DNA of 56,529 nucleotides from Bdellovibrionales bacterium (lineage in GTDB: Bacteria > Bdellovibrionota > Bdellovibrionia > Bdellovibrionales > UBA1609): positions 1 through 56,529 of the forward strand of contig JAGRAE010000002.1 in NCBI GenBank assembly GCA_020435005.1, read 5' to 3'. This document shows positions 1 to 56,529 of the stretch, piece after piece. The position numbers were made by a program, and so were the translations under genes. A model generated the notes under the pieces. It had not been told where the DNA came from, ran no database searches, and saw nothing but the letters and a program-made list of their open reading frames with translations. Each line of letters begins with the position of its first letter. Position 1 is the stretch's first letter.

Positions 1-733
1 GAAACTTTAACTGTTCCAATTGATCTTCAACAAAAAACTTAAACAAATTTTTATTTTTAGCTTTATCTTTATATATACTTTCATAGTCATAAAGTGCTTG
101 TTGTAAATCCAATTGAAGTGATATGGCCGGAGCTCCCAAATAATCTTTTATTTTTGAGTCTTGATGCTGTTTAAAAAGTAAAATTGATTTATAAAAGGGA
201 ATTTCTTTGGGTGCAATAGTGACCAATAGATGATTGACGCCAAAATAATAGGTACAATAATCATACATAAATTTTAGTAGTGGAAAAAATACTTCTCCAC
301 CTCTTTTCCGACGAAATTCTTTATCTATAGTTAATGAAGTAATTTCAGCTAAGCGATTTGAGTGAATTCTTAAAGGTTTGTAATTAAATATAGATTCTGA
401 AGGAAGCCCTAAGCGATTGTCTCTAACTATTGTCAGTGTACCTATAATTTTACCATTGTATTTTGCGATTAAAGTCGTGGTAGTTGGTAACGCATGGTAA
501 ATGGTTGCTCTCATCTTGTGTGGATTTTTAGCACAATAACCCATTTGCAAATAATTTTCATAAACTAGACGAAAGGACTCTTCTAATTCTTGGTGGTTTT
601 CAGCAATTTTAACACACAATTTTTTACTAAATTGAGATGGAATATTAATTTTAGCTCGCCATATTTCATTCTGAGTTTTTTGTGGCAGATAAGTTAGTGC
701 TTTGTAAAAATTTTTCTTCAATTGATGTTTCAT
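1..733 (-). CDS. FeeM-like N-acyl amino acid synthase / autoinducer-synthase-like GNAT acyltransferase (C-terminus cut by window edge)
   Basis: My own minus-strand translation from the ATG (rc of 731-733) is open to position 1 with no in-frame stop: MKHQLKKNFYKALTYLPQKTQNEIWRAKINIPSQFSKKLCVKIAENHQELEESFRLVYENYLQMGYCAKNPHKMRATIYHALPTTTTLIAKYNGKIIGTLTIVRDNRLGLPSESIFNYKPLRIHSNRLAEITSLTIDKEFRRKRGGEVFFPLLKFMYDYC... It is missing from the ORF track only because there is no stop in the window. The motif layout matches my memory of FeeM/LuxI-like N-acyltransferases. Not database-verified. Confidence 0.5.
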   Translation of the reverse strand, partial: MKHQLKKNFYKALTYLPQKTQNEIWRAKINIPSQFSKKLCVKIAENHQELEESFRLVYENYLQMGYCAKNPHKMRATIYHALPTTTTLIAKYNGKIIGTLTIVRDNRLGLPSESIFNYKPLRIHSNRLAEITSLTIDKEFRRKRGGEVFFPLLKFMYDYCTYYFGVNHLLVTIAPKEIPFYKSILLFKQHQDSKIKDYLGAPAISLQLDLQQALYDYESIYKDKAKNKNLFKFFVEDQLEQLKF

Positions 734-765
734 CTAAAAAATTTGTCGTCAATTTCACCTTAATA

Positions 766-793
766 CTTAAGTTAGTTCAAAAAACGACGATAA
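766..793 (+). promoter_or_regulatory. Promoter-like bipartite motif CTTAAGT-N13-GACGATAA (sigma-28-type -10) upstream of the thiF-like gene
   Basis: The -10 half matches the FliA consensus GCCGATAA at 7/8 positions. It ends 6 nt before the ATG at 800, and there is no SD between them, which would imply a leaderless or very short leader. Same architecture as the sites at 37824, 49891 and 30429. Confidence 0.25.
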
Positions 794-799
794 AAAAAT

Positions 800-1627
800 A
801 TGACAAATTTATATGAACATCTAGTTTTAAGAAATCAAGGCTATATTTCAAAGGCTTTACAAGAAAGAATTAGTAACACAAAAGTCCTGGTTGTGGGCTG
901 TGGGATCGGCAGTCAAGTTGCCGAAGCTGCTGCACGAATTGGTTTTCAAAATTTTGTTCTTGTTGATGGCGACACCATAGATAGCCATAACCTCAATCGA
1001 CAATCTTTTTTCTTTGATCAAATCGGTAAATATAAAGTAGACGCATTAAAAGAAAATATCTTGCGCATCAATCCTGAAGCAAAAGTTGATGCACATCCAA
1101 CACTTGTGAGCACTGAAAATGTAAAAAGCTTTATGGAGTCTATTGATTTAGTGTTTGATACAGTTGATTTTTTAGACTTAAGCGGAATCATTGCCGTTCA
1201 CGATGAAGCTCATTTACAAAAAAAATATTTAGTTAGTTCATTTGCGGTTGGTTTTGGGGCTGCAGTTATAAGTTTGCCACCTACAAACAGAGATCATGCC
1301 TGGGCTAGAGACATTTTTAATTTACCTGCAAAAGGAAATGTGGATTCTAGTTCATATGTTACTCATTTTATTGATTTGTTTTCTAAACTTGCCACAGAAC
1401 TGGATCCAAAAGTGGTTGAAGTAATGCAAGGTGTTTTTGCTCAATTAGCTGATGGTAAAGCCTGCCCCGCTCCCCAAGTTTCACCGGGAGCATATACTGT
1501 AGCCAGTGCTTGCCTTACTGCGGCTGTTAAAATGTTAGATAATGAAAATCTAACTTTAGGCCCCGAAATGGTTGTAGTAAATCTTGTTAAGCAACTTACA
1601 AGCCCAGGAATAAAACTAGTTGCTTAA
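800..1627 (+). CDS. ThiF/MoeB/HesA-family E1-like adenylyltransferase
   Basis: Rossmann nucleotide loop VLVVGCGIGSQVAEAAARIGF followed by VLVDGDTIDSHNLNRQ, typical of ThiF-family enzymes. No rhodanese domain or CxxC zinc motifs seen. 275 aa. Confidence 0.8.
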   Translation: MTNLYEHLVLRNQGYISKALQERISNTKVLVVGCGIGSQVAEAAARIGFQNFVLVDGDTIDSHNLNRQSFFFDQIGKYKVDALKENILRINPEAKVDAHPTLVSTENVKSFMESIDLVFDTVDFLDLSGIIAVHDEAHLQKKYLVSSFAVGFGAAVISLPPTNRDHAWARDIFNLPAKGNVDSSSYVTHFIDLFSKLATELDPKVVEVMQGVFAQLADGKACPAPQVSPGAYTVASACLTAAVKMLDNENLTLGPEMVVVNLVKQLTSPGIKLVA

Positions 1628-1730
1628 TATTTAATGCTCTCCTTAACGCAGCACAAGATAACTGTTGTCTTTTCCTTATGTTATTCCCATGATAAAAAGC
1701 TTTATTGCATTTATATAGATAAGGTTAGGT

Positions 1731-3029
1731 ATGACAACAAAACGTATTTATGTGGAAGACCTTAAAAACCACATCGGTGAAAAGGTCGAGTTAAAAGGGT
1801 GGGTCTACAACAAACGTGGCTCCAAAAAAATTAAATTTTTAATCTTTAGAGACGGCACGGGTTTACTCCAATGTGTTTACTTTAAGGGCGAGTGCGAAGA
1901 AGAATCTTTTAATCTCTTTGATGAGCTTAACCAAGAATCTACGGTGAAAGTCATTGGTACAGTGAAGGAAGAGCCGCGCAGCCCCGGAGGTGTGGAGTTG
2001 TCCGCTGAAAAGCTGGAAATTATCTCCTCAACCGTGGATTACCCCATCACACCTAAAGAGCATGGCACTGATTTTTTAATGGGAAATCGCCATTTGTGGC
2101 TACGTTCGAAAATGCAGCACGCAGCTTTGAGAGTAAGAGCTGAGTTGGCAGCAGCCATTCGCGATTTTTTTGATGGTCGCGGATTTACCCTAACTGACGC
2201 ACCTATTTTTACTCCTAGTGCCTGTGAGGGAACTTCTACATTATTTGAAACAAAATATTTTGATGAAAAAGCTTATTTATCACAAAGTGGGCAACTTTAT
2301 ATGGAGGCTACAGCTGCGGCCTTCGGCAAAGTTTATTGTTTTGGACCCACTTTTCGCGCCGAAAAATCTAAAACTCGCCGTCATTTAATTGAGTTTTGGA
2401 TGGTTGAGCCTGAGGTGGCTTTTAATGACCTTTACGACAACATGGAATTAGCAGAAGAGTTTGTTGAATACATAATTCAAAGAACTCTCAAAAACCGCAG
2501 TGAAGAGTTAAAAACTCTCGAGCGAGATACATCAAAGTTAGAAATCATCAAAGCGCCTTTCCCACGTCTTCACTACCGCGATGCTGTTGAGATTATAAAA
2601 AAGGAAAATCCTGAGTTTATCGACGGTAATGATTTTGGTGGTGGTGATGAAACTATCATTAGTTCAAAATTTGAAAAGCCTGTATTTGTTCACCACTTTC
2701 CTACAGCAATCAAAGCTTTCTACATGAAGCAAGACGAGAAAGAACCTGAATATAGCATGAGCTGTGATTTACTAGCGACAGAAGGCTATGGCGAAATAAT
2801 TGGTGGCGGCCAACGTGAAGAAAGTATTGATCTGTTGGAACAAAGAATTGCCGAGCACAATTTAAGTAAAGCCGATTTTGAATGGTATTTAGATATTCGC
2901 CGCTACGGCACCTTCCCCCACTCAGGATTTGGTTTAGGTTTAGAGCGAACTGTAGCCTGGGTTTGCGGTCTTAAACACGTAAGGGAAACTATTCCCTTTC
3001 CAAGACTTTACGGTCGAAATTACCCCTAA
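1731..3029 (+). CDS. asnS: Asparagine--tRNA ligase
   Basis: Class IIb aaRS layout: N-terminal OB fold, motif 2 [21 protein letters not shown], motif 3 [15 protein letters not shown]. The 432 aa length fits short-form AsnRS. Confidence 0.9.
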
Positions 3030-3041
3030 GGGAGCAACTGC

Positions 3042-4595
3042 ATGGAACATATTGAACAGAAACTTCAAGACCTTGACACTCGCAATGAACTCGCCTTTGC
3101 CGGCGGTGGAGAGGATCGCGTAAAAAAACATAAAGGTGAAAAACGTTTAACCGCTCGTGAAAGACTAGATGTACTTCTCGACCCTGGTAGTTTTGTCGAG
3201 CTCGATCGATTTGTAACTCATCGCTGTGATAATTTTGGGATGGGACAAACTAAAATCCCTGGAGATGGTGTCATCACTGGCTACGGTCGAATTAATGGCA
3301 AAACTGTTTATGTCTACTCCCAAGACTTTACGGTTTTTGGCGGCAGTATGTCGCGCACCCAGGCCAATAAAATTTTAAAAATCCAAGATTTAGCTCTCAA
3401 AAATGGCCGACCAATAATTGGTCTAAATGATTCTGGTGGAGCGCGCATTCAAGAGGGTGTAGAAGCTCTTGGAGGATATGCAGATATCTTTTTACAAAAC
3501 ACTATAGCATCGGGTGTAGTACCACAAATCTCAGCCATAATGGGACCTTGTGCTGGCGGAGCGGTTTACTCGCCATCACTTACTGATTTTATCTTTATGG
3601 TCAAAGACACCTCTTACATGTTTGTCACTGGTCCCGACGTGATCAAGTCTGTTACTCATGAAGAAGTAACAAAAGAAGAATTGGGGGGAGCCAACACTCA
3701 CAACCAAAAATCGGGCGTGGCCCACTTTGCTGCTGATGACGATAAACACTGCTTACTTTTAATACGTGAGCTTTTAAACTTCCTTCCCGCTAATAATATC
3801 GACGACCCGCCGGTGTTACCTACAGATGATCCTCCAGATAGAATAGAAGAATCTCTAAACTATATAATTCCAGATAGCTCTAAAAAACCTTACGACATTA
3901 AAGAAATTATCCAGAAAACTGTCGATGAAGGATACTTTTTAGAAATTCAACAGCATTATGCGCAAAATATTGTTATTGGTTTTGCACGGTTTAACGGAAG
4001 AAGTGTTGGTATTGTTGCCAATCAACCTCAATTCTTAGCCGGTTGTTTAAATATTGAAGCCAGCATAAAAGCGGCTCGCTTTGTGCGTTTTTGTGATGCT
4101 TTTAATATACCACTAGTCACTTTCGTTGATGTACCAGGATTTTTACCCGGCACCGATCAAGAATGGAATGGCATCATCACTCACGGAGCTAAATTACTTT
4201 ACGCCTATTGTGAAGCTACTGTTCCCAAAATTACAATCGTCACACGCAAAGCCTACGGTGGGGCGTATGACGTGATGTCTTCTAAACATATTCGCGGTGA
4301 CATTAACCTTGCTTATCCAACAGCAGAAATTGCAGTGATGGGTGCTGAGGGCGCAGTTAACATTATTTTTAGAAAAGAAATTAACGATGCCGAAGATAAG
4401 GATGCTGAAAGACAACGTCTTATTAATGATTATGAAACACGCTTTAATAATCCCTATGTCGCAGCTGAATTGGGTTATATTGATGAGGTTATCGAGCCGG
4501 CAATGACTAGAAAAAGAATTATTGATTCACTTGAAATGTTAAAAAACAAAAAAGATAAAAACCCGCCGAAAAAACACGGCAACATTCCACTTTAA
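3042..4595 (+). CDS. Acyl-CoA (propionyl/methylmalonyl-CoA type) carboxyltransferase subunit
   Basis: Carboxyltransferase motifs [23 protein letters not shown] and [28 protein letters not shown]. 517 aa fits PccB / 12S transcarboxylase size. SD AAGGGAG lies upstream, 12 nt after the asnS stop. Confidence 0.88.
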
Positions 4596-4608
4596 GGAGA
4601 GATGGCGA

Positions 4609-6108
4609 ATGTTTAAAAAAATATTAATTGCTAATCGTGGGGAAATCGCCTTAAGAGTGATTAGAACTTGTCGAGCCATGGGCATTGATACGGTGGCCGT
4701 GTACTCTGAGGCTGATCGCAATAGCTTACATGTGCAATTAGCGGATGAAGCCTATTACATTGGACCACCGCCATCAGTACAGTCCTATCTCAATATTGAA
4801 AACTTGATTGAAGCGGCAAAAAAAGCAAACGCTGATGCTGTTCACCCTGGTTATGGTTTTTTAAGTGAAAAGGTTGAATTTGCCACAGCTCTTAAAGAAG
4901 CAGGAATTAAATTTATTGGACCTACTCCTGAAAATATAGAATCCATGGGAGACAAATTAGCCTCTCGTGAATTAATGAAAGCGGCCGGCGTGCCCACTGT
5001 TCCGGGGACAGAGGGTTCTGTCAGCTCCGTTGAAGAAGCAGAAGAAGCAGCTAAAGAAATTGGCTATCCTGTAATTATAAAAGCCTCCGCTGGTGGAGGT
5101 GGTAAGGGTATTCGAGTCGTAACAGATCCAAAAGAACTTGCCAGTTCTTTTCGAGCTTGTCAGTCAGAGGGCAAAAACTATTTTAAAGACGACCGAGTTT
5201 TTATTGAAAGGTTCATACAAAATCCTAAACACATTGAGGTTCAAGTTTTCGGTGATACCCATGGCAATGTTGTTCACCTTTTTGAACGCGAGTGTTCTGT
5301 CCAAAGACGTCACCAAAAGTTAATTGAAGAAAGCCCCAGTATTTCCGTTCCCGAAGAAGTGCGCAACAAAATGGGCGAAGTTGCTGTGGCCGCGGCTAAA
5401 GCTATTAACTATGAAGGCGCGGGAACCATTGAATTTATTTTTGATAACAATACAAAAGAATTTTTCTTTATGGAAATGAATACTCGTCTGCAAGTGGAGC
5501 ATCCGGTTACAGAAATGGTGACGGGATATGATTTAGTGGCAGAGCAAATTCGCGTGGCTGCAGGAGAGCCTCTTTCATTTAAACAAGAAGAAATTCAACA
5601 GAAAGGTCACGCCATAGAGTTGAGGATCTGCGCCGAAGATCCATCCACCTTTGCACCAGCTCCTGGAAAAATTCGCATTTGTCGTCATCCTCAAGGGCCC
5701 TTTATTAGATGTGATAGTTATGCCTACCCTGGATATGAGGTTCCCATCCATTACGACCCGATGATTACTAAATTAATTTGTTGGGGTGCTACCCGCGAAG
5801 AGTGCATTGACCGCATTAAACGCGCCTTAGCGGAGTTTATGTTAACAGGTATTAAAACAAACATCGTTTTACATAAAAACATAATACGCCACCCAGCCTT
5901 TATTGACGGTTCTTACACTACTCAATTTGTTGATAAAGAGTTCACTGGAAAAAAACATCGCGAACTTTTTATGTTTATCGATGAAAATGTATTTTTAATT
6001 GCTGGAGCTATTGAAGCCTATAAGAAACAAAGCTCTAAAGATTTTTCTAAACTCAGCCTAGCCAGTCGCTGGAAAGACTCTGGTCGAGCACAACAACTCA
6101 GAGGATAA
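4609..6108 (+). CDS. Biotin carboxylase subunit of acyl-CoA carboxylase (AccC-like, no fused BCCP)
   Basis: N-terminus KILIANRGEIALRVIRTC, ATP-grasp loop GGGGKGIR, EMNTRLQVEHPVTE. SD AAGGAGAG upstream. Confidence 0.92.
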   Translation: MFKKILIANRGEIALRVIRTCRAMGIDTVAVYSEADRNSLHVQLADEAYYIGPPPSVQSYLNIENLIEAAKKANADAVHPGYGFLSEKVEFATALKEAGIKFIGPTPENIESMGDKLASRELMKAAGVPTVPGTEGSVSSVEEAEEAAKEIGYPVIIKASAGGGGKGIRVVTDPKELASSFRACQSEGKNYFKDDRVFIERFIQNPKHIEVQVFGDTHGNVVHLFERECSVQRRHQKLIEESPSISVPEEVRNKMGEVAVAAAKAINYEGAGTIEFIFDNNTKEFFFMEMNTRLQVEHPVTEMVTGYDLVAEQIRVAAGEPLSFKQEEIQQKGHAIELRICAEDPSTFAPAPGKIRICRHPQGPFIRCDSYAYPGYEVPIHYDPMITKLICWGATREECIDRIKRALAEFMLTGIKTNIVLHKNIIRHPAFIDGSYTTQFVDKEFTGKKHRELFMFIDENVFLIAGAIEAYKKQSSKDFSKLSLASRWKDSGRAQQLRG

Positions 6109-6120
6109 TGGGAATATTTT

Positions 6121-6642
6121 ATGCATTTTGAAGCCAAATCAAATGGAGTAAATTACGAAATCAATGTTCGTGAAGAACGCAAGAACTGGATAGTTTCTAT
6201 TAAACCAGAGCAGGGGGAATGGGAAAGACATGTTATTCCCAAAGAAGACTACCAAGTTTTTGATAATGCCATTACTTTCATTTACAAACAAACTTCTTAC
6301 TTAGTCGATGTTCTCAGCAAAGGTATTAACTATGAAGTTTACACTCGTGGTTCTTATCGCACATTAGAGTTGTTCAATGACGAAATGCTATTGCACGAAA
6401 GTTTAAAAGGCAGAAAGGGTCTCGGCGGAGGCAATACTTTAGGTTCTGGCATGCCAGGAAAAATCGTGAAAGTGATGGTTAAAGAGGGCGACGAGGTCAA
6501 AGAAGGTGATCCCATTTTAATTATGGAAGCCATGAAAATGGAAAATGAAATGCGCGCCAGCCGCGATGCTAAAATCAAGAAAATACACGTAAAGCCCGGT
6601 GACAGCGTTGAAGGTGGCGCAACGCTTGTTACCTATGAATGA
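6121..6642 (+). CDS. Biotin carboxyl carrier protein with ~100-aa N-terminal extension
   Basis: C-terminal biotinyl/lipoyl-type domain with the biotinylation motif EAMKMENE. The N-terminal ~100 aa carry no motif I recognise. Confidence 0.85.
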   Translation: MHFEAKSNGVNYEINVREERKNWIVSIKPEQGEWERHVIPKEDYQVFDNAITFIYKQTSYLVDVLSKGINYEVYTRGSYRTLELFNDEMLLHESLKGRKGLGGGNTLGSGMPGKIVKVMVKEGDEVKEGDPILIMEAMKMENEMRASRDAKIKKIHVKPGDSVEGGATLVTYE

Positions 6643-6650
6643 AGATTAAC

Positions 6651-7064
6651 TCATTTATAAGTGTTTAGAATTTCCTCGGAATATTTCATAAATTCTTGTA
6701 GGTGATGTTTTACAATGTGCTTTAAAATTTCTAAATTTATTTCTGTGTACTCGTGAACCGCTATGTTTCTAAAGCCAGCCATTTTTGCCATGGCTTCAGC
6801 TGAGCTTTTAGAAATGATTTTATCTTTTTCTAGAATTTGAAATGCTGCTCTATAAGAATTTGGCAGAGATAATTTTTTATAAGCAATCGTAGTTTGAGCC
6901 ATATCGATAGCAGCCTGGCAAGCTCTCTGCAAATTTAAAACCACAATATTTTCAACTGCGAATTCATTTAGATTGCTGACCTCATCATTCACTGTAGACT
7001 TTATTGCCTTAATGCAATTTTTAATAATATTAATCTTTGATAGAACTACATCTTTCTCTAACAT
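6651..7064 (-). CDS. hepT: HepT-like (DUF86) RNase toxin
   Basis: 137 aa with the Rx4HxY signature (FRNIAVHEY). It lies 3 nt downstream of a minimal nucleotidyltransferase gene, the canonical MntA-HepT order. Confidence 0.8.
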   Translation of the reverse strand: MLEKDVVLSKINIIKNCIKAIKSTVNDEVSNLNEFAVENIVVLNLQRACQAAIDMAQTTIAYKKLSLPNSYRAAFQILEKDKIISKSSAEAMAKMAGFRNIAVHEYTEINLEILKHIVKHHLQEFMKYSEEILNTYK

Positions 7065-7067
7065 ACT

Positions 7068-7460
7068 TTAATTTTCCAAGATCTTATCTTCAATTATTTT
7101 ACGAGATCGTTTAAAGTCAATATATTCACTCATTTTCTTAGCTCTATAATTAATCAAATATAATTTATCGTTGTTTATTAAAAGCTCACCATTTGTTAAT
7201 ATTTGTGAAATAATGATAATATCAGCTTTATTCATTAAAATAAGATCAATATTTCTATCTGTATTCAGATAGTTTGAAAGATCAGAGTAGAGTTCAAATG
7301 AATCTACTTCTTCTTCCATATACGCGGCAATATCAATATCGCTTTGATCATTAAATCTTTCTGTAGATACCAATGAGCCCAGTACAAAAACGAATTTGCA
7401 TTTCCTACTTTTGAAAAACTCAACTATATTTTTTTTTATATTTTCAACTTCATTATTCAT
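7068..7460 (-). CDS. mntA: MntA-like minimal nucleotidyltransferase antitoxin
   Basis: 130 aa with GS-x10-DxD (GSLVSTERFNDQSDIDIA), typical of the MNT partner of HepT. Confidence 0.8.
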   Translation of the reverse strand: MNNEVENIKKNIVEFFKSRKCKFVFVLGSLVSTERFNDQSDIDIAAYMEEEVDSFELYSDLSNYLNTDRNIDLILMNKADIIIISQILTNGELLINNDKLYLINYRAKKMSEYIDFKRSRKIIEDKILEN

Positions 7461-7596
7461 TTAACTTTATATTATTATTTCTAATTCTAAAAATCTATTA
7501 CTTTCCATGTTATTTTAGTGATCAACTGCTCTTTATAGGCATTGCATTTTTAAATCTTAAATTGTAGGTTAAAAACGACTTCTTGGGGAGGGAGTA

Positions 7597-8145
7597 ATGA
7601 AGCATATTATGTTTTTAATATGTATGGTGTCGATTTATAATGCTCAAGCATTTGAACTCAGCGGGAAATGGGTCAGTCCATCGGGGCAAGTTATTAATAT
7701 TTACCCAACAAATGATGAATACATTGCCTATAATATTGTAGAGTATACGGACCAAAACCACCGCTTAACTGGAGATGTAATTCACTACTATTGGCTGTTT
7801 AACAAAAGCGACAAACAACATGAATTTACTGGAACACTCAATACGGTAGACACCTACTGGCAGTGCGAGTTGGAGAATGGAGAATTTAAAGTTCAAGTTC
7901 TAAATCAAGATAAAATTTTAGTGCTTTACCCAAGCATTACCTTTGCCAGAGAGGATCGCTATAGAAGTAAATGGCAAAAAAAGCGTGTTCCTATTTATTG
8001 CAACTATAATTCTAGATGGGAATCATTTGATTACATCTGTGGCTGGCACTGGGAACGAGTGAAAGTACAAGAGAGTTACTTGGGCTCAACATGCAATATT
8101 AAATCTAGAAACACAACACCTATTGAGTTGGATCGATTGAAGTAA
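7597..8145 (+). CDS. Secreted Cys-containing hypothetical protein
   Basis: Signal peptide MKHIMFLICMVSIYNAQA. Strong SD GGGGAGGGAG upstream. No family recognised. Confidence 0.5.
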   Translation: MKHIMFLICMVSIYNAQAFELSGKWVSPSGQVINIYPTNDEYIAYNIVEYTDQNHRLTGDVIHYYWLFNKSDKQHEFTGTLNTVDTYWQCELENGEFKVQVLNQDKILVLYPSITFAREDRYRSKWQKKRVPIYCNYNSRWESFDYICGWHWERVKVQESYLGSTCNIKSRNTTPIELDRLK

Positions 8146-8169
8146 GAAAATGTTCTTTTCAATTTAAAT

Positions 8170-11085
8170 TTACTCGATGGAAATAACAAATGAACTTCTG
8201 TCTATTGAAAAATTACTGTCCCCCACCACAAAAATTCTTCCATCACCATCAATTACTAAGCCGTAAGCGGTATCATCTGTTGGCGAACCTCCACAATAGC
8301 TTTCTGAATGAAATAAGCCTGAACTTGCAAAATCTGTATCTAAAGCACCTTGAGGGTCAAGCCGCCAGATTACCGCTCTATCGCCTCCACCAGAGTTATT
8401 ATAAGATCTGCCTGCAATAACAATATTTTCTTCTTCATCTAAAGCTATATCAAATCCATATGAATTGCCTAAACCGCTACTTAATGCTACGTCAGTATAT
8501 TTTCCGCCCGCGGCAAAATTTGTGTCTAAGCCAGATCCATCTGCTTTTAATTTCCATACAGACATATTGTCATATACGCCATATTCAAAACCTGTCATTA
8601 GGATATCATTGTTGGAATCAATTGTGAGAGCTGCAGCTTTACAGTTGGTGGTACAAGTTACTATGTATTTCCCATCAGAGTCAAAACCTGTATCTAAAGT
8701 TCCATCTGCTTTTAATTTCCATACTACGGCTTTGTCATAGCTTCCACTGTAAGCTGAGCCAACGACAATGATGTCGCCATTACTTAAAATTTCTAAATCT
8801 GAACCGCTTTCAATACCACCAGCGAGAACGCCGTGATTTATAAATGGGGAACCAGTATTAAAATTGGATATATATGAACCATTTGGTTCTAAGGCAAATA
8901 CAACCATATCAGCACCATTCCCACCGCCCGTGTCTGCTTCACCAGTTACAAAAATTTGATCACTAGAATTAACCTTTACCGCATACCCAATGTCATTTCC
9001 AAAACCCCAATCAATCTTAAGAATACCATCTGTGTCGAATGCTGTGTCTAATGCTCCATTTGGGTTTAGTTTTAATACTACCAGATCCTCTTGATATGAA
9101 GCATTTGTACTCTGACCGGTGACGATAATATTGCCAGAGCTGTCAATGGCTACATCATGGAATTCTTCGTCGGGTGTTCCTGGCGCTGATTGAGTCAAAT
9201 CATTAAATTTAGCCACACCATTGGTACCAAAACTTGTATCTAAGCTCCCATTGGGTAAATATCTCCAAACAACAGCATCCTTGTTTCCGCTAGAATTTTT
9301 ACTATAGCCAACAACAACTTTTCTGCCACTACTATCAATAGCGATAGCGTTAGCACTATCTTGAGAGTTGGCAGCGCCGGCAGTATTTGATTCAGTCACT
9401 ATACCATCTCCACTAAATCCATTATTAAAATTTCCTTGAGCAATAGTCTGTGGCTGGCTACCACTATGGAAACCATGATTATCTGCAGAATAAGTAGAGA
9501 AGAATTTTTTACTGTTTATTTCAAACCACGGGCATACTAAGGCTTTTTTACCATTTAGTGAGTTTGTATTTGCAAGATCAATGCTTCCTTCTACGTCTGT
9601 TAAACCCACAGCTTTTGTGGCAGCATAATAAACTGTTGGCAGATTTGGACTACTCATAGGTAAGTTTGCCACTCCTGAAATTCCACTCTTTAGAGCCATA
9701 TCGTGACAAGGTGTTATGTCTCTGTACTCTACATCTTGATCGACAATAAAAAAAGCTAAACCGTGGACCGCAGTTCCGGCGACTCCGGGTAAAAACCGCC
9801 AAGCCAGAGATGTATCATCAACATGTTGTAAAATCTGCGGACCATAAGTTCCGTCAATAACTTCAAAGGGTCCTTCAAAGGGAACGATTTTATGATCTCT
9901 TACATATTCTGGTTTAATTTTAATGCACTTATTAGTTACTAGGTTTTCATCACTGGTTGTTTCACAAGCAATGCTATCAGTTGCTGTTAATCCTGCGGAC
10001 TGTACAAAAAGAGAATCGTCATCGGCATTAATCGTTAATGCTTGAAAGTTAAGTTGATATCCCAACCAGGCGCTCTCAGTACCTCCAGAGGTGCCATTCG
10101 TTGGGTCTACATATTGGCCATAATTGTCTATAGGGTCTAACAAAGTATTACCTGAAAACTTTCTATATGCGTAAGGAGCTGGAGTATCTTCTGTTGGCAA
10201 CTGAATACTAAACTGGCTACCATTGGGCGCAGGAGTTCCATTTGAGCTAAAAAATCCTAGAACTATACTTTCTGCCTCGCCTTTCTCTGATTTGAAGTTA
10301 GATTCTCCCTCGGTATGCACTCTATAAAAATTGGGAACATTGATTTTTACTGCCGCGGAATCACTCGTCAAAAGTGGATCAATATCTTCTAAACTTTTCT
10401 CTACGAAGATGGGTGTTTTTGCACCAGTTAATTGTGCTGTGTGGATGTAAGTTAGTTTAACACCTTCAAAAAACATAAATTTAAACCACCCACTGAACAT
10501 ATACTCATCAAACAATTTCATTTTTGGCCGGCCAGTGCGTTTGGGTTGGTAGTAGCCTTCTATATGTCCTGACTTAAGTGACTCATGTCTTCCAGCTAAA
10601 CTTGCAGGCTTACCGCCACCTTCAACACTCCAATTATCTCCAATATCTACGTATACATTACCGCCATTGAAAACTACTCCAATTTCATCATCGTAGCCAA
10701 AAATCATTTGCTCAAATTCATTGGCAAACACAATTAGGACTTGAATAGTACGATTATTACCATTGGGAAAAGTTCGACCATTAAAATCTATTTGACTGGG
10801 AAAACTACAACTTGAAGGATCACCGCTTGATGAACTTTCCATTTCTTTGCAATCCCATTCATAAAAAGCTGTCTTTCCATCGAAGTGAACATTGGCGATT
10901 AGGTGCGCAGGAAAAAAACCATGGGGAATGCTAATGCCTCCCAAGCTTTGCACCTTTGAAAACTGATTAAAACTCATGCTTACTTTGGTGCCGTCGTCAT
11001 TAGATTTTCGCGTGCAGGCAGTTGAAATTGTTAATAAGAAAATAGTAAAAAATAACTTTCCAGAAAACGTTCTTAGATTCTTCAT
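8170..11085 (-). CDS. 971-aa lipoprotein: unknown N-terminal ~540 aa plus C-terminal delta-60-type repeats
   Basis: Lipobox LTISTAC. The C-terminal half has about 6 clear units with the signature LDT(S/A/G/N/D)F..(N/D/G)G (LDTSFGTNG, LDTAFDTDG, LDTGFDSDG, LDTNFAAGG, LDTDFASSG), as in the TIGRFAMs delta-60 repeat family as I recall it. Confidence 0.65.
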   Translation of the reverse strand: MKNLRTFSGKLFFTIFLLTISTACTRKSNDDGTKVSMSFNQFSKVQSLGGISIPHGFFPAHLIANVHFDGKTAFYEWDCKEMESSSSGDPSSCSFPSQIDFNGRTFPNGNNRTIQVLIVFANEFEQMIFGYDDEIGVVFNGGNVYVDIGDNWSVEGGGKPASLAGRHESLKSGHIEGYYQPKRTGRPKMKLFDEYMFSGWFKFMFFEGVKLTYIHTAQLTGAKTPIFVEKSLEDIDPLLTSDSAAVKINVPNFYRVHTEGESNFKSEKGEAESIVLGFFSSNGTPAPNGSQFSIQLPTEDTPAPYAYRKFSGNTLLDPIDNYGQYVDPTNGTSGGTESAWLGYQLNFQALTINADDDSLFVQSAGLTATDSIACETTSDENLVTNKCIKIKPEYVRDHKIVPFEGPFEVIDGTYGPQILQHVDDTSLAWRFLPGVAGTAVHGLAFFIVDQDVEYRDITPCHDMALKSGISGVANLPMSSPNLPTVYYAATKAVGLTDVEGSIDLANTNSLNGKKALVCPWFEINSKKFFSTYSADNHGFHSGSQPQTIAQGNFNNGFSGDGIVTESNTAGAANSQDSANAIAIDSSGRKVVVGYSKNSSGNKDAVVWRYLPNGSLDTSFGTNGVAKFNDLTQSAPGTPDEEFHDVAIDSSGNIIVTGQSTNASYQEDLVVLKLNPNGALDTAFDTDGILKIDWGFGNDIGYAVKVNSSDQIFVTGEADTGGGNGADMVVFALEPNGSYISNFNTGSPFINHGVLAGGIESGSDLEILSNGDIIVVGSAYSGSYDKAVVWKLKADGTLDTGFDSDGKYIVTCTTNCKAAALTIDSNNDILMTGFEYGVYDNMSVWKLKADGSGLDTNFAAGGKYTDVALSSGLGNSYGFDIALDEEENIVIAGRSYNNSGGGDRAVIWRLDPQGALDTDFASSGLFHSESYCGGSPTDDTAYGLVIDGDGRIFVVGDSNFSIDRSSFVISIE
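8173..9430 (-). repeat. Delta-60-type ~60-aa protein repeats (approximate bounds)
   Basis: Periodic LDTxF..xG ... (V/I)V(V/T)G motifs in the translated C-terminal half of the 971-aa ORF. Confidence 0.55.
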
Positions 11086-11116
11086 TTTTCTCCTCAGAAA
11101 TTAAAGACCTAATTTC

Positions 11117-11144
11117 TTTTCGGTGGATTGGACCTTAGTCTTTA
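11117..11144 (-). promoter_or_regulatory. Sigma-28-like promoter candidate TAAAGACT-N12-ACCGAAAA upstream of the 971-aa gene
   Basis: Read on the minus strand. The -35 half matches TAAAGTTT at 6/8 and the -10 half matches GCCGATAA at 6/8; the spacer is 12 nt against the canonical 11. It sits 31 nt upstream of the ATG, with the SD GAGGAG between. Confidence 0.3.
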
Positions 11145-11213
11145 GGCTTTTTGGCTATACTTTGCCTATTTCTTGTTTCAGGGTGATACAGTTTCAATTA
11201 TTATCAAATTGAT

Positions 11214-11831
11214 TTAGTAAGAAAACAAAACACCACAGAGTAAACCAAATTCAGACATAGATTCTTCGATTACACTGGCATTCATAAAGGTAGAAGATGT
11301 GACAATCTCACTTCGAATCACCATGTCACTCCTGTAGTGTAAATCAGCCCCAATTTTAATGCCGATGGTGACTCCTGAGGATTTTACCTTTTTTATTTTT
11401 TCTCCTTCGCGTGAGATTTCACCAAAGGCAAGACCCGCAGCACCACCTAAAAAGTAAGACCATTTTTTTGTAAAAAAATAGGATTCAGATTTTTGTGGGA
11501 CTATTGCCGGTACGACTCCCATATAATACCAACGCCAGGTAGCGTCGGTAAAGCCTACGCCGGAAGTAAATGGACCAAAGCGAAACCCTCTTCGATGTTC
11601 AATGGCAAAACTGAGTTTATCACTGATATTTTTTTCTAAGCCAATTCCAACAACAGCCGGACCTTCGCTGCGATTGGCATCAATATTTCCGTCATCAGTT
11701 TCTACCGTCTTTTGAATTCCAGTCCCACCAAAGCCACCTTTTAAGCCTAAGTTCCAATCTAAAGCATATGCAGAATATGATTGAAGGGTTAAAAATAATA
11801 AACTAAGCCACATTTTTTTCACTGTCATCAC
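11214..11831 (-). CDS. Small outer-membrane beta-barrel protein (OmpW/OmpA-barrel-like size)
   Basis: Signal peptide ending SAYA. Alternating hydrophobic beta-strand pattern with Gly/aromatic-rich strands, and a C-terminal FSY. The track start is a GTG at 11831; an ATG one codon downstream (11828) is equally possible. Overlaps the upstream gene by 29 nt. Confidence 0.6.
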   Translation of the reverse strand: MMTVKKMWLSLLFLTLQSYSAYALDWNLGLKGGFGGTGIQKTVETDDGNIDANRSEGPAVVGIGLEKNISDKLSFAIEHRRGFRFGPFTSGVGFTDATWRWYYMGVVPAIVPQKSESYFFTKKWSYFLGGAAGLAFGEISREGEKIKKVKSSGVTIGIKIGADLHYRSDMVIRSEIVTSSTFMNASVIEESMSEFGLLCGVLFSY

Positions 11832-13578
11832 TCTCTATTTTATCTTCACTAGAATTTATGTCTGGAACTGTAGCGGCTAGTTTATTTTTAAAAACTGTCT
11901 CTAAATTAATATCACCTAGGCCAATAAGTTGCCTTAACTTGTCCAACAAACTGTCTAGTAAAACAGATCTCTCCATTTCTCCTAAACTAGTTTCTTTTGC
12001 CAGATCATCCTTTAAAATAGCTTGTGTCATCGGTGGAACTATAGCCATGACTCGAGTCACCATGTCACTGCGAATCTGTAAGTAATTTAAAATTTCATCT
12101 GTTGATGCCCCTTTAAATAAAATTCTTAAATAGTCATCGGGCCACTCGTGTAGGAATGCTAATGATGGATTTTTTATTTTGTATTCTTCCATCATGTTGC
12201 CTTGAATTTTAGGGAGTATATTTAATGATTCCACAGAAGTTAACGAGTTAATCAATTTTGTTAACGTCATATCTAGAGACACCATACGTTCTTCAGACTC
12301 TGTAACAAAATTAGGGGCTAAATCATTTTCGATTTTTAATAATTCTTTTTCAGTGATGTCACTTAACTCTGCTGCTGTATTTAATAACTCAATCTTTTTG
12401 CTTTCATTGATTTCTTCTAAATATCTTTGTCTTTGGCTATCACTCATATAAAGAGTAACAATCGTGTTCATTTTTGCACTGTTTTGCATTAACACTTCAC
12501 TTAAGACACTAGTTTTAACTCCCCCAACGAAGGAAAAAGGTCGATGTAAAGTATCGCTTCCTAAATTTAAAGATGCCAATAAATCCCAATAAACTTGACT
12601 ATAGGCTTCAAGTCTTTCATGAGTGCTCATATTACGCATACTTTTAAAGGTTCTAGCTACATCTTCTCTGAACTCTTCTTGCAGGGGCAATGGGTTGACA
12701 ACTTTGCCTGCAGCTTCAGCTAAGCATGCAACTTGAACGATACCTTGCTCACCAAGTAAACACCATTCCTTCAAAATATAGGCTAGGTCATTTTTTAACT
12801 GAGGAACGATTTCTATAATTTGCTCTTTCACACGATTTATTTTTTCTACCATCCCCTCTTCATCTGCGCCATTATTTTTTGAAGCGACCTCACCTGAACC
12901 AATACCACCACCCGCTCCATCACCTTGCATTTCCATTTTATTACTGACATTAATGCCGGCAGCCTGACCTTTTTCAGCAGAACCTGACATTGCTTTAATA
13001 ATTATAGCGGCGAGTATTAATGCTAAAGCCAAAACCGCCAATCCAACTAAGCTTTGTAAGTCTTTAATGCTTTCATAAATGCTTTTTTGAGGAGGGATCT
13101 CTTTGCTTTCTGGCAATTTGATGGTGTGGATGATGGCTTCACCTATCTTTCCAAACTCATCTTGGACACGTTTGGAAAACCACTCCGAGACTTCTTTTGT
13201 TAACTCTTCGCCGAGATTATTTTTAAGTCCTAAAGTTATCTCTACTTTTTTAATGGCATAGTCTTCCCAATAGTTTTTTATAAATTCCTTTTCGCCAGAA
13301 TAACTTTGATAAAGGGCCTCAGGATTAATATAAGTTAAATCCAAGTCTCCAATGGGCTTATTATCTTCCTCTTTAGGCTGCACTTTGGCTATTTGTAAGC
13401 TGGCAGATACTTTAAATTCACCTTCTATCACTCTGGTAGATAATTGCTGGCTATATTTTTTAACAATAAGACTCTCAAGATAAGATCTGGCGTTCATTAA
13501 GTCGGCAGATGGAGTGCTTTGCGCTAGTGCACTCATTGGTAAAAAAAATAAAACTAAGAAATAAATCCGACAAATCAT
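11803..13578 (-). CDS. Membrane-anchored FliG-like protein (signal peptide, ~150-aa periplasmic domain, one TM, Gly-rich linker, ~350-aa FliG/MgtE_N-like helical cytoplasmic region)
   Basis: Signal peptide MICRIYFLVLFFLPMSALAQ. TM helix LVGLAVLALALILAAIIIKAM. The C-terminal segment FKGASTDEILNYL...MTQAILKDDLAKE...LRQLIGLGDINL parallels E. coli FliG LKGAEQPLREKFL...AADILRDDLANR...RRLAETGEMVI (recalled from memory). An upstream segment, NTIVTLYMSDSQRQRYLEEINESKKIELLNTAAELSDITEKELLKIENDL, resembles the FliG middle-domain pattern. Start overlaps the upstream gene stop (ATGA). Confidence 0.5.
   Translation of the reverse strand: MICRIYFLVLFFLPMSALAQSTPSADLMNARSYLESLIVKKYSQQLSTRVIEGEFKVSASLQIAKVQPKEEDNKPIGDLDLTYINPEALYQSYSGEKEFIKNYWEDYAIKKVEITLGLKNNLGEELTKEVSEWFSKRVQDEFGKIGEAIIHTIKLPESKEIPPQKSIYESIKDLQSLVGLAVLALALILAAIIIKAMSGSAEKGQAAGINVSNKMEMQGDGAGGGIGSGEVASKNNGADEEGMVEKINRVKEQIIEIVPQLKNDLAYILKEWCLLGEQGIVQVACLAEAAGKVVNPLPLQEEFREDVARTFKSMRNMSTHERLEAYSQVYWDLLASLNLGSDTLHRPFSFVGGVKTSVLSEVLMQNSAKMNTIVTLYMSDSQRQRYLEEINESKKIELLNTAAELSDITEKELLKIENDLAPNFVTESEERMVSLDMTLTKLINSLTSVESLNILPKIQGNMMEEYKIKNPSLAFLHEWPDDYLRILFKGASTDEILNYLQIRSDMVTRVMAIVPPMTQAILKDDLAKETSLGEMERSVLLDSLLDKLRQLIGLGDINLETVFKNKLAATVPDINSSEDKIESDDSEKNVA
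11902..12126 (-). other. FliG C-terminal-domain-like segment, including ILKDDLA (11998-12018)
   Basis: ILKDDLA against E. coli FliG ILRDDLA, the segment carrying the Asp-Asp pair implicated in MotA contact. Flanking FKGAS and GDINL match LKGAE and GEMVI. Confidence 0.45.
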
Positions 13579-14228
13579 TTTACCTCGGGCGCCTTTTTCT
13601 TTGCTGGTAAAGAAGCCGGCAAGCGCAATCTTTTTCGTACACTTGCTGCCATCTCTACTGCGTGGATTAGCGCTGGCTCAATTTCCAAAGCTTTTTCAAA
13701 CCACTCTAGACTTTCTTTAAAGTCACCCTTTGCATAATATATAGAAGCTTTCATTGATAAAGCTCTTGCAAACTCTGGATAGTTTTCAACTACTTTATCT
13801 ATCTCAATAAGAGCTCGCTCAAATTGTTTTGATCTAGCAAAACTCTGTGCCAAAAACATTTTGTCTAGAATTTCTTTTGCTGACTTTAGCTCTTCTATCT
13901 TTTTGTCATCTTTTTTTAGTCGTACATTTATTTCACTTTCAATTAATCCAGATGCAGACAGGGGTAACCAAATATTTCGTGTGATATAGTCTTCTTTCTC
14001 AATACTTAAGGTGACAAATTCGCCCGGCTTACCAAAACTATCAAAAGCTTCTTTGATTTCGTCATTTTTCTTTTCAATAGGAGTTACACCCAATTTTTTC
14101 TTTTCTCCAGACTCTGCATTAATTACCCATACCGTAGCCTTTTCTGGCTGTGTAATAATCTTCAGTTGCGTACTACAACCGAAGCTCAAAAATAAAATTG
14201 GAACTAATATAAAAATATAATTTTTCAT
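13575..14228 (-). CDS. Lipoprotein with N-terminal PEGA-like domain and C-terminal TPR repeats
   Basis: Lipobox LSFGC. PEGA-like stretch LKIITQPEKATVWVIN...LGVTPIEK...VTLSIEKEDY. TPR-like helices: ALIEIDKVVENYPEFARALSMKASIYYAKGDFKESLEWFEKALEIEP. Confidence 0.65.
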   Translation of the reverse strand: MKNYIFILVPILFLSFGCSTQLKIITQPEKATVWVINAESGEKKKLGVTPIEKKNDEIKEAFDSFGKPGEFVTLSIEKEDYITRNIWLPLSASGLIESEINVRLKKDDKKIEELKSAKEILDKMFLAQSFARSKQFERALIEIDKVVENYPEFARALSMKASIYYAKGDFKESLEWFEKALEIEPALIHAVEMAASVRKRLRLPASLPAKKKAPEVK

Positions 14229-14285
14229 TACTTTTTATATATCGCCAAAAAGCTAGAGAATATTAATTCAAGATTTTTAATCTAT

Positions 14286-14307
14286 ACTTAGTGTTTATAG
14301 ACTAAGT
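14286..14307 (-). terminator. Weak hairpin 6 nt after the stop of the 2303-aa gene
   Basis: ACTTAGT-N8-ACTAAGT (7-bp stem). No U-tract follows on the minus-strand transcript, so it is at best a weak or partial terminator. Confidence 0.2.
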
Positions 14308-14312
14308 GACAG

Positions 14313-17300
14313 TCAAGGTAATGAGCTTTTTATAATTAAGGCCGAAGAATTTAAATTTACCATGCCTCCACTCGGCTCAAGTCGAGTCGAGAAACGTTGT
14401 CCTGAAATAAGGGTTAAGGCTCCAGTTCTCTGTCTTTCTCTAAGGTCACTATTGAAACTTAACATAGAACTCACTTCAGCATTAAGTCCAAAACTTCCAC
14501 TGTCATTGGCATGATAAACCAGACTAACGTCGGCTGAACTTGTAATATCGTCTTCCAAATCAGCCTCAAAATAAAGCAAAGGATTTGAATATAAACTCAA
14601 GTCCAAATAAATACGGTCATCATAATAGTCTGTGCTAGAGCCCTGTGGATCCTGAAGACCGGCCATTCTATAGTAGGAAATAGCCTTGGTCAGATTTTCT
14701 AGTTTAACCCATAATCCAGCTTTGTGAAGAGCAACCGTACCTGATGAACAATTATATTCACACATGATTTGAATTTCATAGAGGTGACCTTCATTAGAAG
14801 AATTGAAATTGGCTACACCTTCATCAATGGGTATATTCGCAAGAGTAAGCGCATTATTACTGAATCGAGTATAAGTTCCATATACTAATTGCCCCACGTC
14901 ATTGTTGTTTAGAGCAACAACTCCTTCTGCTGTGCCCGTAGTAGAAACAATGGCCTCTAACTCCCAAGCATTAAAATCGGTAAGATTTTCCAAGTCATTA
15001 GCCTGGCGTAAAAACTGAATCCTTGAGTTCGGCGAAGAAAAGTCCAATGCCATAGTAGAATGAGCAAACACCTCTCCATCATTGGCTGATGGAATTTGAG
15101 AAACACTCAACAAGGGAAAATACAATTTTGTTTTAGATGCATTGCTTTGATTTACTAGTATTTTTGCTGAGTTCACTTCGACTTGTGCAGCAAAAGTAGA
15201 TGTTGATATTTTTATGCGATATTTATCGCTCCCTATATTAGGAGCAAAACTTGTTCTTAAGCGAGTATAGTCTGTTGTATTTGCAGGTAATAAAATACTG
15301 GCAATTTCCACATTTCCTTCATCCACCAAGTAAATATTGTGTGATGATGAATCTGAATTTTTTGCTATAACTTCAAATTCATAACTCGTAACACCATCAT
15401 AATCATCCGTATTTAATGAAGTCATTGTTCTTTGAAATGTAACGTCTGTTAAGTCTGAAGAGGCCAATCGTGTATCTGTTAATTCAATAGGTACTTGTAA
15501 TTTTAGAGAACCACTTCTGTTGATATTTGCTTCATTTGACACTGGACTTATACTATTATCAGCATAAACTCCGGTAACTACATAATAATAACTAACATCT
15601 GCTACAGCAGAAGTATCAATATATGAATTCGTACCCACATTGGTTATAACTCCGTAAGGTCCTCCAGAATTTTCAGATCTGGCCACATTGTAACTACTCG
15701 CTCCGGCAAGAGAGTTCCAATTCAACTGCACCCCTGAAGCAGCATTAGATGCTAACAAACTAGCGGGTCCACCATTTAAATTTATCCCTACTTCGTTAGA
15801 GTAAGCTGAAGCTACTTTCTCGAGTGTCACCGTTTGTACAACATAAAAATAAGTATTTCCAGAGACTACAGTATTGTCCGTATACTGAATTGTTGGCGCT
15901 GTTACACTAGCAATTTGACTGTAAGGACCTCCAGAGCTCGTCCCCCTTAAAATACGATAGGTATTTGCAAGTGGTGTTGAAATCCAACTTAAATTTACAG
16001 ATGAATTATCTTCAGCCGAAAGATGTAATGATTGTGGAGCTAACGGAAGAAAACCTATATTAATCCCTGAGCTAATGGCTGAGTCAGCCATGGCTCGCCC
16101 ACTGGCATCAAAAGATTTATAATAATAATAATAGGTGGTATTGGGATCGATTGTGGCATCATTGTAGGTTGTTGAAGCTATCCCAGATGCTAATAGATTA
16201 AAATCATAGCTATCAGTAGATCGATATACATTATAAGTTACGGCATTTGTTACAGCTGACCAAGACACATCTATACTTGAAGCACTTCCCCACTCCACAG
16301 TTGGTGCTGCAGATTCTAAATCCGTTACGATAATTGCATCTGGCGTGAGGGCGGACTCCATATCACCATTTGTTGCAGAAACCGCTATATAGTATGTGGT
16401 GCCTAAATTTAAACCAGCAATAACCACGTCTTGATTAGATGATGAAGTTTGAACAGGAGTCACATGACTAGGAGTAGTATCTACATAAACCTTATATGTA
16501 TTTACACCTTCTACTTTACTCCAGTCTAGAACCAGCTCTGTCCCTGTATTATTATTTCTAACAAATACCTGTGTGGGTGCTAAAGGTGTTATTCCGGGTG
16601 TAGCTCCACTTGTTGAGCTGGAAAGAGTGCTTCCTGAAGCAAAATTTGCTTGTACTTTGTAAAAGTATATCTGTCCGTTGACAGTTCCAGTATCTAAATA
16701 ACTACTTGTTGGATGGCTGGTTACTACTGAGGAAAAGTTTTTTCCATCTGAAGAGCGTAATAAATCATAGGTCAGCGCCCCACTTACTGGTGTCCATGAA
16801 ACATTGAGTTGATTATTCCCGACAGTAACAATAGGAGCCCCCGGATTAGAATATGTATAAATACTTTTTGGAGTAGTTAAGTATTCTGTAGCACTGACAA
16901 TAGCACCCACTTTAATAAAATATTGAGTGTTTGCTGAGAAACCACTCACCGTAGTTTCTGCTCCTGCTCCAGGTAAAACTGCTTTTTGCGTATAAGGACC
17001 ACCGGCTGAGGTTGCAGAATAGACAAGGTGTTGGGTGGCTGTTGGTATGGGTGTCCATTTAACTTTTATTGATGTACCAGAAACAATTTCTAGACTTACA
17101 CCAGATGGTGTCGTTGTCCCATCATTGAGTTTAGCTGATTTATAAGTAGTTAATTGACCTAGTGTTGAATCAGCAAATGTCGCTTGTACTTTATAATAAT
17201 ACCCAACTCCATTGGCGGCAGTAGAATCAATATAAGAATTTATAGCTGGATTTCCAATTTCAGAATAAACTCCATTATACTCAGTCGCTCTAAATACTTT

Positions 17301-20300
17301 ATAGCCATTCGCACCTGTCACCAAATTCCAATTTAATGTAATGTCTGTTGTTGAAGCTGATAAAGAAAAGCCGCTTATGGTTGCTTTTCTAAATGAAACT
17401 ATATTAGTTGCTGAGGTTTCTTGATTACCCCATACACCCTTTACATAAAAATGATTAAGACCTTCTATTAAAAAAGCACTAGGAACAATATTGCTTGGAT
17501 AGTTGCCTACAAGAGTATAAGGACCACCAACATTAGTAGCATGGTAAAGATTAAAGCTATTAAAATGAGTTGGCGCTGTCCAATGTAGCTCAACAGTTTC
17601 CAAGCTATTTACCTTAACTGTTAAATTTGTTGGATCATTTGAAATAATACTGGGGGTTCCACTGCGAACTTCACTGTGAGGACCAACAAGATAATAATGA
17701 CTCGGTGATACTGTCTGAACATGAGTTTGAATATAATAATAGTAAGTCGTTCCCTGAGAAACTGTATTATCAGTATAACTTAAGGATGCTTCGTCACTAA
17801 CTATTTTAGTATAAGGACCATTAATGTCTGTGGCTCTATAAATATCATATAAAGGATTTGTACCACTGTACAAATTTCCCCCGTCAGGCTGATTCCATTT
17901 CAAAACAATTTCACTGTCCCCAGGATCTAAATCTAAAATCGGTGGATTCGTCCATCTGTAATAAACAACATTGGACTCATCTGAACTGTCAGATCCCCAC
18001 TGGGCAATAACCGAAAGAGAGTGATTTGAATCCATATTCCAGCCACAGTAGACATGGCTAAGTTGACTTGTAGTTTGATTTAATATCCTTGCCCCACCAT
18101 TGCTTCCGCGCAGAATACCAAATTCTGTATAATAGTTTGTTGGAGACCATGAAAGCTGTAAGCCTTGATTGTAAGAACAATCTTTATGTGAAGGATATCC
18201 TTGTATAACAAGGTTTGATGGTGCCGCTGGAAGGGGGCGTGGATATGCAGAAGCCATATTGGATTCCATACTCTGACCTGAAGGATTAATTCCTTTTACA
18301 ATGTAATAATAGCTTTGGTTATTATTGACTGTGTTGTCGACATAAATTGTAGTTGAGGTTTCAACCCCCAAAGAGACAAATGGACCTCCCGAAGTTGTCG
18401 AGCGATAAACCTTATAAGTCATATTATTTATATTTGAACTCCAAGAAAGACGCACTTCACTGTCGCCAGGAATAGCTGTTAAGCTGTTTGTATTTGCTGG
18501 AGCCCCTGCGCTAATTGTTATACTCTCTACTGTAGAGTTTTGGCTTCTGCCGGTGCTATTGGTGGCAAGAACTCTATAGTAATAGGTTTCACCTTCATTT
18601 ACTAAGTCATCAGTTAAGTTATTAGCGTTCAAAGAAGAACCCACAATAGTAAATGGACCTGAAGCAGAAAGTGATCTTTCTACAGTATAGGTGGGAAGAG
18701 GTGAAGAAACTAAATCTGGTAACCAAGTTAAGTAAACGCTTCCATCAAAGTTATTACTCACAGTTAATGATTGCGGAGGAAGATCGTGATGTTTGAAGTT
18801 GATTTGGAATTGGCAATCTGAAAAAGTCGAAACTTCATTGATAGTAGCAGCATAAAGAGATGTTGTGACGTTAGAAGGAAGAACAACATCTATACCCGCA
18901 TTTTCATAATCAATTGGAGATCCACTAGTGAGTAAACTACTACAAGAACTATCTGTATAAATGCCTACGCTGGTGCGATTTAAAAAGTCAGAACTAGCAC
19001 CAAAAACCCCTTTTATTTTTACGTTCTTTGTGAAAGACGGCGTAGTCGGTGTGGAACTTGTAAATATAGGTTTTCCTGGTTTATAGCTATCATGAGTGTA
19101 ATTAGTCATAAGTGTACACATACTGCCATTGTTGGCGTCATCAAAAGCTTTAGCATATAGAGCAGTGACGTTGTCTGCAGAAACATTTGCTATGATTCCT
19201 GCTCCAGAAAATTCAACAGGTGTGCCTTCACCTACCTTATTAGTACAAAATGAATTGTCGTATATCATTATTTTTGAAACAGGCAACTGACTTGTAACAG
19301 GCGCTGACGAGCTACCTAGTATTAATGGACTTGTGGATATGGCATTTGGTGAAAGCGGGCTGGTCGCACTAAAAACAGGGTTATTAGGTGGGATAGTATT
19401 ATGAATAAAGGTCATCAAAAAACCACAACTAGAGACATTGCCATAAATATCTGTCGCAATGGCATGAATATCCGTTGTTGAGTTAGAAGGTAAAGTAATT
19501 TGAATTCCGGCAGAAGTAAATTGTCCTTTTGATCCACTACCCAAAGAATTCGCACAAGTATTATCATCATATAGCTCCACCGTAACTATACTCGAATGAG
19601 CTGTACCTACAATAAAAGGCATATTAGAACCATTGGTCGGTGTTGCAGGAAATGAATACAACAAACCGACATTAGGTGCAGGAATATTTGAATGTTCATA
19701 ACTTGCATGAAATCCACAATTAGAAACGTTACCCTCAATATCACTAACTTGAACATAAATAGAATTATTATTATTGGCTTGTAATGCTAAAGGTATACCA
19801 GAGCCTTCATATTGCGCGGGTGTTCCACTTCCAACAAGTGCTGTACAGTTTTCATCGGAATAAAAAGAAAGGGCATTTGTGTATTGTAAAGCTGTTCCAA
19901 AAATACTGGGATTCGTATTATTGTTATTGGGAGAGCTGGGTGTTGTTCCTGAATAAATGGGAAAGTCAGGGGGGATAGTATTGTGTTTATATTGAGTCAT
20001 ATAAGTACAAGTTGAAGCATTACCCGAAGGATCATAATTTTGTGCATAGATTTGAGTCGTTGTATTTTCATCAACACCCACAGGAATACCAACACCCTCA
20101 AAAGCTGCTTTTGTACCGGCTCCGATTTGAGTTAAACATAATGGTGACACATAAAACTTAACAGTGAGTGTGTCAGCACTCGCCGTTCCCTTTAGCTTAG
20201 GATTTAATATACTGTTATTTGGAGATATAGGATTAATAGATACATAGGTCGGAGGCTCAGGAGGTAAGGTGTCATGAACATAAGTCGTTAAAAAAGAACA

Positions 20301-21224
20301 TGCAGAAGGGTTGTTATTATCATCAATTGATTTTGCATATAAATTTGTCGTTGAGTTATTATTCAGAATTACTTGTAGGCCAGGACTTTCAAATGTTTCT
20401 GGAGTGCCTGTTATTAAAGCGTTTGAGCAAGATGCATCATTATAAATTGTAATTTGAATCGCATCATCTGATGTGAGTCCCTGAATGAGAGGAGTCGAAC
20501 TAGTATTGTTCGGGGAAATGGGTACTGAAGCTGTAAATACAGGGTTAGTTATAACAGTATCTAAATGGGTGTAACTAGTTAGATGCGTACAGTTTGATTT
20601 TTGAGCTAATAAATCCTCAACATAGGCATATATTTCAGTTGTTTGGTTTTCAGTGAGAATAATTTGTATCCCATTGCCTTCAAATTCTATAACGCTACCG
20701 TTTCCAACAGCTGTCTGACAATTGACATCGCTAAAAAAGAAAATAGTTGCAGAACTTGGAAAGGCAGTACCAAAAATTCCGGGGCTGGCATTTTCTCTGG
20801 TGGGAGACTCGGGTGATGTTTTAGAAAATTTTGGCACACTGGGTTTTAATTCAACAGGCTCATAATCCATAAAAAACAAACAATCATCACTATTCATGGT
20901 TGTGACATATAGTTTTTTTGGATTATTATTATTCATTGTTAAATCTACGCCGTACAAATTGAAATCTTTAACTGCCACGCTTCCAATGCTTGTACCCGTA
21001 CACTGTTTGTTTTCATAAAAATCAAGTATGTCTAAATTAACAACGCCCTTGATTTGAATTTCACCAGTCACATGAATGTTGATCTGGGCAGAACTATAAT
21101 CTTCAACTGAGAGACTGAAGACTTGGATGGGCTCTGGAACTGGAGTTGCATTTTTTTCTCCCTTTTTGCAAGAGATCTGAAAAATAACAAAAAATGCTAA
21201 GGTTATAAACTTTAAAAACTTCAT
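14313..21224 (-). CDS. 2303-aa giant surface lipoprotein: ~8 Cys-pair Ig-like repeats, ~12 FN3 domains, ~400-aa unassigned C-terminal domain
   Basis: Lipobox VIFQISC. Repeats are described in the two sub-features. No LPXTG, PEP-CTERM, T9SS CTD or autotransporter barrel is recognisable at the C-terminus (...LNSSALIIKSSLP). Confidence 0.8.
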   Translation of the reverse strand: MKFLKFITLAFFVIFQISCKKGEKNATPVPEPIQVFSLSVEDYSSAQINIHVTGEIQIKGVVNLDILDFYENKQCTGTSIGSVAVKDFNLYGVDLTMNNNNPKKLYVTTMNSDDCLFFMDYEPVELKPSVPKFSKTSPESPTRENASPGIFGTAFPSSATIFFFSDVNCQTAVGNGSVIEFEGNGIQIILTENQTTEIYAYVEDLLAQKSNCTHLTSYTHLDTVITNPVFTASVPISPNNTSSTPLIQGLTSDDAIQITIYNDASCSNALITGTPETFESPGLQVILNNNSTTNLYAKSIDDNNNPSACSFLTTYVHDTLPPEPPTYVSINPISPNNSILNPKLKGTASADTLTVKFYVSPLCLTQIGAGTKAAFEGVGIPVGVDENTTTQIYAQNYDPSGNASTCTYMTQYKHNTIPPDFPIYSGTTPSSPNNNNTNPSIFGTALQYTNALSFYSDENCTALVGSGTPAQYEGSGIPLALQANNNNSIYVQVSDIEGNVSNCGFHASYEHSNIPAPNVGLLYSFPATPTNGSNMPFIVGTAHSSIVTVELYDDNTCANSLGSGSKGQFTSAGIQITLPSNSTTDIHAIATDIYGNVSSCGFLMTFIHNTIPPNNPVFSATSPLSPNAISTSPLILGSSSAPVTSQLPVSKIMIYDNSFCTNKVGEGTPVEFSGAGIIANVSADNVTALYAKAFDDANNGSMCTLMTNYTHDSYKPGKPIFTSSTPTTPSFTKNVKIKGVFGASSDFLNRTSVGIYTDSSCSSLLTSGSPIDYENAGIDVVLPSNVTTSLYAATINEVSTFSDCQFQINFKHHDLPPQSLTVSNNFDGSVYLTWLPDLVSSPLPTYTVERSLSASGPFTIVGSSLNANNLTDDLVNEGETYYYRVLATNSTGRSQNSTVESITISAGAPANTNSLTAIPGDSEVRLSWSSNINNMTYKVYRSTTSGGPFVSLGVETSTTIYVDNTVNNNQSYYYIVKGINPSGQSMESNMASAYPRPLPAAPSNLVIQGYPSHKDCSYNQGLQLSWSPTNYYTEFGILRGSNGGARILNQTTSQLSHVYCGWNMDSNHSLSVIAQWGSDSSDESNVVYYRWTNPPILDLDPGDSEIVLKWNQPDGGNLYSGTNPLYDIYRATDINGPYTKIVSDEASLSYTDNTVSQGTTYYYYIQTHVQTVSPSHYYLVGPHSEVRSGTPSIISNDPTNLTVKVNSLETVELHWTAPTHFNSFNLYHATNVGGPYTLVGNYPSNIVPSAFLIEGLNHFYVKGVWGNQETSATNIVSFRKATISGFSLSASTTDITLNWNLVTGANGYKVFRATEYNGVYSEIGNPAINSYIDSTAANGVGYYYKVQATFADSTLGQLTTYKSAKLNDGTTTPSGVSLEIVSGTSIKVKWTPIPTATQHLVYSATSAGGPYTQKAVLPGAGAETTVSGFSANTQYFIKVGAIVSATEYLTTPKSIYTYSNPGAPIVTVGNNQLNVSWTPVSGALTYDLLRSSDGKNFSSVVTSHPTSSYLDTGTVNGQIYFYKVQANFASGSTLSSSTSGATPGITPLAPTQVFVRNNNTGTELVLDWSKVEGVNTYKVYVDTTPSHVTPVQTSSSNQDVVIAGLNLGTTYYIAVSATNGDMESALTPDAIIVTDLESAAPTVEWGSASSIDVSWSAVTNAVTYNVYRSTDSYDFNLLASGIASTTYNDATIDPNTTYYYYYKSFDASGRAMADSAISSGINIGFLPLAPQSLHLSAEDNSSVNLSWISTPLANTYRILRGTSSGGPYSQIASVTAPTIQYTDNTVVSGNTYFYVVQTVTLEKVASAYSNEVGINLNGGPASLLASNAASGVQLNWNSLAGASSYNVARSENSGGPYGVITNVGTNSYIDTSAVADVSYYYVVTGVYADNSISPVSNEANINRSGSLKLQVPIELTDTRLASSDLTDVTFQRTMTSLNTDDYDGVTSYEFEVIAKNSDSSSHNIYLVDEGNVEIASILLPANTTDYTRLRTSFAPNIGSDKYRIKISTSTFAAQVEVNSAKILVNQSNASKTKLYFPLLSVSQIPSANDGEVFAHSTMALDFSSPNSRIQFLRQANDLENLTDFNAWELEAIVSTTGTAEGVVALNNNDVGQLVYGTYTRFSNNALTLANIPIDEGVANFNSSNEGHLYEIQIMCEYNCSSGTVALHKAGLWVKLENLTKAISYYRMAGLQDPQGSSTDYYDDRIYLDLSLYSNPLLYFEADLEDDITSSADVSLVYHANDSGSFGLNAEVSSMLSFNSDLRERQRTGALTLISGQRFSTRLEPSGGMVNLNSSALIIKSSLP
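15520..18780 (-). repeat. Array of ~12 fibronectin type III-like domains (approximate bounds)
   Basis: A ~85-90-aa period with a recurring L.W......Y.(V/I)(Y/F)R(S/A)....GPY......(T/S).Y.D......(T/S)YYY.V pattern (e.g. YKVYRSTTSGGPFVSLG...SYYYIVKG; YNVARSENSGGPYGVI...SYYYVVTG). Confidence 0.75.
18781..21120 (-). repeat. ~8 Ig-like adhesin repeats of ~97 aa, each with a conserved Cys pair (approximate bounds)
   Basis: Recurring P(V/I)(F/Y)....P.SPNN...P.I.G.......(I/V).(F/Y)Y.D..C....G.G......(E/S).GI.......N.TT.(I/L)YA...D..GN.S.C.......H...P unit, e.g. ...ITIYNDASCSNALITGTPETFESPGLQVILNNNSTTNLYAKSIDDNNNPSACSFLTTYVHDTLPP. Confidence 0.7.
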
Positions 21225-21226
21225 GC

Positions 21227-24200
21227 TTAAAGCCCCAACATTAATTTAATTTCATTATTTGTTCCGTCGATAAAAAGTAAGTCAATGGTTCCGTCATGAT
21301 TAACATCTGTAAGTTCAACGCCCACGGTATTAATATTGCTTGGTATTATCTTAGAGTTTGAGAAATCCCCAAAAAATGATCCCAATAGGGCAGTGGCTTT
21401 TTGATTCAATCCATTGCCTACAATAAGATCTTCGTTATTGTCGCCATTTAAATCAGCCTTCCTAATAGAAGTCGGGTCAGCCCCACAGCTGTAGTTAACT
21501 GGCAACCCTAAAGATCCATCACTGTTGCCAAAGTAGACACTCACTGAAGCTGATAAACTATTAGAAACAGCGACGTCTATGTTTAAATCACTATTAAAGT
21601 AACCCACAACAACACCATTGGGTCCAGTTTGTGTACTATAATTTGCCGGACCAGTAAATGTCCCATCACCATTGCCCAAGTAAACGCCCACGGAGTTTGC
21701 TGATTGATGTGTAACTATTAAATCTACAATTCCATCTTGGTTCATGTCGCCCGTGGCGAGCGAAGACGGCTGAGCAGATGTGTTGGTATCTGATCGTGTA
21801 CTAAAAGTTCCGTCACCAACGCCGGGAAAAAAAGATAAACTATTGGCTCCGGAATTTGCTACAACTAAGTCCAAGTTCCCATCTTTGTTAAAATCTTCAA
21901 AGGTTAAAGCAGAAGGCTGTGATGCTACTCCATAAATTGTTGGTGTATCAAAACTCCCCGACCCTGTATTTAAATAAACTTGGATGTTATTAACGTTTTG
22001 GTTAACAACTACTAAATCAATATCATCGTCATCATCTATATCTGCAGATTTTATGGCTACGGGACCAGATGATGTTAATAAGGTATTAAAATTGGCAAAC
22101 AAACCCAAACCATTGCCAATTAAAATTTGAATATTATTGTCTCCATTATTCACCACGGCTTGGTCAATGTGTCCATCACCATTAAAGTCAGCCGTAGTAA
22201 TGTCTCTTGGACCATTGCCTACAATATTTTTATAACCGATAATTCCACCTGCCTGGGTGGGTATAACTTGAACCTTTTTATCACCATTCGAAACTACAAC
22301 GATATCTTGAAAAGCATCGTCATTTGTTTCATTGACAATCACATCCAAGGGGTTAGACCCCACAAGAATTGGTGCTAAAATATTAAAAGTCCCATTTCCT
22401 AGTCCCTGTAAAACAGATAAGCTGTTATCAATGCTGTTTGTTACAAATAAGTCAGGATTATTGTCATTGTTATAGTCTTTTGCAAATAAGGCTGTTGGCC
22501 CCTGTCCCACTAAGGTATTAATGGGCAAATTCATGCCACCGGCCTGATCATTTATAAAAACGCTCACATTATTATCTACATTGTTTGCGGTAGCGATATC
22601 TAAATATGTGTCATTGTCAAAATCAGCTATCATTAAATCGGAGGGAGCCACTCCAGTAAAATAATTGGCCTGTGCTAAAAAGCTACCAGCTCCATTATTT
22701 AAAAACACACCCACATTGTCGAGAGCAGAGTTAATCACAACTATATCAAGCCCATTGATTTTGTCTAAATCACCGACTTCAACTTTCGAGGGCGAAGTTC
22801 CTGCCCCGGTAGGTAAAAATGTTGGTGCAGAAAAAGTTCCATCACCAACGCCATATCTAATGGCTATTAAATTAGCTCCCACAGAGACAGATAAAATATC
22901 TAAATGATTGTCGCCATTTAAATCACCAGAGGCTAAAGCCACCGGCAGATTTTCACTGACATCCAAATTAATATCAACCGCAGCATTAAAAGTACCGTCA
23001 CCAACTCCAGTAAATAGACTATACTTGTTGTTACAGGATATAAATAAATCTAAATGAGTATCTTCATTGTAATCTCCTGTAATAAGAGCATAGGGCGTTG
23101 TACAAATGCTATTTATTTTTGATTGCGAATTAAAAAATGCTCCATTTTGCCCAAGCAATATACCAATACTAGGATCTCCTTTGTTTAGAAGAGCAATATC
23201 TAAAATGGAATCTTCATTAAAATCGCCCATAACAATATTTTCAGGACTATTTCCCAAAGAAAAATTTAAGTCAAAATTACCATTGTTATTTGTTGTTCCT
23301 ATAAGACTTAACGAAATGATAGCTTGTCCTGTGCCTGCATTATCCGGTAACGGAGAGCCCGCCGGAGTGACTGTAACCGTACTTTTTGTGCTGTGAAAAC
23401 CTTGTTGAACAGTAATGCTAGCAAAACCATTGGCATCTGTTGACTGTTGATTTGAGTCTAAAAACAATAAGCTTCCCACTTTTTGTGTAAAAACTACTGG
23501 ATACGCCGGAACACCATTTCCATATTGATCAACGACTTGAACTTTTAAGACATCTAAAAAATCTAATCCAATTGTTTGTGACTGATCGGCCCCTGAATCA
23601 ACTGGCAAAATAAAATGGTCGGGAAGATCTGCGGCAACTGTTATATTAATCTCTAAACTTGCACCAAGTGAATCTGTAAGAATTATTTTGTCCATTACTC
23701 CAGCTGTAGTTCCTGCCGTATATGTGTTCGTATTTGGATCAAAAGTAGCTCCAGAGTTATTTTCTTGAAGCACTAAAGTATAAGAACTACTTCCACCCGA
23801 AGGAGAGAAAACTTGTTCTTGTGTAGCCACAATTGTGGGATTATCGGGAGTTACTTCTAATACTCTTTTTTCCCATAGGAAGTTGGAGCTTGCTTCATTA
23901 TTTGCTAAATCTTTTTGTGTAAGCGTAAAATTGTAATCGCCATCTGAAAACTTAGGTATAGCTATACTAAAGCTTGATGATGCACAAATGTCTGTTCCCA
24001 CTCCATCACCACTCAATGTAATAGTTGAACCAGTTTCGCAGTTGCCGGTAATATTCAAAACAGTTTCTGAAGATTTATAGATAGAGCTTGGAGGATAAGT
24101 AATATCTGGTGGTGGCACAGTGGTTTTTCTCTGCCAGGTTAATGTTGTTGGTTCAGAACTGGTGCCGTCATAACTTTGAGTAAGAAAAAAATTATAAATA

Positions 24201-24523
24201 CCATCAGTGTCTTTTGTAAGATTAAAAGAAAAAGTTTTATTAATACAATTTTGTTTATCACTGGCATCACCATTTATGTGAACGACATGTTTATCTTCAC
24301 ACAATCCACTAATTACTAACTCTGTGTCATTGGAATAATAAGTTTTTTCTTCTGGTGTAGTGACAATAGGTTTGGCGACCTCAGGAGATAAATAAGAAGG
24401 CGCATCAGGTCCTTCAGTAACTTTAACTGATTTTTTGCAACCACTTAAGACAATACTGCCTAGTATTAAAATACTTAAACAAATACTAAGATTAAGTTGC
24501 TTAGTCAGCTTATTGAAACTCAA
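21227..24523 (-). CDS. 1098-aa lipoprotein: Ig-like domains followed by 14 FG-GAP/VCBS-type repeats
   Basis: Lipobox VLSGC. TTG start preceded by the SD GGGAG at a 7-nt spacing (an in-frame TGA lies 6 codons upstream). There are 14 Ca-binding-like DxNxDxxxD units. The stop is only 2 nt from the start of the 2303-aa gene. Confidence 0.8.
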   Translation of the reverse strand: MSFNKLTKQLNLSICLSILILGSIVLSGCKKSVKVTEGPDAPSYLSPEVAKPIVTTPEEKTYYSNDTELVISGLCEDKHVVHINGDASDKQNCINKTFSFNLTKDTDGIYNFFLTQSYDGTSSEPTTLTWQRKTTVPPPDITYPPSSIYKSSETVLNITGNCETGSTITLSGDGVGTDICASSSFSIAIPKFSDGDYNFTLTQKDLANNEASSNFLWEKRVLEVTPDNPTIVATQEQVFSPSGGSSSYTLVLQENNSGATFDPNTNTYTAGTTAGVMDKIILTDSLGASLEINITVAADLPDHFILPVDSGADQSQTIGLDFLDVLKVQVVDQYGNGVPAYPVVFTQKVGSLLFLDSNQQSTDANGFASITVQQGFHSTKSTVTVTPAGSPLPDNAGTGQAIISLSLIGTTNNNGNFDLNFSLGNSPENIVMGDFNEDSILDIALLNKGDPSIGILLGQNGAFFNSQSKINSICTTPYALITGDYNEDTHLDLFISCNNKYSLFTGVGDGTFNAAVDINLDVSENLPVALASGDLNGDNHLDILSVSVGANLIAIRYGVGDGTFSAPTFLPTGAGTSPSKVEVGDLDKINGLDIVVINSALDNVGVFLNNGAGSFLAQANYFTGVAPSDLMIADFDNDTYLDIATANNVDNNVSVFINDQAGGMNLPINTLVGQGPTALFAKDYNNDNNPDLFVTNSIDNSLSVLQGLGNGTFNILAPILVGSNPLDVIVNETNDDAFQDIVVVSNGDKKVQVIPTQAGGIIGYKNIVGNGPRDITTADFNGDGHIDQAVVNNGDNNIQILIGNGLGLFANFNTLLTSSGPVAIKSADIDDDDDIDLVVVNQNVNNIQVYLNTGSGSFDTPTIYGVASQPSALTFEDFNKDGNLDLVVANSGANSLSFFPGVGDGTFSTRSDTNTSAQPSSLATGDMNQDGIVDLIVTHQSANSVGVYLGNGDGTFTGPANYSTQTGPNGVVVGYFNSDLNIDVAVSNSLSASVSVYFGNSDGSLGLPVNYSCGADPTSIRKADLNGDNNEDLIVGNGLNQKATALLGSFFGDFSNSKIIPSNINTVGVELTDVNHDGTIDLLFIDGTNNEIKLMLGL
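21230..23240 (-). repeat. 14 FG-GAP/VCBS repeats, consistent with two seven-bladed beta-propellers (approximate bounds)
   Basis: GDFNEDSILD, GDYNEDTHLD, GDLNGDNHLD, GDLDKINGLD, ADFDNDTYLD, KDYNNDNNPD, NETNDDAFQD, ADFNGDGHID, ADIDDDDDID, EDFNKDGNLD, GDMNQDGIVD, GYFNSDLNID, ADLNGDNNED, TDVNHDGTID, each followed by (V/I)xxxN and G.G.G.F segments. Confidence 0.75.
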
Positions 24524-24543
24524 TTTTATGCTCCCACATCAAC

Positions 24544-27500
24544 TTATTTTGGCACTCGAATCAAACGATTTGCCTGAAAGTCTGTCACATATAAAAAGTT
24601 GGCATCACCACTTATTGCTCCCGGTGAATCGTGCATAAAAGTACCTAACACACTACCCACACCTACACGACCTCCTTGACACCAACCTGGAGTAGAACCC
24701 GTGGCTCCACTACAACCAAAATCACCACCTGTTGGTGTAAAGTCAGGGTCAATGCCACCTTTCCAACCAATCATGGTACCCGTTGCCTTATCAATTTTCG
24801 TAATATAAACAGGTAAATTACTTCCACTTCTCGCACAGGCTTGACGGTTTAGAGTGTAAATATGAGTGCTATCCATCCACATGGACATCACACGAGAGCA
24901 CCATGTACCCCACGTGCGAACTACCGCTCTATCTGATTCCCAACTCTTTGTATAATTATCGCCCTCTGCAAATGCTGCCTCTAACCACTGGCCATTTAGA
25001 TTATATTTTTCAATTCTTCTATTTTCACCATTTGAAACATATAAATATGTACCATCTGAATGAACATCTGCAGACCAAACATCAAAACTAAAGTCTCCTC
25101 CGCGCGAAGTTGAATTTTGTCCTGCTTGTGAATTCCCATCCAAGCACCATCCGGAATTGGAAACATTAAAATCACCATTTGAAGCAGGAGTGCATCCTGA
25201 TGATGGATTCGAATTTACCCTACCAATCCAACCTTCAAAGGCACCAGTGACGGCATTGTATTTTGAGATATTATGGTAATATCTATTAACAACATAAATG
25301 CTCCCTGCCGCATAAGCAATACCTGCAGGATCACGCATATAACCATAACCATTACCTTCTTTTGCGGCACCACCCTTACACCATCCAGGTGTAAATGAGT
25401 CTACTGGCGCACCAGCGCATCCTGGATCTCCACCAGTAGGAGTATTATTAATCCTTCCAATCCATCCACCATAAGTACCATCATCTAATCTAAATCTTTG
25501 TACTCTATTCAAGTCATAATCTGTGACATACAACCAAGTGCCATCTGTAGCTAAGTCATAGGGACGATTCATGACTCCATCAACGTCGTAATCAATCATC
25601 CCGGAGTCATACCATAACCAATCGGGATAAAAGTTAGCTCCCTTGCACCAAGACGGTGAGGCCCCCATCCCTCCCATTAATAAACAAAGAGGTGATGAAC
25701 CGCCTGTTGGCTTAGATGTCATTCCGCCCACCCAGCCGACAAGTTCACCTGTGTATTTGTTTATTTTTTTAATGCGCGAACCATCATACTCTGTGGTGAA
25801 CACATAGTCGCCATGAACTAACACACCCCTTGGTGAATAATAAGATTTGTCATCAAAACCATTATCTTCGGCAGCTGTGATACGATTAGATGTCCACTCA
25901 CTAGGACTATTATCTTCGAGAGCAATGATTCCTTGTAGTTGTCCTGTTGATGCATTGAATTTCTTAACACCAGGATATCGTTCACCGCTTACAAGAATAT
26001 TGCCGTTACCGTCATAGGCAATGGCCCTAGTTCTAATAAATGAGTCAGCATCCAAACCACCTTTTCCAGTACCACCTATACACCAACCGGGAGTATTTTC
26101 ATTGGAGTTAAGAGTATTACAACCAACGTTTCCAGACATACCTGAGTTGTTTGCGACCTTTCCCATCCAAGACTCTATAAGACCGGTGAAATCTACTTTT
26201 AAAATTCGTTCTTCATCAGCCGCATATATTTTTGTACCATCTGTTGTAATTCCTGTTAGTCCCTTCCAATTATGATTCATATTGGGGAGAGCTTCGATAA
26301 AGGCTCCCGTGTCCTTATCGTATGTGTTGATATGTGAACCATAGTTATTGTCTGCAACATACAAAGTTGTTCCAATAATCATTAAGCGTGTGGGTGCATA
26401 AACTCCACCCGCAAGGCCACTATGATTGTAAGGATGAACTCTTTTTGAAACTCCACCAAAGCACCATCCTGGAGTTAACGTATCAGCTGGTGCTGAAGAG
26501 CATCCTGCCGCTCCGCTAGAAGGTGTCGTGTGAACCATACCAATCCATCCAGCAAAAGCTCCTGTTGTTTTATCAAAACGATTTATTGCAGATTGTGATG
26601 CTACATACATATAAGTATCATCCACTACCACGCCGCGTGGATTAACCATGCGACCATCACCTGTTAAGTTATAGTTGCCGTTAGTCCAACCCACATTTCT
26701 TAAACGTCCATCTATACACCAACCAGGTAGAGGTGTATCGTTTGCAGCTACTGTACAATTTGGTGGACCGCCAGGTCCCGGCCCTGTGGGTTTCACGTTG
26801 TATAAGCGACCAATCCATCCGGCAAAGGCGCCGGTTTCAGCTTCATAGCGATTAATTGAATCTCTTCCATTTTGAACGACGTAAATATAATTTTCATCAG
26901 CAGCAATATCGATTGGGCTACTCATTGCTCCTTCTGGAACCTCATATTCTCCTCCGGCTTGAGAAATACCTCCTGTACACCAACCTGGAAGTTCATCATT
27001 GGTGAGAGTATTAATACAAAGTGCTGGACTAGGAGTAACTAAATTACTACCCGTAGAACCAACACCGTTTTCATGTTGAATTCGACCCATCCATCCTATG
27101 TATTGATTGTTTTGGTAATCAAATTTAGTAACTTTGTGTTTGTAGTAATCTGCTATATACATATATCTATAGTCTGGTGAAAATTCGATATCATATGCTG
27201 AGAAAATTCCATCATAACGGGCCGCCACTGGTTTGATGCCCATTCTGACGGGAAGCATGTCATTCACGCCCCCATTTTTTGTAGCCGTACCAATCCAGCC
27301 CCAATCAGCGTTAATCGTCCAGGCTAATGTTCCTTGTGTAAGGATCGCTGCATTGTCTGTAACTGTTAGAGTAAGAGTGTCTGGGTATTGACCGACAAAA
27401 TAGAATTGTTTTGTTCCCTCTCCCGCCGCAAAATTTAAACTATTTATTATTGAAGAGCAGTTTAAATCTGAATAAAACTTACCTGCTATGCCCTGTCCCG

Positions 27501-30366
27501 ACAAATTTGCAGTTATTGGATTTACTGCATTTGCCGGATTGCCTAAACCATCCAACGTATTAACATCAAAAGGTCCAACACATTCACTCGTATTAGAACT
27601 TGAACCACCTGGGCTAACAATTTCAAAAGCCGAGGGAGTAATTGTTAATTGTAATACTGAAGAAGCGCTAAGATTACCTGCAGGATCAGTTATTGAGATA
27701 TTTAAAATTTCTGCAGCCACCCCTTTATAATATACACCAATTGAAGAATTCCCTCCGGGAACTGTTAAGCTTGTGGCTGAACCTGTCCCACCACAAGTAG
27801 GTGAAGTATAAAGTTTTCCTGTTGCTGATACACCATTAATACCATTTATGTTTAAATTAAGATTGCTATCTGTAGGCACAGAATTCCCGAGAGTGTCTTT
27901 CAGTGTAATTGTAAATACGGTTGAACACTGGCCAGCAACAACTGTTGATGGTCCGGTTAATTCAATATCCGAAGCCGTAAAGATAACTTCTTGTGGAAGT
28001 GAAGTCGTTTGTATATTCGCACCAGGATCAGATATATTAATATTTAATGTTTCTCCTTTAGGGTTTTTTAAATAAATTGTCGTTTCACTATTTGGTCTTG
28101 GATTTGCGGCTAATATCAAATTATTTGGATCTAACCCTATAGTGCAAGTATCATTAGAATAAACTTCAACTTGTGAACCCACAATGCCTGTTATCAGGCT
28201 TGTTGTTGGTAAGAAAAACTCGCCAAGACTTCCATCTTCAGCTAAAGGAGTAATTGTAACGGCTGTTGAACATTGTCCTGATGGAACTTTTAATGTACCA
28301 CCTCCAGATGCTTGCGCCAGCATACGCATTTTATTTGGGTTCACACGCACGTTTAGTAGACCGGGGCTTAACACAGCTGAAGTATCTGTCGCAGAAATAT
28401 TAAGTGATTCAACCTTATCACTTTTTAAATAAACTGTTCTAGTGTCTGTACCCGGAGTAAAGGTGACCGAGGTTCCAAGTGGACTGCCACCACAACTGTT
28501 ACTACTATACAACACGGCTGATCCCATGCCACTGAGTAAAACTGTAGCGTTTTGAATAGCTTTGGCCGGGTTGCCCCCCAAATCCTGTAACTGAACAGTT
28601 ATGGCTGTACTACAACTTCCAGATAAGACATCTGCCGGTCCAGTTAAGCTCACGGCCTGTGGAACACCGGCAGTAATATTAAAACTGTTACTATATGCTG
28701 GTGTGAGAGAGCCTGAGCTCGCCACTAAATTGTAACCCGTCTTGGTTATATCTATTCCTAGATCTGTAAATGTAGCAATTCCATTTACCGCACTGACAGT
28801 AGTTTGTCCGGAAAGTATTGCACCGCCTACATTTGAGGCTATTGACATTGTAATCGCTAATGAAGAACTAGCTCCACTAACAACGGTGTTGCCTTGTTGA
28901 TCTTGAATGGCAACTTTAACATCATTAAGGCCAAAATCACCAGCTGGAGAATTTATGGGTTGAACTGAGAAGGCTAACTTATTCGCTTCACCTGCAACAA
29001 AAGGTGCAAGAGTTTGGACATCAGTTAGACCTGCAGGTGAGGATACTGAAAGAATTCTTGCTGGAGGAACATTGTCAGCAACAGTTGTGGAAATCGAACC
29101 TGATGTTTGCCCTAAGTTATCTGTATTTAAAAAAGGTTGAATTAAAAAATCTCCAATAATATTGGAAGCAAACTTTGGTTTTATACCTGGCACAGGATTG
29201 CCAAAGCTATCATTTAAGGTAATAGTCACAGTGTAAGTATCTGATCCATTGGCAACTAAAGCTGTCGCTGGAGGTACTGCAGGATCAATGGCTATTAGTG
29301 ATTGTGTCGGATCAACATTTCCAGGTGAAATCATAAATTGATTTGATTCAACATTTAACTGAGTTGTTCCAAAAAATTGTGCAGAAGTGTCCTCTTTAAT
29401 AGCATTTAATATTTTAGCGCCCGACTCTTGAAAAAAGATATCAGTAAACGTCGCAACCCCACCGACAGCATTTATAGCTACTGTTCCACGGACAGAGCCA
29501 ACCGTGGGCGTGTTTACTGAAACTTCAAGTGTGATGAGTGCTGTAGCGTCTGGTCCACCTGTTACAAGATTATCATTTTCATCAAGTAACTTAATAACAG
29601 GTTGCTGGCTTAATGCTTCACCTGCGGCACCGTTTCCTGGTTGCGTTTCAAATACAATTTGAGATGCCTTACCCAAGGATTGAAATGAAATAGTTTCTTC
29701 ATTGTTATCAGCATAACCCTCAACAACAATACTGGCTTTACAAGTATAAGTTAAGTTGGGAGTTAAATCCTCAATTACTTTTTTGTTTAAACTCATGTTG
29801 CGGATATTGGCCATTAATACATATTCGCCATTAGCAGATGTTTTACAATGGATATTGATCTCAAGGGCTTCCCCCTCAGTTACACTACTAAACTCCACTT
29901 GTGCAGATGAAGAACTTAAAACCGTAACTGATTTAATTCCACCGTATGGAATGCCTACCAAATCATTTGTGTTCACATCTTCTTTGCCATCAGCATCCAC
30001 CGCTCTTACGCGGAATGAATAATAAAACCCTTCTGATAATCCAGCAATTGTCGCAGAATCTCGAGTAGCATCTACAGTTTTGATTAATTTTGGTAAGGTT
30101 GCCACAGTAACATCGTAAACATTGTAAGCCACAACATTTTTGTTTTCAGTCGGCGTCCATTTTAAGTTAACTTTAGAAGAAGCAATGGTCGTTACTGAGT
30201 CTAAGCCCTTGAAGTTGCCATAGGTTTCCCCTGTCGCTGGCACTTCAACTACTGATTCCTCTTTAGGCAAACAACCTGCGACGGAAAATAAGAAAAAGAA
30301 AGTTAAGATATTTACTTTTAATCTCATGTTGTTCTCAATTTTTTTTCTAATATTATTTACTTTCAT
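24544..30366 (-). CDS. 1940-aa lipoprotein: 2 FN3, ~8-9 invasin/Big-type Ig domains, ~11 NHL-like blades with GWIG/PGWC Cys-pair inserts
   Basis: Lipobox SVAGC. SD GGAGAGG lies upstream of the ATG at 30366. The N-terminal FN3 pattern includes VNLKWTP...YNVYD...YYSFRVRAVD. The middle region resembles Big_1 domains (e.g. FSVQPINSPAGDFGLNDVKVAIQDQQGNTV). The C-terminal repeats are in a sub-feature. Confidence 0.8.
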   Translation of the reverse strand: MKVNNIRKKIENNMRLKVNILTFFFLFSVAGCLPKEESVVEVPATGETYGNFKGLDSVTTIASSKVNLKWTPTENKNVVAYNVYDVTVATLPKLIKTVDATRDSATIAGLSEGFYYSFRVRAVDADGKEDVNTNDLVGIPYGGIKSVTVLSSSSAQVEFSSVTEGEALEINIHCKTSANGEYVLMANIRNMSLNKKVIEDLTPNLTYTCKASIVVEGYADNNEETISFQSLGKASQIVFETQPGNGAAGEALSQQPVIKLLDENDNLVTGGPDATALITLEVSVNTPTVGSVRGTVAINAVGGVATFTDIFFQESGAKILNAIKEDTSAQFFGTTQLNVESNQFMISPGNVDPTQSLIAIDPAVPPATALVANGSDTYTVTITLNDSFGNPVPGIKPKFASNIIGDFLIQPFLNTDNLGQTSGSISTTVADNVPPARILSVSSPAGLTDVQTLAPFVAGEANKLAFSVQPINSPAGDFGLNDVKVAIQDQQGNTVVSGASSSLAITMSIASNVGGAILSGQTTVSAVNGIATFTDLGIDITKTGYNLVASSGSLTPAYSNSFNITAGVPQAVSLTGPADVLSGSCSTAITVQLQDLGGNPAKAIQNATVLLSGMGSAVLYSSNSCGGSPLGTSVTFTPGTDTRTVYLKSDKVESLNISATDTSAVLSPGLLNVRVNPNKMRMLAQASGGGTLKVPSGQCSTAVTITPLAEDGSLGEFFLPTTSLITGIVGSQVEVYSNDTCTIGLDPNNLILAANPRPNSETTIYLKNPKGETLNINISDPGANIQTTSLPQEVIFTASDIELTGPSTVVAGQCSTVFTITLKDTLGNSVPTDSNLNLNINGINGVSATGKLYTSPTCGGTGSATSLTVPGGNSSIGVYYKGVAAEILNISITDPAGNLSASSVLQLTITPSAFEIVSPGGSSSNTSECVGPFDVNTLDGLGNPANAVNPITANLSGQGIAGKFYSDLNCSSIINSLNFAAGEGTKQFYFVGQYPDTLTLTVTDNAAILTQGTLAWTINADWGWIGTATKNGGVNDMLPVRMGIKPVAARYDGIFSAYDIEFSPDYRYMYIADYYKHKVTKFDYQNNQYIGWMGRIQHENGVGSTGSNLVTPSPALCINTLTNDELPGWCTGGISQAGGEYEVPEGAMSSPIDIAADENYIYVVQNGRDSINRYEAETGAFAGWIGRLYNVKPTGPGPGGPPNCTVAANDTPLPGWCIDGRLRNVGWTNGNYNLTGDGRMVNPRGVVVDDTYMYVASQSAINRFDKTTGAFAGWIGMVHTTPSSGAAGCSSAPADTLTPGWCFGGVSKRVHPYNHSGLAGGVYAPTRLMIIGTTLYVADNNYGSHINTYDKDTGAFIEALPNMNHNWKGLTGITTDGTKIYAADEERILKVDFTGLIESWMGKVANNSGMSGNVGCNTLNSNENTPGWCIGGTGKGGLDADSFIRTRAIAYDGNGNILVSGERYPGVKKFNASTGQLQGIIALEDNSPSEWTSNRITAAEDNGFDDKSYYSPRGVLVHGDYVFTTEYDGSRIKKINKYTGELVGWVGGMTSKPTGGSSPLCLLMGGMGASPSWCKGANFYPDWLWYDSGMIDYDVDGVMNRPYDLATDGTWLYVTDYDLNRVQRFRLDDGTYGGWIGRINNTPTGGDPGCAGAPVDSFTPGWCKGGAAKEGNGYGYMRDPAGIAYAAGSIYVVNRYYHNISKYNAVTGAFEGWIGRVNSNPSSGCTPASNGDFNVSNSGWCLDGNSQAGQNSTSRGGDFSFDVWSADVHSDGTYLYVSNGENRRIEKYNLNGQWLEAAFAEGDNYTKSWESDRAVVRTWGTWCSRVMSMWMDSTHIYTLNRQACARSGSNLPVYITKIDKATGTMIGWKGGIDPDFTPTGGDFGCSGATGSTPGWCQGGRVGVGSVLGTFMHDSPGAISGDANFLYVTDFQANRLIRVPK
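24547..27340 (-). repeat. NHL-like beta-propeller blades; 8 of ~11 carry a GW(I/M/V)G ... C ... (P/S)(G/S)WC insert (approximate bounds)
   Basis: Eight GWxG motifs (YIGWMGRI, FAGWIGRL, FAGWIGMV, IESWMGKV, LVGWVGGM, YGGWIGRI, FEGWIGRV, MIGWKGGI). Each is followed within ~20-35 aa by a Cys and then LPGWCTGG, LPGWCIDG, TPGWCFGG, TPGWCIGG, SPSWCKGA, TPGWCKGG, NSGWCLDG or TPGWCQGG. Blade cores resemble NHL units (YVAD..N.RI.KFD..TG). Confidence 0.65.
27341..29676 (-). repeat. ~8-9 tandem bacterial Ig-like (Big_1/invasin-like) domains (approximate bounds)
   Basis: A ~95-aa period with a recurring (A/S)..(L/I).F..QP......G......P.(V/I).(L/I).D..GN.V and a Cys in most units (SGSCSTAITVQLQDLGGNP, SGQCSTAVTITPLAEDG, AGQCSTVFTITLKDTLGNSV, TSECVGPFDVNTLDGLGNP). 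Confidence 0.6.
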
Positions 30367-30428
30367 AACCTCTCCAAAATACGTACAACACTTACAAGGC
30401 TTATCTTTATTATTAATATACTATGATC

Positions 30429-30457
30429 CTATCGGCTTAAGTCGGGACCAAATAAAG
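30429..30457 (-). promoter_or_regulatory. Promoter-like motif CTTTATT-N14-GCCGATAG (sigma-28-type -10) upstream of the 1940-aa gene
   Basis: Read on the minus strand. The -10 half matches GCCGATAA at 7/8 and lies 62 nt upstream of the ATG. The upstream half is identical to that of the motA and lon sites. A TAAAGTCT box overlaps or abuts it (rc of 30456-30463), but its 19-nt spacing is non-canonical. Confidence 0.35.
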
Positions 30458-30516
30458 ACTTTAATGGGGTTTTACTAAAAAATAATATAGAAATGTGTTT
30501 TATAATGAGACAAATA

Positions 30517-31560
30517 TTAGAAGCTGAGTCCTAAATTGAGACCAAGAAGCTCCAAAACCACTTCTTCAAAGCCAGAAACAAAAGTATGGTTAGAGTAGGC
30601 AAGTTCAAGATTCATCTTCCTGAGGTTACTCAAATTAAAATTTATGGCTGGCTTTACTTTAAAAGCCCGGTCCTCGGTTAAAGAAATTTTATCATATGTT
30701 GCATATGTAAATTCAAAAGAGTAACTAAAATTGCGGCTTTGATAATATTCGCTTCGCAAAGATAAGCTCGGCCCATATAAGTTTGAAAACCCAAAATCAG
30801 CCCCATGAGAGTACATACCAACAGTACTCACTCCTGCCATGAGTCGACTTCTCCAAAGAGGTGAGCTGAACAGTTTAACCTTGTATGTTAATTGTGCATC
30901 TGCTTCATAAACCTGAGGATTTAAATACTCTGGCTCTGATTGAAATGTAAAAAAAGAAATTTGAAAGTCAGCCAGAATTCCCCATTTATTACCTTTTTCT
31001 GGAGATAAGTAATTAACTCCGATCAACAAATTTTTTCCATTAAAAATTCCATATGATGTCTGTTCATAAATAATATTTCCATAGCCCAAAGAAAAGGCCA
31101 CTGAATCAAACGGTGAAGTTATTTTATATTCTCTTGCTTCAGGAGCAAACAAATAAACAGTCTCTACTTTTTTTTCACCATCTTCGTTTTGAGCTACAAA
31201 GGTAACTTCACTGATTCTAGAATTTAAGTAAGCATGTACCGTGTAAATATTGGGATCAGAAGTACTTCGCACTGGAACTTTATTGCCAACAAACAGCTTC
31301 CACCCAGGCTCGTTAAACTCGACAAGCAATCGCACCAAGGGGCGCATGCCTTCTTCACTTGGCACCATAAAAACGGGAGTTTTCAATGTTTTAAATTTCA
31401 TTTGTGTTATGAGTTTATCTTCACTCTTTTGGCGCAATATATGACATAACCAAACAGCTTTTTGTGCTTGCAAGACTTTTTGTTGAAACTTTTCGTCCTT
31501 TGCAAGAGTATTTAATGAAACAAAAAAGCAAAAGACACACAAAAAGATACGTGAAATCAT
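30517..31560 (-). CDS. Outer-membrane beta-barrel protein with ~130-aa N-terminal periplasmic domain
   Basis: Signal peptide ...VSLNTLA. The C-terminal ~200 aa show alternating amphipathic strands rich in Y/F/G/S, and the terminal residue is Phe (LGLNLGLSF), the classical OMP C-terminal signature. Confidence 0.6.
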   Translation of the reverse strand: MISRIFLCVFCFFVSLNTLAKDEKFQQKVLQAQKAVWLCHILRQKSEDKLITQMKFKTLKTPVFMVPSEEGMRPLVRLLVEFNEPGWKLFVGNKVPVRSTSDPNIYTVHAYLNSRISEVTFVAQNEDGEKKVETVYLFAPEAREYKITSPFDSVAFSLGYGNIIYEQTSYGIFNGKNLLIGVNYLSPEKGNKWGILADFQISFFTFQSEPEYLNPQVYEADAQLTYKVKLFSSPLWRSRLMAGVSTVGMYSHGADFGFSNLYGPSLSLRSEYYQSRNFSYSFEFTYATYDKISLTEDRAFKVKPAINFNLSNLRKMNLELAYSNHTFVSGFEEVVLELLGLNLGLSF

Positions 31561-31598
31561 GTGCTTAGAATATGCAACTTATACTTAGTTAACAAGTC

Positions 31599-32438
31599 TT
31601 ATTTTTCTTTTGCCGGTTCTCTTTGATTTAAATCTTGATAATAAAGGGTAAAACCTTGATAAATCTTTTTTGGATTTATTATCAATTGAGGATTGTTTCT
31701 CCAGATTTCTTTCCATTTATCTGAAGTTCCATATATCTTATTAGCAATTGACTTTAATGTATCTCCTTTTTGAATGAGATAGGGCTTTCCCTCTTTTTTT
31801 ACATAAACGTATTTTACATTTTCTATCGTTAATTCAGTGCCAACGTGCATTTTTGTATAATGCTTCATTTTATTTCTATTTAACTTGTAGATTTCCTTCC
31901 ACCTTAAATAGTTGCCATACTTTTCAAAGGCAATTTTCATAAGTGTATCACCAAGTTTTACTATGTACGTAACTGTTTTTCCGTCCTTGCTATCAATTTT
32001 TTTCAGTATCTTGCCCATAGATAGAGGGCCTTCATTTTTTGACGAAATTTTTCTTGCTAGTGGTCCTTTTCCATCTAAAAGTTTTTTCGGAGGTAATTGT
32101 TGTGGAAGCACTTGAGTTTCGGCAATTTCAGTTTCATTTTCAGTTTTCTCTTCTTTTAATTCTTCTGATTGTGGTGCAACTTCTACATCCTTAGCTCTTA
32201 ACTCTAGCAAGTTGGCAGAGGCATCCTGTGGCGCTAAGTAAATAGTTCCATTTTCACTAATTTCTGCAATTTCTTGAGCAATTTCAACCGGAAGCGGAAG
32301 AGCTTTTTGTGCTGGACTCAACTGCTGACGGAAGCCAGGTTCAACGTCTCGATGATCAGCACCAAAAAAGCTAGAACAGCCAGTAAGGCTAAGCAAAAGT
32401 ATTAAAATTAGTACGAAAGTAAGTCTGTATTTTCCCAT
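31599..32438 (-). CDS. Lipoprotein with acidic linker and two LysM peptidoglycan-binding domains
   Basis: Lipobox LSLTGC. LysM 1 is YIVKLGDTLMKIAFEKYGNYLRWKEIYKLN; LysM 2 is YLIQKGDTLKSIANKIYGTSDKWKEIWRNN. Confidence 0.8.
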   Translation of the reverse strand: MGKYRLTFVLILILLLSLTGCSSFFGADHRDVEPGFRQQLSPAQKALPLPVEIAQEIAEISENGTIYLAPQDASANLLELRAKDVEVAPQSEELKEEKTENETEIAETQVLPQQLPPKKLLDGKGPLARKISSKNEGPLSMGKILKKIDSKDGKTVTYIVKLGDTLMKIAFEKYGNYLRWKEIYKLNRNKMKHYTKMHVGTELTIENVKYVYVKKEGKPYLIQKGDTLKSIANKIYGTSDKWKEIWRNNPQLIINPKKIYQGFTLYYQDLNQREPAKEK

Positions 32439-32495
32439 CTTTGGTACTATCGGAGAAAAAATACAGACCTTCAGCCTTATCTAAATTTCTAGATC

Positions 32496-35400
32496 TTAGT
32501 CCCGTGGTGGAAGTGGCGGCAAGGGTATTAATGTGTCAGAATGAACCAACTTTAATATACTCTTTATCTTTAATTGAACTCGAGAATTAGCGTCTTCTAC
32601 CATAATTTTTAGAGAGTCTCGTTGTCTTACAAGATTCTCTAATATTTCTTCCAAGCGAGGCCTATCAGTCGAATGAAGTGGCGACTTTCCTAAATCAATT
32701 TCAACTTTTGAAATTTCTTTCTCTGTTATTTTCAAGTATTGCTTTAAAGGATCTAAGCTGGCTAAGCCTTTTAACTCATTGATTATAGCAATAGCCTGTT
32801 CTTTAATTAGCTGCTTTTCTTTATCAATTGATTGCGTATAAAGGTTCAGCTGTTTTTCCCTTTGTGAAATGTGATTATTTTTAACACCTAGCTTATCTTC
32901 TAATTTTTCATTTGTAGCTTTAAGTCTTTTAATTTCTTCCTTCAAACCATCTATCTCTGAATACTTATGACCTATCGCCTCGTTTACTTTTAATTTAACT
33001 GTATTTTCATTTGCTGATTCTAAATCCATCTGTGACTGTGTTAATTCATCAATCCGCTTTTTGTATTTATTAATTGTCTCTTCAAGCTCAAATTTATGTT
33101 TACCACGTATTTTCTGTAGTGAAATTTGATGTTGTTCTTGAAGTACTTTAATCTGTTCGTCTTTTTCTTGAACTATCTTCTTCTCTGTTTTTAGAAAGTC
33201 TGCTTCAATACTCTCTATTTTCTTATCATATCTTGCTATTACTTCTTTTATCTTTTCTTTTGCTTTTATATCTACCGCTTGCACCTTTAATGTATGTGCT
33301 TCTTGAGTACTTTGATATACTTCTTCTTGTTCTGATTTAAACTTGGCAATTTGCGTTTCATATTCACCTGATAATCTATCTATCTCTGTCTTATATAATG
33401 CTCTAGCTTCATCAAGTTCATTCTGAGACTTTTCTTCAAGCCATCGATATTTCTGATTAAACTCCATCTCTTGCTTGTTTATCTTCTCTTCCAGAATGTT
33501 GCTTATCTTATTAATTTTATCTTCGTAATCACTCACATAACTTGTTATTTTCTCATTGTAGTAATTGTGTATTTCGGTTTGTTTATCGTGATGTTGATCT
33601 TGAAGCGATTGGATTTTTTTACTATATTTTTCTACAATCTCTGTGTTTTCATTTTTTAAATGAGTCAGTTGTTGAGAGTAAAAGTGTTTGTCGCGATGGG
33701 CCTCTTCTAGAAGATCATTATTTCTCTTTTCTAGTTTTGTGTTTTTTAGGCTAAGCTCTTCATTTATATCTTTAAACTTGGCTCTCTCTTGTTTTAGATT
33801 TTTTTCTAGTTCTTCAATCTTCCCTTTTAGTTCTATTATTTCATACTTTTGCTGATTAACTATTTCCTCGAAAGCCTTTTTTTCGCTTATCGCAACATTT
33901 GCTTCTTCTTGTAAAGATTCAATTTGATACTTTAAGTTTACGATTTCATTTTCTAATACGCGAGACTTCTCTAAGTAATCTCCTCTTACTTCATCAGCTT
34001 GCGTTGAAATTTTTCTGTTTTCTTCAATATATTCGAAGATTTTCAATTCTGAAGAGTTGTATTTATCTTGTACTTCAGCTAGCTGCTCAGATAAAGCATC
34101 TACTTCCATCGCCCGCTGTTTACTCACATTGGCTTGGTCGCTGAGCCGGGCCTGCAAAGACTTTATTTCTCTTTCCGTTTGTTGTTTTACGTTTTCATAC
34201 TCAGATTTTAATTGGCTTAATTCTTCACGAATTTTCTCGTGCTTCGATCGCAAGTCGACCAATTCATTTTTTTTCTCGCTTATAATTTCATTTTGGTTAG
34301 ATATTTTATCTTCTAAAGTATTAACTTTAATTTGATGAGTGTTTATTTTGTCATTTAACGTTTGTCTCAGCTGAGTTAGTTCGATTGTTGATTTTTCATA
34401 ATTCTTTTGAAGCACTAATATCTCAGAAGTCTGATTCGAAATTAGACTTTCTTGATTCGAAATTTGCGCTTCAAACTCATCAATAGTAATTTGACTGTTG
34501 TTTAATAAATTGTTATGTTTTTTCTGTAAGTCATTATATTCTCTGAAAACATCATCATATTTTTCTCTAATCTCAATTAAACTTATGCTTTGTTCTTCTA
34601 ATTTACTTTTTTGACTGTTAATCTCTTCTTCTAGTTCGCATACAGTACTACTATATTTGCTTGTGATATTGTCAATTTCTTGAGATAACTTCTTGTTTTC
34701 AATTTCGAGCGTGCTTACTTTTTGTAAGTTAACATTTAAAATCTCTTCTTTTTCATTTATTTTGATTGTGTAATTTTTAATTTCGTTTCTTAATTCAGAA
34801 ATGAGTTGTTCATACTTAGACTCATTATTTATTTTATCTTTCTTTAAACTTCCTAGCTCTATACGAAGAGCATTTATATTTAACTCAAGTTTGCTAATGT
34901 TATTAGTTTTCTCTTCCATCTTTGAAAGTAGATCTTGTTTTTCTTTAACAAGTGACGAGTTTTCATTCTCTATTCTTTCTAAGGTTAGTTTATTCGAGTT
35001 CAGTTGTGTTTCCATAATCTGAACTTTTTCTTTATAGCTGCTTTTTAAATCTTCAATCTCATTTTGCAAACCCGAATGCTTTTGTTTAAATTCGACTATT
35101 ACTTTTTCTTTTTCTAGAAATTCATTATTGAAACTTTCAATTCTGCTCGCTAAAGCTTGTTTTAGTTCATCATTTTCTTCAGCTTGCTTTTCTAGATCAG
35201 CTTCTGTATTTTTTAATTTATTTTCCAAATCACTTTTTGTTGTATTTAGCAGCTGTTTTAAACTGCTCAATTCCTTGTTTAGTGTTTTGTTCTCCTCATT
35301 AATCTTTTTAAGTTCAACTTCCAAAGCTCTCTTTGCTTTTTCCACATCAATAAGGCTTTGCTTCAGCTGTTTATGCTCGACGTGCAATACGTCATATATT

Positions 35401-36389
35401 TCTTTTAATGTGTTATGTTCTTCTCGTGCTAGAGTAAGCTCAGATAAAAGATTTTTTCGCTCCTCTTTTAATAAATTTTTTTCTTCTTCTAGTGGCTTTA
35501 TAGTGAGATCGCTTTGCTGCTTCAACTCATTATATTCTTCACTTTTTTGCTCTAACTGGTTTTGCAGCTCTAAAGCTAGGGCTTCTTTTGCTTTAAGTTG
35601 TTCATTAAGTTTTTCTAGATTTTCTAAATACTTTTTATTCTCAATATCAGTCTTAATTTTGCTAAGTTTGTCATTAAAGTTAAGTTCTAATTCTTGCTTC
35701 TGTTGTGTAATACTCAGACGAAGTTGCTTTACTTCATTCTCCTTTTGCAATGCTTCGTCTGCTAAGTCTCTAATTTCTCGCTTTAAGTCTTGAACTTGAG
35801 ACTCGTAGTTGGTGATGAGCTGTTTTTTGTGCTTGGCTTCGTTTTGGATTTTAAATATTTGATCTTCTAATAGACTGTTTTTCTCTGAAACTTCTTTCAA
35901 TGATTTTTTTGCCTGATTTTTTAATTGCTCATATTTTTTTAAAGTCTCTTCTCTTTCGTTTTTTACTTTGTCAATTATTGACCTCAGATTGTTAACACTT
36001 TCTTGCATATTCTTTATGTGTTGACTTTTCTGATTAAGAAGTTTTTCCTGCCTTTCAATTACAAGCTGGTGATTTATAATTTTTCCATTCTCTGAAGATA
36101 GTCCTCTGTTTAATTCATTTATTCTTTTGTACTCGTTCTGAATTTTTAATAGCTTTTGTGTTAACTCTTTTACTCGTGATGTATTGCTTTCGATAATTTT
36201 GTTTTGCTTGCTCAAAGTTAATTTGTTGCGCTGTATTTCTCTATATAGTTGTTCTTGCTCCACATCTAGACTTGTTCCTGTTGTGGGGGCACGACTTCTC
36301 ATATCTATAACTTTATTTTCATTTTGATTTTTCTCATCAAACTCTAATTTTTCTTCATTGCAAAAATTTAACTTATCAACGTCTTTCAT
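32496..36389 (-). CDS. 1297-aa cytoplasmic coiled-coil protein with proline-rich C-terminal tail
   Basis: No signal peptide or TM. Almost the whole length is K/E/L/N/Q-rich heptad-like sequence. It ends in IPLPPLPPRD. The ATG overlaps the stop of the upstream GYF gene (TAATG at 36387-36391). Confidence 0.75.
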   Translation of the reverse strand: MKDVDKLNFCNEEKLEFDEKNQNENKVIDMRSRAPTTGTSLDVEQEQLYREIQRNKLTLSKQNKIIESNTSRVKELTQKLLKIQNEYKRINELNRGLSSENGKIINHQLVIERQEKLLNQKSQHIKNMQESVNNLRSIIDKVKNEREETLKKYEQLKNQAKKSLKEVSEKNSLLEDQIFKIQNEAKHKKQLITNYESQVQDLKREIRDLADEALQKENEVKQLRLSITQQKQELELNFNDKLSKIKTDIENKKYLENLEKLNEQLKAKEALALELQNQLEQKSEEYNELKQQSDLTIKPLEEEKNLLKEERKNLLSELTLAREEHNTLKEIYDVLHVEHKQLKQSLIDVEKAKRALEVELKKINEENKTLNKELSSLKQLLNTTKSDLENKLKNTEADLEKQAEENDELKQALASRIESFNNEFLEKEKVIVEFKQKHSGLQNEIEDLKSSYKEKVQIMETQLNSNKLTLERIENENSSLVKEKQDLLSKMEEKTNNISKLELNINALRIELGSLKKDKINNESKYEQLISELRNEIKNYTIKINEKEEILNVNLQKVSTLEIENKKLSQEIDNITSKYSSTVCELEEEINSQKSKLEEQSISLIEIREKYDDVFREYNDLQKKHNNLLNNSQITIDEFEAQISNQESLISNQTSEILVLQKNYEKSTIELTQLRQTLNDKINTHQIKVNTLEDKISNQNEIISEKKNELVDLRSKHEKIREELSQLKSEYENVKQQTEREIKSLQARLSDQANVSKQRAMEVDALSEQLAEVQDKYNSSELKIFEYIEENRKISTQADEVRGDYLEKSRVLENEIVNLKYQIESLQEEANVAISEKKAFEEIVNQQKYEIIELKGKIEELEKNLKQERAKFKDINEELSLKNTKLEKRNNDLLEEAHRDKHFYSQQLTHLKNENTEIVEKYSKKIQSLQDQHHDKQTEIHNYYNEKITSYVSDYEDKINKISNILEEKINKQEMEFNQKYRWLEEKSQNELDEARALYKTEIDRLSGEYETQIAKFKSEQEEVYQSTQEAHTLKVQAVDIKAKEKIKEVIARYDKKIESIEADFLKTEKKIVQEKDEQIKVLQEQHQISLQKIRGKHKFELEETINKYKKRIDELTQSQMDLESANENTVKLKVNEAIGHKYSEIDGLKEEIKRLKATNEKLEDKLGVKNNHISQREKQLNLYTQSIDKEKQLIKEQAIAIINELKGLASLDPLKQYLKITEKEISKVEIDLGKSPLHSTDRPRLEEILENLVRQRDSLKIMVEDANSRVQLKIKSILKLVHSDTLIPLPPLPPRD
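32499..32528 (-). other. Proline-rich C-terminal tail IPLPPLPPRD of the coiled-coil protein
   Basis: Direct translation of the last 10 codons. This is the only Pro-rich stretch in an otherwise helical protein. Confidence 0.8.
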
Positions 36390-37711
36390 TACATTTCCTT
36401 TCTAGGAGGCATTCCGCTAGAGTTTATAAACTGACTTTTCATATGATCTAATTTTTTACGAGTACTAGAAATTTTTTCTTCTATGGCTTTGTAATAATCC
36501 TTAATAACATCATTTTTTTTATCTTCGCTATTCTGATATTGATTTAATTCAACCAATCTTTGCCCGATTTCTCGCATATTCATATAAAGTTGGTTGTAGT
36601 ATAGCTTATTAAAAAATTCAGGATTATCGAGCTCTTGAAAAGCATCCATAATCGGTTTTTGTAAACCCATCCATTCTTTGCTATATTGTGTCCAGCGATA
36701 TCCATACAACTTTCTATAGTTTGTAATTGCGCTTTTTAGCTGGCTTTCGAGTGCTTCTATGATTTGAGTTAACTCGATTAGCTCTGTGTTGGCACTTTCT
36801 CTAAGCTCTGCATGATAGACATTTAATTGACTTAGATAATTTACATCTTGGGGGCTAACGCCATTAAACATCTGATTGCTGAATATGTTCTTTTTGTCAA
36901 AAGTACAGCTTATGCAAGATACATCAATTTTATATTCACCCTGAGGTAATGGCTTGCCATTGGTTAGGAATAATTCTTCAACTTTAATAATATTATCAGT
37001 TAATTGCTTTTTAATCTGAAAGTTAACAGTATGTGCGCCAATTAAGGTTTCAGGAATGCCAGTTAGTTTTAAAAGCAAAGTTTCCCCAACTTCTATATTA
37101 GTGCCAATAAAAATTATTGGGCGTGCACTACCACTAGACTTAAGCAGTAAATGGAGTTTTGGCCCTGAAAACAGCAGACTTTTGCCAGGCGCACTCTCTA
37201 AGTATTTCATATCTTTACTATTTAACTCGGGAAATGAATAACTCGGTTTCTTCGAACCAAATAAGCTTACAGCTATTATGAAAACAAATAAAAGCGCACT
37301 ACCAATTTGAAAGTTCCGGTTGGCTTTAAATTCTTCAAATAATAACTTCCACCAGGGTGTTGATAAAGGCTCTGAGACATCCGTTGAATTTGATTCAACG
37401 TTGTTATTCAAAGCTTTATTTATATTTTCTACTTTTATGTCTTCCAGAAATATAGGTTTATTTCTATTGATAAATCTTAAATCTAGCCTTAGCTTACTTT
37501 CAAACTCATCATCAGTTAAGTCTTTATCTGCAATGTTTGCATAAGCTCTAAATGATTCTATTTCTCCTATTTTCGTCCACTCGTTCATGCCCGGTTGCCA
37601 AAAATAATGTCGTGTCGAAATGAGTCCCTGCGAAATTAGATCTTTAATCTCATCAAAACACAAAGGTCCATAGTGTTTATTTGTTCTATAAATAAATCCT
37701 TTTTCTTCCAT
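36389..37711 (-). CDS. GYF_2-domain membrane protein (cytoplasmic GYF, one TM, ~290-aa C-terminal domain)
   Basis: N-terminal FIYRTNKHYGPLCFDEIKDLISQGLISTRHYFWQPGMNEWTKIGEIESF matches the bacterial GYF_2 (DUF4339) pattern W/F.Y...G...GP.....L......G.I.....W..GM..W. TM helix FQIGSALLFVFIIAVSLFG at about residues 134-152. Confidence 0.7.
   Translation of the reverse strand: MEEKGFIYRTNKHYGPLCFDEIKDLISQGLISTRHYFWQPGMNEWTKIGEIESFRAYANIADKDLTDDEFESKLRLDLRFINRNKPIFLEDIKVENINKALNNNVESNSTDVSEPLSTPWWKLLFEEFKANRNFQIGSALLFVFIIAVSLFGSKKPSYSFPELNSKDMKYLESAPGKSLLFSGPKLHLLLKSSGSARPIIFIGTNIEVGETLLLKLTGIPETLIGAHTVNFQIKKQLTDNIIKVEELFLTNGKPLPQGEYKIDVSCISCTFDKKNIFSNQMFNGVSPQDVNYLSQLNVYHAELRESANTELIELTQIIEALESQLKSAITNYRKLYGYRWTQYSKEWMGLQKPIMDAFQELDNPEFFNKLYYNQLYMNMREIGQRLVELNQYQNSEDKKNDVIKDYYKAIEEKISSTRKKLDHMKSQFINSSGMPPRKEM
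37550..37696 (-). other. GYF_2-like domain coding segment
   Basis: Residues 6-54 of the 440-aa ORF; see the parent CDS. Confidence 0.65.
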
Positions 37712-37823
37712 ATCATTATTAGATTACACGAGTATCTTATATTAAAAAAACATTCTCTAAAAACTGTTATGACTAAGATATTAGTTTTTATTAAATACTG
37801 ATCTAAAGCCAGTATGAACTGGA

Positions 37824-37851
37824 CTTTATTCTGCGATTATTTTTCCGATAA
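37824..37851 (+). promoter_or_regulatory. Promoter-like motif CTTTATT-N13-TCCGATAA (sigma-28-type -10) upstream of motA
   Basis: The -10 half matches GCCGATAA at 7/8 and lies 28 nt upstream of the SD-supported ATG at 37880. The upstream half and spacing are the same as at the lon site (49891). The upstream half is not the canonical TAAA box. Confidence 0.35.
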
Positions 37852-37879
37852 CTATTCTGGACTACTAAAAGGAGATTGC

Positions 37880-38674
37880 ATGAATTTATCACCACTTTTT
37901 GGTTTATTTTTGGCCATTAGCACGGTACTTGCAACTATCTTCATGTCTACAAAAACACCACTTGTTTTTTTAGATTCACATGCTGCTGTAATTGTTATTG
38001 GTGGGACTACTGCCGCAGCCCTATTGAGTTTCTCCGGCAAGAGCATGCTAGTTATGTTGAAAGTATTTTTTGGTCGCGTGTTAAAAGGTACTCTAAATCG
38101 CTATGAAGAAGTCATTAATGAGATTGTTGAATTATCTAGAGGTTATAGGGACAACCCCAATTATTTAATAGAAAACGTTGAACAAATAAAAACACCCTTC
38201 CTTAAAGAAGCTATAGAACTCACTAACGCCGGTGGTTTATCACCCAAAGATATAGATGTTGTTTTAATGAAAAGAGCTCATACCCACTATAAACGATACG
38301 AAGAAGACTCACATATGTTTGCTACTCTTGCAAAATTCCCCCCAGCTTTTGGGTTGTTAGGAGCCGTTATTGGTATGATAACTCTTATGCAAGGTCTAGG
38401 TGGAGCAGATGCCATAAAAACAGTTGGACCTGCCATGGCCGTTGCACTTGTTGCAACAATGTATGGTATTGCTATAGCCAACTTTATTTTTATCCCATTG
38501 GGTGAAAATTTAGCTAAGTATAACAAAGCTGACAAAATTATAAGACAAATGGTTATTGATGGTGTGAAGCTAATAAGAGCTAAAAAACATCCTCTTGTGG
38601 TTGAAGAAAATATCAAGAGTTATTTAATTGCATCAGAAAGACAGGCTATTGAACACAATAAAGATGCGGCTTAA
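37880..38674 (+). CDS. motA: MotA/PomA-type stator channel protein (MotA/TolQ/ExbB family)
   Basis: Four predicted TMs with a ~100-aa cytoplasmic loop between TM2 and TM3, which is the MotA topology rather than TolQ/ExbB. C-terminal core: PPAFGLLGAVIGMITLM...MAVALVATMYGIAIANFIFIPL. I prefer the ATG at 37880 (SD AAAGGAG, 5-nt spacing) over the track start at 37814. Confidence 0.8.
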   Translation: MNLSPLFGLFLAISTVLATIFMSTKTPLVFLDSHAAVIVIGGTTAAALLSFSGKSMLVMLKVFFGRVLKGTLNRYEEVINEIVELSRGYRDNPNYLIENVEQIKTPFLKEAIELTNAGGLSPKDIDVVLMKRAHTHYKRYEEDSHMFATLAKFPPAFGLLGAVIGMITLMQGLGGADAIKTVGPAMAVALVATMYGIAIANFIFIPLGENLAKYNKADKIIRQMVIDGVKLIRAKKHPLVVEENIKSYLIASERQAIEHNKDAA

Positions 38675-38683
38675 GGAAATTTA

Positions 38684-39415
38684 ATGTCAACGGCAGAAAA
38701 ATTAAAGCCAGAAGAAGCATTTGAAGAAGAAGACGAAGTCATTGAAATTATTGATTTCGATGAAGGAGCAAAGGGACACGAAGATTCTGAAGGCATCTGG
38801 CTTCTCTCATATGCCGATATGATGACTCTCTTAATGGGCTTTTTTGCATTGTTAACGTCTATGGCCTCATTTGAAACGGAGAAGTTCGCTCAAGTTGGTA
38901 GTCAAACAGCAGAATACTTTGGTGGCGTAGTTGATAAAACCATGGAACAACTTGGCGATGAAATCTCTGAGGTTATCAAAGCAAAGGGTCTAGATGCTCA
39001 AGTGAAGGTTGAAAGAACATCTTCACAAGTTAGCATTACCTTTGAAGGAACTTTATTTTTTGAGTTAGGTTCCGTAGCACTAAAGGAGACAGCACAAGAT
39101 TTGATGTCTGAAATAATTAACATTCTTGGTGAAAAAGCACCCAACCACAAGTTTCTTATTGAGGGGCATACCGATGATTTGCCAATGAGTAAAGGATTAA
39201 TTGCCAGCAACTGGGAGTTGTCATCTCTTCGTTCAGCGGCTGTCGCTCGACTTTTTGAGAAAAAAGGCTTTGCTAGAAAACAAATTATGACCATTGGTTG
39301 GGGGGAAACAAGACCCCTAGTAAGTAATCGTGATAATACTGGACAAGCAATTAAAGAAAATCAGGCAAAAAATAGGCGAGTTGTTTTAAAGATATTAAAC
39401 CATCATCCATTATAA
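38684..39415 (+). CDS. motB: MotB-type stator protein with OmpA-like peptidoglycan-binding domain
   Basis: TM segment WLLSYADMMTLLMGFFALL carries the conserved Asp. C-terminal OmpA-like motifs: GHTDDLP...SNWELSSLRSAAVARLF...NRRVVLKI. It starts 9 nt after motA. Confidence 0.82.
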   Translation: MSTAEKLKPEEAFEEEDEVIEIIDFDEGAKGHEDSEGIWLLSYADMMTLLMGFFALLTSMASFETEKFAQVGSQTAEYFGGVVDKTMEQLGDEISEVIKAKGLDAQVKVERTSSQVSITFEGTLFFELGSVALKETAQDLMSEIINILGEKAPNHKFLIEGHTDDLPMSKGLIASNWELSSLRSAAVARLFEKKGFARKQIMTIGWGETRPLVSNRDNTGQAIKENQAKNRRVVLKILNHHPL

Positions 39416-39416
39416 A

Positions 39417-40154
39417 TTAAGTTTCTATCTTTGATCGCTTAGCAAAAAAGCGAACCATAAACACTGAAAGTTCGTAAAGTAATAGCATTGGTATCATCAT
39501 CAGGATCATACTAATGACATCAGGTGGTGTAAACATTGCCGACATCAAAGCTAAAATAACTATTGCATATCGCCGCTTCGATGACAAAAACTCGGCATCT
39601 ATAATACCCATCATTCCCAAAATAGTGAGTATCAACGGCATTTCAAATGTGAGACCAAAAACGAGTGTTGTGGTGGTAAAAAAAGATAAATAAGACTCTA
39701 TGGTGATCATTGGTTTGTCTGTCTCGCCACCAAATAACATTAAAAAATTAAAGGCCATTGGGTAAACTACATAATAGACAAATGATACTCCAGTTAAAAA
39801 CAAGATGGTTCCAAAAGTAATGAAGCTAAGACCAAATTTTTTCTCATTTTTATAAAGTCCGGGAGCAACAAACAACCAAACTTGATATATCCAAAGCGGA
39901 CAGGACAAAATAATGCTGGCGATTAAAGAAACCTTGATGTGCGCTAAAAACTTATCCATTGGGGCAGTAAAGACTAATCCACCCTCAGGTAAAAAGGGTT
40001 CAATTGGCGCTCGAATAAAATCAAATATATGATTACTAAAATACCACGCCACAAAAAAACCTACAAAGACTATTCCTATGATGTTTAATAGTCGTTTTCG
40101 CAGCTCTGTTAAGTGGCTGATGAGAGTTTCATTGCCCTCGAGAACATCACCCAC
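39417..40154 (-). CDS. tatC: Twin-arginine translocase subunit TatC
   Basis: 245 aa, six TM segments, and an N-terminal HLTELRKRL motif typical of TatC. Confidence 0.88.
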   Translation of the reverse strand: MGDVLEGNETLISHLTELRKRLLNIIGIVFVGFFVAWYFSNHIFDFIRAPIEPFLPEGGLVFTAPMDKFLAHIKVSLIASIILSCPLWIYQVWLFVAPGLYKNEKKFGLSFITFGTILFLTGVSFVYYVVYPMAFNFLMLFGGETDKPMITIESYLSFFTTTTLVFGLTFEMPLILTILGMMGIIDAEFLSSKRRYAIVILALMSAMFTPPDVISMILMMIPMLLLYELSVFMVRFFAKRSKIET

Positions 40155-40156
40155 AG

Positions 40157-40558
40157 TTAACTCTCTTCCTTTTTAGTTTTATTAGCAAAACCCTCATGTG
40201 CTGGCTCATCATTATTTACATTTATAGACTTGCTTGCTTGCCCCTCTACAATGTGGTTAGGATTATCAACATGTCCCGTCTTTAGAGGTTGTGGCTTTTC
40301 CTCTTCAATATCACCTAACTGTTGTGCCTTTTTTTTAACCCAATCTTCTGTGTCATGAGCTACTGATGTTAATTCTTTAGCAACATTCTTAAGTTCCTCA
40401 ACCTCTGTAAAATTCTTTCTAAAATCGGTGGTGGCTCTTTTTAGTTCATTAACAAATCTTGCTAAATTCCTTGCCAGCTCTGGCAACTGTTTGGGCCCTA
40501 TAACAATTAGTGCTATTGCGCCCAATAATATAAGTTCTGACAATCCAAAGTTAAACAT
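40157..40558 (-). CDS. TatA/TatB-family translocase protein
   Basis: MFNFGLSELILLGAIALIVIGPKQLPELARNLARFV (TM plus amphipathic helix), followed by a charged tail. At 133 aa it could be TatB-like or a long TatA. Confidence 0.85.
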   Translation of the reverse strand: MFNFGLSELILLGAIALIVIGPKQLPELARNLARFVNELKRATTDFRKNFTEVEELKNVAKELTSVAHDTEDWVKKKAQQLGDIEEEKPQPLKTGHVDNPNHIVEGQASKSINVNNDEPAHEGFANKTKKEES

Positions 40559-40597
40559 ATGCCCTAGCTTACGACAGTCTGTTATATTTGGACAAGT

Positions 40598-41197
40598 TTA
40601 TTGTTCGGTTTTCTTGGTTTCGGTAGGAATTAAGCCTTTTTCGAGAAGTTGTTCTTTAGCCAACTCAGAGCCTGTAGTTATGTATCTATCATAAAGTCTC
40701 AATAAATCTTCATTAGACTGAACTAGCGACTTCTGGCTTATCAAAGTTAAAACATCTACAAAATCTAAAAATTTTACAGATATTTCCTCGTAGACCCTAG
40801 AGTATAGATTTTCATGTGATTCAGTCGCTAAGCAGTCATAGGCTCTTCCACCAATTTCTGCGTAATAATCAATATCGACAACTTTGCGTTTCAAAGAGTC
40901 TCCAAAAAAACCACTAATATAAAGACTCAAGTCACCTAGCTTTTTTAACTTTTCAAATTTAATTTTTTGGGACTCTTCCTGCATAGCTTTTAAATACATT
41001 TCTGCAAGGGTGTTTTCGATCTCTAAATTCTTTGAGTAAATATAAGATTGGAGTAAATCGACGAGATATTTGGATACTAAAGGCAAAGTTGTAAGCTTCC
41101 TCCGGTTCATGGCTTCACTTACCATCTCCGAAAAAAAACTGTTCAAGTCTAGAATGACTGTTTTTGTTGAACCCGTCATCAATTTATATTCTAACAA
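40598..41197 (-). CDS. Hypothetical cytoplasmic helical protein
   Basis: 199-aa ORF co-oriented with the tat genes. No motif recognised. Confidence 0.4.
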   Translation of the reverse strand: MLEYKLMTGSTKTVILDLNSFFSEMVSEAMNRRKLTTLPLVSKYLVDLLQSYIYSKNLEIENTLAEMYLKAMQEESQKIKFEKLKKLGDLSLYISGFFGDSLKRKVVDIDYYAEIGGRAYDCLATESHENLYSRVYEEISVKFLDFVDVLTLISQKSLVQSNEDLLRLYDRYITTGSELAKEQLLEKGLIPTETKKTEQ

Positions 41198-41322
41198 AAA
41201 AATTTGATTTTTGATTTTTTAAATCGAATTTGCACGACAAAAGACTGAAAATGTATCACTTTGAATCAGTATTCATAATCGAGATTTATATTTAAGATAA
41301 AAAGAATTTAAAGCAAGGCTCT

Positions 41323-41838
41323 TTAGCTTTCAATAAACTTTACTTTTCCAAGGAATGAAAAGTATTTTTCTTTAATTGTGTCTAACACTAATTCTTCACC
41401 ATCTTGAGTATCAATTTCTTCTTGGATTTTTACCCAACCCTCTTGTCCATCTTTTTCTGGTTCAAAATCTTTACCTTTTATTAAAAGAATTTTTCTCTCC
41501 TGAGCAGAATCTTCTATATAGTAATTTGCATAAATCGACTCAACACTACAGTTATCACTTATAAAGCCTTTAACCATATTGAATTGAGATACTAAGCTTG
41601 GAACACAATTAATTAACCTTACCTGGGTTGAAACCGGAACTTTATCACTCTTAAACCACTCCATCCACAGTCTTATACCGAGGGAGTTTATAAAAGATGT
41701 TTCTTCAAAGTCTAAAACAACTTCTCTATAGGGACTAAGGTCTAGAGAAAACAATTCGCTAGTTTCACTTATAAAGCCTTTTATTTTGACAACAAGCTTG
41801 TCGCCTTCTACCGTTGTGACAATCTCAGATGTTTCCAT
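41323..41838 (-). CDS. Hypothetical protein with STAS-like (anti-sigma antagonist-like) N-terminal half
   Basis: LVVKIKGFISE...VVLDFEETSFINSLGIRLWMEW resembles the STAS fold pattern. Weak call. Confidence 0.35.
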   Translation of the reverse strand: METSEIVTTVEGDKLVVKIKGFISETSELFSLDLSPYREVVLDFEETSFINSLGIRLWMEWFKSDKVPVSTQVRLINCVPSLVSQFNMVKGFISDNCSVESIYANYYIEDSAQERKILLIKGKDFEPEKDGQEGWVKIQEEIDTQDGEELVLDTIKEKYFSFLGKVKFIES

Positions 41839-41847
41839 ATTTTTATT

Positions 41848-44451
41848 TCACCATGGAGAGCTTGAGCCTACAACAGAAATTACCGCTTTTTGGCCAAAGA
41901 TCTGCTCTGATAATTTTTGTACTTCTTCTTCATCAACCTTTTCAATTTTATTTGAAAAGTGAAAAGTCTCATCATAAGACAATCCATAAATATGATCAAA
42001 TATCATTGCAGAACTTATACTTGAATTTTTTTGTAATTCAATATCATGACGTCCAACTAAGTATCGCTTGGCTCTGTCTAATTCCTTTTTTGAAACTTTT
42101 TCTTTTATCAGTTTATTAAATTCTGTTTGTAACATATTAATAGATTTTTCAGCTTTTTCTGGTGAACATGCAATGTAAGCTCCAAAGTAGCCAGCGTCTA
42201 TTCCTTCCATTTTCATAGGAGAAACGGTGTAAGCCAAAGATTCTTTGTCGCGTAATTCTAAAAATAAACGACCACCTTGTCCTGCCAGAATAGATTGTAT
42301 AACTTGCAAAGTATATCTGTCTTTACTAGTAAAGGTTAGACCAGGATAACCAACAATTATATGTGTTTGTTCTTTTTTACTTTCAGAAAAAATGTGTTCC
42401 TCTTTTTCAACAGTGTTAAAACTAAAATGACTTTCAAATCTCTTCCCTCTTGGGAGACGTGAAGTAAACTCTTCTATTTTATCTATCCAAACTTCTGGAT
42501 CAATGTCGCCAACCATTACAATGTCTAAATTTTTTGAGTTTTTTAAAGGCTCTAAGTAATTGAATAAATCTACAGAACTTATCTTCTCTAGTTCTTGTAT
42601 CTGTCCTAAGGGGTCAGCGCTATAAGGATGTTTTGCAAAAAGTTTTTCGGTGAAGTGTCGCACGCATTGTTGCGCTGGACTGTCTATGCGATTTTTTATT
42701 TGTTCTTTTATATGTTGGACTTCTCTGTCTATTACTTCTTTTTTAAATACTGGTTCGTGAACGATTTTGTCTAACAAATCAAATGTGGGGTTGAGAAATG
42801 GCTTTAAGGCCGTCATGGAAACACCAAAGGTGTTTCTCCCACCAAATGCACCAACATATGAAGCCATATTGTCTGTTTTTTGATTTAGCTCTTTTTCGCT
42901 AAAACTTTTCGTATCCGTTGGCCAAGTGCGAGAGAGTATTTCTGTAATGCCTGAGTTGAAATTCATTTGTGCACGAACACCGCCCAACCAAGCCATTTTT
43001 AAATTAACAACAGGGCTGTCAGGACTTGAAAAATAAATAAAATGCGCACCAGAAGAAAGCTCTTTCACTCCAGATTTTTTGGCTGCACCGTTAGAAATCC
43101 ATTTGATTTTTTTTCTGTTTGTTTTTTCATTTTGAATTTTAATTTTTTTGTTACATGAAGCATGAATTTTTTTGTAATTATTAATAAATTTTTTAAAACT
43201 TTGTTTCAATTCATCAGAATCATCTTTATTGAGAATAACAGTGTTTAGCTGTTGGGGATTTAAATACTTTCTGGCCACACGGGTTATATCTCTAGGCTCT
43301 AGACTCTGAATTTGTTTCAACCACACCTTATAGTGTTCGGGGTCTTGAAACAAATCATGATAAGTTCCAAACTTTCTTGCCAGTCCTTCTACTGTTTCCA
43401 TGGCATAGAGCTCATCACTCTCAATATTAATTTTAATTTTTTCTAATTCCTCAAGTGGCGGCGGCGTTGTTAAAATATCTTCTAACTGTGCATTTATCTC
43501 TAAAAATGCCAGATCAACCTTTTCCATAAGCAGTGAACTTGAAATTGCAAAAAACCCTGGGTCTTTGGGTGTAAAGGTACTTGCTACACAATAATTAGTT
43601 AAAGGGTTTTCAATTCTCAATGCTCTCATTAAACGCGAACTCTCTCCTTGACCAAGAATCATTGCCAATACATCAAGAGCAGGAATATCTTTGTGAGTTA
43701 CTTTAGGAATTTTCCAAGCTAAGTGCATAAGTGTTTCTTGAAAAGGTCCATTCAAAAATTGATGTCTTGATCTTGTTTGTAGTTCTTCTTTTTTTCTCCT
43801 AATAGCTTTTGTTTTATATTTTGGCATGCTTGAGAAGTACTGATTAACTTTAATTTTTATGTCCTTTGCTTCAAAGTCACCTACAACTAACAAAGTCATG
43901 TTTTCAGGAGTGTATCTACGGTGAAAATAACTTGTTAATACATCTTTTTTTACTTTTTTAATATTTTCGGCATAGCCAATGACCGGAATACCATAGGGAT
44001 GTTTTTTAAAGGCTGTTTCAAAAAGTTTTCTTCCTGCTTGTCGATGTGGATTGTCTTCGCTGCGTTTAATTTCTTCAATAACCACTTCTCTTTCATTATC
44101 AATTTCTTTTTCGTCAAAGGTTGGATACCCCATCATTTGACTGATAACATCCAATGCAGTGTCTAAGTATTCTTTAGAAATGGTTACATAAAATACTGTT
44201 TGGTCAAAAGAGGTATATGCATTTAATTCTCCGCCAGAGCCTTCAACCAAACTGGCAATCTCACCCACGCCATATTTCTTTGTGCCCTTAAAAACCAAAT
44301 GTTCGATGAAATGACTAATTCCTTCTTCACCAACTCCTTCGTCTGCACTGCCGGTATGCACCCACATTTGAACTGAGACCACTGGCGACTTATGGCTCTC
44401 AACTGTTATTACCTCTAGTTCATTTTTTAATTGAAATTTTTTTAACTTCAT
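41848..44451 (-). CDS. M16-family (insulinase/pitrilysin-like) zinc peptidase, duplicated two-module form
   Basis: Inverted zinc motif HxxEH in GISHFIEHLVFKGT near the N-terminus. A second, inactive-type M16 module occupies the C-terminal half. 867 aa. Confidence 0.85.
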   Translation of the reverse strand: MKLKKFQLKNELEVITVESHKSPVVSVQMWVHTGSADEGVGEEGISHFIEHLVFKGTKKYGVGEIASLVEGSGGELNAYTSFDQTVFYVTISKEYLDTALDVISQMMGYPTFDEKEIDNEREVVIEEIKRSEDNPHRQAGRKLFETAFKKHPYGIPVIGYAENIKKVKKDVLTSYFHRRYTPENMTLLVVGDFEAKDIKIKVNQYFSSMPKYKTKAIRRKKEELQTRSRHQFLNGPFQETLMHLAWKIPKVTHKDIPALDVLAMILGQGESSRLMRALRIENPLTNYCVASTFTPKDPGFFAISSSLLMEKVDLAFLEINAQLEDILTTPPPLEELEKIKINIESDELYAMETVEGLARKFGTYHDLFQDPEHYKVWLKQIQSLEPRDITRVARKYLNPQQLNTVILNKDDSDELKQSFKKFINNYKKIHASCNKKIKIQNEKTNRKKIKWISNGAAKKSGVKELSSGAHFIYFSSPDSPVVNLKMAWLGGVRAQMNFNSGITEILSRTWPTDTKSFSEKELNQKTDNMASYVGAFGGRNTFGVSMTALKPFLNPTFDLLDKIVHEPVFKKEVIDREVQHIKEQIKNRIDSPAQQCVRHFTEKLFAKHPYSADPLGQIQELEKISSVDLFNYLEPLKNSKNLDIVMVGDIDPEVWIDKIEEFTSRLPRGKRFESHFSFNTVEKEEHIFSESKKEQTHIIVGYPGLTFTSKDRYTLQVIQSILAGQGGRLFLELRDKESLAYTVSPMKMEGIDAGYFGAYIACSPEKAEKSINMLQTEFNKLIKEKVSKKELDRAKRYLVGRHDIELQKNSSISSAMIFDHIYGLSYDETFHFSNKIEKVDEEEVQKLSEQIFGQKAVISVVGSSSPW

Positions 44452-44464
44452 TTATTTATCTCTC

Positions 44465-45640
44465 ATGAAATTTGGAGTTTATGTTCATATTCCATACTGC
44501 ATTCAACGTTGTCACTATTGTGACTTCACGACTTTTGAACAAAACTCTATAATGCCACCTGAAGACTATTTAGAGCTTTTATTACAAGAAATCACTCAAC
44601 GTTCTACACAAATATCACCTAAAGAGTTAACCAGCATCTACTTTGGTGGTGGTACTCCCAGTCTATTTCCTATTGATTATATACATAAAATCATTGAGAA
44701 ACTAGAACTCAGTGGTTTATTTAAAACAAAAAATACAGAAATAACCATTGAAATAAACCCGACAACAATAAATACCCAAAAAGTAAAACAATACCTCGAC
44801 ATTGGTATAAATCGTTTTAGTGTTGGCGCACAAACTTTTTCAGACCCATTGTTAAAAACTTGTGGAAGAGAGCACAACTCACAACAAACACTAGATACTT
44901 TAGATATACTCGCTGATTTAAATACAAACTTTAGTCTTGATATTCTCTATGCACTACCTTTGCAAGGTATGGAACAACTAGAAATTGATATTCAAACAGC
45001 TCTTCAGTTTAAACCAAAACATATATCAGCTTATTGTCTGACAATACCAAGTGGTCACCCTATGAATAAAGGTCGACCAAAAGAAGGCCTACAGGTTGAA
45101 ATGCTAGAAAGAATTACTCAAAGACTTAATCAAAATGGACTTTTTCAGTATGAGATTTCTAACTTTGCAAGACCTCATATGGAATCAAAACATAATTTAT
45201 TATATTGGGAAGATCAAAGCTACTGGGGTATTGGGTTAAGTGCTCACTCTTCTCTCTCTACTTGGGAAAAAGGCTTGCGTTTCTGGAACCCAAAAGATTT
45301 TAAAACTTATAAAAAGCAGGTGGAGGCACCGACAGTAGCAACCTATTACCCTCATCAATACTTACCGGACTCACAATTTGAAGAGCTGAAAACTTGGGAA
45401 GCTCTTACAGATTTCTGCCACATTTCTCTGAGGTTAAATAAGGGTCTTTCTAAAGATGCTTTGCGTTACAGGTTTGGCCATGAAGCGGAGTCTCTTGTCG
45501 CTGAGAGACTGCAAAAGGTAATAAAAAGTAATCAAGTCAATGAAAGTCCTAGTCATTGGTTTCTCACCAATGAGGGGCGAAAAATTAGTAATAAAGTCTT
45601 CTTTGAACTGACATTTTTAAAAGAAGACTTTCTACATTGA
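44465..45640 (+). CDS. hemW: Radical SAM HemN/HemW-family protein (heme chaperone HemW-like)
   Basis: CxxxCxxC cluster motif in VHIPYCIQRCHYCDF, a GGGTPS motif, and the 391 aa length typical of HemW. Confidence 0.82.
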   Translation: MKFGVYVHIPYCIQRCHYCDFTTFEQNSIMPPEDYLELLLQEITQRSTQISPKELTSIYFGGGTPSLFPIDYIHKIIEKLELSGLFKTKNTEITIEINPTTINTQKVKQYLDIGINRFSVGAQTFSDPLLKTCGREHNSQQTLDTLDILADLNTNFSLDILYALPLQGMEQLEIDIQTALQFKPKHISAYCLTIPSGHPMNKGRPKEGLQVEMLERITQRLNQNGLFQYEISNFARPHMESKHNLLYWEDQSYWGIGLSAHSSLSTWEKGLRFWNPKDFKTYKKQVEAPTVATYYPHQYLPDSQFEELKTWEALTDFCHISLRLNKGLSKDALRYRFGHEAESLVAERLQKVIKSNQVNESPSHWFLTNEGRKISNKVFFELTFLKEDFLH

Positions 45641-45691
45641 CTTATCTATAATCGGTCTCATGTTTAATGAGAGTATAAAGGAGTTTTTATA

Positions 45692-46309
45692 GTGGCAAAA
45701 GATCGTCAAGACGATAATGAAATCTCTGGTGAGATTACTTTGGATGACAACGATAGTGGTCTCAACACCGAAGATCTTGAAAAGGCTTATGGAAAAACCG
45801 GTGAACAAGATCGTGTGGAGAGTTCTAAATTGGAAGAAGATTACAATAAATTAAAATCAGAGTATTTATACTTGCGCGCTGAATTTGATAACTTCAGAAA
45901 AAATACCATTAAAGAACGTTCTGATATGGTAAAATATGGCGCTGAGCGATTTATTCGCAATATTTTAAATGTAATTGATAACTTTGATCGCGCTTTAGAA
46001 ATGGAAATCACTGCAGACAATTACAATGACTTTCGTGAAGGTATTGTTATGACTGCAAATGAGTTTAAAACACAATTGACCAACATGGGCGTCACTATTG
46101 AGGACCCCATAGGTAAACCATTTGATCCAAATTTTCATGAAGCTTTAAGTAGCGAAGAGACTGATAAATACCCGCCGGGTTATGTTTCTCAAGTATTTCA
46201 AAAATCTTACAAATTACACGACAGAATTATTCGACCCGCACAGGTTGTTGTTGCAAAAGAGGTAAGTGTATCAACAAAAAATAATGAAAGTGAGGAATCA
46301 GAATCTTGA
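45692..46309 (+). CDS. grpE: Nucleotide exchange factor GrpE
   Basis: GTG start 8 nt after the SD AAGGAG. Coiled-coil [12 protein letters not shown] and a C-terminal beta domain (HEAL...[20 protein letters not shown]). Confidence 0.88.
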
Positions 46310-47316
46310 AAAAAGATTACTACGAAGTTTTAGGGGTGAGTCGATCTGCACCCGATGATGAAGTTAAGAAAGCTTATCGCAAGCTAGCGATGAAGTACCA
46401 CCCCGATAAAAATCCCGGCAACAAAAATGCTGAAGATCGATTTAAAGAAGTCAGTGAAGCCTATGAAGTTTTAAGAGACCCTCAAAAAAGAAAAATGTAT
46501 GATCAATTTGGTCATATGGGTGCACATGCAGGTGCCGCTGGTGGAGGACCTGGCGCTGGTGGTTTCCAAGGAAACCCATTTGGTGGTGGCTTTAATTTCG
46601 AAGGTTTTAAACAACAAGGCTTTGGTGGTTTTGGTCAACATTCAAATCCACACGACTTATTCAATGAAATCTTTGGTGATATGTTTGGCGGTGCCTCCGC
46701 CCAAAGACGTCGTGGACCACAAAAACAGCGTGGTGCAGATCTTAGATACACAATAAATTTGTCTTTTGAGGAAGCTGCCAGTGGCTGTGAGAAAACAATA
46801 AATTTTATTAGAAAACGTCAGCTCAAAGACGATCATGCAAGAATTTCTGTAACAGTACCACCTGGTGTAAAAGACGGGCAAAGATTAAAATTGCGTGGAG
46901 AAGGAGATACTCCATCTGGTGGTGGTGAGGCCGGAGACCTATACGTTGTTATTAATTTGCAAAAGCATACTCTCTTTGAACGCGATGGGCAGAATGTTTT
47001 ATTAGAATTACCTATTAGTTTTGTGGATGCTATTATGGGCGTCAGTGTGGAAATTCCAACTTTGACCGGTAAAGCAAAATTAAATATTCAACCAGGAACT
47101 AACAGCGGAAAAGTACTGCGGCTTAAAGGAAAGGGTTTTTCAAAAATCGGCGACCAAAGTACGGGAGATATGTTAGTTAAAATAATTGTCGATATCCCTA
47201 AAGATTTAACAAATGAACAATTAAAACTTATTGAAAAGTTGTCATCGGTTGCCAAAGGCAGTCCTTTAGTGAAAGAATTTAACAGCAAGGTTGAAAAATT
47301 ACTTAAGGATCGATAG
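46306..47316 (+). CDS. J-domain co-chaperone lacking the zinc-finger domain (CbpA/DnaJ class II-like)
   Basis: J domain [12 protein letters not shown]...[16 protein letters not shown], a G/F-rich linker, and C-terminal substrate-binding domains. No CxxCxGxG repeats. The TTG start overlaps the grpE stop (TTGA). Confidence 0.8.
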
Positions 47317-47320
47317 TTTT

Positions 47321-49264
47321 ATGCGCTTTTTAGCTCTCTTTTTTTCTGTTTTCATTTTAATTAATTGCTCAACATTTGAGCGCAAACAGGCACCAAAAAA
47401 AGCACTTCCCAATTCCGCTGCAAAATTAGAAAAAATTAAACAAGATGTAAAAAGAAAAAAGTATAGTCTAGCATTAAAAGAGTTGGATCAACTCATTTTA
47501 GAAACTGTATCTACGGACATCAGCGATGATGCCCATATGTTGGCTGGTGAGGTGGCCTTAAAACTAAAGGATCATGATCTTGCTTATAAATATTTTTTAG
47601 GAGTTGTTAATTCAAATGTGTATAGTCCGCTTGAAGGATTGGCTTTAACAAAGGCGACAGAGTCTTTAGTTAAGCTTGGTAAGTTTGATGAGGCTTTATC
47701 TTTAGCGCAAAAAGGACTGAGCTATAGAAATTTACCCAAAGAAGAGGAAACAAAACTCTATCAATTAAAATTTTCAATCCTCATACAATTGGGAGACAAA
47801 TTAGAAGCATTTGATTCTTTAGTGTATTTGTCAAAAAACCATCCCACTGAGTCAGAGCAAATGGCTTTTCGTTTTAAAGCACTAGACTATATTGAATCTT
47901 CTTTATCTAATGAAGAGCTCTATCAAGTGGCGAGACGAGGACGAACTAATGAGTTTCGTGCCTATGCTTATTTTAAGCTAGGTCAAGATGCTTTTGAATT
48001 AAGAAAATTTGATCTAGCACGCGATTATTTAAATGAAGTAACTGACCTCCATCCAGATAGTGAAATTTCAGAGCGTTCTGTGGCTTTAGTAAAACAAATT
48101 GATGCGAGAAGAACTGTAGAACCCAAAACTATTGGTGCTATTTTACCGCTTACAGGTAAGCATTCCGCAGTTGCTTACAAAACATTGCGTGGCTTACAAA
48201 TGGGCTTGGGAATTTTTGGTGACAACCCCTCCGAGTTTAAATTAGCTGTAATTGATAGTGAAGGAAACCCTGATGCCGCACGGAGAGCTGTAGAGCGATT
48301 AGTTACTGAAGATCATGTTATGGCCATAGTGGGTAGCTTATTAAGTCGTACTGCTGTTGCCGTCGCTAGCAAGGCCAATGAATTGGGCGTACCCAGCATT
48401 GCTTTATCTCAAAAATCGCGTATCACTGATGTTGGTGAATATGTTTACAGAAATGCACTGACTAGTGAAATGCAAATAGCTGAACTAGTTAGAGTCGCCA
48501 TCAGCGAACGCGGCATGAAAAAATTTGCTATTCTTTTTCCAAATGACAATTACGGCGTTGAATACGCCAATTTATTTTGGGATCACGTGCTGGCTCGTGG
48601 AGGACAAATCGTTGGCACTCAAAGTTATGAACCAAAAGAGACTGACTTTAGGAATCCTCTAGCTCGACTAGTTGGAAAATTTTATCCCGGCGACAGACAA
48701 CAAGAGTATAAACTCTTAGCTAAAGATTGGTACAAGAAGCAAAAATATATAAATGCTCGCATTGAACCACCTGATGATTTATTAAAACCCATTGTTGATT
48801 TTGATGCACTTTTTATCCCTGATAGCACTCGCGCAGTTGGACAAATTGCTCCCATGTTGGCTTTTCACGACATAGGAAAAATGACTTTAATTGGTACTAA
48901 TTTGTGGAATACACCTTCCCTGGTTCGTCGCGGTCAGAACTTTGTTGAGGGCTCTGTGTTTGTAGACAGTTTATTGTTAGAAGATAAAAACTTTAAAAAC
49001 TCAGAATTCTATAGAAACTATTATAGAACTTTTAAGACCACTCCCGGCGTCTTTGCTAGCCAAGGTTATGATGCTGGCCTTATATTAAGACAAATTATTA
49101 CTTCGGGCATAAGAAGCCGTATAGGTGTTAAAGAAAAATTGGATGAATTGTCTAATTTTCCTGGATCTATTGGCCTGTTAAATACGAATTCTCGTCGCGA
49201 ATTCACGCGACCTCTCGTAAAGTTGGGTGTTGTAGACGGCTCAATTGTAAAAAATCCTAATTAA
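47321..49264 (+). CDS. Lipoprotein with N-terminal TPR region and C-terminal type-1 periplasmic-binding-protein fold (LpoA/LivK-like)
   Basis: Lipobox FILINC directly after the ATG at 47321, which I prefer over the track start at 47291 that overlaps the J-protein gene. The C-terminal part (IGAILPLTGKHSAVA...VMAIVGSLLS) is typical of Peripla_BP_6 / penicillin-binding-protein-activator-like proteins. Confidence 0.6.
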   Translation: MRFLALFFSVFILINCSTFERKQAPKKALPNSAAKLEKIKQDVKRKKYSLALKELDQLILETVSTDISDDAHMLAGEVALKLKDHDLAYKYFLGVVNSNVYSPLEGLALTKATESLVKLGKFDEALSLAQKGLSYRNLPKEEETKLYQLKFSILIQLGDKLEAFDSLVYLSKNHPTESEQMAFRFKALDYIESSLSNEELYQVARRGRTNEFRAYAYFKLGQDAFELRKFDLARDYLNEVTDLHPDSEISERSVALVKQIDARRTVEPKTIGAILPLTGKHSAVAYKTLRGLQMGLGIFGDNPSEFKLAVIDSEGNPDAARRAVERLVTEDHVMAIVGSLLSRTAVAVASKANELGVPSIALSQKSRITDVGEYVYRNALTSEMQIAELVRVAISERGMKKFAILFPNDNYGVEYANLFWDHVLARGGQIVGTQSYEPKETDFRNPLARLVGKFYPGDRQQEYKLLAKDWYKKQKYINARIEPPDDLLKPIVDFDALFIPDSTRAVGQIAPMLAFHDIGKMTLIGTNLWNTPSLVRRGQNFVEGSVFVDSLLLEDKNFKNSEFYRNYYRTFKTTPGVFASQGYDAGLILRQIITSGIRSRIGVKEKLDELSNFPGSIGLLNTNSRREFTRPLVKLGVVDGSIVKNPN

Positions 49265-49391
49265 GTCTCTAAAATCCTAAGTGAAAGTTAATAATTCAAA
49301 AAGATCTTCTGCTTTTTAACCCTACTTGTTAGGACCTGTGTCCATAAAAGGACCCAAGCAATTGCGTTTTGGGGTTACCAAGGGGGCCATC

Positions 49392-49766
49392 ATGTCTTCA
49401 AATACATCTGTTAAAATTATTAGTGAATGTAAAGAAAAGTTATTAGCAGCTAAGTCAGACATACTTAATAGAATGATTGAAAGCAAAAGAGAGTATTTTT
49501 CTCGAGATAAGGGGCTTGATGAAGGTGACCAATCTATGGCCAATTTAGCAGAAAGTGATTTTTTACTGACACAAGAAAGGCTGCGCAAACAGATTTTGGA
49601 AATTGAATTAGCTCTTAGTAGAATAGAACGAGGCACTTTTGGGATTTGTGAAGAAACAGAAGAACCAATTGAAGCGGAGAGGTTACTAGCCATTCCATGG
49701 ACTCGCTTAAGTATCGAGGGAGCTGAAATTCAAGAAGCTATGAAAAGAAAGTTTGCAATAAAATAA
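49392..49766 (+). CDS. DksA/TraR-family-like protein without a complete Cys4 zinc finger
   Basis: Coiled-coil N-terminus and a C-terminal ERGTFGICEETEEPIEAERLLAIPWTRLSIEGAE. This aligns with the DksA CxxC...RL...P....CxxC region, but only one Cys is present. I prefer the ATG at 49392 (SD AAGGGGG) over the track start at 49326. Confidence 0.5.
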   Translation: MSSNTSVKIISECKEKLLAAKSDILNRMIESKREYFSRDKGLDEGDQSMANLAESDFLLTQERLRKQILEIELALSRIERGTFGICEETEEPIEAERLLAIPWTRLSIEGAEIQEAMKRKFAIK

Positions 49767-49890
49767 AAATCATAGATCTACTAGACTTTAAACTAGTAAT
49801 ATCTTTATAAATTAGTCCTCATTTGTCACAAGTTTGACACTTTAACTAACTAAAATTTTAAAAAAACTAGTTATTTCAGGACTAAATACT

Positions 49891-49918
49891 CTTTATTTCC
49901 TAAACACATCTCCGATGA
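49891..49918 (+). promoter_or_regulatory. Promoter-like motif CTTTATT-N13-TCCGATGA upstream of lon
   Basis: Same upstream half and spacing as the motA site. It ends 41 nt upstream of the SD-supported ATG at 49960. It overlaps the ATG at 49915 used by the ORF track, which argues against that start. Confidence 0.3.
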
Positions 49919-49959
49919 GGAAATATGCAGGTGATGCAAAATACTCATGCGGAGGGCAT

Positions 49960-52389
49960 ATGAGTTTTGACGACAAAATATTAGAAGACCTACCTGAAAC
50001 ACTTCCAATGTTACCCGTTAGGGACATTGTGGTATTTCCTTACATGATACTCCCCTTATACGTGGGACGCGAATCTTCAATCAGAGCTGTTGAAGAGTCT
50101 CTAGCTAAGAATAGATTAATCTTCTTGTCTTCACAAAAAGAAGTTAATGAAGAAAATCCAACAGAAGATACAATCTATAAAACTGGTACCATAGCCATGA
50201 TCATGCGCATGAGAAAGCTACCTGATGGACGTGTCAAAGTTTTAATTCAAGGTATTTCAAAAGGTGTAATAAAGTCTTTTGCAAAGTCTACTCCGCACTT
50301 TGAAGTAAAGGCAGAAAAAATTAGCGAACCTGCTTCAGCTGGAACTCCGGTTGAATTTGAGGCCATGATTAGAAACGCCAAAGAACAATTAGAAAAAATT
50401 ATTGCTCTTGGTCGAATGCTATCACCAGATATATTATTGGTCTTAGATGATGTCAGTGATCCTGGTCGCTTAGCAGACCTAATTGCTAGTAACTTAGGTT
50501 TAAAAGTTAGTGATGCACAAAAAGTTTTGGAAACTAATCACCCGAAACAACGACTTGCTTTGGTTAATGAAATTTTAGCTAATGAATTAGAAGTTCTACA
50601 AATGCAAGCTCGCATTCGCAATACAGCTAAAGATGAAATGTCTAAAAGTCAGCGCGAATATTTTTTGCGTGAGCAAATGAGAGCTATTAAAAATGAACTT
50701 GGCGAAAACGATTCTAAATCGGATGAGATGGATGAGTTACGAGAAAAATTGATGAATGCCGGAATGCCTGAAGAAGTGCAAAAAGAAGCTATTAAACAAT
50801 TGGGTAGATTAGAGCGCATGCATCCTGATGCCAGTGAAGCCTCAATGCTTAGAACTTATTTAGATCTAATGGTTGATTTGCCGTGGAATATTTCAACAAC
50901 AGATGTGCTTGATTTAAAAGCCGCTCAAGAGATACTCGATGCTGACCATCATGATTTAACCAAAGCTAAAGAAAGAATTTTAGAATTTTTAGCAGTAAGA
51001 AAACTTAAAGAGAATGATTTAAAAGGACCTATCCTTTGTTTTGTTGGACCTCCAGGAGTTGGTAAAACTTCTTTAGGTAAAAGTATTGCCCGAGCTATGG
51101 GAAGAAAATACTTCCGTATAGCACTCGGCGGCGTTAAAGATGAGGCGGAAATTCGTGGTCACCGACGTACATACGTGGGAGCAATGCCAGGAAAAGTTAT
51201 TTCATCTTTAAAGCAGGTAGGTACAAACAACCCAGTAATTGTTCTCGATGAAATAGATAAGTTGGGTTCAGATTTCCGTGGCGACCCCAGCGCGGCAATG
51301 CTTGAAGTACTAGATCCAGAACAAAACTCAACATTTAGAGATAATTATTTGAATGTCGACTTTGACCTAAGCAACGTACTTTTTATAGCGACGGCTAACG
51401 TATTATCAGATATTCCTCCCGCTCTTAGAGATCGCATGGAAGTTATTCAGATTTCTGGATACACTGAAAACGATAAGCTAATCATTTCTAGAAAGCATTT
51501 AATTAGCAGACAAATTGAACAAAATGGTATTACAGATAAAAACATCGAATTCCAAGATGAAGGTTTAAGATATGTCATCAGTCACTACACGCGTGAAGCT
51601 GGACTTCGTAATTTAGAAAGAGAAATTGGTTCTATTTGTAGAAAAATTGCTAGGAAAGTTGTGGTGGACGATAAAACGCCAAAAACAATTGTTAATGCTG
51701 ATATTGTGCCTGAACTACTGGGCCCACCAATGTTTTTAAGAGATGAGAAGTTAAAAGAAAATCAAGTGGGTATTACTACTGGATTGGCTTGGACACAAGC
51801 TGGTGGAGAGATACTGTATGTTGAAGCCTTAAAAATGAAAGGCAAGGGTGGACTTCATTTAACCGGTCAACTTGGTGATGTTATGAAAGAATCGGCAAAG
51901 GCCGCTCTTTCCTATGCACGAGCCCATTCTGATGAACTAGGTATTGAAGAATCGTGGTTTGAAGAAAATGAAATTCACGTCCATTTACCAGCAGGCGCTA
52001 TTCCTAAGGATGGACCTTCTGCGGGAACTACGATTGCCACGTCACTAATTAGTTTAATGACCGATACACCAGTGAGAATGGATATCGCCATGACTGGTGA
52101 AATTTCACTCGCTGGTAGAGTTTTACCTGTCGGTGGAATAAAAGAAAAAGTATTAGCGGCCCTTAACCACGGCGTAACCAATGTTATTTTACCAATGGCA
52201 AACCAAAAAGACATTCAAGACATTCCTGATGAATTTCGTCAAAAAATGAAGTTTATGTTTGTGGAAAACTTGGATGAAGTTTTGGCCTTAGCTTTCGATA
52301 AGAAAGGTAAGCGTGGAACAAAAGGCGCAAAAGGAGGCAAAAAAGACAAGTCTCCTCGCGCCGCCGGCAGCCACGACACCGCCGCATAA
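49960..52389 (+). CDS. lon: ATP-dependent Lon protease
   Basis: LON N-domain (LPMLPVRDIVVFPYMILPLYVGR), Walker A GPPGVGKTS and the catalytic Ser motif PKDGPSAG. The start at 49960 follows the SD GGAGGG. Confidence 0.93.
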   Translation: MSFDDKILEDLPETLPMLPVRDIVVFPYMILPLYVGRESSIRAVEESLAKNRLIFLSSQKEVNEENPTEDTIYKTGTIAMIMRMRKLPDGRVKVLIQGISKGVIKSFAKSTPHFEVKAEKISEPASAGTPVEFEAMIRNAKEQLEKIIALGRMLSPDILLVLDDVSDPGRLADLIASNLGLKVSDAQKVLETNHPKQRLALVNEILANELEVLQMQARIRNTAKDEMSKSQREYFLREQMRAIKNELGENDSKSDEMDELREKLMNAGMPEEVQKEAIKQLGRLERMHPDASEASMLRTYLDLMVDLPWNISTTDVLDLKAAQEILDADHHDLTKAKERILEFLAVRKLKENDLKGPILCFVGPPGVGKTSLGKSIARAMGRKYFRIALGGVKDEAEIRGHRRTYVGAMPGKVISSLKQVGTNNPVIVLDEIDKLGSDFRGDPSAAMLEVLDPEQNSTFRDNYLNVDFDLSNVLFIATANVLSDIPPALRDRMEVIQISGYTENDKLIISRKHLISRQIEQNGITDKNIEFQDEGLRYVISHYTREAGLRNLEREIGSICRKIARKVVVDDKTPKTIVNADIVPELLGPPMFLRDEKLKENQVGITTGLAWTQAGGEILYVEALKMKGKGGLHLTGQLGDVMKESAKAALSYARAHSDELGIEESWFEENEIHVHLPAGAIPKDGPSAGTTIATSLISLMTDTPVRMDIAMTGEISLAGRVLPVGGIKEKVLAALNHGVTNVILPMANQKDIQDIPDEFRQKMKFMFVENLDEVLALAFDKKGKRGTKGAKGGKKDKSPRAAGSHDTAA

Positions 52390-52455
52390 AGGTTCCAGCA
52401 TCTTTTTTTGCGATTACGTGCGTAATTTTGAATAAAATTTTCAATACAATACTAA

Positions 52456-52646
52456 CTGCTCCTGTTAATTGCGGATTGGGAATTCTCACGCCTCGTTAAA
52501 ACCCGTTTTACTAAGTAGATTTTGTGCTCGTTGTGGACTTCTCAAAAAAAGTTTTGAGAAGTCACGTTCGAATCATTAAATTATAAAGTAAAAAAATGTG
52601 CTTAGAGAGTGTAACAGCAAGAATTACCCGCAACTAACGGGAGCAG
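52456..52646. repeat. ~191-bp concentric (nested) inverted-repeat element in the convergent gap after lon
   Basis: The outer arms CTGCTCCTGTTAATTGCGG (52456-52474) and CCGCAACTAACGGGAGCAG (52628-52646) pair over 19 positions (17 Watson-Crick, 1 G-U, 1 mismatch). A perfect 12-bp hairpin (52536-52563) sits within 1.5 nt of the centre. Intermediate segments share only short complementary patches (AATTCT, TTTTACT). Confidence 0.6.
52536..52563. terminator. Perfect 12-bp hairpin GACTTCTCAAAA-AAAG-TTTTGAGAAGTC (possible bidirectional terminator)
   Basis: Hand-checked base pairing. It lies between the convergent lon gene and the 52662-53678 gene. There is no clean U-tract outside the stem, since the A/T runs are inside it. 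Confidence 0.35.
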
Positions 52647-52661
52647 CTCAAATTTATTATT

Positions 52662-53678
52662 TTATTGAAGCTCCAGGTTTGAATCTTTATTAGCAAGACT
52701 AAGCTCGTTTAAGCGTGAATCTATAACTTTTAAAATATCTTTATAAAAAACTTCTTTTTCTAATACGACATTTATTTCTTTCTCAACTCTTTGAATTTTT
52801 GACTCAGACAATATAGTTGAAAGATTCATTTGATCAAAGCTCACTTTGTCTTTGCTTGTAGTTGATTTTAATCTACCATCATACATTGTTTGAACATCTT
52901 CTCTTAAATTACTAACATATTCTTTTAATTCCTCGGTTTTTGCGTTAGTATTAAAATCTAAGGTATCAACTAAACTCTTAAGCTTTATGAAATTTTCTTG
53001 ACGCTCTGTTTGATATAAGTTTCTTTTTTTAAATAAAATTTCTTTTTCACCAGCAAATACATAAAAAGTTTTATTCATCCACGATAGTATTACATATTCT
53101 TTTTTGGTAACTTCAACCAAATCAGGTTTCTCCTCTTGCAATTTCTTTAACAACTCACCAAATATTGTTACTACTATTTGTTCCACAGTCTCTTGAGCCA
53201 ATTGGGGTTTCTTTACAAAAAAATCAGGACTGTTAGAGGTAGAAAATAAATATTTAACTTTAGATTGTTCTTCAGATTCATCTGGAAATTCTTTCTCAAA
53301 AGCACTATATCGCAATGCTATCTCCTCACAAGCCTCTATGGGGAGACTGTAGTTTATGGAGTCTTCGTTATCATTAAGCCAGTTTCTTACGTAAAGATAA
53401 ACACCACATTTCTCATTTTTAACCTGCAAAAAAACACCAAACCTGCTCATTAGATGATTGCCGACATTGTTCAATTGACCATATATATTTCTTATGATTT
53501 CGTCATACGTTTTTGGATCTTTAGTAATATCACTTATTATTTTAATTTCTTTTAACGCATAACTTTCATTATTAGTTAAATTTCCAGTAAGCACCTTTTG
53601 AAGCGGACTGACAGGTTTTAAAGCATATGCGTTTGTATAACTAATAAATAAAAATAAGAATATAGTGAATCGATTCAT
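52662..53678 (-). CDS. Secreted hypothetical protein
   Basis: Signal peptide MNRFTIFLFLFISYTNAYA. 338 aa, mostly helical and charged. No family recognised. Confidence 0.45.
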   Translation of the reverse strand: MNRFTIFLFLFISYTNAYALKPVSPLQKVLTGNLTNNESYALKEIKIISDITKDPKTYDEIIRNIYGQLNNVGNHLMSRFGVFLQVKNEKCGVYLYVRNWLNDNEDSINYSLPIEACEEIALRYSAFEKEFPDESEEQSKVKYLFSTSNSPDFFVKKPQLAQETVEQIVVTIFGELLKKLQEEKPDLVEVTKKEYVILSWMNKTFYVFAGEKEILFKKRNLYQTERQENFIKLKSLVDTLDFNTNAKTEELKEYVSNLREDVQTMYDGRLKSTTSKDKVSFDQMNLSTILSESKIQRVEKEINVVLEKEVFYKDILKVIDSRLNELSLANKDSNLELQ

Positions 53679-54302
53679 TTAAAATTCTCCTTAAAAGCTT
53701 TGTTTCTTAATAGCCTTAATGCACTTTGCAAGATTTGGTCCATAGGTTAAAATGTTAAAACATCGTTTAAAGATTTGGTTTCTCAAAACAGTTATGTAAA
53801 TTAATAGGCCTTTACAAAAATTGTCCCTATAAAAGTATGTTGGCGCCATTAATTGTCTCTTTCCCTAATCCTAGCCTCTCCATCAAATTGTGGACATTGT
53901 CACCTCTCTATAAAAACTTCTTGTGTCTATATATTTATTGTTTAGATACCCACGACGTTGGAGTAATTTTAGTCTTAGTGAGTCAATACTAGGATAGGTT
54001 TTCGTCCACAAATAATGGGAGTAGTTTGTTTAGAATTCAAAAAAGTTTCTTCCACTCCAATTGTGATTTTTTATTATGACAATTCGCACAGGGCTTGACG
54101 CAATTTTTGAAGCTCCAAAAACCCTGAGGTTAGCTTTTCATTACAAATTTGAATTTTCAAAAACCTTACTTTGTTAAAATCTCTGCACGCCAACGCTGGT
54201 GCTTAAAACAAGGAATTAGTAACTCATTCTCGTTGCCTTAAAAAGGACCGTAAAAAAGTTCATGATATAGTTCCATCAAACATAAGGGCAAGGAGGTGTT
54301 TC

Positions 54303-55667
54303 TTGGATTTAAAAAGGCTCAAAGATGGCGAACTCTTAGATAACTTAAAACAATTTGTGCAAAGCGAGCGGCAGTTGTTAACAAAAATCCTACACCACTT
54401 AAAAGAAGTAGAAAGGCGAAAACTTTTTTCGGAGCTTGGTTACCGCAGCCTATTTGAGTATGCGATAAAAGAACTAAAATATAGCGAGGGCCAAGCGGGC
54501 CGCAGAATTCAAGCCATGCGTTTGCTAAAAGAAATCCCATCTGTGGAAGAAAAAATCGCCAGTGGCCATTTAAGTCTGAGCAACGTTTCTCAAGCTCAGA
54601 GTTATTTTAGAGCCATGAATAAATGTCTGCCACAACACAAAATGCCGCTCAAAGATAAAATTGAAGTGCTAAAAAACCTAGAGGGTAAATCAGCCCGAGA
54701 GGGACAAAAAGTATTACTTAAAATGCAACCCCAGGAAGTCACTCTGCCTAAAGAGAGAAAAAGGATAGTCACTGAATCACACACTCAGGTGAGTTTTATT
54801 ATGACCAGTGAACTAGAAGCAAAAATAGAAGAGTTGAGATCTCTACTGGGCTCCAAAGGGGCCACTATGAATTTGGCAGAGTTAGTGGAGCATATGGTGG
54901 AGGTCAGTCTAAAGGAAGCCAAAATAAAGAAGTTTGGCAAAAAGCGAGTCACAAATTCAGAAAAAACTCCAACGTCGGAGTTGGAAAATCAAAGCCTATC
55001 ACTGAGTGACAAGCTCGCTATAAATAATTTAGAAAAGTCTGTGCCATATAAAACCGCAGAAACAAAAAATTCTGATATCACAATTTCAGAAAAAACTCCA
55101 ACGTCGGAGTTGGAAAACCATTGCCTATCACTGAGTGATGAGCTCGCTATAAATAATTTAGAAAAGTTTGTGCCATATAAAACCGCAAAAACGAAAGATT
55201 CTGATAAAAAAGATAGAATTGAAAATAAAGATAGAGTAGATAGCAAAGATCAAGATAAAAGTGAATTAGATGACAATGATCTAGATGACAATGAGCTAGA
55301 TGACAATGAGCTAGATAGCAAAAATCTAGATAAAAAATATCAGGACAGAAAAGTTCAAGAAAAAAGAAATCACAAAAGAAGAGAACTAGAGAGTAGAAAT
55401 TTAACTAAAAAAAATAACCAAATAAAAAGCCAAAACCCGCGCTATATTTCCAAAAAGCTAAAGTATCACATATGGCAAAGAGATAGCGGCAAGTGCACGA
55501 AGTGTGGTAGCCGGCAACATCTAAATGTAGACCACGTGAAACCGGTAGCACTGGGGGGTGAAGCCAACTCTGAGAATTTAAGACTTTTATGTCAGCCCTG
55601 CAATCAACGACAGGCTATAAGAATATTTGGCCTGAATCACGTTGAGAACCAAATAAAAAAAGAGTGA
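54303..55667 (+). CDS. HNH endonuclease with DUF222-like N-terminal domain and repeat-containing acidic linker
   Basis: TTG start 4 nt after the strong SD AAGGAGGTG. The N-terminus (LKEVERRKLFSELGYRSLFEYAIKELKYSEGQAGRRIQAMRLLKEIP...G.LSLSNV) matches the DUF222 pattern. C-terminal HNH motif: CTKCGS...LNVDHVKPVALGGEANSENLRLLCQPCN. Confidence 0.8.
   Translation: MDLKRLKDGELLDNLKQFVQSERQLLTKILHHLKEVERRKLFSELGYRSLFEYAIKELKYSEGQAGRRIQAMRLLKEIPSVEEKIASGHLSLSNVSQAQSYFRAMNKCLPQHKMPLKDKIEVLKNLEGKSAREGQKVLLKMQPQEVTLPKERKRIVTESHTQVSFIMTSELEAKIEELRSLLGSKGATMNLAELVEHMVEVSLKEAKIKKFGKKRVTNSEKTPTSELENQSLSLSDKLAINNLEKSVPYKTAETKNSDITISEKTPTSELENHCLSLSDELAINNLEKFVPYKTAKTKDSDKKDRIENKDRVDSKDQDKSELDDNDLDDNELDDNELDSKNLDKKYQDRKVQEKRNHKRRELESRNLTKKNNQIKSQNPRYISKKLKYHIWQRDSGKCTKCGSRQHLNVDHVKPVALGGEANSENLRLLCQPCNQRQAIRIFGLNHVENQIKKE
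54956..55213 (+). repeat. In-frame 129-bp tandem duplication (2 copies, 43 aa each) inside the HNH gene
   Basis: Copy 1 is 54956-55084 and copy 2 is 55085-55213. By hand alignment 116 of the first 125 positions are identical. The copies encode SEKTPTSELENQSLSLSDKLAINNLEKSVPYKTAETKNSD and SEKTPTSELENHCLSLSDELAINNLEKFVPYKTAKTKDSD. Confidence 0.9.
55266..55317 (+). repeat. 15-bp microsatellite-like repeat (about 3.4 copies) encoding LDDN(D/E) units
   Basis: TTAGATGACAATGAT, CTAGATGACAATGAG and CTAGATGACAATGAG, then a partial CTAGATAGCA. Encodes DDNDLDDNELDDNELD. Confidence 0.85.
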
Positions 55668-55733
55668 ACTTGCGAGTCAGCATTAAAATTAAAATATAGT
55701 GAATTTGCGAGTCAGCATTAAAATTAAAGTATA
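55664..55733 (+). repeat. 35-bp tandem direct repeat (2 copies) starting at the HNH gene stop codon
   Basis: GTGAACTTGCGAGTCAGCATTAAAATTAAAATATA (55664-55698) and GTGAATTTGCGAGTCAGCATTAAAATTAAAGTATA (55699-55733) are 33/35 identical. The gene's TGA stop (55665-55667) lies inside copy 1. Confidence 0.9.
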
Positions 55734-55938
55734 TAGATAAATGGAGTAAAGTATAAATACAAATATAATTAAGCTGCTTTAAATTTATTTGGCCTGAGTC
55801 GCTTCCTCCGGAGTATTGTGAACTGTATTATCAAATTTCTAAACAAATTACAGAGAAGAATTTATGACCAAAATTTGTAGCACAGACCAGTTGGATTCGG
55901 GTATTAATTTTAAGAATCTATGTCATTCGTTGATAAAC

Positions 55939-55964
55939 CCTTTTTAGAGTACACACTAAAAAGG
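55939..55964. other. 9-bp hairpin CCTTTTTAG-N8-CTAAAAAGG in the gap before the TIGR02147-like gene
   Basis: Hand-checked complementarity. Function unknown. Confidence 0.3.
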
Positions 55965-56062
55965 AATGCCGTCTTGTCTCAATATGATACAAGTATACCC
56001 TCAGAATACACTTTGAAATTAAATAATTAGAGTTATACCTATACTTTTAGTAAGATAGAAAT

Positions 56063-56529
56063 ATGGGAGTTCCTCAAATTATTGAAAAACCAATAGTGTT
56101 TGAATACACTGATTTTCGTTTGTACTTGTCTGACATGTACAACTATCTCAAATCAACAAAACCACAATTCTCTTATAGATACTTTTCACAAAAATCAGGC
56201 TTTAGCTCACCAAATTTCTTAAAACTAGTCATAAATGGAGATAGAAATCTCTCTGAAGAAAGTATTTTAAAATTTACTAATGGTTTAGCATTGGATTCTG
56301 TTGAATCAGAATATTTTAAAATACTAGTTCACTTTAACCAATCAAGCTTGCCTTTAGAGCGTGCACAATTTGCTGAAGAAATGTTTATTTTTTTAAATCG
56401 TAGAAAAATTGTAACAATTAATAGTTCTGAAATGAATTATTATGCGCGATGGTTTAATATTGTAATTCGTGAAATGGTTGGGCTTAAGAACTTTAAAGAG
56501 GAAGAGAATTGGATAGCCAACCAATTTAA
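56063..56529 (+). CDS. TIGR02147-like (DUF4423 / Fibrobacter-Bdellovibrio paralogous family) protein, C-terminus cut by window edge
   Basis: My own translation from the ATG at 56063 is open to the window end: MGVPQIIEKPIVFEYTDFRLYLSDMYNYLKSTKPQFSYRYFSQKSGFSSPNFLKLVINGDRNLSEESILKFTNGLALDSVESEYFKILVHFNQ... The segment SYRYFSQK.GFSSPNFLKLVI.G.RNLS is the hallmark I recall for this family. Confidence 0.6.
   Translation, partial: MGVPQIIEKPIVFEYTDFRLYLSDMYNYLKSTKPQFSYRYFSQKSGFSSPNFLKLVINGDRNLSEESILKFTNGLALDSVESEYFKILVHFNQSSLPLERAQFAEEMFIFLNRRKIVTINSSEMNYYARWFNIVIREMVGLKNFKEEENWIANQF

Follow-up and report, generated by a model that had tools for sequence, protein, structure and literature searches.

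Gene content of the locus

The window analysed here is a stretch of 56,529 nucleotides from a Bdellovibrionales bacterium (contig JAGRAE010000002.1). Within positions 8170-39415, eleven minus-strand genes (G1-G11) adjoin a divergent motA-motB pair on the plus strand, as follows.

8170..11085, minus strand: G1, 971-aa delta-60/DUF5122 beta-propeller lipoprotein (TIGR02608, 9e-62)
11214..11831, minus strand: G2, small outer-membrane beta-barrel-like protein of ~200 aa (OMP_b-brl 0.0048, weak)
11803..13578, minus strand: G3, 591 aa, with signal peptide, periplasmic domain, one TM, Gly-rich linker and cytoplasmic FliG-like region
13575..14228, minus strand: G4, 217-aa lipoprotein with N-terminal beta domain and C-terminal TPR (TPR_2, 7e-11)
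14313..21224, minus strand: G5, 2303-aa fn3/Ig-rich putative lipoprotein (Pfam fn3, 1.4e-13)
21227..24523, minus strand: G6, 1098-aa lipoprotein with 12 FG-GAP/VCBS repeats (integrin-alpha-like propeller) and Big_1 (FG-GAP_3, 2.5e-57)
24544..30366, minus strand: G7, 1940-aa lipoprotein with fn3, Big_1/invasin-like Ig and NHL/PGW beta-propeller-like repeats
30517..31560, minus strand: G8, secreted, 347 aa, with N-terminal beta-sandwich-like domain and beta-rich C-terminal half ending in Phe
31599..32438, minus strand: G9, lipoprotein with two LysM peptidoglycan-binding domains (Pfam LysM, 1.4e-8, two stretches)
32496..36389, minus strand: G10, 1297-aa cytoplasmic coiled-coil protein with ~120-aa C-terminal domain and proline-rich tail (IPLPPLPPRD)
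36389..37711, minus strand: G11, bitopic inner-membrane protein with N-terminal cytoplasmic GYF domain, one TM and ~280-aa C-terminal (periplasmic) domain
37712..37879: divergent spacer of 168 nt, in which motA has a sigma-28/FliA-like promoter motif
37880..38674, plus strand: motA, MotA/PomA-type stator A subunit (Pfam MotA_ExbB, 1e-21)
38684..39415, plus strand: motB, MotB-type stator B subunit with an Asp-bearing TM helix, plug and OmpA-like peptidoglycan-binding domain

The layout given by an earlier, sequence-only reading was exact when coordinates, strands and lengths were compared ORF by ORF, and so were its intergenic gaps of 57, 38, 150, 20, 2, 84 and 128 nt. Direct reading of the sequence showed the TAATG overlap at 36387-36391 (G10/G11) and the ATGA overlap at 13575-13578 (G4/G3), the 29-nt overlap at 11803-11831 (G3/G2) was derived from ORF coordinates, and the 168-nt spacer is right if MotA begins at ATG 37880 (MNLSPLF...), which is the start in all homologues, the longest ORF opening at 37814. 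Pfam and NCBIfam returned the domains that had been called, namely MotA_ExbB, MotB_plug with OmpA, GYF_2, two LysM and TPR, together with the 12 FG-GAP, fn3, Big_1 and delta-60 repeats of the giant proteins and the coiled coil of G10. Lipoboxes, likewise predicted, were found in G4, G6, G7 and G9 and are plausible in G1 and G5. As stated earlier, no fli/flg/flh, pilus, Gld or TolQR gene was detected by Pfam among all large ORFs of the window.

G4 opens an invariant G4-G3-G2 triplet, and a TPR (14/14) and a lipobox were present in every G4 homologue; the PEGA domain once assigned to it matched in only one of the 14 (E 0.0037), PEGA-like at best. G2 always follows G3 immediately with an overlap of 26-29 nt, nearly all of its homologues carry a signal peptide and end in an aromatic residue, and OMP_b-brl was matched by 4 of 13 (best E 6.5e-5). 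Two outer-membrane barrels had been proposed, of which G2 is weakly supported by these matches; G8, with a signal peptide, a C-terminal 'LGLSF' and homologues in L003, L015, L021, L024 and L025, may be one, but its assignment is unsupported; it had no Pfam match, and the AF2 model built from its sequence alone was of poor quality (pLDDT 39). G9 (lipobox LTGC) has homologues in seven loci.

Among the giant proteins, G5 varies least in length. Most of its homologues have 2294-2326 aa and the one in L006 has 1923 aa; identity is 37-57% along the whole protein, and nearly all long-type loci contain one. Homologues of G6 (lipobox LSGC; 1089-1119 aa) lie beside G5 in L003, L005, L007, L012, L018, L020 and L026, and those of G7 (lipobox VAGC, PGW repeats; ~1826-1946 aa) occur in a subset of loci only (L021, at 73% identity, L024, L025 and L026). 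The delta-60 protein G1 had been counted as a member of the system, but none of the related loci has a homologue, the closest relative L001/L008 included, where unrelated genes come after G2; G1 is therefore probably an independent neighbour, judging from gene content.

G11 and G10 are translationally coupled through the TAATG. The GYF domain of G11 (Pfam GYF_2, 3.3e-8) passed the profile search, in which the top PDB match of the family was the GYF domain of M. xanthus AgmX/GltJ (7z3c_A, E 1.3e-7), and G11 homologues were found in L003, L007, L015, L017, L020, L021, L024 and L025. G10 matched only coiled-coil type models in Pfam and NCBIfam; its family ranges from 278 to 1350 aa with conservation confined to the C-terminal part, and a PPLPP-like motif ends all seven homologues from seven loci. 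The GltJ GYF domain binds a proline-rich sequence of AglZ (PMC11135422), and the likeness to Myxococcus GltJ-AglZ, which had been drawn in the sequence-only reading, lies in the GYF domain of G11 and the proline-rich coiled coil G10; the PDB match and the conserved tail uphold it.

The stator and its candidate partner, a membrane-anchored FliG homologue

MotA scored best in NCBIfam against PomA (5e-40) and MotA (1.5e-37), TolQ following at 1e-9, and MotB against MotD (3.5e-38); the Pfam matches of MotB were MotB_plug (1.9e-13) and OmpA (1.7e-18). In the alignment with Vibrio PomA, the cytoplasmic loop of MotA has no indels, and MotA retains the Arg equivalent to R88/R90 together with the two channel prolines; the TM motif 'SYADMMTLL' is present in MotB. 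By homology, the stator is of flagellar type, not Tol, Exb, Agl or Zor, and is a PomAB/MotAB-type, ion-driven unit anchored to peptidoglycan via MotB. The window MotA is 48-78% identical to the MotAs of related clusters, and MotB always comes after MotA in the related loci.

The cytoplasmic region of G3 is a full-length FliG-like sequence with N, M and C domains. The window G3 itself had no FliG match in Pfam or NCBIfam, and the FliG-like call was confirmed by three other routes: FliG alone was matched by the family profile in PDB (E 5.6e-6 with 10 sequences, E 5e-18 with 111 sequences); with the AF2 model (pLDDT 69), the top 14 Foldseek matches were all FliG, over ~320 aligned columns; and a distant member in L019 matched Pfam FliG_M above the cut-off. 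On these profiles and the predicted structure, G3 is a true FliG homologue, of a family with 159 clusters at E<1e-30. FliF RBM3 came next in Foldseek (E 0.3, probability 0.98), weaker evidence that the modelled periplasmic alpha/beta domain may resemble the FliF ring-building motif. FliF-FliG fusions are known to form rings (PMC6079021).

The acidic pair of the G3 torque helix is conserved, and so is an MFxF-like 'SLAFxxEW' motif, while the FliM-binding EHPQR motif is not retained and a FliM or FliN partner is absent. Flagellar stators and rotors meet through two residue pairs, R90/D288-D289 and E98/R281 (PMC12505986). The partner Arg of MotA (equivalent to R90) is universally retained, as is [DE][DE]L of G3 (E. 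coli FliG D288/D289); the second pair (FliG R281/MotA E98) is gone from both proteins, the MotA position equivalent to E. coli E98/PomA E96-97 being non-acidic in the clade. In addition, MotA ends in '-AA' in the window and in 103 of 128 clade members, a clade-specific C-terminus that it has in common with G3.

Recurrence, promoters and the link to cultured Bdellovibrio

We found these proteins together again in 21 distinct related loci, where their genes are arranged in no fewer than ten different orders; 14 of these loci also have a PomA-like MotA/MotB pair among the system genes. All seven MotA-clade members checked for context, the window included, adjoin system genes, six of them having been chosen by MotA similarity alone. 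As these genes reappear together in the 21 loci in shuffled order, their grouping is more than chance, and synteny with motAB, which had been put forward for checking, holds across many different arrangements. MotA-MotB-GYF-coiled coil-LysM-G8-G7 form a single co-directional string in L025, and G4-G3-G2-MotA-MotB do so in L012, L014, L015, L022 and L023. Pfam matches were listed for the called genes of 11 related loci, and no flagellar gene was among them. The linked families occur in Bdellovibrionales, Oligoflexia and one MAG labelled Pseudomonadota, and we propose that the system is restricted to Bdellovibrionota.

The conserved core, smaller than first claimed, consists of the TPR lipoprotein G4, the FliF/FliG-like G3, the small outer-membrane protein G2, MotA and MotB; one sub-type adds G5, G6 and G8-G11, and G7 is limited to a subset of loci. 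Neither a GYF gene nor G5 or G6 occurs within 10 kb of a short, Bdellovibrio-type operon, meaning that the core function need not be adhesin movement. Its neighbours are VWA, HAMP-SpoIIE and FecR-like genes, and HAMP-SpoIIE (PP2C) phosphatase and FecR-like genes recur in or beside it in L019, L022 and L023 (between motA and motB in L023). Beside the L003 cluster, a lipoprotein has a weak FlgT_C/CsgG match. Overall, the earlier interpretation is partly supported: co-conservation and the FliG and GYF similarities stood, and G1 membership, PEGA and the second barrel were not supported.

Promoters of the sigma-28 type are typical of flagellar class III genes. A motif of this kind lies upstream of motA (CTTTAT-N15-CCGATAA, 37826-37851, plus strand) and is conserved in L021, L024, L025 and L026; sigma-28-like motifs were also found upstream of G7 (30430-30455) and, as its own, of G1 (11118-11144). 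The attack-phase promoter consensus of Bdellovibrio is TTAAG-N16-CCGATA, and FliA drives two thirds of attack-phase promoters in B. bacteriovorus (PMC3627812).

The core also occurs in cultured Bdellovibrio strains, where it is annotated as hypothetical and where the stator ortholog is probably MotAB1, given an identical 1553-bp span. The G3 ortholog is B9G69_011070 in strain SKB1291214, and in HD100 it adjoins Bd0144. Morehouse et al. (2011) reportedly found that deleting each motAB pair lowered swimming and that MotAB1 contributes to flagellar swimming. One to four motAB pairs exist in BALOs, those of HD100 being regarded as flagellar stators, and mutations in motA3 and fliL led to host-independent growth and altered c-di-GMP in B. 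bacteriovorus (PMC11323537); motAB1 is missing from epibiotic predators and motAB3 is universal (PMC11870529).

A candidate surface machine and its rivals

MotAB, an anchored FliG and envelope and adhesin-like proteins, found together in the absence of flagellum genes, look like an undescribed motor-driven surface machine, and our literature search, in line with the earlier claim, found no described system of such composition. We propose that the locus is built from flagellar motor parts and spans the envelope, and we put at about even the likelihood that it encodes a non-flagellar, stator-driven envelope and adhesin machine. Ion flow would turn the MotA pentamer, which would push the FliG-like C-domain of G3, a step supported by the conservation of both the torque-helix acidic pair and the partner MotA Arg. 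G3 would serve either as the ring of a rotor or as a track element that is pushed, and its periplasmic domain would hand movement to G2 and the co-translated TPR lipoprotein G4. In long-type loci, the G11 GYF domain might bind the G10 proline-rich tail and form a cytoplasmic platform analogous to GltJ-AglZ, with the LysM lipoprotein G9 and the secreted beta protein G8 positioning the machine. The output would be movement or tensioning of the giant Ig/fn3/FG-GAP lipoproteins G5, G6 and G7 at the cell surface, where their exposure is assumed, by which cells would glide on surfaces or attach to prey or substrate, probably during the attack phase. The gliding motor of Bdellovibrio has been stated to be unidentified (PMC13104615), and this machine is possibly the missing gliding engine of Bdellovibrio-like predators.

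The main rival, which we consider unlikely, is an accessory flagellar stator module, in which the MotAB1-type pair is one of several interchangeable stators of a single sheathed flagellum, G4 and G2 are periplasmic or outer-membrane stator scaffolds comparable to PflA/PflB, MotX/MotY or FlgT/FlgP, G3 is a FliG decoy fixed in the membrane for parking, recruiting or regulating these stators, and the adhesin, GYF and coiled-coil genes are co-regulated attack-phase neighbours. The flagellar PomA, MotA and MotD models as best scores, the sigma-28-like motif upstream of motA, the flagellar role accorded to the HD100 pairs, the reported swimming contribution of each pair and the FlgT_C/CsgG match in L003 all agree with it. 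However, in none of the 11 related loci with gene calls did the cluster lie close to a flagellar gene, G3 has no EHPQR motif and no FliM or FliN partner, the E98-equivalent position of MotA is non-acidic, and linkage to the GYF, coiled-coil, LysM, G5 and G6 genes outlasts repeated rearrangement, which makes mere neighbours unlikely. Further, to our knowledge, no flagellar motor described so far has a second FliG that is anchored in the membrane and carries a FliF-like domain itself.

The stator and FliG-like couple could instead serve in mechanosensing or signalling: rather than acting as a propulsive motor, it would sense load or surfaces and pass its state on to partner-switching or c-di-GMP-type pathways governing an attack-phase/growth/biofilm switch. 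We regard this as rather improbable: the HAMP-SpoIIE and FecR-like genes of the short operon, the motA3 and fliL phenotypes and the '-AA' C-terminus common to MotA and G3, suggestive of regulated turnover, speak for it, but long-type loci, the window included, have no signalling gene in the cluster and hold ~5,300 aa of conserved structural lipoproteins (G5-G7) plus peptidoglycan and outer-membrane parts, exceeding what a sensor needs. Zorya-like anti-phage defence, in which a long coiled coil likewise accompanies a MotAB homologue, is effectively excluded; MotB matched the PADLOC ZorB models (E 2.6e-19), but at 67 bits against 132 bits for MotD, MotA had no ZorA match, ZorC, ZorD and ZorE were absent by PADLOC models, and the coiled coil, instead of forming a tail on MotA, is a protein of its own. 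That an ordinary motAB pair merely came to lie by chance beside unrelated adhesin/envelope genes is very improbable too: in the window the pair is divergent and 24 kb from G3, yet the same families are linked in all those gene orders and lineages, with MotAB embedded between system genes in several loci, and synteny effectively refutes it.

Layout and gene content of the locus

The six-frame ORF list reproduced exactly the layout of the earlier, sequence-only reading, in which eleven minus-strand genes extend from 8170 to 37711 (G1 to G11, numbered from the low to the high coordinate) and MotA and MotB (37880-39415) lie on the plus strand, divergent from G1-G11. Gaps of 128, 84, 2, 20, 150, 38 and 57 nt were found among the eleven genes, G3 and G2 overlap by 29 nt, and direct reading of the sequence placed an ATGA overlap between G4 and G3 and a TAATG overlap between G11 and G10. 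The divergent spacer measures 168 nt with the MotA start set at ATG 37880 (MNLSPLF...), which is the start in all homologues.

Pfam and NCBIfam upheld most of the domain calls of the same reading. The stator matched MotA_ExbB (best named models PomA and MotA) and MotB_plug with OmpA, and the other cluster proteins yielded GYF_2, two LysM, TPR, 12 FG-GAP, fn3, Big_1 and delta-60 domains and a 1297-aa coiled coil. These proteins are a delta-60 protein (G1), a small outer-membrane protein (G2), a FliF/FliG-like protein (G3), a TPR lipoprotein (G4), three giant lipoproteins (G5-G7), a secreted beta protein (G8), a LysM lipoprotein (G9), the coiled coil (G10) and a GYF membrane protein (G11); a lipobox is present in G4, G6, G7 and G9 and plausible in G1 and G5. 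The claim that the window holds no flagellar, pilus, Gld or Tol genes agrees with Pfam, which found none among its large ORFs, and all remaining large ORFs are either housekeeping genes or mobile ones (ThiF, tRNA synthetase, acyl-CoA carboxylase, a HepT/MNT pair, TatBC, M16 peptidase, GrpE, DnaJ, Lon and HNH). The reading had also counted G1 as a member of the system; no related locus compared has a counterpart of G1, which is therefore left out. G1 (8170-11085, minus strand) is a delta-60/DUF5122 beta-propeller lipoprotein; it looks like a lineage-specific surface protein that adjoins the system but is independent of it.

Among the less characteristic components, the G4 profile matched generic TPR only and the G2 profile matched nothing in the PDB. 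The single-sequence AF2 model of G8 was poor (pLDDT 39) and was left out of the fold search, the G8 family profile retrieved from the PDB only designed Kelch 'SAKe' proteins, which we treated as beta-repeat or composition noise, and hhalign found no relation between G8 and G2. Self-BLAST of the giant proteins gave no useful result.

Several minor features lie around the locus. A toxin-antitoxin pair of a HepT-like RNase and an MNT/Pol-beta nucleotidyltransferase is located just outside it (6651-7460, minus strand), and past tatBC there are two small ORFs without a Pfam match (41323-41838, minus strand, 171 aa; 40598-41197, minus strand, 199 aa), the 171-aa one being STAS anti-sigma-antagonist-like by eye. 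The window also has a 454-aa HNH/HNH_5 endonuclease ORF at 54303-55667. In L001, the closest relative among the related loci (handles L001-L026), a 425-aa HNH ORF with the same Pfam families (7744-9021) and a 327-aa ORF interrupt the G5-G4 junction, and the two may constitute a mobile element.

A membrane-anchored FliG homologue, the stator and the GYF protein

No Pfam or NCBIfam model matched the G3 protein of the window. When a profile of 10 G3 homologues was compared with all PDB sequences, FliG entries alone were retrieved (best E 5.6e-6, a Vibrio FliF-FliG fusion), and a profile of 111 sequences reached T. maritima FliG-MC at E 5e-18, with all of the top 14 matches being FliG. In a Foldseek search of the PDB with the AF2 model of G3 (pLDDT 69), FliG again made up the top 14, about 320 columns being aligned across the N, M and C domains, and Pfam FliG_M scored over its gathering threshold in L019, the most distant G3 member found. 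Two family profiles, Foldseek and the FliG_M match thus support the original description of G3 as FliG-like. An exhaustive profile search of 1.84 billion representatives returned, with clustering at 50% identity, 159 clusters below E 1e-30 and 319 below E 1e-3; members of nearly all clusters are 570-700 aa long, and every representative looked up is unnamed or "hypothetical".

The N-terminus of G3 consists of a cleavable signal peptide and about 150 residues that fold as alpha-beta-(alpha)-beta-alpha-beta in the AF2 model. This periplasmic domain gave a weak but specific Foldseek match to the FliF RBM3/S-ring (E ~0.3, probability 0.98); it is the only RBM-like domain of G3, and is followed by one TM helix and a Gly-rich linker. 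The order of signal peptide, RBM-like domain, TM helix and FliG region therefore gives G3 the topology of a miniature FliF(RBM)-TM-FliG fusion. In the family alignment an invariant "PSLAF[LV]xEW" aligns with the MFxF hinge of FliG and the two acidic residues of the torque helix (equivalent to E. coli D288/D289) are [DE][DE] throughout, the R281 equivalent is "PPM", and the FliM-binding EHPQR motif is gone, with QNPK-like residues in its place.

The MotA of the cluster scored far better against the NCBIfam models of PomA (5e-40) and MotA (1.5e-37) than against those of TolQ (1e-9) and ExbB (2.5e-3), and all scores fell under the equivalog cut-offs, so that it represents a divergent clade. Its alignment with Vibrio PomA has no indels across the cytoplasmic domain/loop, and both conserved prolines are kept. 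MotB matched MotB_plug (1.9e-13) and OmpA (1.7e-18) in Pfam and contains a 'YADMMTLL' motif with the TM Asp. In the flagellar motor, MotA R90 pairs with FliG D288/D289 and E98 with R281 (PMC12505986). All members of the MotA clade keep the Arg equivalent to E. coli R90 (PomA R88), while the positions aligned to PomA E96/E97 (E. coli E98), in a loop whose alignment is uncertain, are non-acidic and often Lys. Hence the first pair is retained on both MotA and G3 and the second appears to be missing on both, which fits a dedicated MotA-G3 interface, as we infer from these loop alignments.

MotA and G3 also share a C-terminal Ala-Ala, found in 103 of the 128 clade MotAs and 83 of the 126 full-length G3 proteins (most others end in AS or VA). 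In the window it lies at:

38666-38671, plus strand, C-terminal Ala-Ala of MotA
11806-11811, minus strand, C-terminal Ala-Ala of G3

It was also recorded in families P0012-P0139 and P0140-P0289. Both C-termini are cytoplasmic, and neither E. coli MotA nor Vibrio PomA is known to end in Ala-Ala. The shared residues might serve as a degron for ClpXP, similar to ssrA, or as a common docking motif.

For G11, a word-indexed homology search returned only G11 itself, and its homologues were recovered from the related loci by tblastn/blastp. The best PDB match of the resulting profile was the GYF domain of M. xanthus AgmX/GltJ (7z3c, NMR; E 1.3e-7). In Myxococcus, the GltJ GYF domain binds the proline-rich sequence of AglZ, a contact required for focal-adhesion assembly (PMC11135422); AglZ is a long coiled-coil protein. 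G10, which is translationally coupled to G11, is conserved only in its C-terminal ~120 residues (full length 278-1350 aa), and a PPLPP-like C-terminal end was present in 7/7 homologues. The analogy with GltJ and AglZ drawn from the sequence is consequently well founded, GltJ having the closest solved GYF domain and the PPLPP tail being conserved. G10 has no receiver domain and carries its proline-rich sequence at the C-terminus, and no zinc-ribbon or TonB-C match was found in G11 by Pfam; G10 and G11 are therefore analogues, not orthologues, of AglZ and GltJ. The G11 homologues have in addition a G[ML]P[PS][RK] motif near the C-terminus, where the predicted periplasmic domain ends (window 36392-36420), and a conserved C-x-S-C pair.

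Gene neighbourhood, types of locus and regulation

G3 contexts were collected from public assemblies and by scanning the species genomes of GTDB, and were compared with the window by tblastn/blastp. The GTDB scan yielded 13 loci, all in Bdellovibrionales, Pseudobdellovibrionaceae or Oligoflexia MAGs apart from one MAG labelled Pseudomonadota. Co-occurrence and synteny of the system genes (G2-G11 and MotAB) with motAB, which the sequence-only reading had put forward as its main test, were borne out, with MotAB lying among the system genes in many arrangements. G4-G3-G2 is an invariant triplet across the related loci, accompanied by G5 (~2300 aa) and G6 (~1100 aa), whose lengths are conserved. 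MotA-MotB is on the opposite strand between G8 and G4 in L003, directly after G2 in L012, L014 and L015, directly after G3 in L019, divergent from G4 in L020, and adjoins the GYF gene in L007. When six further members of the MotA clade (L021-L026) were sampled purely by MotA similarity, system genes adjoined MotAB in all six: the gene order is that of the window in L021, which shares a MAG contig with L001, and in L024; L025 has MotA-MotB-GYF-coiled coil-LysM-G8-G7 on a single strand; MotAB is divergent from G7-G6-G5 in L026; and L022 and L023 have a five-gene operon, G4-G3-G2-MotA-MotB. MotA is the best-conserved component (48-78% identity where G3 has 22-53%). The conservation of the neighbourhood that joins the stator, G3 and the GYF gene to the TPR, outer-membrane protein, LysM and giant lipoprotein genes is very strong, and comparison of the related loci excluded a chance juxtaposition of motAB with envelope genes. 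For the 11 related loci that had called genes, the Pfam lists contained no flagellar genes, and neither these loci nor the window contain a FliF RBM1-3 MS-ring, type III export gate, rod, hook, filament or FliM/FliN.

Two types of locus could be distinguished. The long type (the window, L003, L007, L012, L015, L020, L021 and L024-L026) has the five-gene core plus G5, G6 and G8-G11, with G7 in a subset only (the window, L021 and L024-L026). The short type (cultured Bdellovibrio, L023 and L019) has the five-gene core, with a HAMP-SpoIIE phosphatase, a FecR-like protein, a VWA_2 protein and further proteins of ~1000 aa repeatedly encoded nearby. The HAMP-SpoIIE (PP2C) phosphatase and FecR-like genes are located at:

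L019, 12496-13980
L022, 4247-5971 and 6021-6803
L023, 10787-12496 and 12552-13229

In L023 these two genes sit between motA and motB. In L003 a 320-aa lipoprotein with weak FlgT_C and CsgG matches (E ~1e-3) is encoded directly upstream of the GYF gene (321-1283); the window has no counterpart.

L022 comes from cultured Bdellovibrio sp. SKB1291214, whose genome is complete (operon WP_088615011 to WP_088615014 and WP_265437738), and the 90%-identity clusters of its MotA and TPR proteins also hold ZAP7 (DOM22_13355 to DOM22_13370), KM01, HCB209 and HCB185ZH. Of the stator pairs of B. bacteriovorus HD100, motAB1 (Bd0144/0145) spans 128279-129831 or 1553 bp, motAB2 1844 bp and motAB3 1793 bp (Table S5, PMC11323537). 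The motAB span in L022 is 1553 bp, identical to that of HD100 motAB1, and from this identity and the strain distribution we infer that the cluster stator is probably of the MotAB1 type by orthology; the five-gene core is probably also present in HD100, next to Bd0144/0145. Full-text searches by locus tag for Bd0141-0143 and Bd3022-3024 found nothing relevant. In a comparative preprint, motAB1 is missing from epibiotic predators and motAB3 is universal (PMC11870529).

The published FliA/attack-phase consensus of B. bacteriovorus is TTAAG-N16-CCGATA (PMC3627812), and a relaxed pattern guided by it located the following sites in the window:

37826-37851, plus strand, FliA-like motif 28 nt upstream of motA, kept in L021, L024, L025 and L026
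30430-30455, minus strand, sigma-28-like motif of G7, partly kept among L001, L025 and L026
14240-14266, minus strand, sigma-28-like motif of G4, partly kept among L001, L025 and L026
11118-11144, minus strand, sigma-28-like motif of G1

Nothing in the window fitted the strict pattern TAAA-N14-16-CCGATA, and between 7400 and 14400 sigma-70 promoters and terminators were predicted no more often than in shuffled sequence. The sites suggest shared attack-phase expression of the genes that carry them; they cannot separate a flagellar from a non-flagellar role, because FliA drives two thirds of Bdellovibrio attack-phase promoters.

Relation to known envelope machines and possible function

The flagellar stator type (a PomA-like MotA and a MotB with plug and OmpA-like domain), the membrane-anchored FliG homologue with a FliF-like domain and the GltJ-like GYF protein are established facts, and the known kind to which the finding belongs is the 5:2-stator-driven envelope machine. 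The flagellar motor is resembled in that stator, in the homology of G3 to FliG M and C, and by fold also N, in the retained acidic pair and MFxF-like hinge, and in the FliF-like periplasmic domain and TM helix, which recall FliF-FliG fusions. Such fusions still assemble rings (PMC6079021). In contrast to the flagellar motor, the loci with called genes lack genes for an export apparatus, a rod, a hook, a filament, FliM/FliN and FliL, G3 consists of one chain of 590 aa that has a single RBM-like domain and has lost EHPQR and the R281 equivalent, and the partners are a TPR lipoprotein, an outer-membrane protein, a GYF protein, a coiled coil and giant lipoproteins.

The Agl-Glt machinery of Myxococcus xanthus is alike in overall logic (an ion-driven 5:2-type motor, an inner-membrane platform, peptidoglycan and outer-membrane parts and an adhesin), in a membrane protein whose GYF domain, N-terminal and cytoplasmic, has that of GltJ as its closest solved relative, putatively paired with a long coiled coil bearing a proline-rich sequence as in AglZ, in TPR lipoproteins and outer-membrane beta proteins, and in the VWA-domain proteins beside the short-type operon (cf. 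CglB). It differs in that its motor is the TolQR-type AglRQS where the cluster has a MotAB/PomAB-type one, that Glt has no counterpart of the FliG-like motor partner, and that the proline-rich sequence of G10 is C-terminal without a receiver domain and G11 lacks the GltJ zinc ribbon; no GltA-K, MglA or MreB was seen at the loci, and no named Glt family in general Pfam/NCBIfam scans. As in GldLM-T9SS-SprB of Bacteroidota, a rotary stator fixed to peptidoglycan or membrane would drive giant repetitive surface adhesins, but force would be taken up by a FliG-like domain in the cytoplasm rather than by GldM in the periplasm, and no cluster protein had a Pfam/NCBIfam match to GldL, GldM, GldK, GldN, SprB or the T9SS C-terminal domain. 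Tol-Pal/TonB likewise couples a 5:2 motor to the outer membrane and includes a CpoB-like TPR protein and an OmpA-like anchor in the peptidoglycan, whereas here MotA is far nearer to flagellar models than to TolQ/ExbB, the coupling protein is FliG-like, and TolA, TonB, TolB and Pal genes are missing. Zorya defence was rejected, as only MotB matched ZorB, generically, MotA had no ZorA match and PADLOC found no ZorC, ZorD or ZorE; PADLOC ruled out other defence readings too.

We propose that MotA would turn against the FliG-like domain of G3, making G3 either the rotor of a ring or an element that is pushed, that at the outer membrane the periplasmic domain of G3 would couple to G4 and G2, and that in the long type the GYF/coiled-coil platform and the giant lipoproteins would make a surface-adhesion or gliding device; this reading as a whole has about an even chance of being right. 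A more specific version, which we hold to be rather unlikely, would make G3 a free-standing rotor ring, that is, a miniature FliF-FliG without export gate or axial structure, spun by dedicated PomAB-like stators, with rotation transmitted through the TPR lipoprotein and the outer-membrane protein to move the giant fn3/FG-GAP lipoproteins along the surface, as a second, independently evolved use of the rotor-stator pair and a gliding or prey-attachment engine of Bdellovibrionota. That the cluster is a categorically new rotary device is similarly doubtful. In the main rival reading the cluster would be an accessory flagellar stator module, with G3 serving as a decoy or docking site. The flagellar ancestry of the stator and the sigma-28 motif speak for it, as does swimming, to which every HD100 motAB pair, motAB1 included, reportedly contributes (Morehouse's work of 2011); yet the loci with called genes have no flagellar neighbours and the linkage to non-flagellar partners persists, and we consider this module unlikely. 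The SpoIIE and FecR neighbours of the short operon hint at a signalling input or output, and a sensor or signalling role for the system, to which they lend some weight, appears improbable.

FliG and the stators of flagellar type (FIT) are regarded as flagellum-specific, and the FIT clade was defined by flagellar function in a 2025 MotAB phylogeny (PMC12505986). A conserved FliG homologue that is anchored in the membrane, fused to a FliF-like domain and encoded together with a FIT stator in an operon that also holds genes for outer-membrane, adhesin-like and peptidoglycan-binding proteins would be the first indication that this torque pair has been re-used elsewhere; if the accessory flagellar module is true instead, the flagellar motor would gain a new element, a membrane-bound FliG paralogue in charge of one among several sets of stators. 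Full-text literature searches (FliG-like non-flagellar proteins; Bdellovibrio gliding with MotA/FliG; HD100 locus tags) found no description of the system. According to a 2026 review, the Bdellovibrio gliding machinery "remains unidentified" (PMC13104615), and the cluster provides concrete candidates for this question. Cultured Bdellovibrio strains that are open to genetic work (SKB1291214, ZAP7 and KM01) carry the five-gene core.

Follow-up and report, generated by a model that had tools for sequence, protein, structure and literature searches.

Within the window that we analysed, a 56,529-nt stretch from a Bdellovibrionales bacterium (GCA_020435005.1, JAGRAE010000002.1:1-56529), we found a gene whose product is a single-pass inner-membrane protein that unites the C-terminal half of FliF with FliG (at least the M and C domains) in a natural fusion and that, with a probability of roughly 0.6, works in a non-flagellar device linked to MotAB. 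In the best reading, the protein would act as a non-flagellar rotor or force receiver, and the fusion, MotAB and a set of giant adhesins together look like a flagellar rotor–stator module outside the flagellum. Torque from the FliG–MotAB pair is considered the hallmark of the flagellum, and we know of no system that keeps a torque domain of FliG and a stator of the flagellar type together outside it. If the reading is correct, the rotor–stator core may be redeployable or able to exist alone, a possibility that bears on how rotation and secretion were joined in flagellar evolution; structural and single-molecule studies would also gain a minimal rotor made of one protein, and there would be a definite candidate for movement on surfaces in Bdellovibrionota, in which, according to a 2026 review (PMC13104615), neither the motor and adhesins of gliding nor the means of transmitting force have yet been identified.

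Anatomy of the fusion protein

The 591-aa ORF of the original prediction was confirmed in the sequence, together with the anatomy described for it, namely a signal peptide, a periplasmic domain, a single TM helix, a Gly-rich linker and a helical region. The ATG overlaps the stop codon of an upstream TPR gene (ATGA) and has a Shine-Dalgarno sequence, GAGG, 5 nt to its 5' side. The public gene call starts at Met15, giving a protein of 577 aa, and would remove the signal peptide; the longer start is favoured because a signal-peptide-like segment is present at the N-terminus of family members. The gene and its parts are as follows, with the supporting evidence in brackets.

11803..13578, minus strand: FliF(C-terminal half)::FliG fusion gene, whole (591-aa ORF, start context, family, homology)
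13519..13578, minus strand: signal peptide, residues 1-20, with putative cleavage between SALA and QS (hydrophobic N-terminus followed by an AxA motif across the family)
13120..13506, minus strand: periplasmic split ring-building motif (RBM), FliF-RBM3-like, residues 25-153 (AF2, Foldseek, hhalign)
13261..13383, minus strand: short insertion separating strands 1 and 2 of the RBM and conserved in the family, residues 66-106 (conservation; low pLDDT)
12991..13053, minus strand: single TM helix, residues 176-196, equivalent of FliF TM2 (hydropathy 3.0; aligned to FliF TM2)
12865..12987, minus strand: Gly-rich disordered cytoplasmic linker, residues 198-238 (pLDDT 25-38)
12742..12864, minus strand: helices like the C-terminal tail of FliF, residues 239-279, ending W272-C-x-x-G276-E-x-G279 (alignment to the FliF end)
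12544..12741, minus strand: helical segment at the FliG_N position, residues 280-345, candidate only (confident helices in the model)
12214..12543, minus strand: FliG middle-domain homologue, residues ~346-455 (profile, Pfam, hhalign)
11869..12213, minus strand: FliG C-terminal-domain homologue, residues ~456-570, with the torque helix (profile, hhalign)
12004..12009, minus strand: Asp524-Asp525, equivalents of E. coli FliG D288/D289 (aligned; acidic across the family)

The elements of the periplasmic domain follow the order alpha (25-46), beta (55-65), insert (66-106), beta (107-119), alpha (124-145) and beta (146-153), and residues 239-570 form an all-helical region. Because the predicted topology is that of a signal peptide plus one TM helix, the FliG-like part would lie in the cytoplasm, as had been supposed, and not in the periplasm.

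Homology to FliG and FliF

Taken alone, the 591-aa protein gave no domain match in single-sequence Pfam and NCBIfam searches. A family profile was built from 63 members, on which all residue counts below are also based, and when it was compared with PDB sequences the 13 best matches were all FliG chains, headed by T. maritima FliG (E=5e-17), which was matched end-to-end over FliG_MC; PDB 8z4d was the best sequence match of the first family profile. Comparison by hhalign with an alignment of eight FliG sequences gave Prob 97.4 and E=1.6e-11 (E=0.59 for the reversed control), and nearly all of the top 14 Foldseek matches of the full-length model were FliG. The FliG_C-like domain originally proposed was thus found by HMM, hhalign and Foldseek, the profile and structure comparisons that had been named beforehand, and the motif on which the proposal rested, ILKDDLA, aligns with ILRDDLA in the E. 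coli FliG C-terminus, which had been quoted correctly. Identity to FliG is only 12-17%. Searched member by member, Pfam placed FliG_M in 37 and FliG_C in 32 of the 63 proteins, with one member passing the FliG_M gathering score. The segments preceding the C domain had been likened to FliG_M or FliG_N; the FliG_M part of this claim stood, whereas FliG_N was not aligned by hhalign against the eight-sequence alignment. Pfam matches to FliG_N occurred in 5/63 members and may fall on the M domain, and the Foldseek alignments to full-length FliG extended over 320-334 columns, with only ~65 residues in the FliG_N slot.

Residues associated with torque were retained to different degrees. Conservation of the Asp pair in homologues had been singled out for checking: an acidic residue stands at the D288 equivalent in 61/63 members and at the D289 equivalent in 57/63. 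At the K264 equivalent, 38/63 members have a basic residue, and at that of R281, 27/63 (Met in the window protein); the equivalent of R297 is not conserved. A PSLAF[LV]xEW motif occupies the position of the MFXF hinge. The FliM-binding motif EHPQR has been lost, with E125, H126, P127 and Q128 replaced by or aligned with Q, N, P and K in 43, 34, 28 and 34 of the 63 members, respectively, and the equivalent of FliG Arg160 is variable. Because of the loss of EHPQR, the module probably contains no FliM/FliN switch.

The N-terminal 280 residues were collinear with FliF over 282 columns, from the start of RBM3 (FliF column 228) to the last FliF residue, when hhalign compared the family with 11 diverse FliF sequences (E=2.8e-6 at Prob 88.4, against E=0.19 for the reversed control). 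On these alignments, homology of the N-terminal half to FliF from RBM3 to the C-terminus holds, and the collinear FliF matches plus the FliG-profile matches identify the protein as a natural FliF(RBM3–TM2–tail)::FliG fusion. TM1, RBM1 and RBM2, the SctJ-homology region, are absent, with no YscJ_FliF Pfam match in the 63 members. By both hmmsearch and hhalign, residues 239-279 align with the last ~35 residues of FliF (…RIREMSDNDPRVVALVIRQWINNDH), the FliG_N-binding tail, with …LKEW(272)C..G placed opposite …VIRQWINNDH at the very end of FliF; W272, G276 and G279 are kept in 60/63, 56/63 and 62/63 members, respectively.

For the periplasmic domain taken alone, the case for a FliF-type RBM is moderate, not strong. 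Its AF2 model has a pLDDT of 84.5 (core above 90), and FliF MS/S-ring chains and SctJ (PrgK, MxiJ) rank first in Foldseek (E 2.7e-3 to 3e-2, prob 0.97-0.99), with OsmC/Ohr folds close behind in score; the TM value against RBM3-only chains is about 0.5, and sequence support for the domain by itself against FliF is weak (E=1.3e-3 and 0.17). The original prediction had speculated that two segments of this domain might be ring-building motifs; the likeness was borne out by Foldseek and hhalign, but it belongs to one split motif (alpha-beta / insert / beta-alpha-beta) rather than to two. In FliF, the beta-collar holds the rod. The fusion protein has no full-size collar, and at the same place it carries the insert, ~40 residues that are poorly modelled (low pLDDT), lie opposite a long gap in the FliF alignment and contain the motif DLxLGxLDPExL, of which G82 is conserved in at least 90%. 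The collar itself is a ~110-aa insertion between strands 1 and 2 of RBM3 (PMC4768692).

The absence of a domain match in single-sequence searches and the low identity to FliG might be taken to indicate a decaying relic of a duplicated fliF-fliG region, or a similarity due to helical-repeat composition. We consider this exceedingly improbable, and conservation effectively refutes it: the family comprises no fewer than 312 clusters when grouped at 50% identity, almost all of them full-length and sharing one architecture, W272, G279, W331 and D524 are invariant or near-invariant, the operon structure is conserved, and reversed-sequence controls remove the profile matches. All members that were traced to their source came from metagenomes, and the named MAGs carrying the family were Bdellovibrionota in all but one. 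Members are currently annotated as 'hypothetical' or occasionally, by JGI pipelines, as 'FliG', and we found no publication on the fusion family in the literature; it has probably been overlooked because the traced members are metagenomic only.

Gene neighbourhood and the linked stator

The gene context was surveyed in the window and 16 loci. In the window, the neighbours are as follows.

13575..14228, minus strand: TPR lipoprotein, upstream and translationally coupled (Pfam TPR; lipobox SFGC)
11214..11831, minus strand: small (~205 aa) outer-membrane (OM) beta-barrel-like protein, downstream (weak OMP_b-brl match and signal peptide)
14313..30366, minus strand: three giant lipoproteins, candidate surface adhesins (2303 aa, fn3-rich; 1098 aa, FG-GAP/Big_1; 1940 aa)
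30517..31560, minus strand: 347-aa secreted protein, its C-terminal half beta-barrel-like with Phe as the last residue (conserved in L003 and L014)
31599..32438, minus strand: lipoprotein with two LysM (peptidoglycan-binding) domains (conserved in L003, L012 and L014)
32496..36389, minus strand: 1297-aa cytoplasmic coiled-coil protein (C-terminal PLPPLPP, its only Pro-rich motif)
36389..37711, minus strand: bitopic protein with a cytoplasmic GYF domain, a TM helix at 134-152 and a periplasmic part of ~290 aa (Pfam GYF_2)
8170..11085, minus strand: 971-aa lipoprotein with a beta-propeller (DUF5122/SBBP), closing the run of genes on this strand (domain matches)
37814..38674, plus strand: MotA/PomA-type stator A subunit, with the probable true start Met23 at 37880 (NCBIfam, PDB profile)
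38684..39415, plus strand: MotB-type B subunit, carrying a plug and an OmpA-like domain for peptidoglycan binding (Pfam MotB_plug and OmpA; NCBIfam MotD/MotB/MotS)

An OM barrel downstream and a PEGA-TPR lipoprotein upstream had been described as the immediate neighbours, and both were found, although the PEGA domain gave no Pfam match. The OM-barrel gene begins within the 3' end of the fusion gene, and start-stop overlaps between the TPR and fusion genes occur in many loci. The TPR lipoprotein and OM barrel also recur with the homologues, in the order TPR lipoprotein–fusion–small OM barrel in most loci; this order is broken in the distant L018, L033 and L036, in which the TPR gene differs in position or orientation, with the OM barrel gene upstream in L033 and separate in L018. 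Orthologues of the fn3 and FG-GAP giants adjoin the module in most loci, the GYF protein recurs in L003, L014, L016, L019 and L035, and the GYF/coiled-coil gene pair recurs in several loci, the PLPPLPP of the coiled-coil protein being a likely GYF ligand. Membership of the beta-propeller lipoprotein is uncertain because it is absent from the other loci read.

The stator genes had been noted 24 kb from the fusion gene; the distance in the window is 24.2 kb, on the opposite strand, and linkage is tighter elsewhere, with orthologous MotAB genes less than 4 kb away in 11/16 loci and in four different arrangements. For example, the MotAB and fusion genes overlap in one operon in L018 and are separated by 14 bp in L033; in four other loci, MotAB was not found within 6-10 kb of flank. 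The window MotA matched PomA (5e-40) far better than TolQ (1e-9) in NCBIfam, with the full-length PomA/MotA matches below the equivalog cut-offs, and a profile of seven locus-linked MotA proteins matched MotA (1.6e-46) and PomA (1.6e-42) in the PDB ahead of TolQ (3.6e-4). The equivalent of PomA R88 / MotA R90 is invariant in the linked MotA, and that of E98 is variable or ambiguous. Membership of the Zorya anti-phage system (ZorAB) was rejected, since PADLOC gave no ZorA match for MotA or the fusion protein and only generic ZorB/MotB similarity.

A stator that belongs to the PomA/MotA clade of flagella, and has a plug and a peptidoglycan-binding domain, could also serve a true flagellum, of which the fusion protein would then be an accessory or alternative part. 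It might be a membrane-tethered FliG paralogue acting on one of several MotAB sets as a decoy, brake, clutch or store, or it might nucleate stators at the pole. Bdellovibrio species are flagellated and have several motAB pairs, and the occasional FliG label from JGI points the same way. We nevertheless regard this explanation as quite improbable. Placement of the gene outside flagellar operons, as originally described, was upheld throughout: no other flagellar genes were present in the window or the 16 loci, fliF, fliH, fliM, fliN, flhA and flg were never beside the fusion gene in this set, and genes for the export gate, the rod, the hook or the filament were absent nearby. Its constant company is instead the TPR lipoprotein and small OM barrel, joined in most loci by the giant adhesin-like lipoproteins. 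In addition, the motif EHPQR for FliM binding has been lost, a decoy would need no conserved periplasmic domain and insert, and docking on a flagellar MS ring would be unnecessary because the protein has its own RBM, TM helix and FliF tail.

A possible mechanism and comparison with known systems

In the non-flagellar rotor reading, the signal peptide would be cleaved and the RBM domains may assemble into a small ring in the periplasm, seated on the inner membrane, thereby setting a ring of FliG_C-like domains beneath it. The co-conserved MotA5B2-type stator, anchored to peptidoglycan by MotB, would bring the invariant Arg90 to the Asp-Asp torque helix, and ion flow through the stator would push or rotate the ring. 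Movement in the periplasm could be passed, probably via the RBM insert, to the TPR lipoprotein and small OM barrel and could then reach the giant fn3/FG-GAP surface lipoproteins; the most likely output would be adhesin movement, as gliding or surface translocation. In its fullest form, which we put forward tentatively and would not bet on, the module may be an autonomous non-flagellar rotary motor, in which the fusion protein forms a minimal MS-ring/C-ring, works with its own MotAB and is coupled through the TPR protein and OM barrel to the giant adhesins, making up an unrecognised gliding or adhesin-conveyor machine without a type III export apparatus.

Alternatively, the FliG-like domain may recruit and activate MotAB in a non-rotating coupling or anchor, pulling in a TonB/TolA-like manner via the TM helix and RBM on the TPR lipoprotein and OM barrel without a closed ring; its purpose would be to maintain the envelope, display adhesins or secrete. 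The protein lacks the beta-collar and has only one RBM left, the cluster includes peptidoglycan-binding (LysM, MotB) and OM components, and the other known non-flagellar 5:2 motors (ExbBD, TolQR, AglRQS and GldLM) use a bitopic partner rather than a cytoplasmic ring (PMC12505986, PMC13104615), all of which would suit such a device. TonB-like partners, however, contact the motor within the membrane, whereas the conserved surface here consists of the cytoplasmic FliG torque helix and MotA Arg90; the retained RBM finds its best structural matches in 33-34-mer FliF rings, and the FliF tail and FliG M and C domains, which tile the C-ring, are all kept. We therefore judge the coupling explanation unlikely.

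One of the closest known systems is the flagellar rotor itself, made of FliF (MS ring) and FliG (top of the C ring) and driven by MotA5B2/PomA5B2 stators, with which the protein shares RBM3, TM2, the Trp tail, FliG_M and FliG_C with the Asp-Asp helix, in the same N-to-C and outside-to-inside order, and with which the linked stator shares the MotA/PomA clade, the Arg90 equivalent, the MotB plug and the peptidoglycan-binding domain. Unlike the flagellar rotor, however, it is one polypeptide instead of two, a cleavable signal peptide replaces TM1/RBM1/RBM2, an insert of ~40 aa stands in place of the beta-collar, the FliG_N slot is shortened and unrecognisable, EHPQR is lacking, and the genes around it encode a TPR lipoprotein, OM barrels and giant lipoproteins resembling adhesins. 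Flagellar FliG is soluble and encoded with fliF/fliH in a flagellar operon, whereas the fusion has a signal peptide and TM helix.

Other FliF–FliG fusions have been described. That of Chlamydiaceae (~330 aa) joins an N-terminal (SctJ-like) FliF part to only a FliG_M-like domain (Bergeron 2016, PMC4768692); compared by description only, it is similar in having a FliF-type RBM region, a TM helix and a FliG-derived cytoplasmic domain without a complete flagellum, but it was discussed in connection with the injectisome with no MotAB partner described (PMC4768692), whereas the family described here has retained RBM3, FliG_M and the FliG_C domain that bears the torque helix, along with a linked stator. 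Engineered fusions in Salmonella and Vibrio (PDB 8z4d/8z4g) show that covalent joining of the two proteins still permits ring assembly and rotation (PMC4768692, PMC11481574), but these are laboratory constructs with full-length FliF in a complete flagellum.

Among gliding machines, GldLM/T9SS of Bacteroidota is an inner-membrane ion-driven rotary unit that moves giant surface adhesins (PMC13104615), but its proteins bear no relation to those described here, the periplasm is crossed by GldM itself, and it has no rotor in the cytoplasm that resembles FliG. The Agl–Glt system of Myxococcus xanthus has a similar layout: its cluster spans the envelope and combines a 5:2-type ion motor with periplasmic lipoproteins of the TPR type, beta-barrels in the OM and an adhesin on the surface. 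No sequence homology to Glt proteins emerged. It differs in its TolQR-type motor AglRQS, as opposed to the MotAB/PomAB-type motor here, and in the partner, which here is the fusion and not a TonB-like GltG/GltJ. Membership of Agl–Glt was rejected on the basis of the MotAB-type motor and of the GYF protein, in which Pfam found no ZnR, TonB_C or REC domains. In M. xanthus, the bitopic GYF-domain protein GltJ binds the long coiled-coil protein AglZ (PMC11761067); in the window, a GYF-TM gene likewise stands beside a coiled-coil gene whose product ends in PLPPLPP, and by analogy with GltJ/AglZ these two proteins may form a cytoplasmic platform.

Architecture of the fusion protein

The fusion protein (591 aa) is encoded at 11803-13578 on the minus strand; its ATG shares bases with the stop codon of the TPR-lipoprotein gene just upstream (ATGA) and is preceded by a GAGG Shine-Dalgarno sequence. 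Judging from the sequences, this longer start is favoured, because family members have an h-region at the N-terminus, in many cases together with an AxA motif. The public gene call begins at Met15 (577 aa), so that the signal peptide is lost (window 13537-13578). A whole-protein AlphaFold2 model (pLDDT 68) gave the following segments, numbered by residue:

25-46, periplasmic helix
55-65, periplasmic strand
66-106, poorly modelled stretch
107-119, periplasmic strand
124-145, periplasmic helix
146-153, periplasmic strand
176-196, hydrophobic segment included in a long helix
198-238, Gly-rich linker, disordered
239-570, about 20 helices

The ORF call and these segments bore out the anatomy given in the original prediction (a 591-aa ORF with signal peptide, periplasmic part, one TM helix, Gly-rich linker and helical repeats), and domain annotation of the window genes confirmed the neighbours that it had named, an outer-membrane (OM) barrel gene and a TPR-lipoprotein gene.

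Homology to FliG and FliF

The window protein alone matched no Pfam or NCBIfam family, single-sequence scans returning only noise (RGS, esterase), and a word-indexed search retrieved no more than nine relatives. These all come from Bdellovibrionaceae/Oligoflexia MAGs or metagenomes, and JGI names one of them FliG; rerunning this search with a 63-sequence alignment added no further relatives. A ten-sequence profile searched against PDB sequences ranked ten FliG chains at the top (best E=6.3e-6). When 1.84 billion cluster representatives were searched exhaustively, 312 clusters reached E<=1e-3 and 159 reached E<=1e-30; almost all measure 570-700 aa and align along their whole length, and all 20 clusters whose source was looked up came from metagenome assemblies. 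The profile of 63 diverse members (A2, to which all counts out of 63 refer) matched Thermotoga maritima FliG_MC over its whole length (E=5e-17), together with twelve further FliG chains. Since single E. coli sequences gave weak hhalign matches (Prob 16% for FliF and 82% for FliG), FliF and FliG alignments were built from plasmid-borne flagellar loci. Against eight FliG sequences the family then aligned with Prob 97.4 and E=1.6e-11 (reversed control, E=0.59). Pfam searches of single members detected FliG_M in 37, FliG_C in 32 and MgtE_N in 25 of the 63, and 13 of the best 14 Foldseek matches of the full model were FliG chains. FliG_N was not recognisable by hhalign against the FliG alignment, and its slot in the fusion protein spans only about 65 residues (280-345).

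The periplasmic domain has the topology alpha-beta-insert-beta-alpha-beta, as in a split ring-building motif (RBM). For a second AlphaFold2 model, covering residues 21-166 and made with 36 sequences (pLDDT 84.5, core above 90), Foldseek ranked first the chains of FliF MS/S rings (E 2.7e-3 and 4e-3, prob 0.99; TM about 0.5 against RBM3-only chains) and two SctJ proteins of injectisomes, PrgK and MxiJ; the scores of OsmC/Ohr folds were only slightly lower. The periplasmic-domain profile matched no RBM protein among PDB sequences, whereas fold comparison and profile-profile alignment did. When hhalign compared the family with 11 diverse FliF sequences (taken from E. coli and from flagellar loci on plasmids), it produced a single collinear alignment (282 columns, Prob 88.4, E=2.8e-6, score 58) that opens where RBM3 begins, at FliF column 228, and extends as far as the last residue of FliF. 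The score of the reversed control was 20, all of it due to the TM, and the periplasmic part by itself aligned weakly (E=1.3e-3 and 0.17) and collinearly. A short conserved insert, DLxLGxLDPExL, occupies the position of the FliF RBM3 insert. Among PDB sequences the A2 profile also matched FliF weakly (E=0.027), over TM2 and the tail, and a local hmmsearch aligned the family sequence vvrsWlesGe with the C-terminal end of E. coli FliF, VIRQWINNDH, the tail to which FliG binds. Trp272, Gly276 and Gly279 are conserved in 60, 56 and 62 of the 63 members, respectively.

As read from these alignments, the protein is FliF (RBM3–TM2–tail) joined to FliG, with a cleavable signal peptide in place of TM1, RBM1 and RBM2. 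The original prediction of a FliG-like, membrane-tethered, non-flagellar protein is thereby supported and extended to FliF homology: the E. coli FliG sequence that it quoted proved correct on comparison, its FliG-like C-terminal part is upheld by profile, hhalign and Foldseek, and its speculation about a ring-building motif is sustained by topology, the leading FliF/SctJ matches and the collinear alignment.

Rotor–stator residues and gene context

The equivalents of E. coli FliG D288 and D289 (D524 and D525) are acidic in 61 and 57 of the 63 members; that of K264 is basic in 38, and that of R281 is basic in 27 and Met in the window protein. The FliM-binding EHPQR is replaced by Q-N-(P)-K in the family, the R160 equivalent is variable, and in the A2-profile PDB alignment the most conserved family motif, PSLAF[LV]xEW, is no more than two residues away from the MFXF hinge of FliG. 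The possibility that the gene is a relic, which we rate as very remote, is ruled out by conservation across the family.

Window MotA matched the NCBIfam PomA/MotA/MotP models over its full length (1e-40 to 1e-35, below equivalog cut-offs) and TolQ at 1e-9, and window MotB has a plug and an OmpA-like domain. When seven locus-linked MotA proteins were combined into a profile, it matched the MotA and PomA structures in the PDB with E-values of 1e-46 to 1e-42, against 3.6e-4 for TolQ. The equivalent of PomA R88/MotA R90 is invariant in all seven, as judged from a HMMER alignment to PomA, MAFFT having misaligned the cytoplasmic loop against E. coli MotA; the E96/E98 equivalent is variable.

Besides the window, 16 distinct loci were read, 13 from GTDB genomes and the others from metagenome contigs. 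Among the named genome matches, 12 of 13 were Bdellovibrionota MAGs, the exception (L018) being labelled Pseudomonadota. The order in most loci is TPR lipoprotein, fusion protein and an OM-barrel-like protein of about 200 aa, usually with overlapping start and stop codons; this order is rearranged in the distant loci L018, L033 and L036. The TPR lipoprotein had generic TPR matches alone in the PDB. Orthologous MotA/MotB genes, with products 42-60% identical to those of the window, lie less than 4 kb from the fusion gene in 11 of the 16 loci.

Position of motAB relative to the fusion gene
Divergent, upstream: L003, L019, L034
Co-directional, upstream: L036
Same strand, downstream: L012, L013, L014, L037
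Convergent, downstream: L035
Overlapping the fusion gene, one operon: L018
After the fusion gene, 14 bp gap: L033

In the window, the genes between 8170 and 37711 form a 30-kb run on one strand, and motAB lies at its far end. Further products of this run are a GYF–TM protein, a coiled-coil protein of 1297 aa, a lipoprotein with LysM, a second barrel-like protein and four giant lipoproteins (fn3, FG-GAP, 1940 aa and beta-propeller). Other loci also contain the fn3 and FG-GAP giants, LysM, a 347-aa protein and the GYF protein. We saw no fliM, fliN, flhA, fliI or flg genes in the window or the 16 loci; that the fusion protein acts as a decoy or regulator of flagellar stators seems to us quite improbable.

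In the more distant members L018 (12496-13980), L033 (13487-14962) and L036 (7862-9328), the fusion/MotAB module adjoins a (HAMP-)SpoIIE/PP2C phosphatase gene, absent from the window cluster, which hints at phospho-regulation or partner switching.

Comparison with known systems and possible function

Among known systems, the nearest are the FliF/FliG/MotAB core of the flagellum, the FliF–FliG(M) fusion of Chlamydiaceae (PMC4768692) and the FliF–FliG fusions engineered in Salmonella and Vibrio (8z4d was matched by the first profile); the Agl–Glt and GldLM/T9SS machines are akin by analogy. The fusion protein is not a canonical FliG, because it is membrane-anchored, lacks EHPQR and is encoded outside a flagellar operon, nor a canonical FliF, because RBM1/2, TM1 and the beta-collar are absent; it represents a new form in which the two are fused. 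PADLOC excluded Zorya, and a full-text literature search found no description of the family.

GYF domains bind Pro-rich peptides. The coiled-coil protein (32496-36389, minus strand; 29% Glu+Lys, 0.8% Pro) has PLPPLPP at its C-terminus (IPLPPLPPRD) as its sole Pro-rich motif, and its homologues in L014, L035 and L003 end in TPPLPPQT or TPPLPPS, or have PVPPPPPT near the end. The product of the adjacent gene (36389-37711, minus strand) has a GYF domain in the cytoplasm, a TM and a periplasmic portion, and by analogy the two proteins are likely to form a GltJ–AglZ-like pair. The Myxococcus gliding machine has a GltJ(GYF)–AglZ pair (PMC11761067), and a 2026 review termed the Bdellovibrio gliding machinery unidentified (PMC13104615). 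Because of this parallel and the conserved PLPPLPP end, we favour, by analogy, a role in surface motility. Beyond the observed homology, architecture, conserved residues and gene linkage of the module, we envisage that the RBM domains would assemble into a periplasmic ring and the FliG_C-like domains into a cytoplasmic one, which the dedicated MotAB would drive via an Arg–Asp/Asp contact; with neither switch nor axial structure, motion might pass to the TPR lipoprotein, OM barrel and adhesins. The fusion protein might instead be a non-rotating, TonB-like transducer, which we consider unlikely.

The coiled-coil gene region (32000-38000) has strong negative AT skew, to -0.35, and a GC content of 0.305, owing to Lys/Glu-rich codons on the minus strand, and the antisense ORF opposite this gene (35128-35793, plus strand) is almost certainly spurious. 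The terminal gene of the run (8170-11085, minus strand) encodes a 971-aa DUF5122/SBBP beta-propeller lipoprotein for which tblastn found no counterpart in the related loci and which may be a lineage-specific addition or unrelated. Directly after motB are tatC and a tatA/B-like gene (39417-40558, minus strand). A toxin–antitoxin pair of HepT-like RNase and MNT/Pol-beta nucleotidyltransferase (6651-7460, minus strand) lies between acyl-CoA carboxylase genes and the fusion cluster. Near the window end is an HNH endonuclease gene (454 aa; 54303-55667, plus strand); in L001, the locus of the closest relative, an inserted HNH gene (425 aa; 7744-9021) separates the fn3 giant from the TPR gene, and this may be a mobile HNH element.

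Follow-up and report, generated by a model that had tools for sequence, protein, structure and literature searches.

What do two overlapping minus-strand genes, one for a membrane protein with a GYF-like domain and the other for a very long coiled coil with a proline-rich end, do together, and is the proline-rich end a ligand of the neighboring domain? The pair lies in a 56,529-nucleotide stretch of Bdellovibrionales DNA, the whole of which we refer to as the window. Eukaryotic GYF domains of the CD2BP2 type (PF02213) bind proline-rich peptides of the PPG type. Among bacteria, the GYF domain of the gliding protein GltJ directly binds a proline-rich sequence of AglZ, as established by ITC and NMR and by an in vivo phenotype (PMC11135422); the affinity is micromolar, contact is made via a beta-sheet, and loss of either element impairs focal-adhesion assembly (PMC11135422; PMC11761067). 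The original prediction for this locus had cited GltJ and AglZ as an analogy, which is correct and stronger than it knew, as direct binding between the two is published (PMC11135422). The same authors describe GYF ligands outside the Myxococcales as unknown and find no AglZ-like partner that correlates with their ZnR-GYF proteins (PMC11135422).

A GYF_2 domain at the N terminus of a predicted membrane protein

The first gene of the pair (36389..37711, minus strand; referred to as GYF-TM) encodes a 440-aa protein for which the AF2 model (pLDDT 84) gives a GYF fold at residues 1 to 57, disorder at 77 to 132, a single transmembrane (TM) helix at 132 to 150 (37262..37318; hydrophobic stretch FQIGSALLFVFIIAVSLFG), a beta-sandwich at 186 to 283, and a helical bundle at 290 to 430. 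The GYF_2 domain proper (residues 6 to 53; 37553..37696), our proposed receptor for the proline tail, was found by Pfam, profile, and Foldseek searches. It matches Pfam GYF_2 (PF14237, formerly DUF4339) over profile positions 2 to 49 of 50 with 33.6 bits against a GA of 25.8 (E = 3.3e-8); a family GYF profile aligns over the whole domain with the GltJ GYF structure (7z3c_A, E = 5.2e-13); and the modeled domain (pLDDT 82 to 95) matches 7z3c in Foldseek with probability 1.0 and a target TM score of 0.56. The layout originally read from the sequence, a GYF_2-like domain, one TM helix, and a C-terminal domain of about 290 aa, is thus borne out by Pfam and AF2, and the GYF-like domain holds up under profile searches. 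The C-terminal domain (36392..37261, delimited by AF2 and alignment A1), which would be periplasmic, gave no significant PDB fold match in Foldseek. Proteins of the same architecture form at least 265 clusters at 50% identity (E ≤ 1e-10); they carry a C-terminal motif, G-[ML]-P-x-R-x-G-L, that reads G-M-P-P-R-K-E-M in the window protein (alignment A1).

G15, P16, W38, and W45 never vary across 26 to 30 family members, and G41 hardly does. In the nine coiled-coil-linked GYF domains of alignment A5, which omits the L008 domain (WQPK, not WxPG), nine residues are unchanged (R9, H13, G15, P16, H35, W38, P40, G41, and W45), giving a clade signature of R-x-x-x-H-[FY]-G-P plus H-x-x-W-x-P-G. The linker that follows is unconserved (pLDDT <50), leaving the GYF domain as the sole conserved element on the presumed cytoplasmic side. 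The window domain resembles eukaryotic GYF domains in fold class and in its proposed recognition of proline-rich peptides. Assignment to the eukaryotic family itself was rejected: at E ≤ 0.1 Pfam returned only GYF_2 and not PF02213, and in place of the signature GP[YF]xxxx[MV]xxWxxx[GN]YF the window domain reads HYGPL...WQPGMNEW, with no G-Y-F. The GltJ-type domain uses a surface other than the eukaryotic one for its beta-sheet contact and does not bind the CD2 peptide (PMC11135422).

A coiled-coil protein with a conserved C-terminal hairpin

The second gene (32496..36389, minus strand) begins within the stop codon of the first, the TAA and ATG sharing one base in a TAATG overlap (36387..36391; ...GAAATGTAATGAAAGAC); both reading frames and the overlap were found as originally predicted. 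Its 1297-aa product is almost entirely heptad-patterned, with 92.6% of residues in 28-aa windows of strong a/d hydrophobic excess versus 27% (maximum, 40%) in shuffled sequences, and its Pfam and NCBIfam matches are of the coiled-coil type and all sub-threshold. No signal peptide was found in any of the nine full-length coiled-coil partners, which would place the rod and the GYF domain in the same compartment. Of its 10 prolines, 5 fall within the last nine residues, and the protein ends in IPLPPLPPRD (tail peptide ...SDTLIPLPPLPPRD).

The tail had been described as the only non-helical feature of this protein. It is non-helical, but it is not alone: heptads and conservation are both absent from the first 17 to 45 residues or so, and AF2 interrupts the helix briefly at two points within 90 residues of the C terminus, 1209 to 1212 (SLDP) and 1236 to 1242 (a G-K-S-P-L-H-S loop). 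When the last 201 residues were modeled, helices were predicted at positions 117 to 139 and 147 to 191, forming a confident hairpin from which the final 10 residues (pLDDT ~58) project as a non-helical extension. Hairpin and tail together make up a domain of about 110 aa (32499..32828; alignment A8 and AF2) that matched no Pfam or PDB family. It is 31 to 52% identical to six of nine partner tails by global alignment and 21 to 51% identical in eight loci by tblastn, which gave no match in L013. The roughly 100 residues upstream of the tail are conserved, with E43, P52, Y56, E63, L91, and Q94 invariant in alignment A8. Conservation of the rod is confined to the C-terminal domain and its tail: the rods of the partners can be aligned at the level of composition only, and the N termini of the nine partners cannot be aligned.

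An invariant proline motif in the tail

The proposed ligand, P-L-P-P-L-P-P (residues 1289 to 1295; 32505..32525, minus strand), ends in a core that is kept throughout the sample. PP-[LV]-PP ends all 10 coiled-coil partners, preceded by P-x in nine (A-L in L005); its four prolines are invariant, and the leading P and the middle L each occur in 9 of 10. Of ten invariant columns across the final 135 residues, these prolines make up four, and the hydrophobic residues that flank them are also conserved. The motif always lies within 23 residues of the C terminus, and the 2 to 16 residues that follow it are free in length and sequence, from which it follows that the extreme C terminus itself is not what is recognized. 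In a six-frame translation of the 56.5-kb window, PP[LV]PP occurs once, in this tail, and in the loci scanned (L001 to L011) the motif is confined to coiled-coil tails. As had been anticipated for homologous pairs, the tail is retained in 10 of 10 while the rods drift, ranging threefold in length from 465 to 1350 aa. The sample behind these counts comprises 10 loci from Bdellovibrionota genomes and metagenomes, a single phylum with shared ancestry, so the counts do not represent independent events.

The tail might have no partner at all, serving as a helix-terminating cap or as a C-terminal stability or degradation signal while the GYF domain binds something else. Prolines often end helices, and a position 2 to 16 residues from the C terminus is common for degrons; neither role, however, needs four invariant prolines at fixed spacing with conserved hydrophobic flanks across tails that are 21 to 52% identical, and either would make the strict co-occurrence with a domain of a proline-binding type a coincidence. 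We consider this explanation highly improbable.

Two genes that are present or absent together

The coiled-coil gene directly follows the GYF-TM gene in 10 of 10 loci of the clade, the two being separated by −35 to +25 nt in the nine pairs for which both ends are readable (L005 is interrupted by a scaffold gap). Seven of the nine comparison loci with the pair were reached via MotA orthologues, and the GYF proteins of related pairs are 23 to 36% identical, falling to 23 to 28%. Four further loci (L004, L007, L011, and L012) keep MotA/MotB orthologues, and neither a GYF-TM nor a coiled-coil gene was found in them; L007 also keeps the LysM, barrel, and 1940-aa lipoprotein genes. This co-absence makes GYF-TM the only component of the cluster that tracks the coiled coil across the 14 loci, L003 excepted. 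In L003, a distant GYF-TM relative (20% identity) has the GYF domain, and the next gene encodes a secreted coiled coil that lacks the proline tail; GYF domains of this family are thus not always paired with a proline-tailed coiled coil.

A candidate docking of the tail on the GYF domain

On sequence evidence and by analogy with Myxococcus, we think it probable that the pair constitutes a membrane anchor and a rod, with the PxPPLPP tail of the rod docking on the GYF domain and the whole tethered to a complex centered on MotA/MotB. The 440-aa protein would sit in the inner membrane with GYF_2 facing the cytoplasm and the beta-sandwich and helical bundle facing the periplasm. The co-translated 1297-aa protein would be a cytoplasmic rod measuring about 180 nm should the coiled coil run without interruption, and its conserved hairpin would present the short, exposed, non-helical P-x-P-P-L-P-P tail. 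The tail would be to the GYF domain what the proline-rich sequence of AglZ is to that of GltJ, a ligand, and the rod, probably dimeric, would in this way be held at the membrane complex around the neighboring MotA/MotB-type stator. The GltJ domain lacks the clade-specific R9, H13, and H35, so the mode of binding may differ.

The complex could form otherwise, with the hairpin contacting the GYF domain or the TM/juxtamembrane region and the tail recruiting a third partner, be it the cytoplasmic part of the stator or of a FliG-like protein or an unlinked SH3- or WW-like protein. Conservation of the 100 or so residues before the tail and the confidently predicted hairpin speak for such a contact, and the hairpin could be the real interface; the same cluster also encodes a cytoplasmic FliG_MC-like domain and a MotA loop to which a tail might be drawn. 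Yet stator, FliG-like, TPR, LysM, and barrel genes are all found in loci without the coiled coil (L004, L007, L011, and L012), so that the tail is tracked by none of these genes. No proline-recognition domain other than GYF_2 was found in the cluster, and the ligand of the only experimentally characterized bacterial GYF_2 domain is a proline-rich sequence (PMC11135422). We therefore rate this alternative as rather unlikely and favor direct docking of the tail on the GYF domain.

Comparison with GltJ-AglZ and Bd0075

Like the GYF-TM protein in its predicted topology, GltJ (AgmX) of M. xanthus spans the inner membrane once and has its GYF_2 domain in the cytoplasm; the two domains are homologous at E = 5e-13 (PDB 7z3c). 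AglZ, too, is a very long cytoplasmic coiled coil with a proline-rich element, and the window rod qualifies as a long coiled coil. In both systems the motor is a proton channel of the MotA/TolQ/ExbB superfamily, and the gene cluster also encodes TPR proteins, large surface proteins, and barrels of the outer membrane. We nevertheless rejected orthology on several grounds. The GYF-TM protein has no N-terminal zinc ribbon or evident MglA-binding linker, its GYF domain starting at residue 6; it has no Pfam TonB_C match and no TonB-like Foldseek match, having a beta-sandwich and helical bundle in place of a TonB-C-like domain; and its neighbors are MotA and a MotB with plug and OmpA domains, not glt genes or the TolQR-type AglRQS motor, which also sets the locus apart from Agl-Glt gliding. 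MglA and MglB are absent from the window. The rod, for its part, lacks a receiver domain (no Pfam Response_reg match), and its prolines form a motif of 7 residues right at the C terminus, whereas the proline-rich region of AglZ spans about 90 residues (123 to 213) between receiver and coil. The two window genes are, moreover, adjacent and overlapping, unlike those for GltJ and AglZ. Judged by sequence and analogy, the pair is best described as a putative non-orthologous variant of the GltJ-AglZ type of interaction.

Bd0075 of Bdellovibrio bacteriovorus is, similarly, a bitopic Bdellovibrionota membrane protein with a cytoplasmic N-terminal GYF-like domain; it differs in being 965 aa long with periplasmic TPR domains, and no adjacent coiled coil is described (PMC12034629). 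Its tested partner Bd0474 binds via the periplasmic domain, and the ligand of the Bd0075 GYF domain is not known (PMC12034629). GYF_2 is a very widespread and poorly understood bacterial domain for which GltJ offers the only known ligand, and the pair is a second and far simpler candidate receptor-ligand system: the candidate ligand is a seven-residue C-terminal motif encoded beside its receptor, which makes the binding code testable with peptides. Anchoring of a coiled-coil rod of some 60 to 190 nm to a membrane motor complex by GYF-proline contact may be recurrent rather than specific to Myxococcus.

A gene cluster with a MotA/MotB-type stator

Divergent from the GYF-TM gene is a MotA/PomA-like stator gene (37814..38674, plus strand; Pfam MotA_ExbB), which probably begins at the internal ATG at 37880 (264 aa), as most homologues are about 260 to 275 aa and cover some 82 to 92% of the 286-aa frame. 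It is followed by a MotB-like gene (38684..39415, plus strand) with a plug and an OmpA-type peptidoglycan-binding domain (Pfam MotB_plug and OmpA). The Pfam domain models of this pair pass, whereas NCBIfam equivalog cutoffs are missed (PomA, 137 versus 341; MotA, 129 versus 340; MotD, 132 versus 283), as is that of the NCBIfam MotB model for the MotB-like subunit. Assignment to the anti-phage system Zorya (ZorA/ZorB), in which ZorA carries a long cytoplasmic tail, was rejected, since the MotA-like protein has no PADLOC match and the MotB-like one shows only generic ZorB/MotB similarity.

In the window, the MotA-like and GYF-TM genes are neighbors, as they are in the three loci found through the GYF protein (L001, L002, and the 20%-identical L003); in L010 GYF-TM is also beside MotA/MotB, in a different orientation. 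This association bears on another reading, that the pair forms a cytoskeletal element attached to the membrane (crescentin/Ccrp-like) for shape or stiffness, independent of the MotA/MotB cluster, with adjacency as inherited synteny. That the rest of the cluster persists without the pair and that the genes downstream of it differ in L006 and L014 would suit such independence, as would weak matches of the rod to Rod_CreS (21.5 bits) and Filament (17.6 bits). The latter lie far under the GA values of 100 and 40 and are typical of any coiled coil, and we rejected a crescentin- or intermediate-filament-like rod on these scores; the threefold spread in length of an unconserved rod also suits a tether better than a shape-determining polymer. 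We regard a cytoskeletal role as decidedly unlikely. It bears on what the rod does and could hold alongside docking of the tail on GYF.

Directly downstream of the coiled-coil gene is a LysM lipoprotein gene (31599..32438, minus strand; Pfam LysM, lipobox LTGCSS), syntenic in L001, L002, L005, L008, L009, and L010, and then a gene for a 347-aa putative outer-membrane beta-barrel (30517..31560, minus strand), with a signal peptide and a C-terminal ...LGLSF, that matched no Pfam family and is syntenic with the LysM gene in seven loci. Other neighbors in the window include TPR proteins and giant fn3/NHL/FG-GAP proteins. Tentatively, and with more doubt than attaches to the pair itself, the cluster of about 31 kb (8170..39415) might be an undescribed non-flagellar, envelope-spanning machine of the Bdellovibrionota, in which a FliG_MC-like protein anchored in the membrane would be the target of the stator, and TPR, LysM, and barrel proteins would couple this to the giant surface proteins in the service of surface movement or of adhesin transport; the GYF-TM/coiled-coil pair would be a cytoplasmic platform in one sub-lineage, and as such the GltJ-AglZ arrangement reinvented independently on a different motor.

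The FliG_MC-like protein (591 aa; 11803..13578, minus strand) was recognized by matching a profile of eight orthologues to FliG_MC structures (3ajc_A, E = 2.5e-9; 1lkv_X, 6e-9), and its L012 orthologue scores above the Pfam FliG_M GA. The window shares MotA_ExbB, MotB_plug, OmpA, and a FliG middle+C-like domain with the flagellar MotA/MotB (PomA/PomB) and FliG system, and besides these it contains no other flagellar genes. In contrast to flagellar FliG, the window protein is membrane-anchored: it starts with a signal peptide or an N-terminal TM, continues with a predicted periplasmic part of about 155 aa and a TM helix at about residues 178 to 197, and has its FliG-like domain at the cytoplasmic end. 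These observations draw attention to a conserved MotA/MotB and FliG-like gene cluster in predatory bacteria: orthologues of all three occur together in seven loci, with the FliG-like gene upstream of MotA/MotB in one gene run in L004, L011 (where two genes are inserted before MotB), and L012; in L005, L006, L013, and L014 it lies downstream of MotB and is read from the opposite strand.

Overlapping genes for a GYF-domain membrane protein and a coiled-coil rod

The window is low-GC (~31 to 42%) chromosomal DNA flanked on both sides by housekeeping genes (AsnS/AspS-type synthetase, acyl-CoA carboxylase, TatC, GrpE, DnaJ, and Lon), and the nearest relatives of its genes come from Bdellovibrionales and Bdellovibrionaceae MAGs and genomes. 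On its minus strand, a 440-aa ORF (36389..37711; hereafter GYF-TM) is followed by a 1,297-aa coiled-coil ORF (32496..36389; the rod). The two meet at TAATG, in which stop and start codons have one base in common, and a search of the minus strand turned up nothing resembling a terminator at either junction, GYF to coiled coil or coiled coil to LysM. GYF-TM residues 6 to 53 match Pfam GYF_2 at 33.6 bits (gathering score, 25.8). The AF2 model, built from 26 family members (pLDDT 84), has a GYF fold at residues 1 to 57, a disordered linker (77 to 132), one transmembrane (TM) helix (132 to 150), a beta-sandwich (186 to 283), and a helical bundle (290 to 430); for the periplasmic domain, Foldseek with the full model gave no significant match, the entries returned being generic sandwiches of the Ig type and spurious TRPML proteins. 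The rod is rich in E, K, L, Q, N, and I, and strong heptad windows cover 92.6% of its residues versus 27% in shuffles. Five of its 10 prolines lie within the final nine residues, in the tail IPLPPLPPRD (tail peptide SDTLIPLPPLPPRD, with prolines including P1291, P1292, P1294, and P1295), and nowhere else does PP[LV]PP occur when the 56.5-kb window is translated in all six frames. The ORFs, the TAATG junction, the GYF_2 score, and the heptads confirm the original observation, a GYF-TM gene overlapping one for a long coiled coil with a proline tail, and the pair is a real feature. The accompanying statement that the tail is the rod's only non-helical feature was incorrect: helix is also lacking in the unconserved N-terminal ~17 to 45 residues and at two short breaks within the C-terminal domain.

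In an exhaustive HMMER scan over 1.84 billion representatives, the GYF-TM family comprised 538 clusters at E ≤ 1e-3, of which 265 also passed E ≤ 1e-10. Almost all family matches listed are 410 to 650 aa long, the GYF core is present in 140 of the best 150, and all 26 aligned members have the architecture GYF, linker, TM helix, and C-terminal domain. A word-indexed search returned only the query itself for GYF-TM and at most two proteins (P0062 named) for the 26-sequence alignment; it missed family members P0002 to P0005 and P0019, all confirmed in the same collection. Of the best 150 matches, only ~20, the top-scoring ones, share with the window protein a signature made up of R-x-x-x-H-[FY]-G-P and H-x-x-W-x-P-G; the other ~130 lack it. 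Separately, a conserved G-[ML]-P-x-R-x-G-L motif lies at the extreme C terminus of GYF-TM (residues 433 to 440; 36392..36415, minus strand; 26-member alignment A1). P435 within it is near-invariant among the 26 members, a regular expression for the motif matches 55/150 representatives, and the motif is missing in loci L008, L013, and L014. This end of the protein would be periplasmic, and the motif may serve as another short peptide ligand, across the membrane from the first.

The proline tail is conserved across related loci

Three related loci were seeded with GYF-TM: L001, from a Bdellovibrionaceae MAG; the metagenome contig L002; and L003, which holds a distant member at 20% identity. Used as locus queries, narrower GYF-TM alignments yielded a single locus each from genomes and from metagenomes. 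L004 to L014 were collected through the MotA-like gene transcribed divergently from GYF-TM, by way of its orthologues. All compared loci come from one phylum and share common ancestry, and because most were reached through MotA, adjacency to MotA in the MotA-seeded loci holds by construction. A GYF-TM gene followed by a gene for a cytoplasmic coiled coil was present in 10 loci (the window, L001, L002, L005, L006, L008, L009, L010, L013, and L014). Nine pairs have a measurable distance between the two genes (-35 to +25 nt), the L005 rod gene being split by a scaffold gap, and the rods other than that of L005 are 465, 825, 941, 983, 1,048, 1,063, 1,199, 1,297, and 1,350 aa long. Their tails read VPYPPLPPS in L006, VPVPPLPPTES in L009, MPTPPLPPS in L013, LPLPPLPPSFDESLE in L001, IPVPPLPPQPGKKS in L002, AALPPLPPQLDL in L005, IPLPPLPPKEEDDSSGARV in L008, IPVPPLPPGKVEPSETEIPSS in L010, and LPTPPVPPKSGV in L014.

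It had been proposed that homologous pairs should keep the proline-rich tail as the rod drifts, and this is what we observed. An alignment of the final 135 rod residues contains 10 invariant columns, of which four are the prolines of PP-x-PP (10/10 rods); the preceding proline is kept in 9/10 rods, as is the central leucine. The rest of the tail domain is 21 to 52% identical to that of the window, the rod sequences align only to the level expected from composition, and the N termini are unalignable. Outside the rod tails, PPLPP is absent from the six-frame translations of L001 to L011, the loci in that scan. AF2 modeling of the last 201 rod residues of the window protein gave a long helix followed by a confident helical hairpin (117 to 139 and 147 to 191), and the final ten residues, corresponding to the tail, are non-helical (pLDDT ~58). 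The tail domain has no match among Pfam and PDB families, and identification of the rod as crescentin, an intermediate filament, or an SMC protein was rejected, as those matches were sub-threshold coiled-coil noise.

Four MotA-seeded loci (L004, L007, L011, and L012) lack both the GYF-TM gene and the coiled coil and keep other cluster genes in a tblastn matrix. In L003, the gene after GYF-TM (L003:2795-4135, plus strand) codes for a 446-aa coiled coil rich in A, E, and K that has a signal peptide, is secreted, and lacks a proline tail; a coiled-coil neighbor therefore recurs there, but in the other compartment, which shows that distant GYF-TM family members have other partners.

Comparison with GltJ and AglZ

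A profile of 30 GYF domains from the GYF-TM family gave one strong PDB match over the whole domain, 7z3c_A (E = 5.2e-13), the solution structure of the GYF domain of the Myxococcus gliding protein GltJ (AgmX), and Foldseek with the GYF-TM model also finds 7z3c (probability 1.0). The GYF-like domain thus passes profile searches, both against Pfam and with its own family profile, and the analogy first drawn, with a GYF domain in GltJ and a long coiled coil in the gliding protein AglZ, was correct. The GltJ GYF domain binds a proline-rich sequence of AglZ with micromolar affinity (Attia et al. 2024, PMC11135422). That sequence spans AglZ residues 123 to 213, between the receiver domain and the long coiled coil; the binding surface is the beta-sheet of the GYF domain, not the canonical eukaryotic surface; and loss of either element impairs focal-adhesion assembly (PMC11135422). 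The proposed contact between tail and GYF domain has direct experimental precedent. The same study found that ZnR-GYF proteins surveyed outside Myxococcales likely have variable ligands and no correlated AglZ-like partner (PMC11135422).

The two systems nevertheless differ. Unlike GltJ, GYF-TM has neither a zinc ribbon nor a TonB-C-like domain; unlike AglZ, the rod has no receiver domain, and its proline element is a motif of seven residues at the C terminus; and the motor in the window is of MotA/MotB type, with a plug and an OmpA domain, rather than AglRQS. Orthology to GltJ or AglZ was rejected on these domain, proline-element, and motor differences, and we regard the pair as a novel form of the known GltJ-AglZ interaction type, not orthologous to it, with a predicted contact. 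Bd0075, a published Bdellovibrio GYF protein, was rejected as an equivalent (other architecture), as was a Zorya or other defense system.

A predicted contact between tail and GYF domain

The most economical reading of these data is a contact between the GYF domain and the proline tail. The rod is cytoplasmic, with no signal peptide. Because GYF-TM has one TM helix and no signal peptide, its cytoplasmic part is confined to residues 1 to 131, within which the GYF domain alone is conserved and folded (alignment and AF2). Only the C-terminal ~110 residues of the rod are conserved, the proline motif being the most conserved block, and among all cluster genes in the sampled loci, GYF-TM alone tracks the presence of the rod. 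Four GYF residues (R9, H13, H35, and P40), in or beside the three N-terminal strands, are invariant in nine aligned rod-linked GYF domains and missing from distant L003-type proteins and from GltJ; they are candidate specificity residues, a lead rather than a test. The tests run on the original interpretation (tail conservation and profile searches) all support the tail as a candidate GYF ligand.

We propose that the two proteins would be made together, as translational coupling and gene order suggest, and that GYF-TM would insert in the membrane with its GYF domain in the cytoplasm, as its architecture indicates. The rod, which shows the heptad pattern, would form an oligomeric coiled coil ~60 to 190 nm long, depending on lineage; with lengths spread threefold, it looks more like a tether or scaffold than a ruler. 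Conservation, co-occurrence, and the GltJ precedent make it reasonably probable that the exposed PxPPLPP tail docks on the GYF beta-sheet, whose strands lie at residues 5 to 8, 13 to 17, and 36 to 38. The periplasmic domain of GYF-TM might then couple the complex to the MotA/MotB-type module, a step suggested by synteny.

A stator-associated cluster with a FliG-like protein

In the window, as in each of the three GYF-seeded loci, the GYF-TM gene adjoins a MotA/MotB-like pair; in L003, MotA, MotB, and GYF lie on one strand, an order also found in the MotA-seeded L010. Translation of MotA in the window probably begins inside the 286-aa ORF: homologues are mostly ~260 to 275 aa and align to just ~82 to 92% of it, and an internal ATG at 37880 (MNLSPLFG...) fits, leaving 37814..37879 (plus strand) as extra sequence. 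If so, the divergent intergenic region widens to about 168 bp.

Downstream of GYF-TM and the rod, the window encodes a LysM lipoprotein, a putative outer-membrane barrel, and, further on, a TPR protein and proteins of 591, 205, and 971 aa. The same strand as GYF-TM and the rod carries genes for four very large predicted envelope or surface proteins: a 1,940-aa lipoprotein (24544..30366, minus strand) with fn3 and Big_1 (Pfam) and a repeated G-W-[IV]-G motif, an FG-GAP protein of 1,098 aa (21227..24523, minus strand), an fn3 protein of 2,303 aa (14313..21224, minus strand), and the 971-aa beta-propeller protein (8170..11085, minus strand). Orthologues of the 1,940-, 1,098-, and 2,303-aa proteins recur in related loci, and faint NHL matches occur in the 1,940-aa lipoprotein family, in orthologues only.

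The 591-aa protein (11803..13578, minus strand) has no Pfam match of its own, and one of its orthologues scores above the Pfam FliG_M threshold. A profile built from eight orthologues matches structures of the FliG middle and C-terminal domains over ~215 C-terminal residues (3ajc_A, E = 2.5e-9; 1lkv_X, 6e-9). The window protein begins with a signal peptide or TM segment; after it come ~155 periplasmic residues, a TM segment (~178 to 197), and the cytoplasmic FliG-like domain. Orthologues are at L004:7570-9417, L005:999-2741, L006:12197-13957, L011:7564-9432, L012:7525-9420, L013:12147-13886, and L014:12877-14523, and a MotA/MotB-like pair accompanies the family in every locus where it was detected. 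In Bdellovibrio-type genomes, the strand of MotA carries TPR, ~620-aa, and ~190-aa genes immediately upstream of it; in L004 and L012 they run on into MotA-MotB without interruption, and L011 has two genes inserted between MotA and MotB. A literature search found no description of a stator-like pair encoded alongside a FliG-like protein anchored in the membrane where further flagellar genes are absent from the neighborhood, and this uncharacterized cluster may be a more novel object than GYF-TM and its rod.

Two further gene sets were seen in some of the loci. About 1 kb past the MotB-like gene, L008 carries an Agl/Glt-like set (L008:12544-20819, plus strand) comprising a TolQ/ExbB-like gene, two ExbD-like genes, genes for a 996-aa TPR protein and an OMP barrel, and another TPR protein gene; two motor systems therefore adjoin in at least one relative. 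Bdellovibrio-type loci that lack GYF-TM and the rod encode a ~360-aa protein and a VWA-domain protein of ~450 aa (L004:1789-4250, L011:4364-6783, and L012:4367-6804) just upstream of the TPR, FliG-like, and MotA genes, divergently in L011 and L012 and on the same strand in L004, and a SpoIIE/HAMP phosphatase lies near them in L004 and L011.
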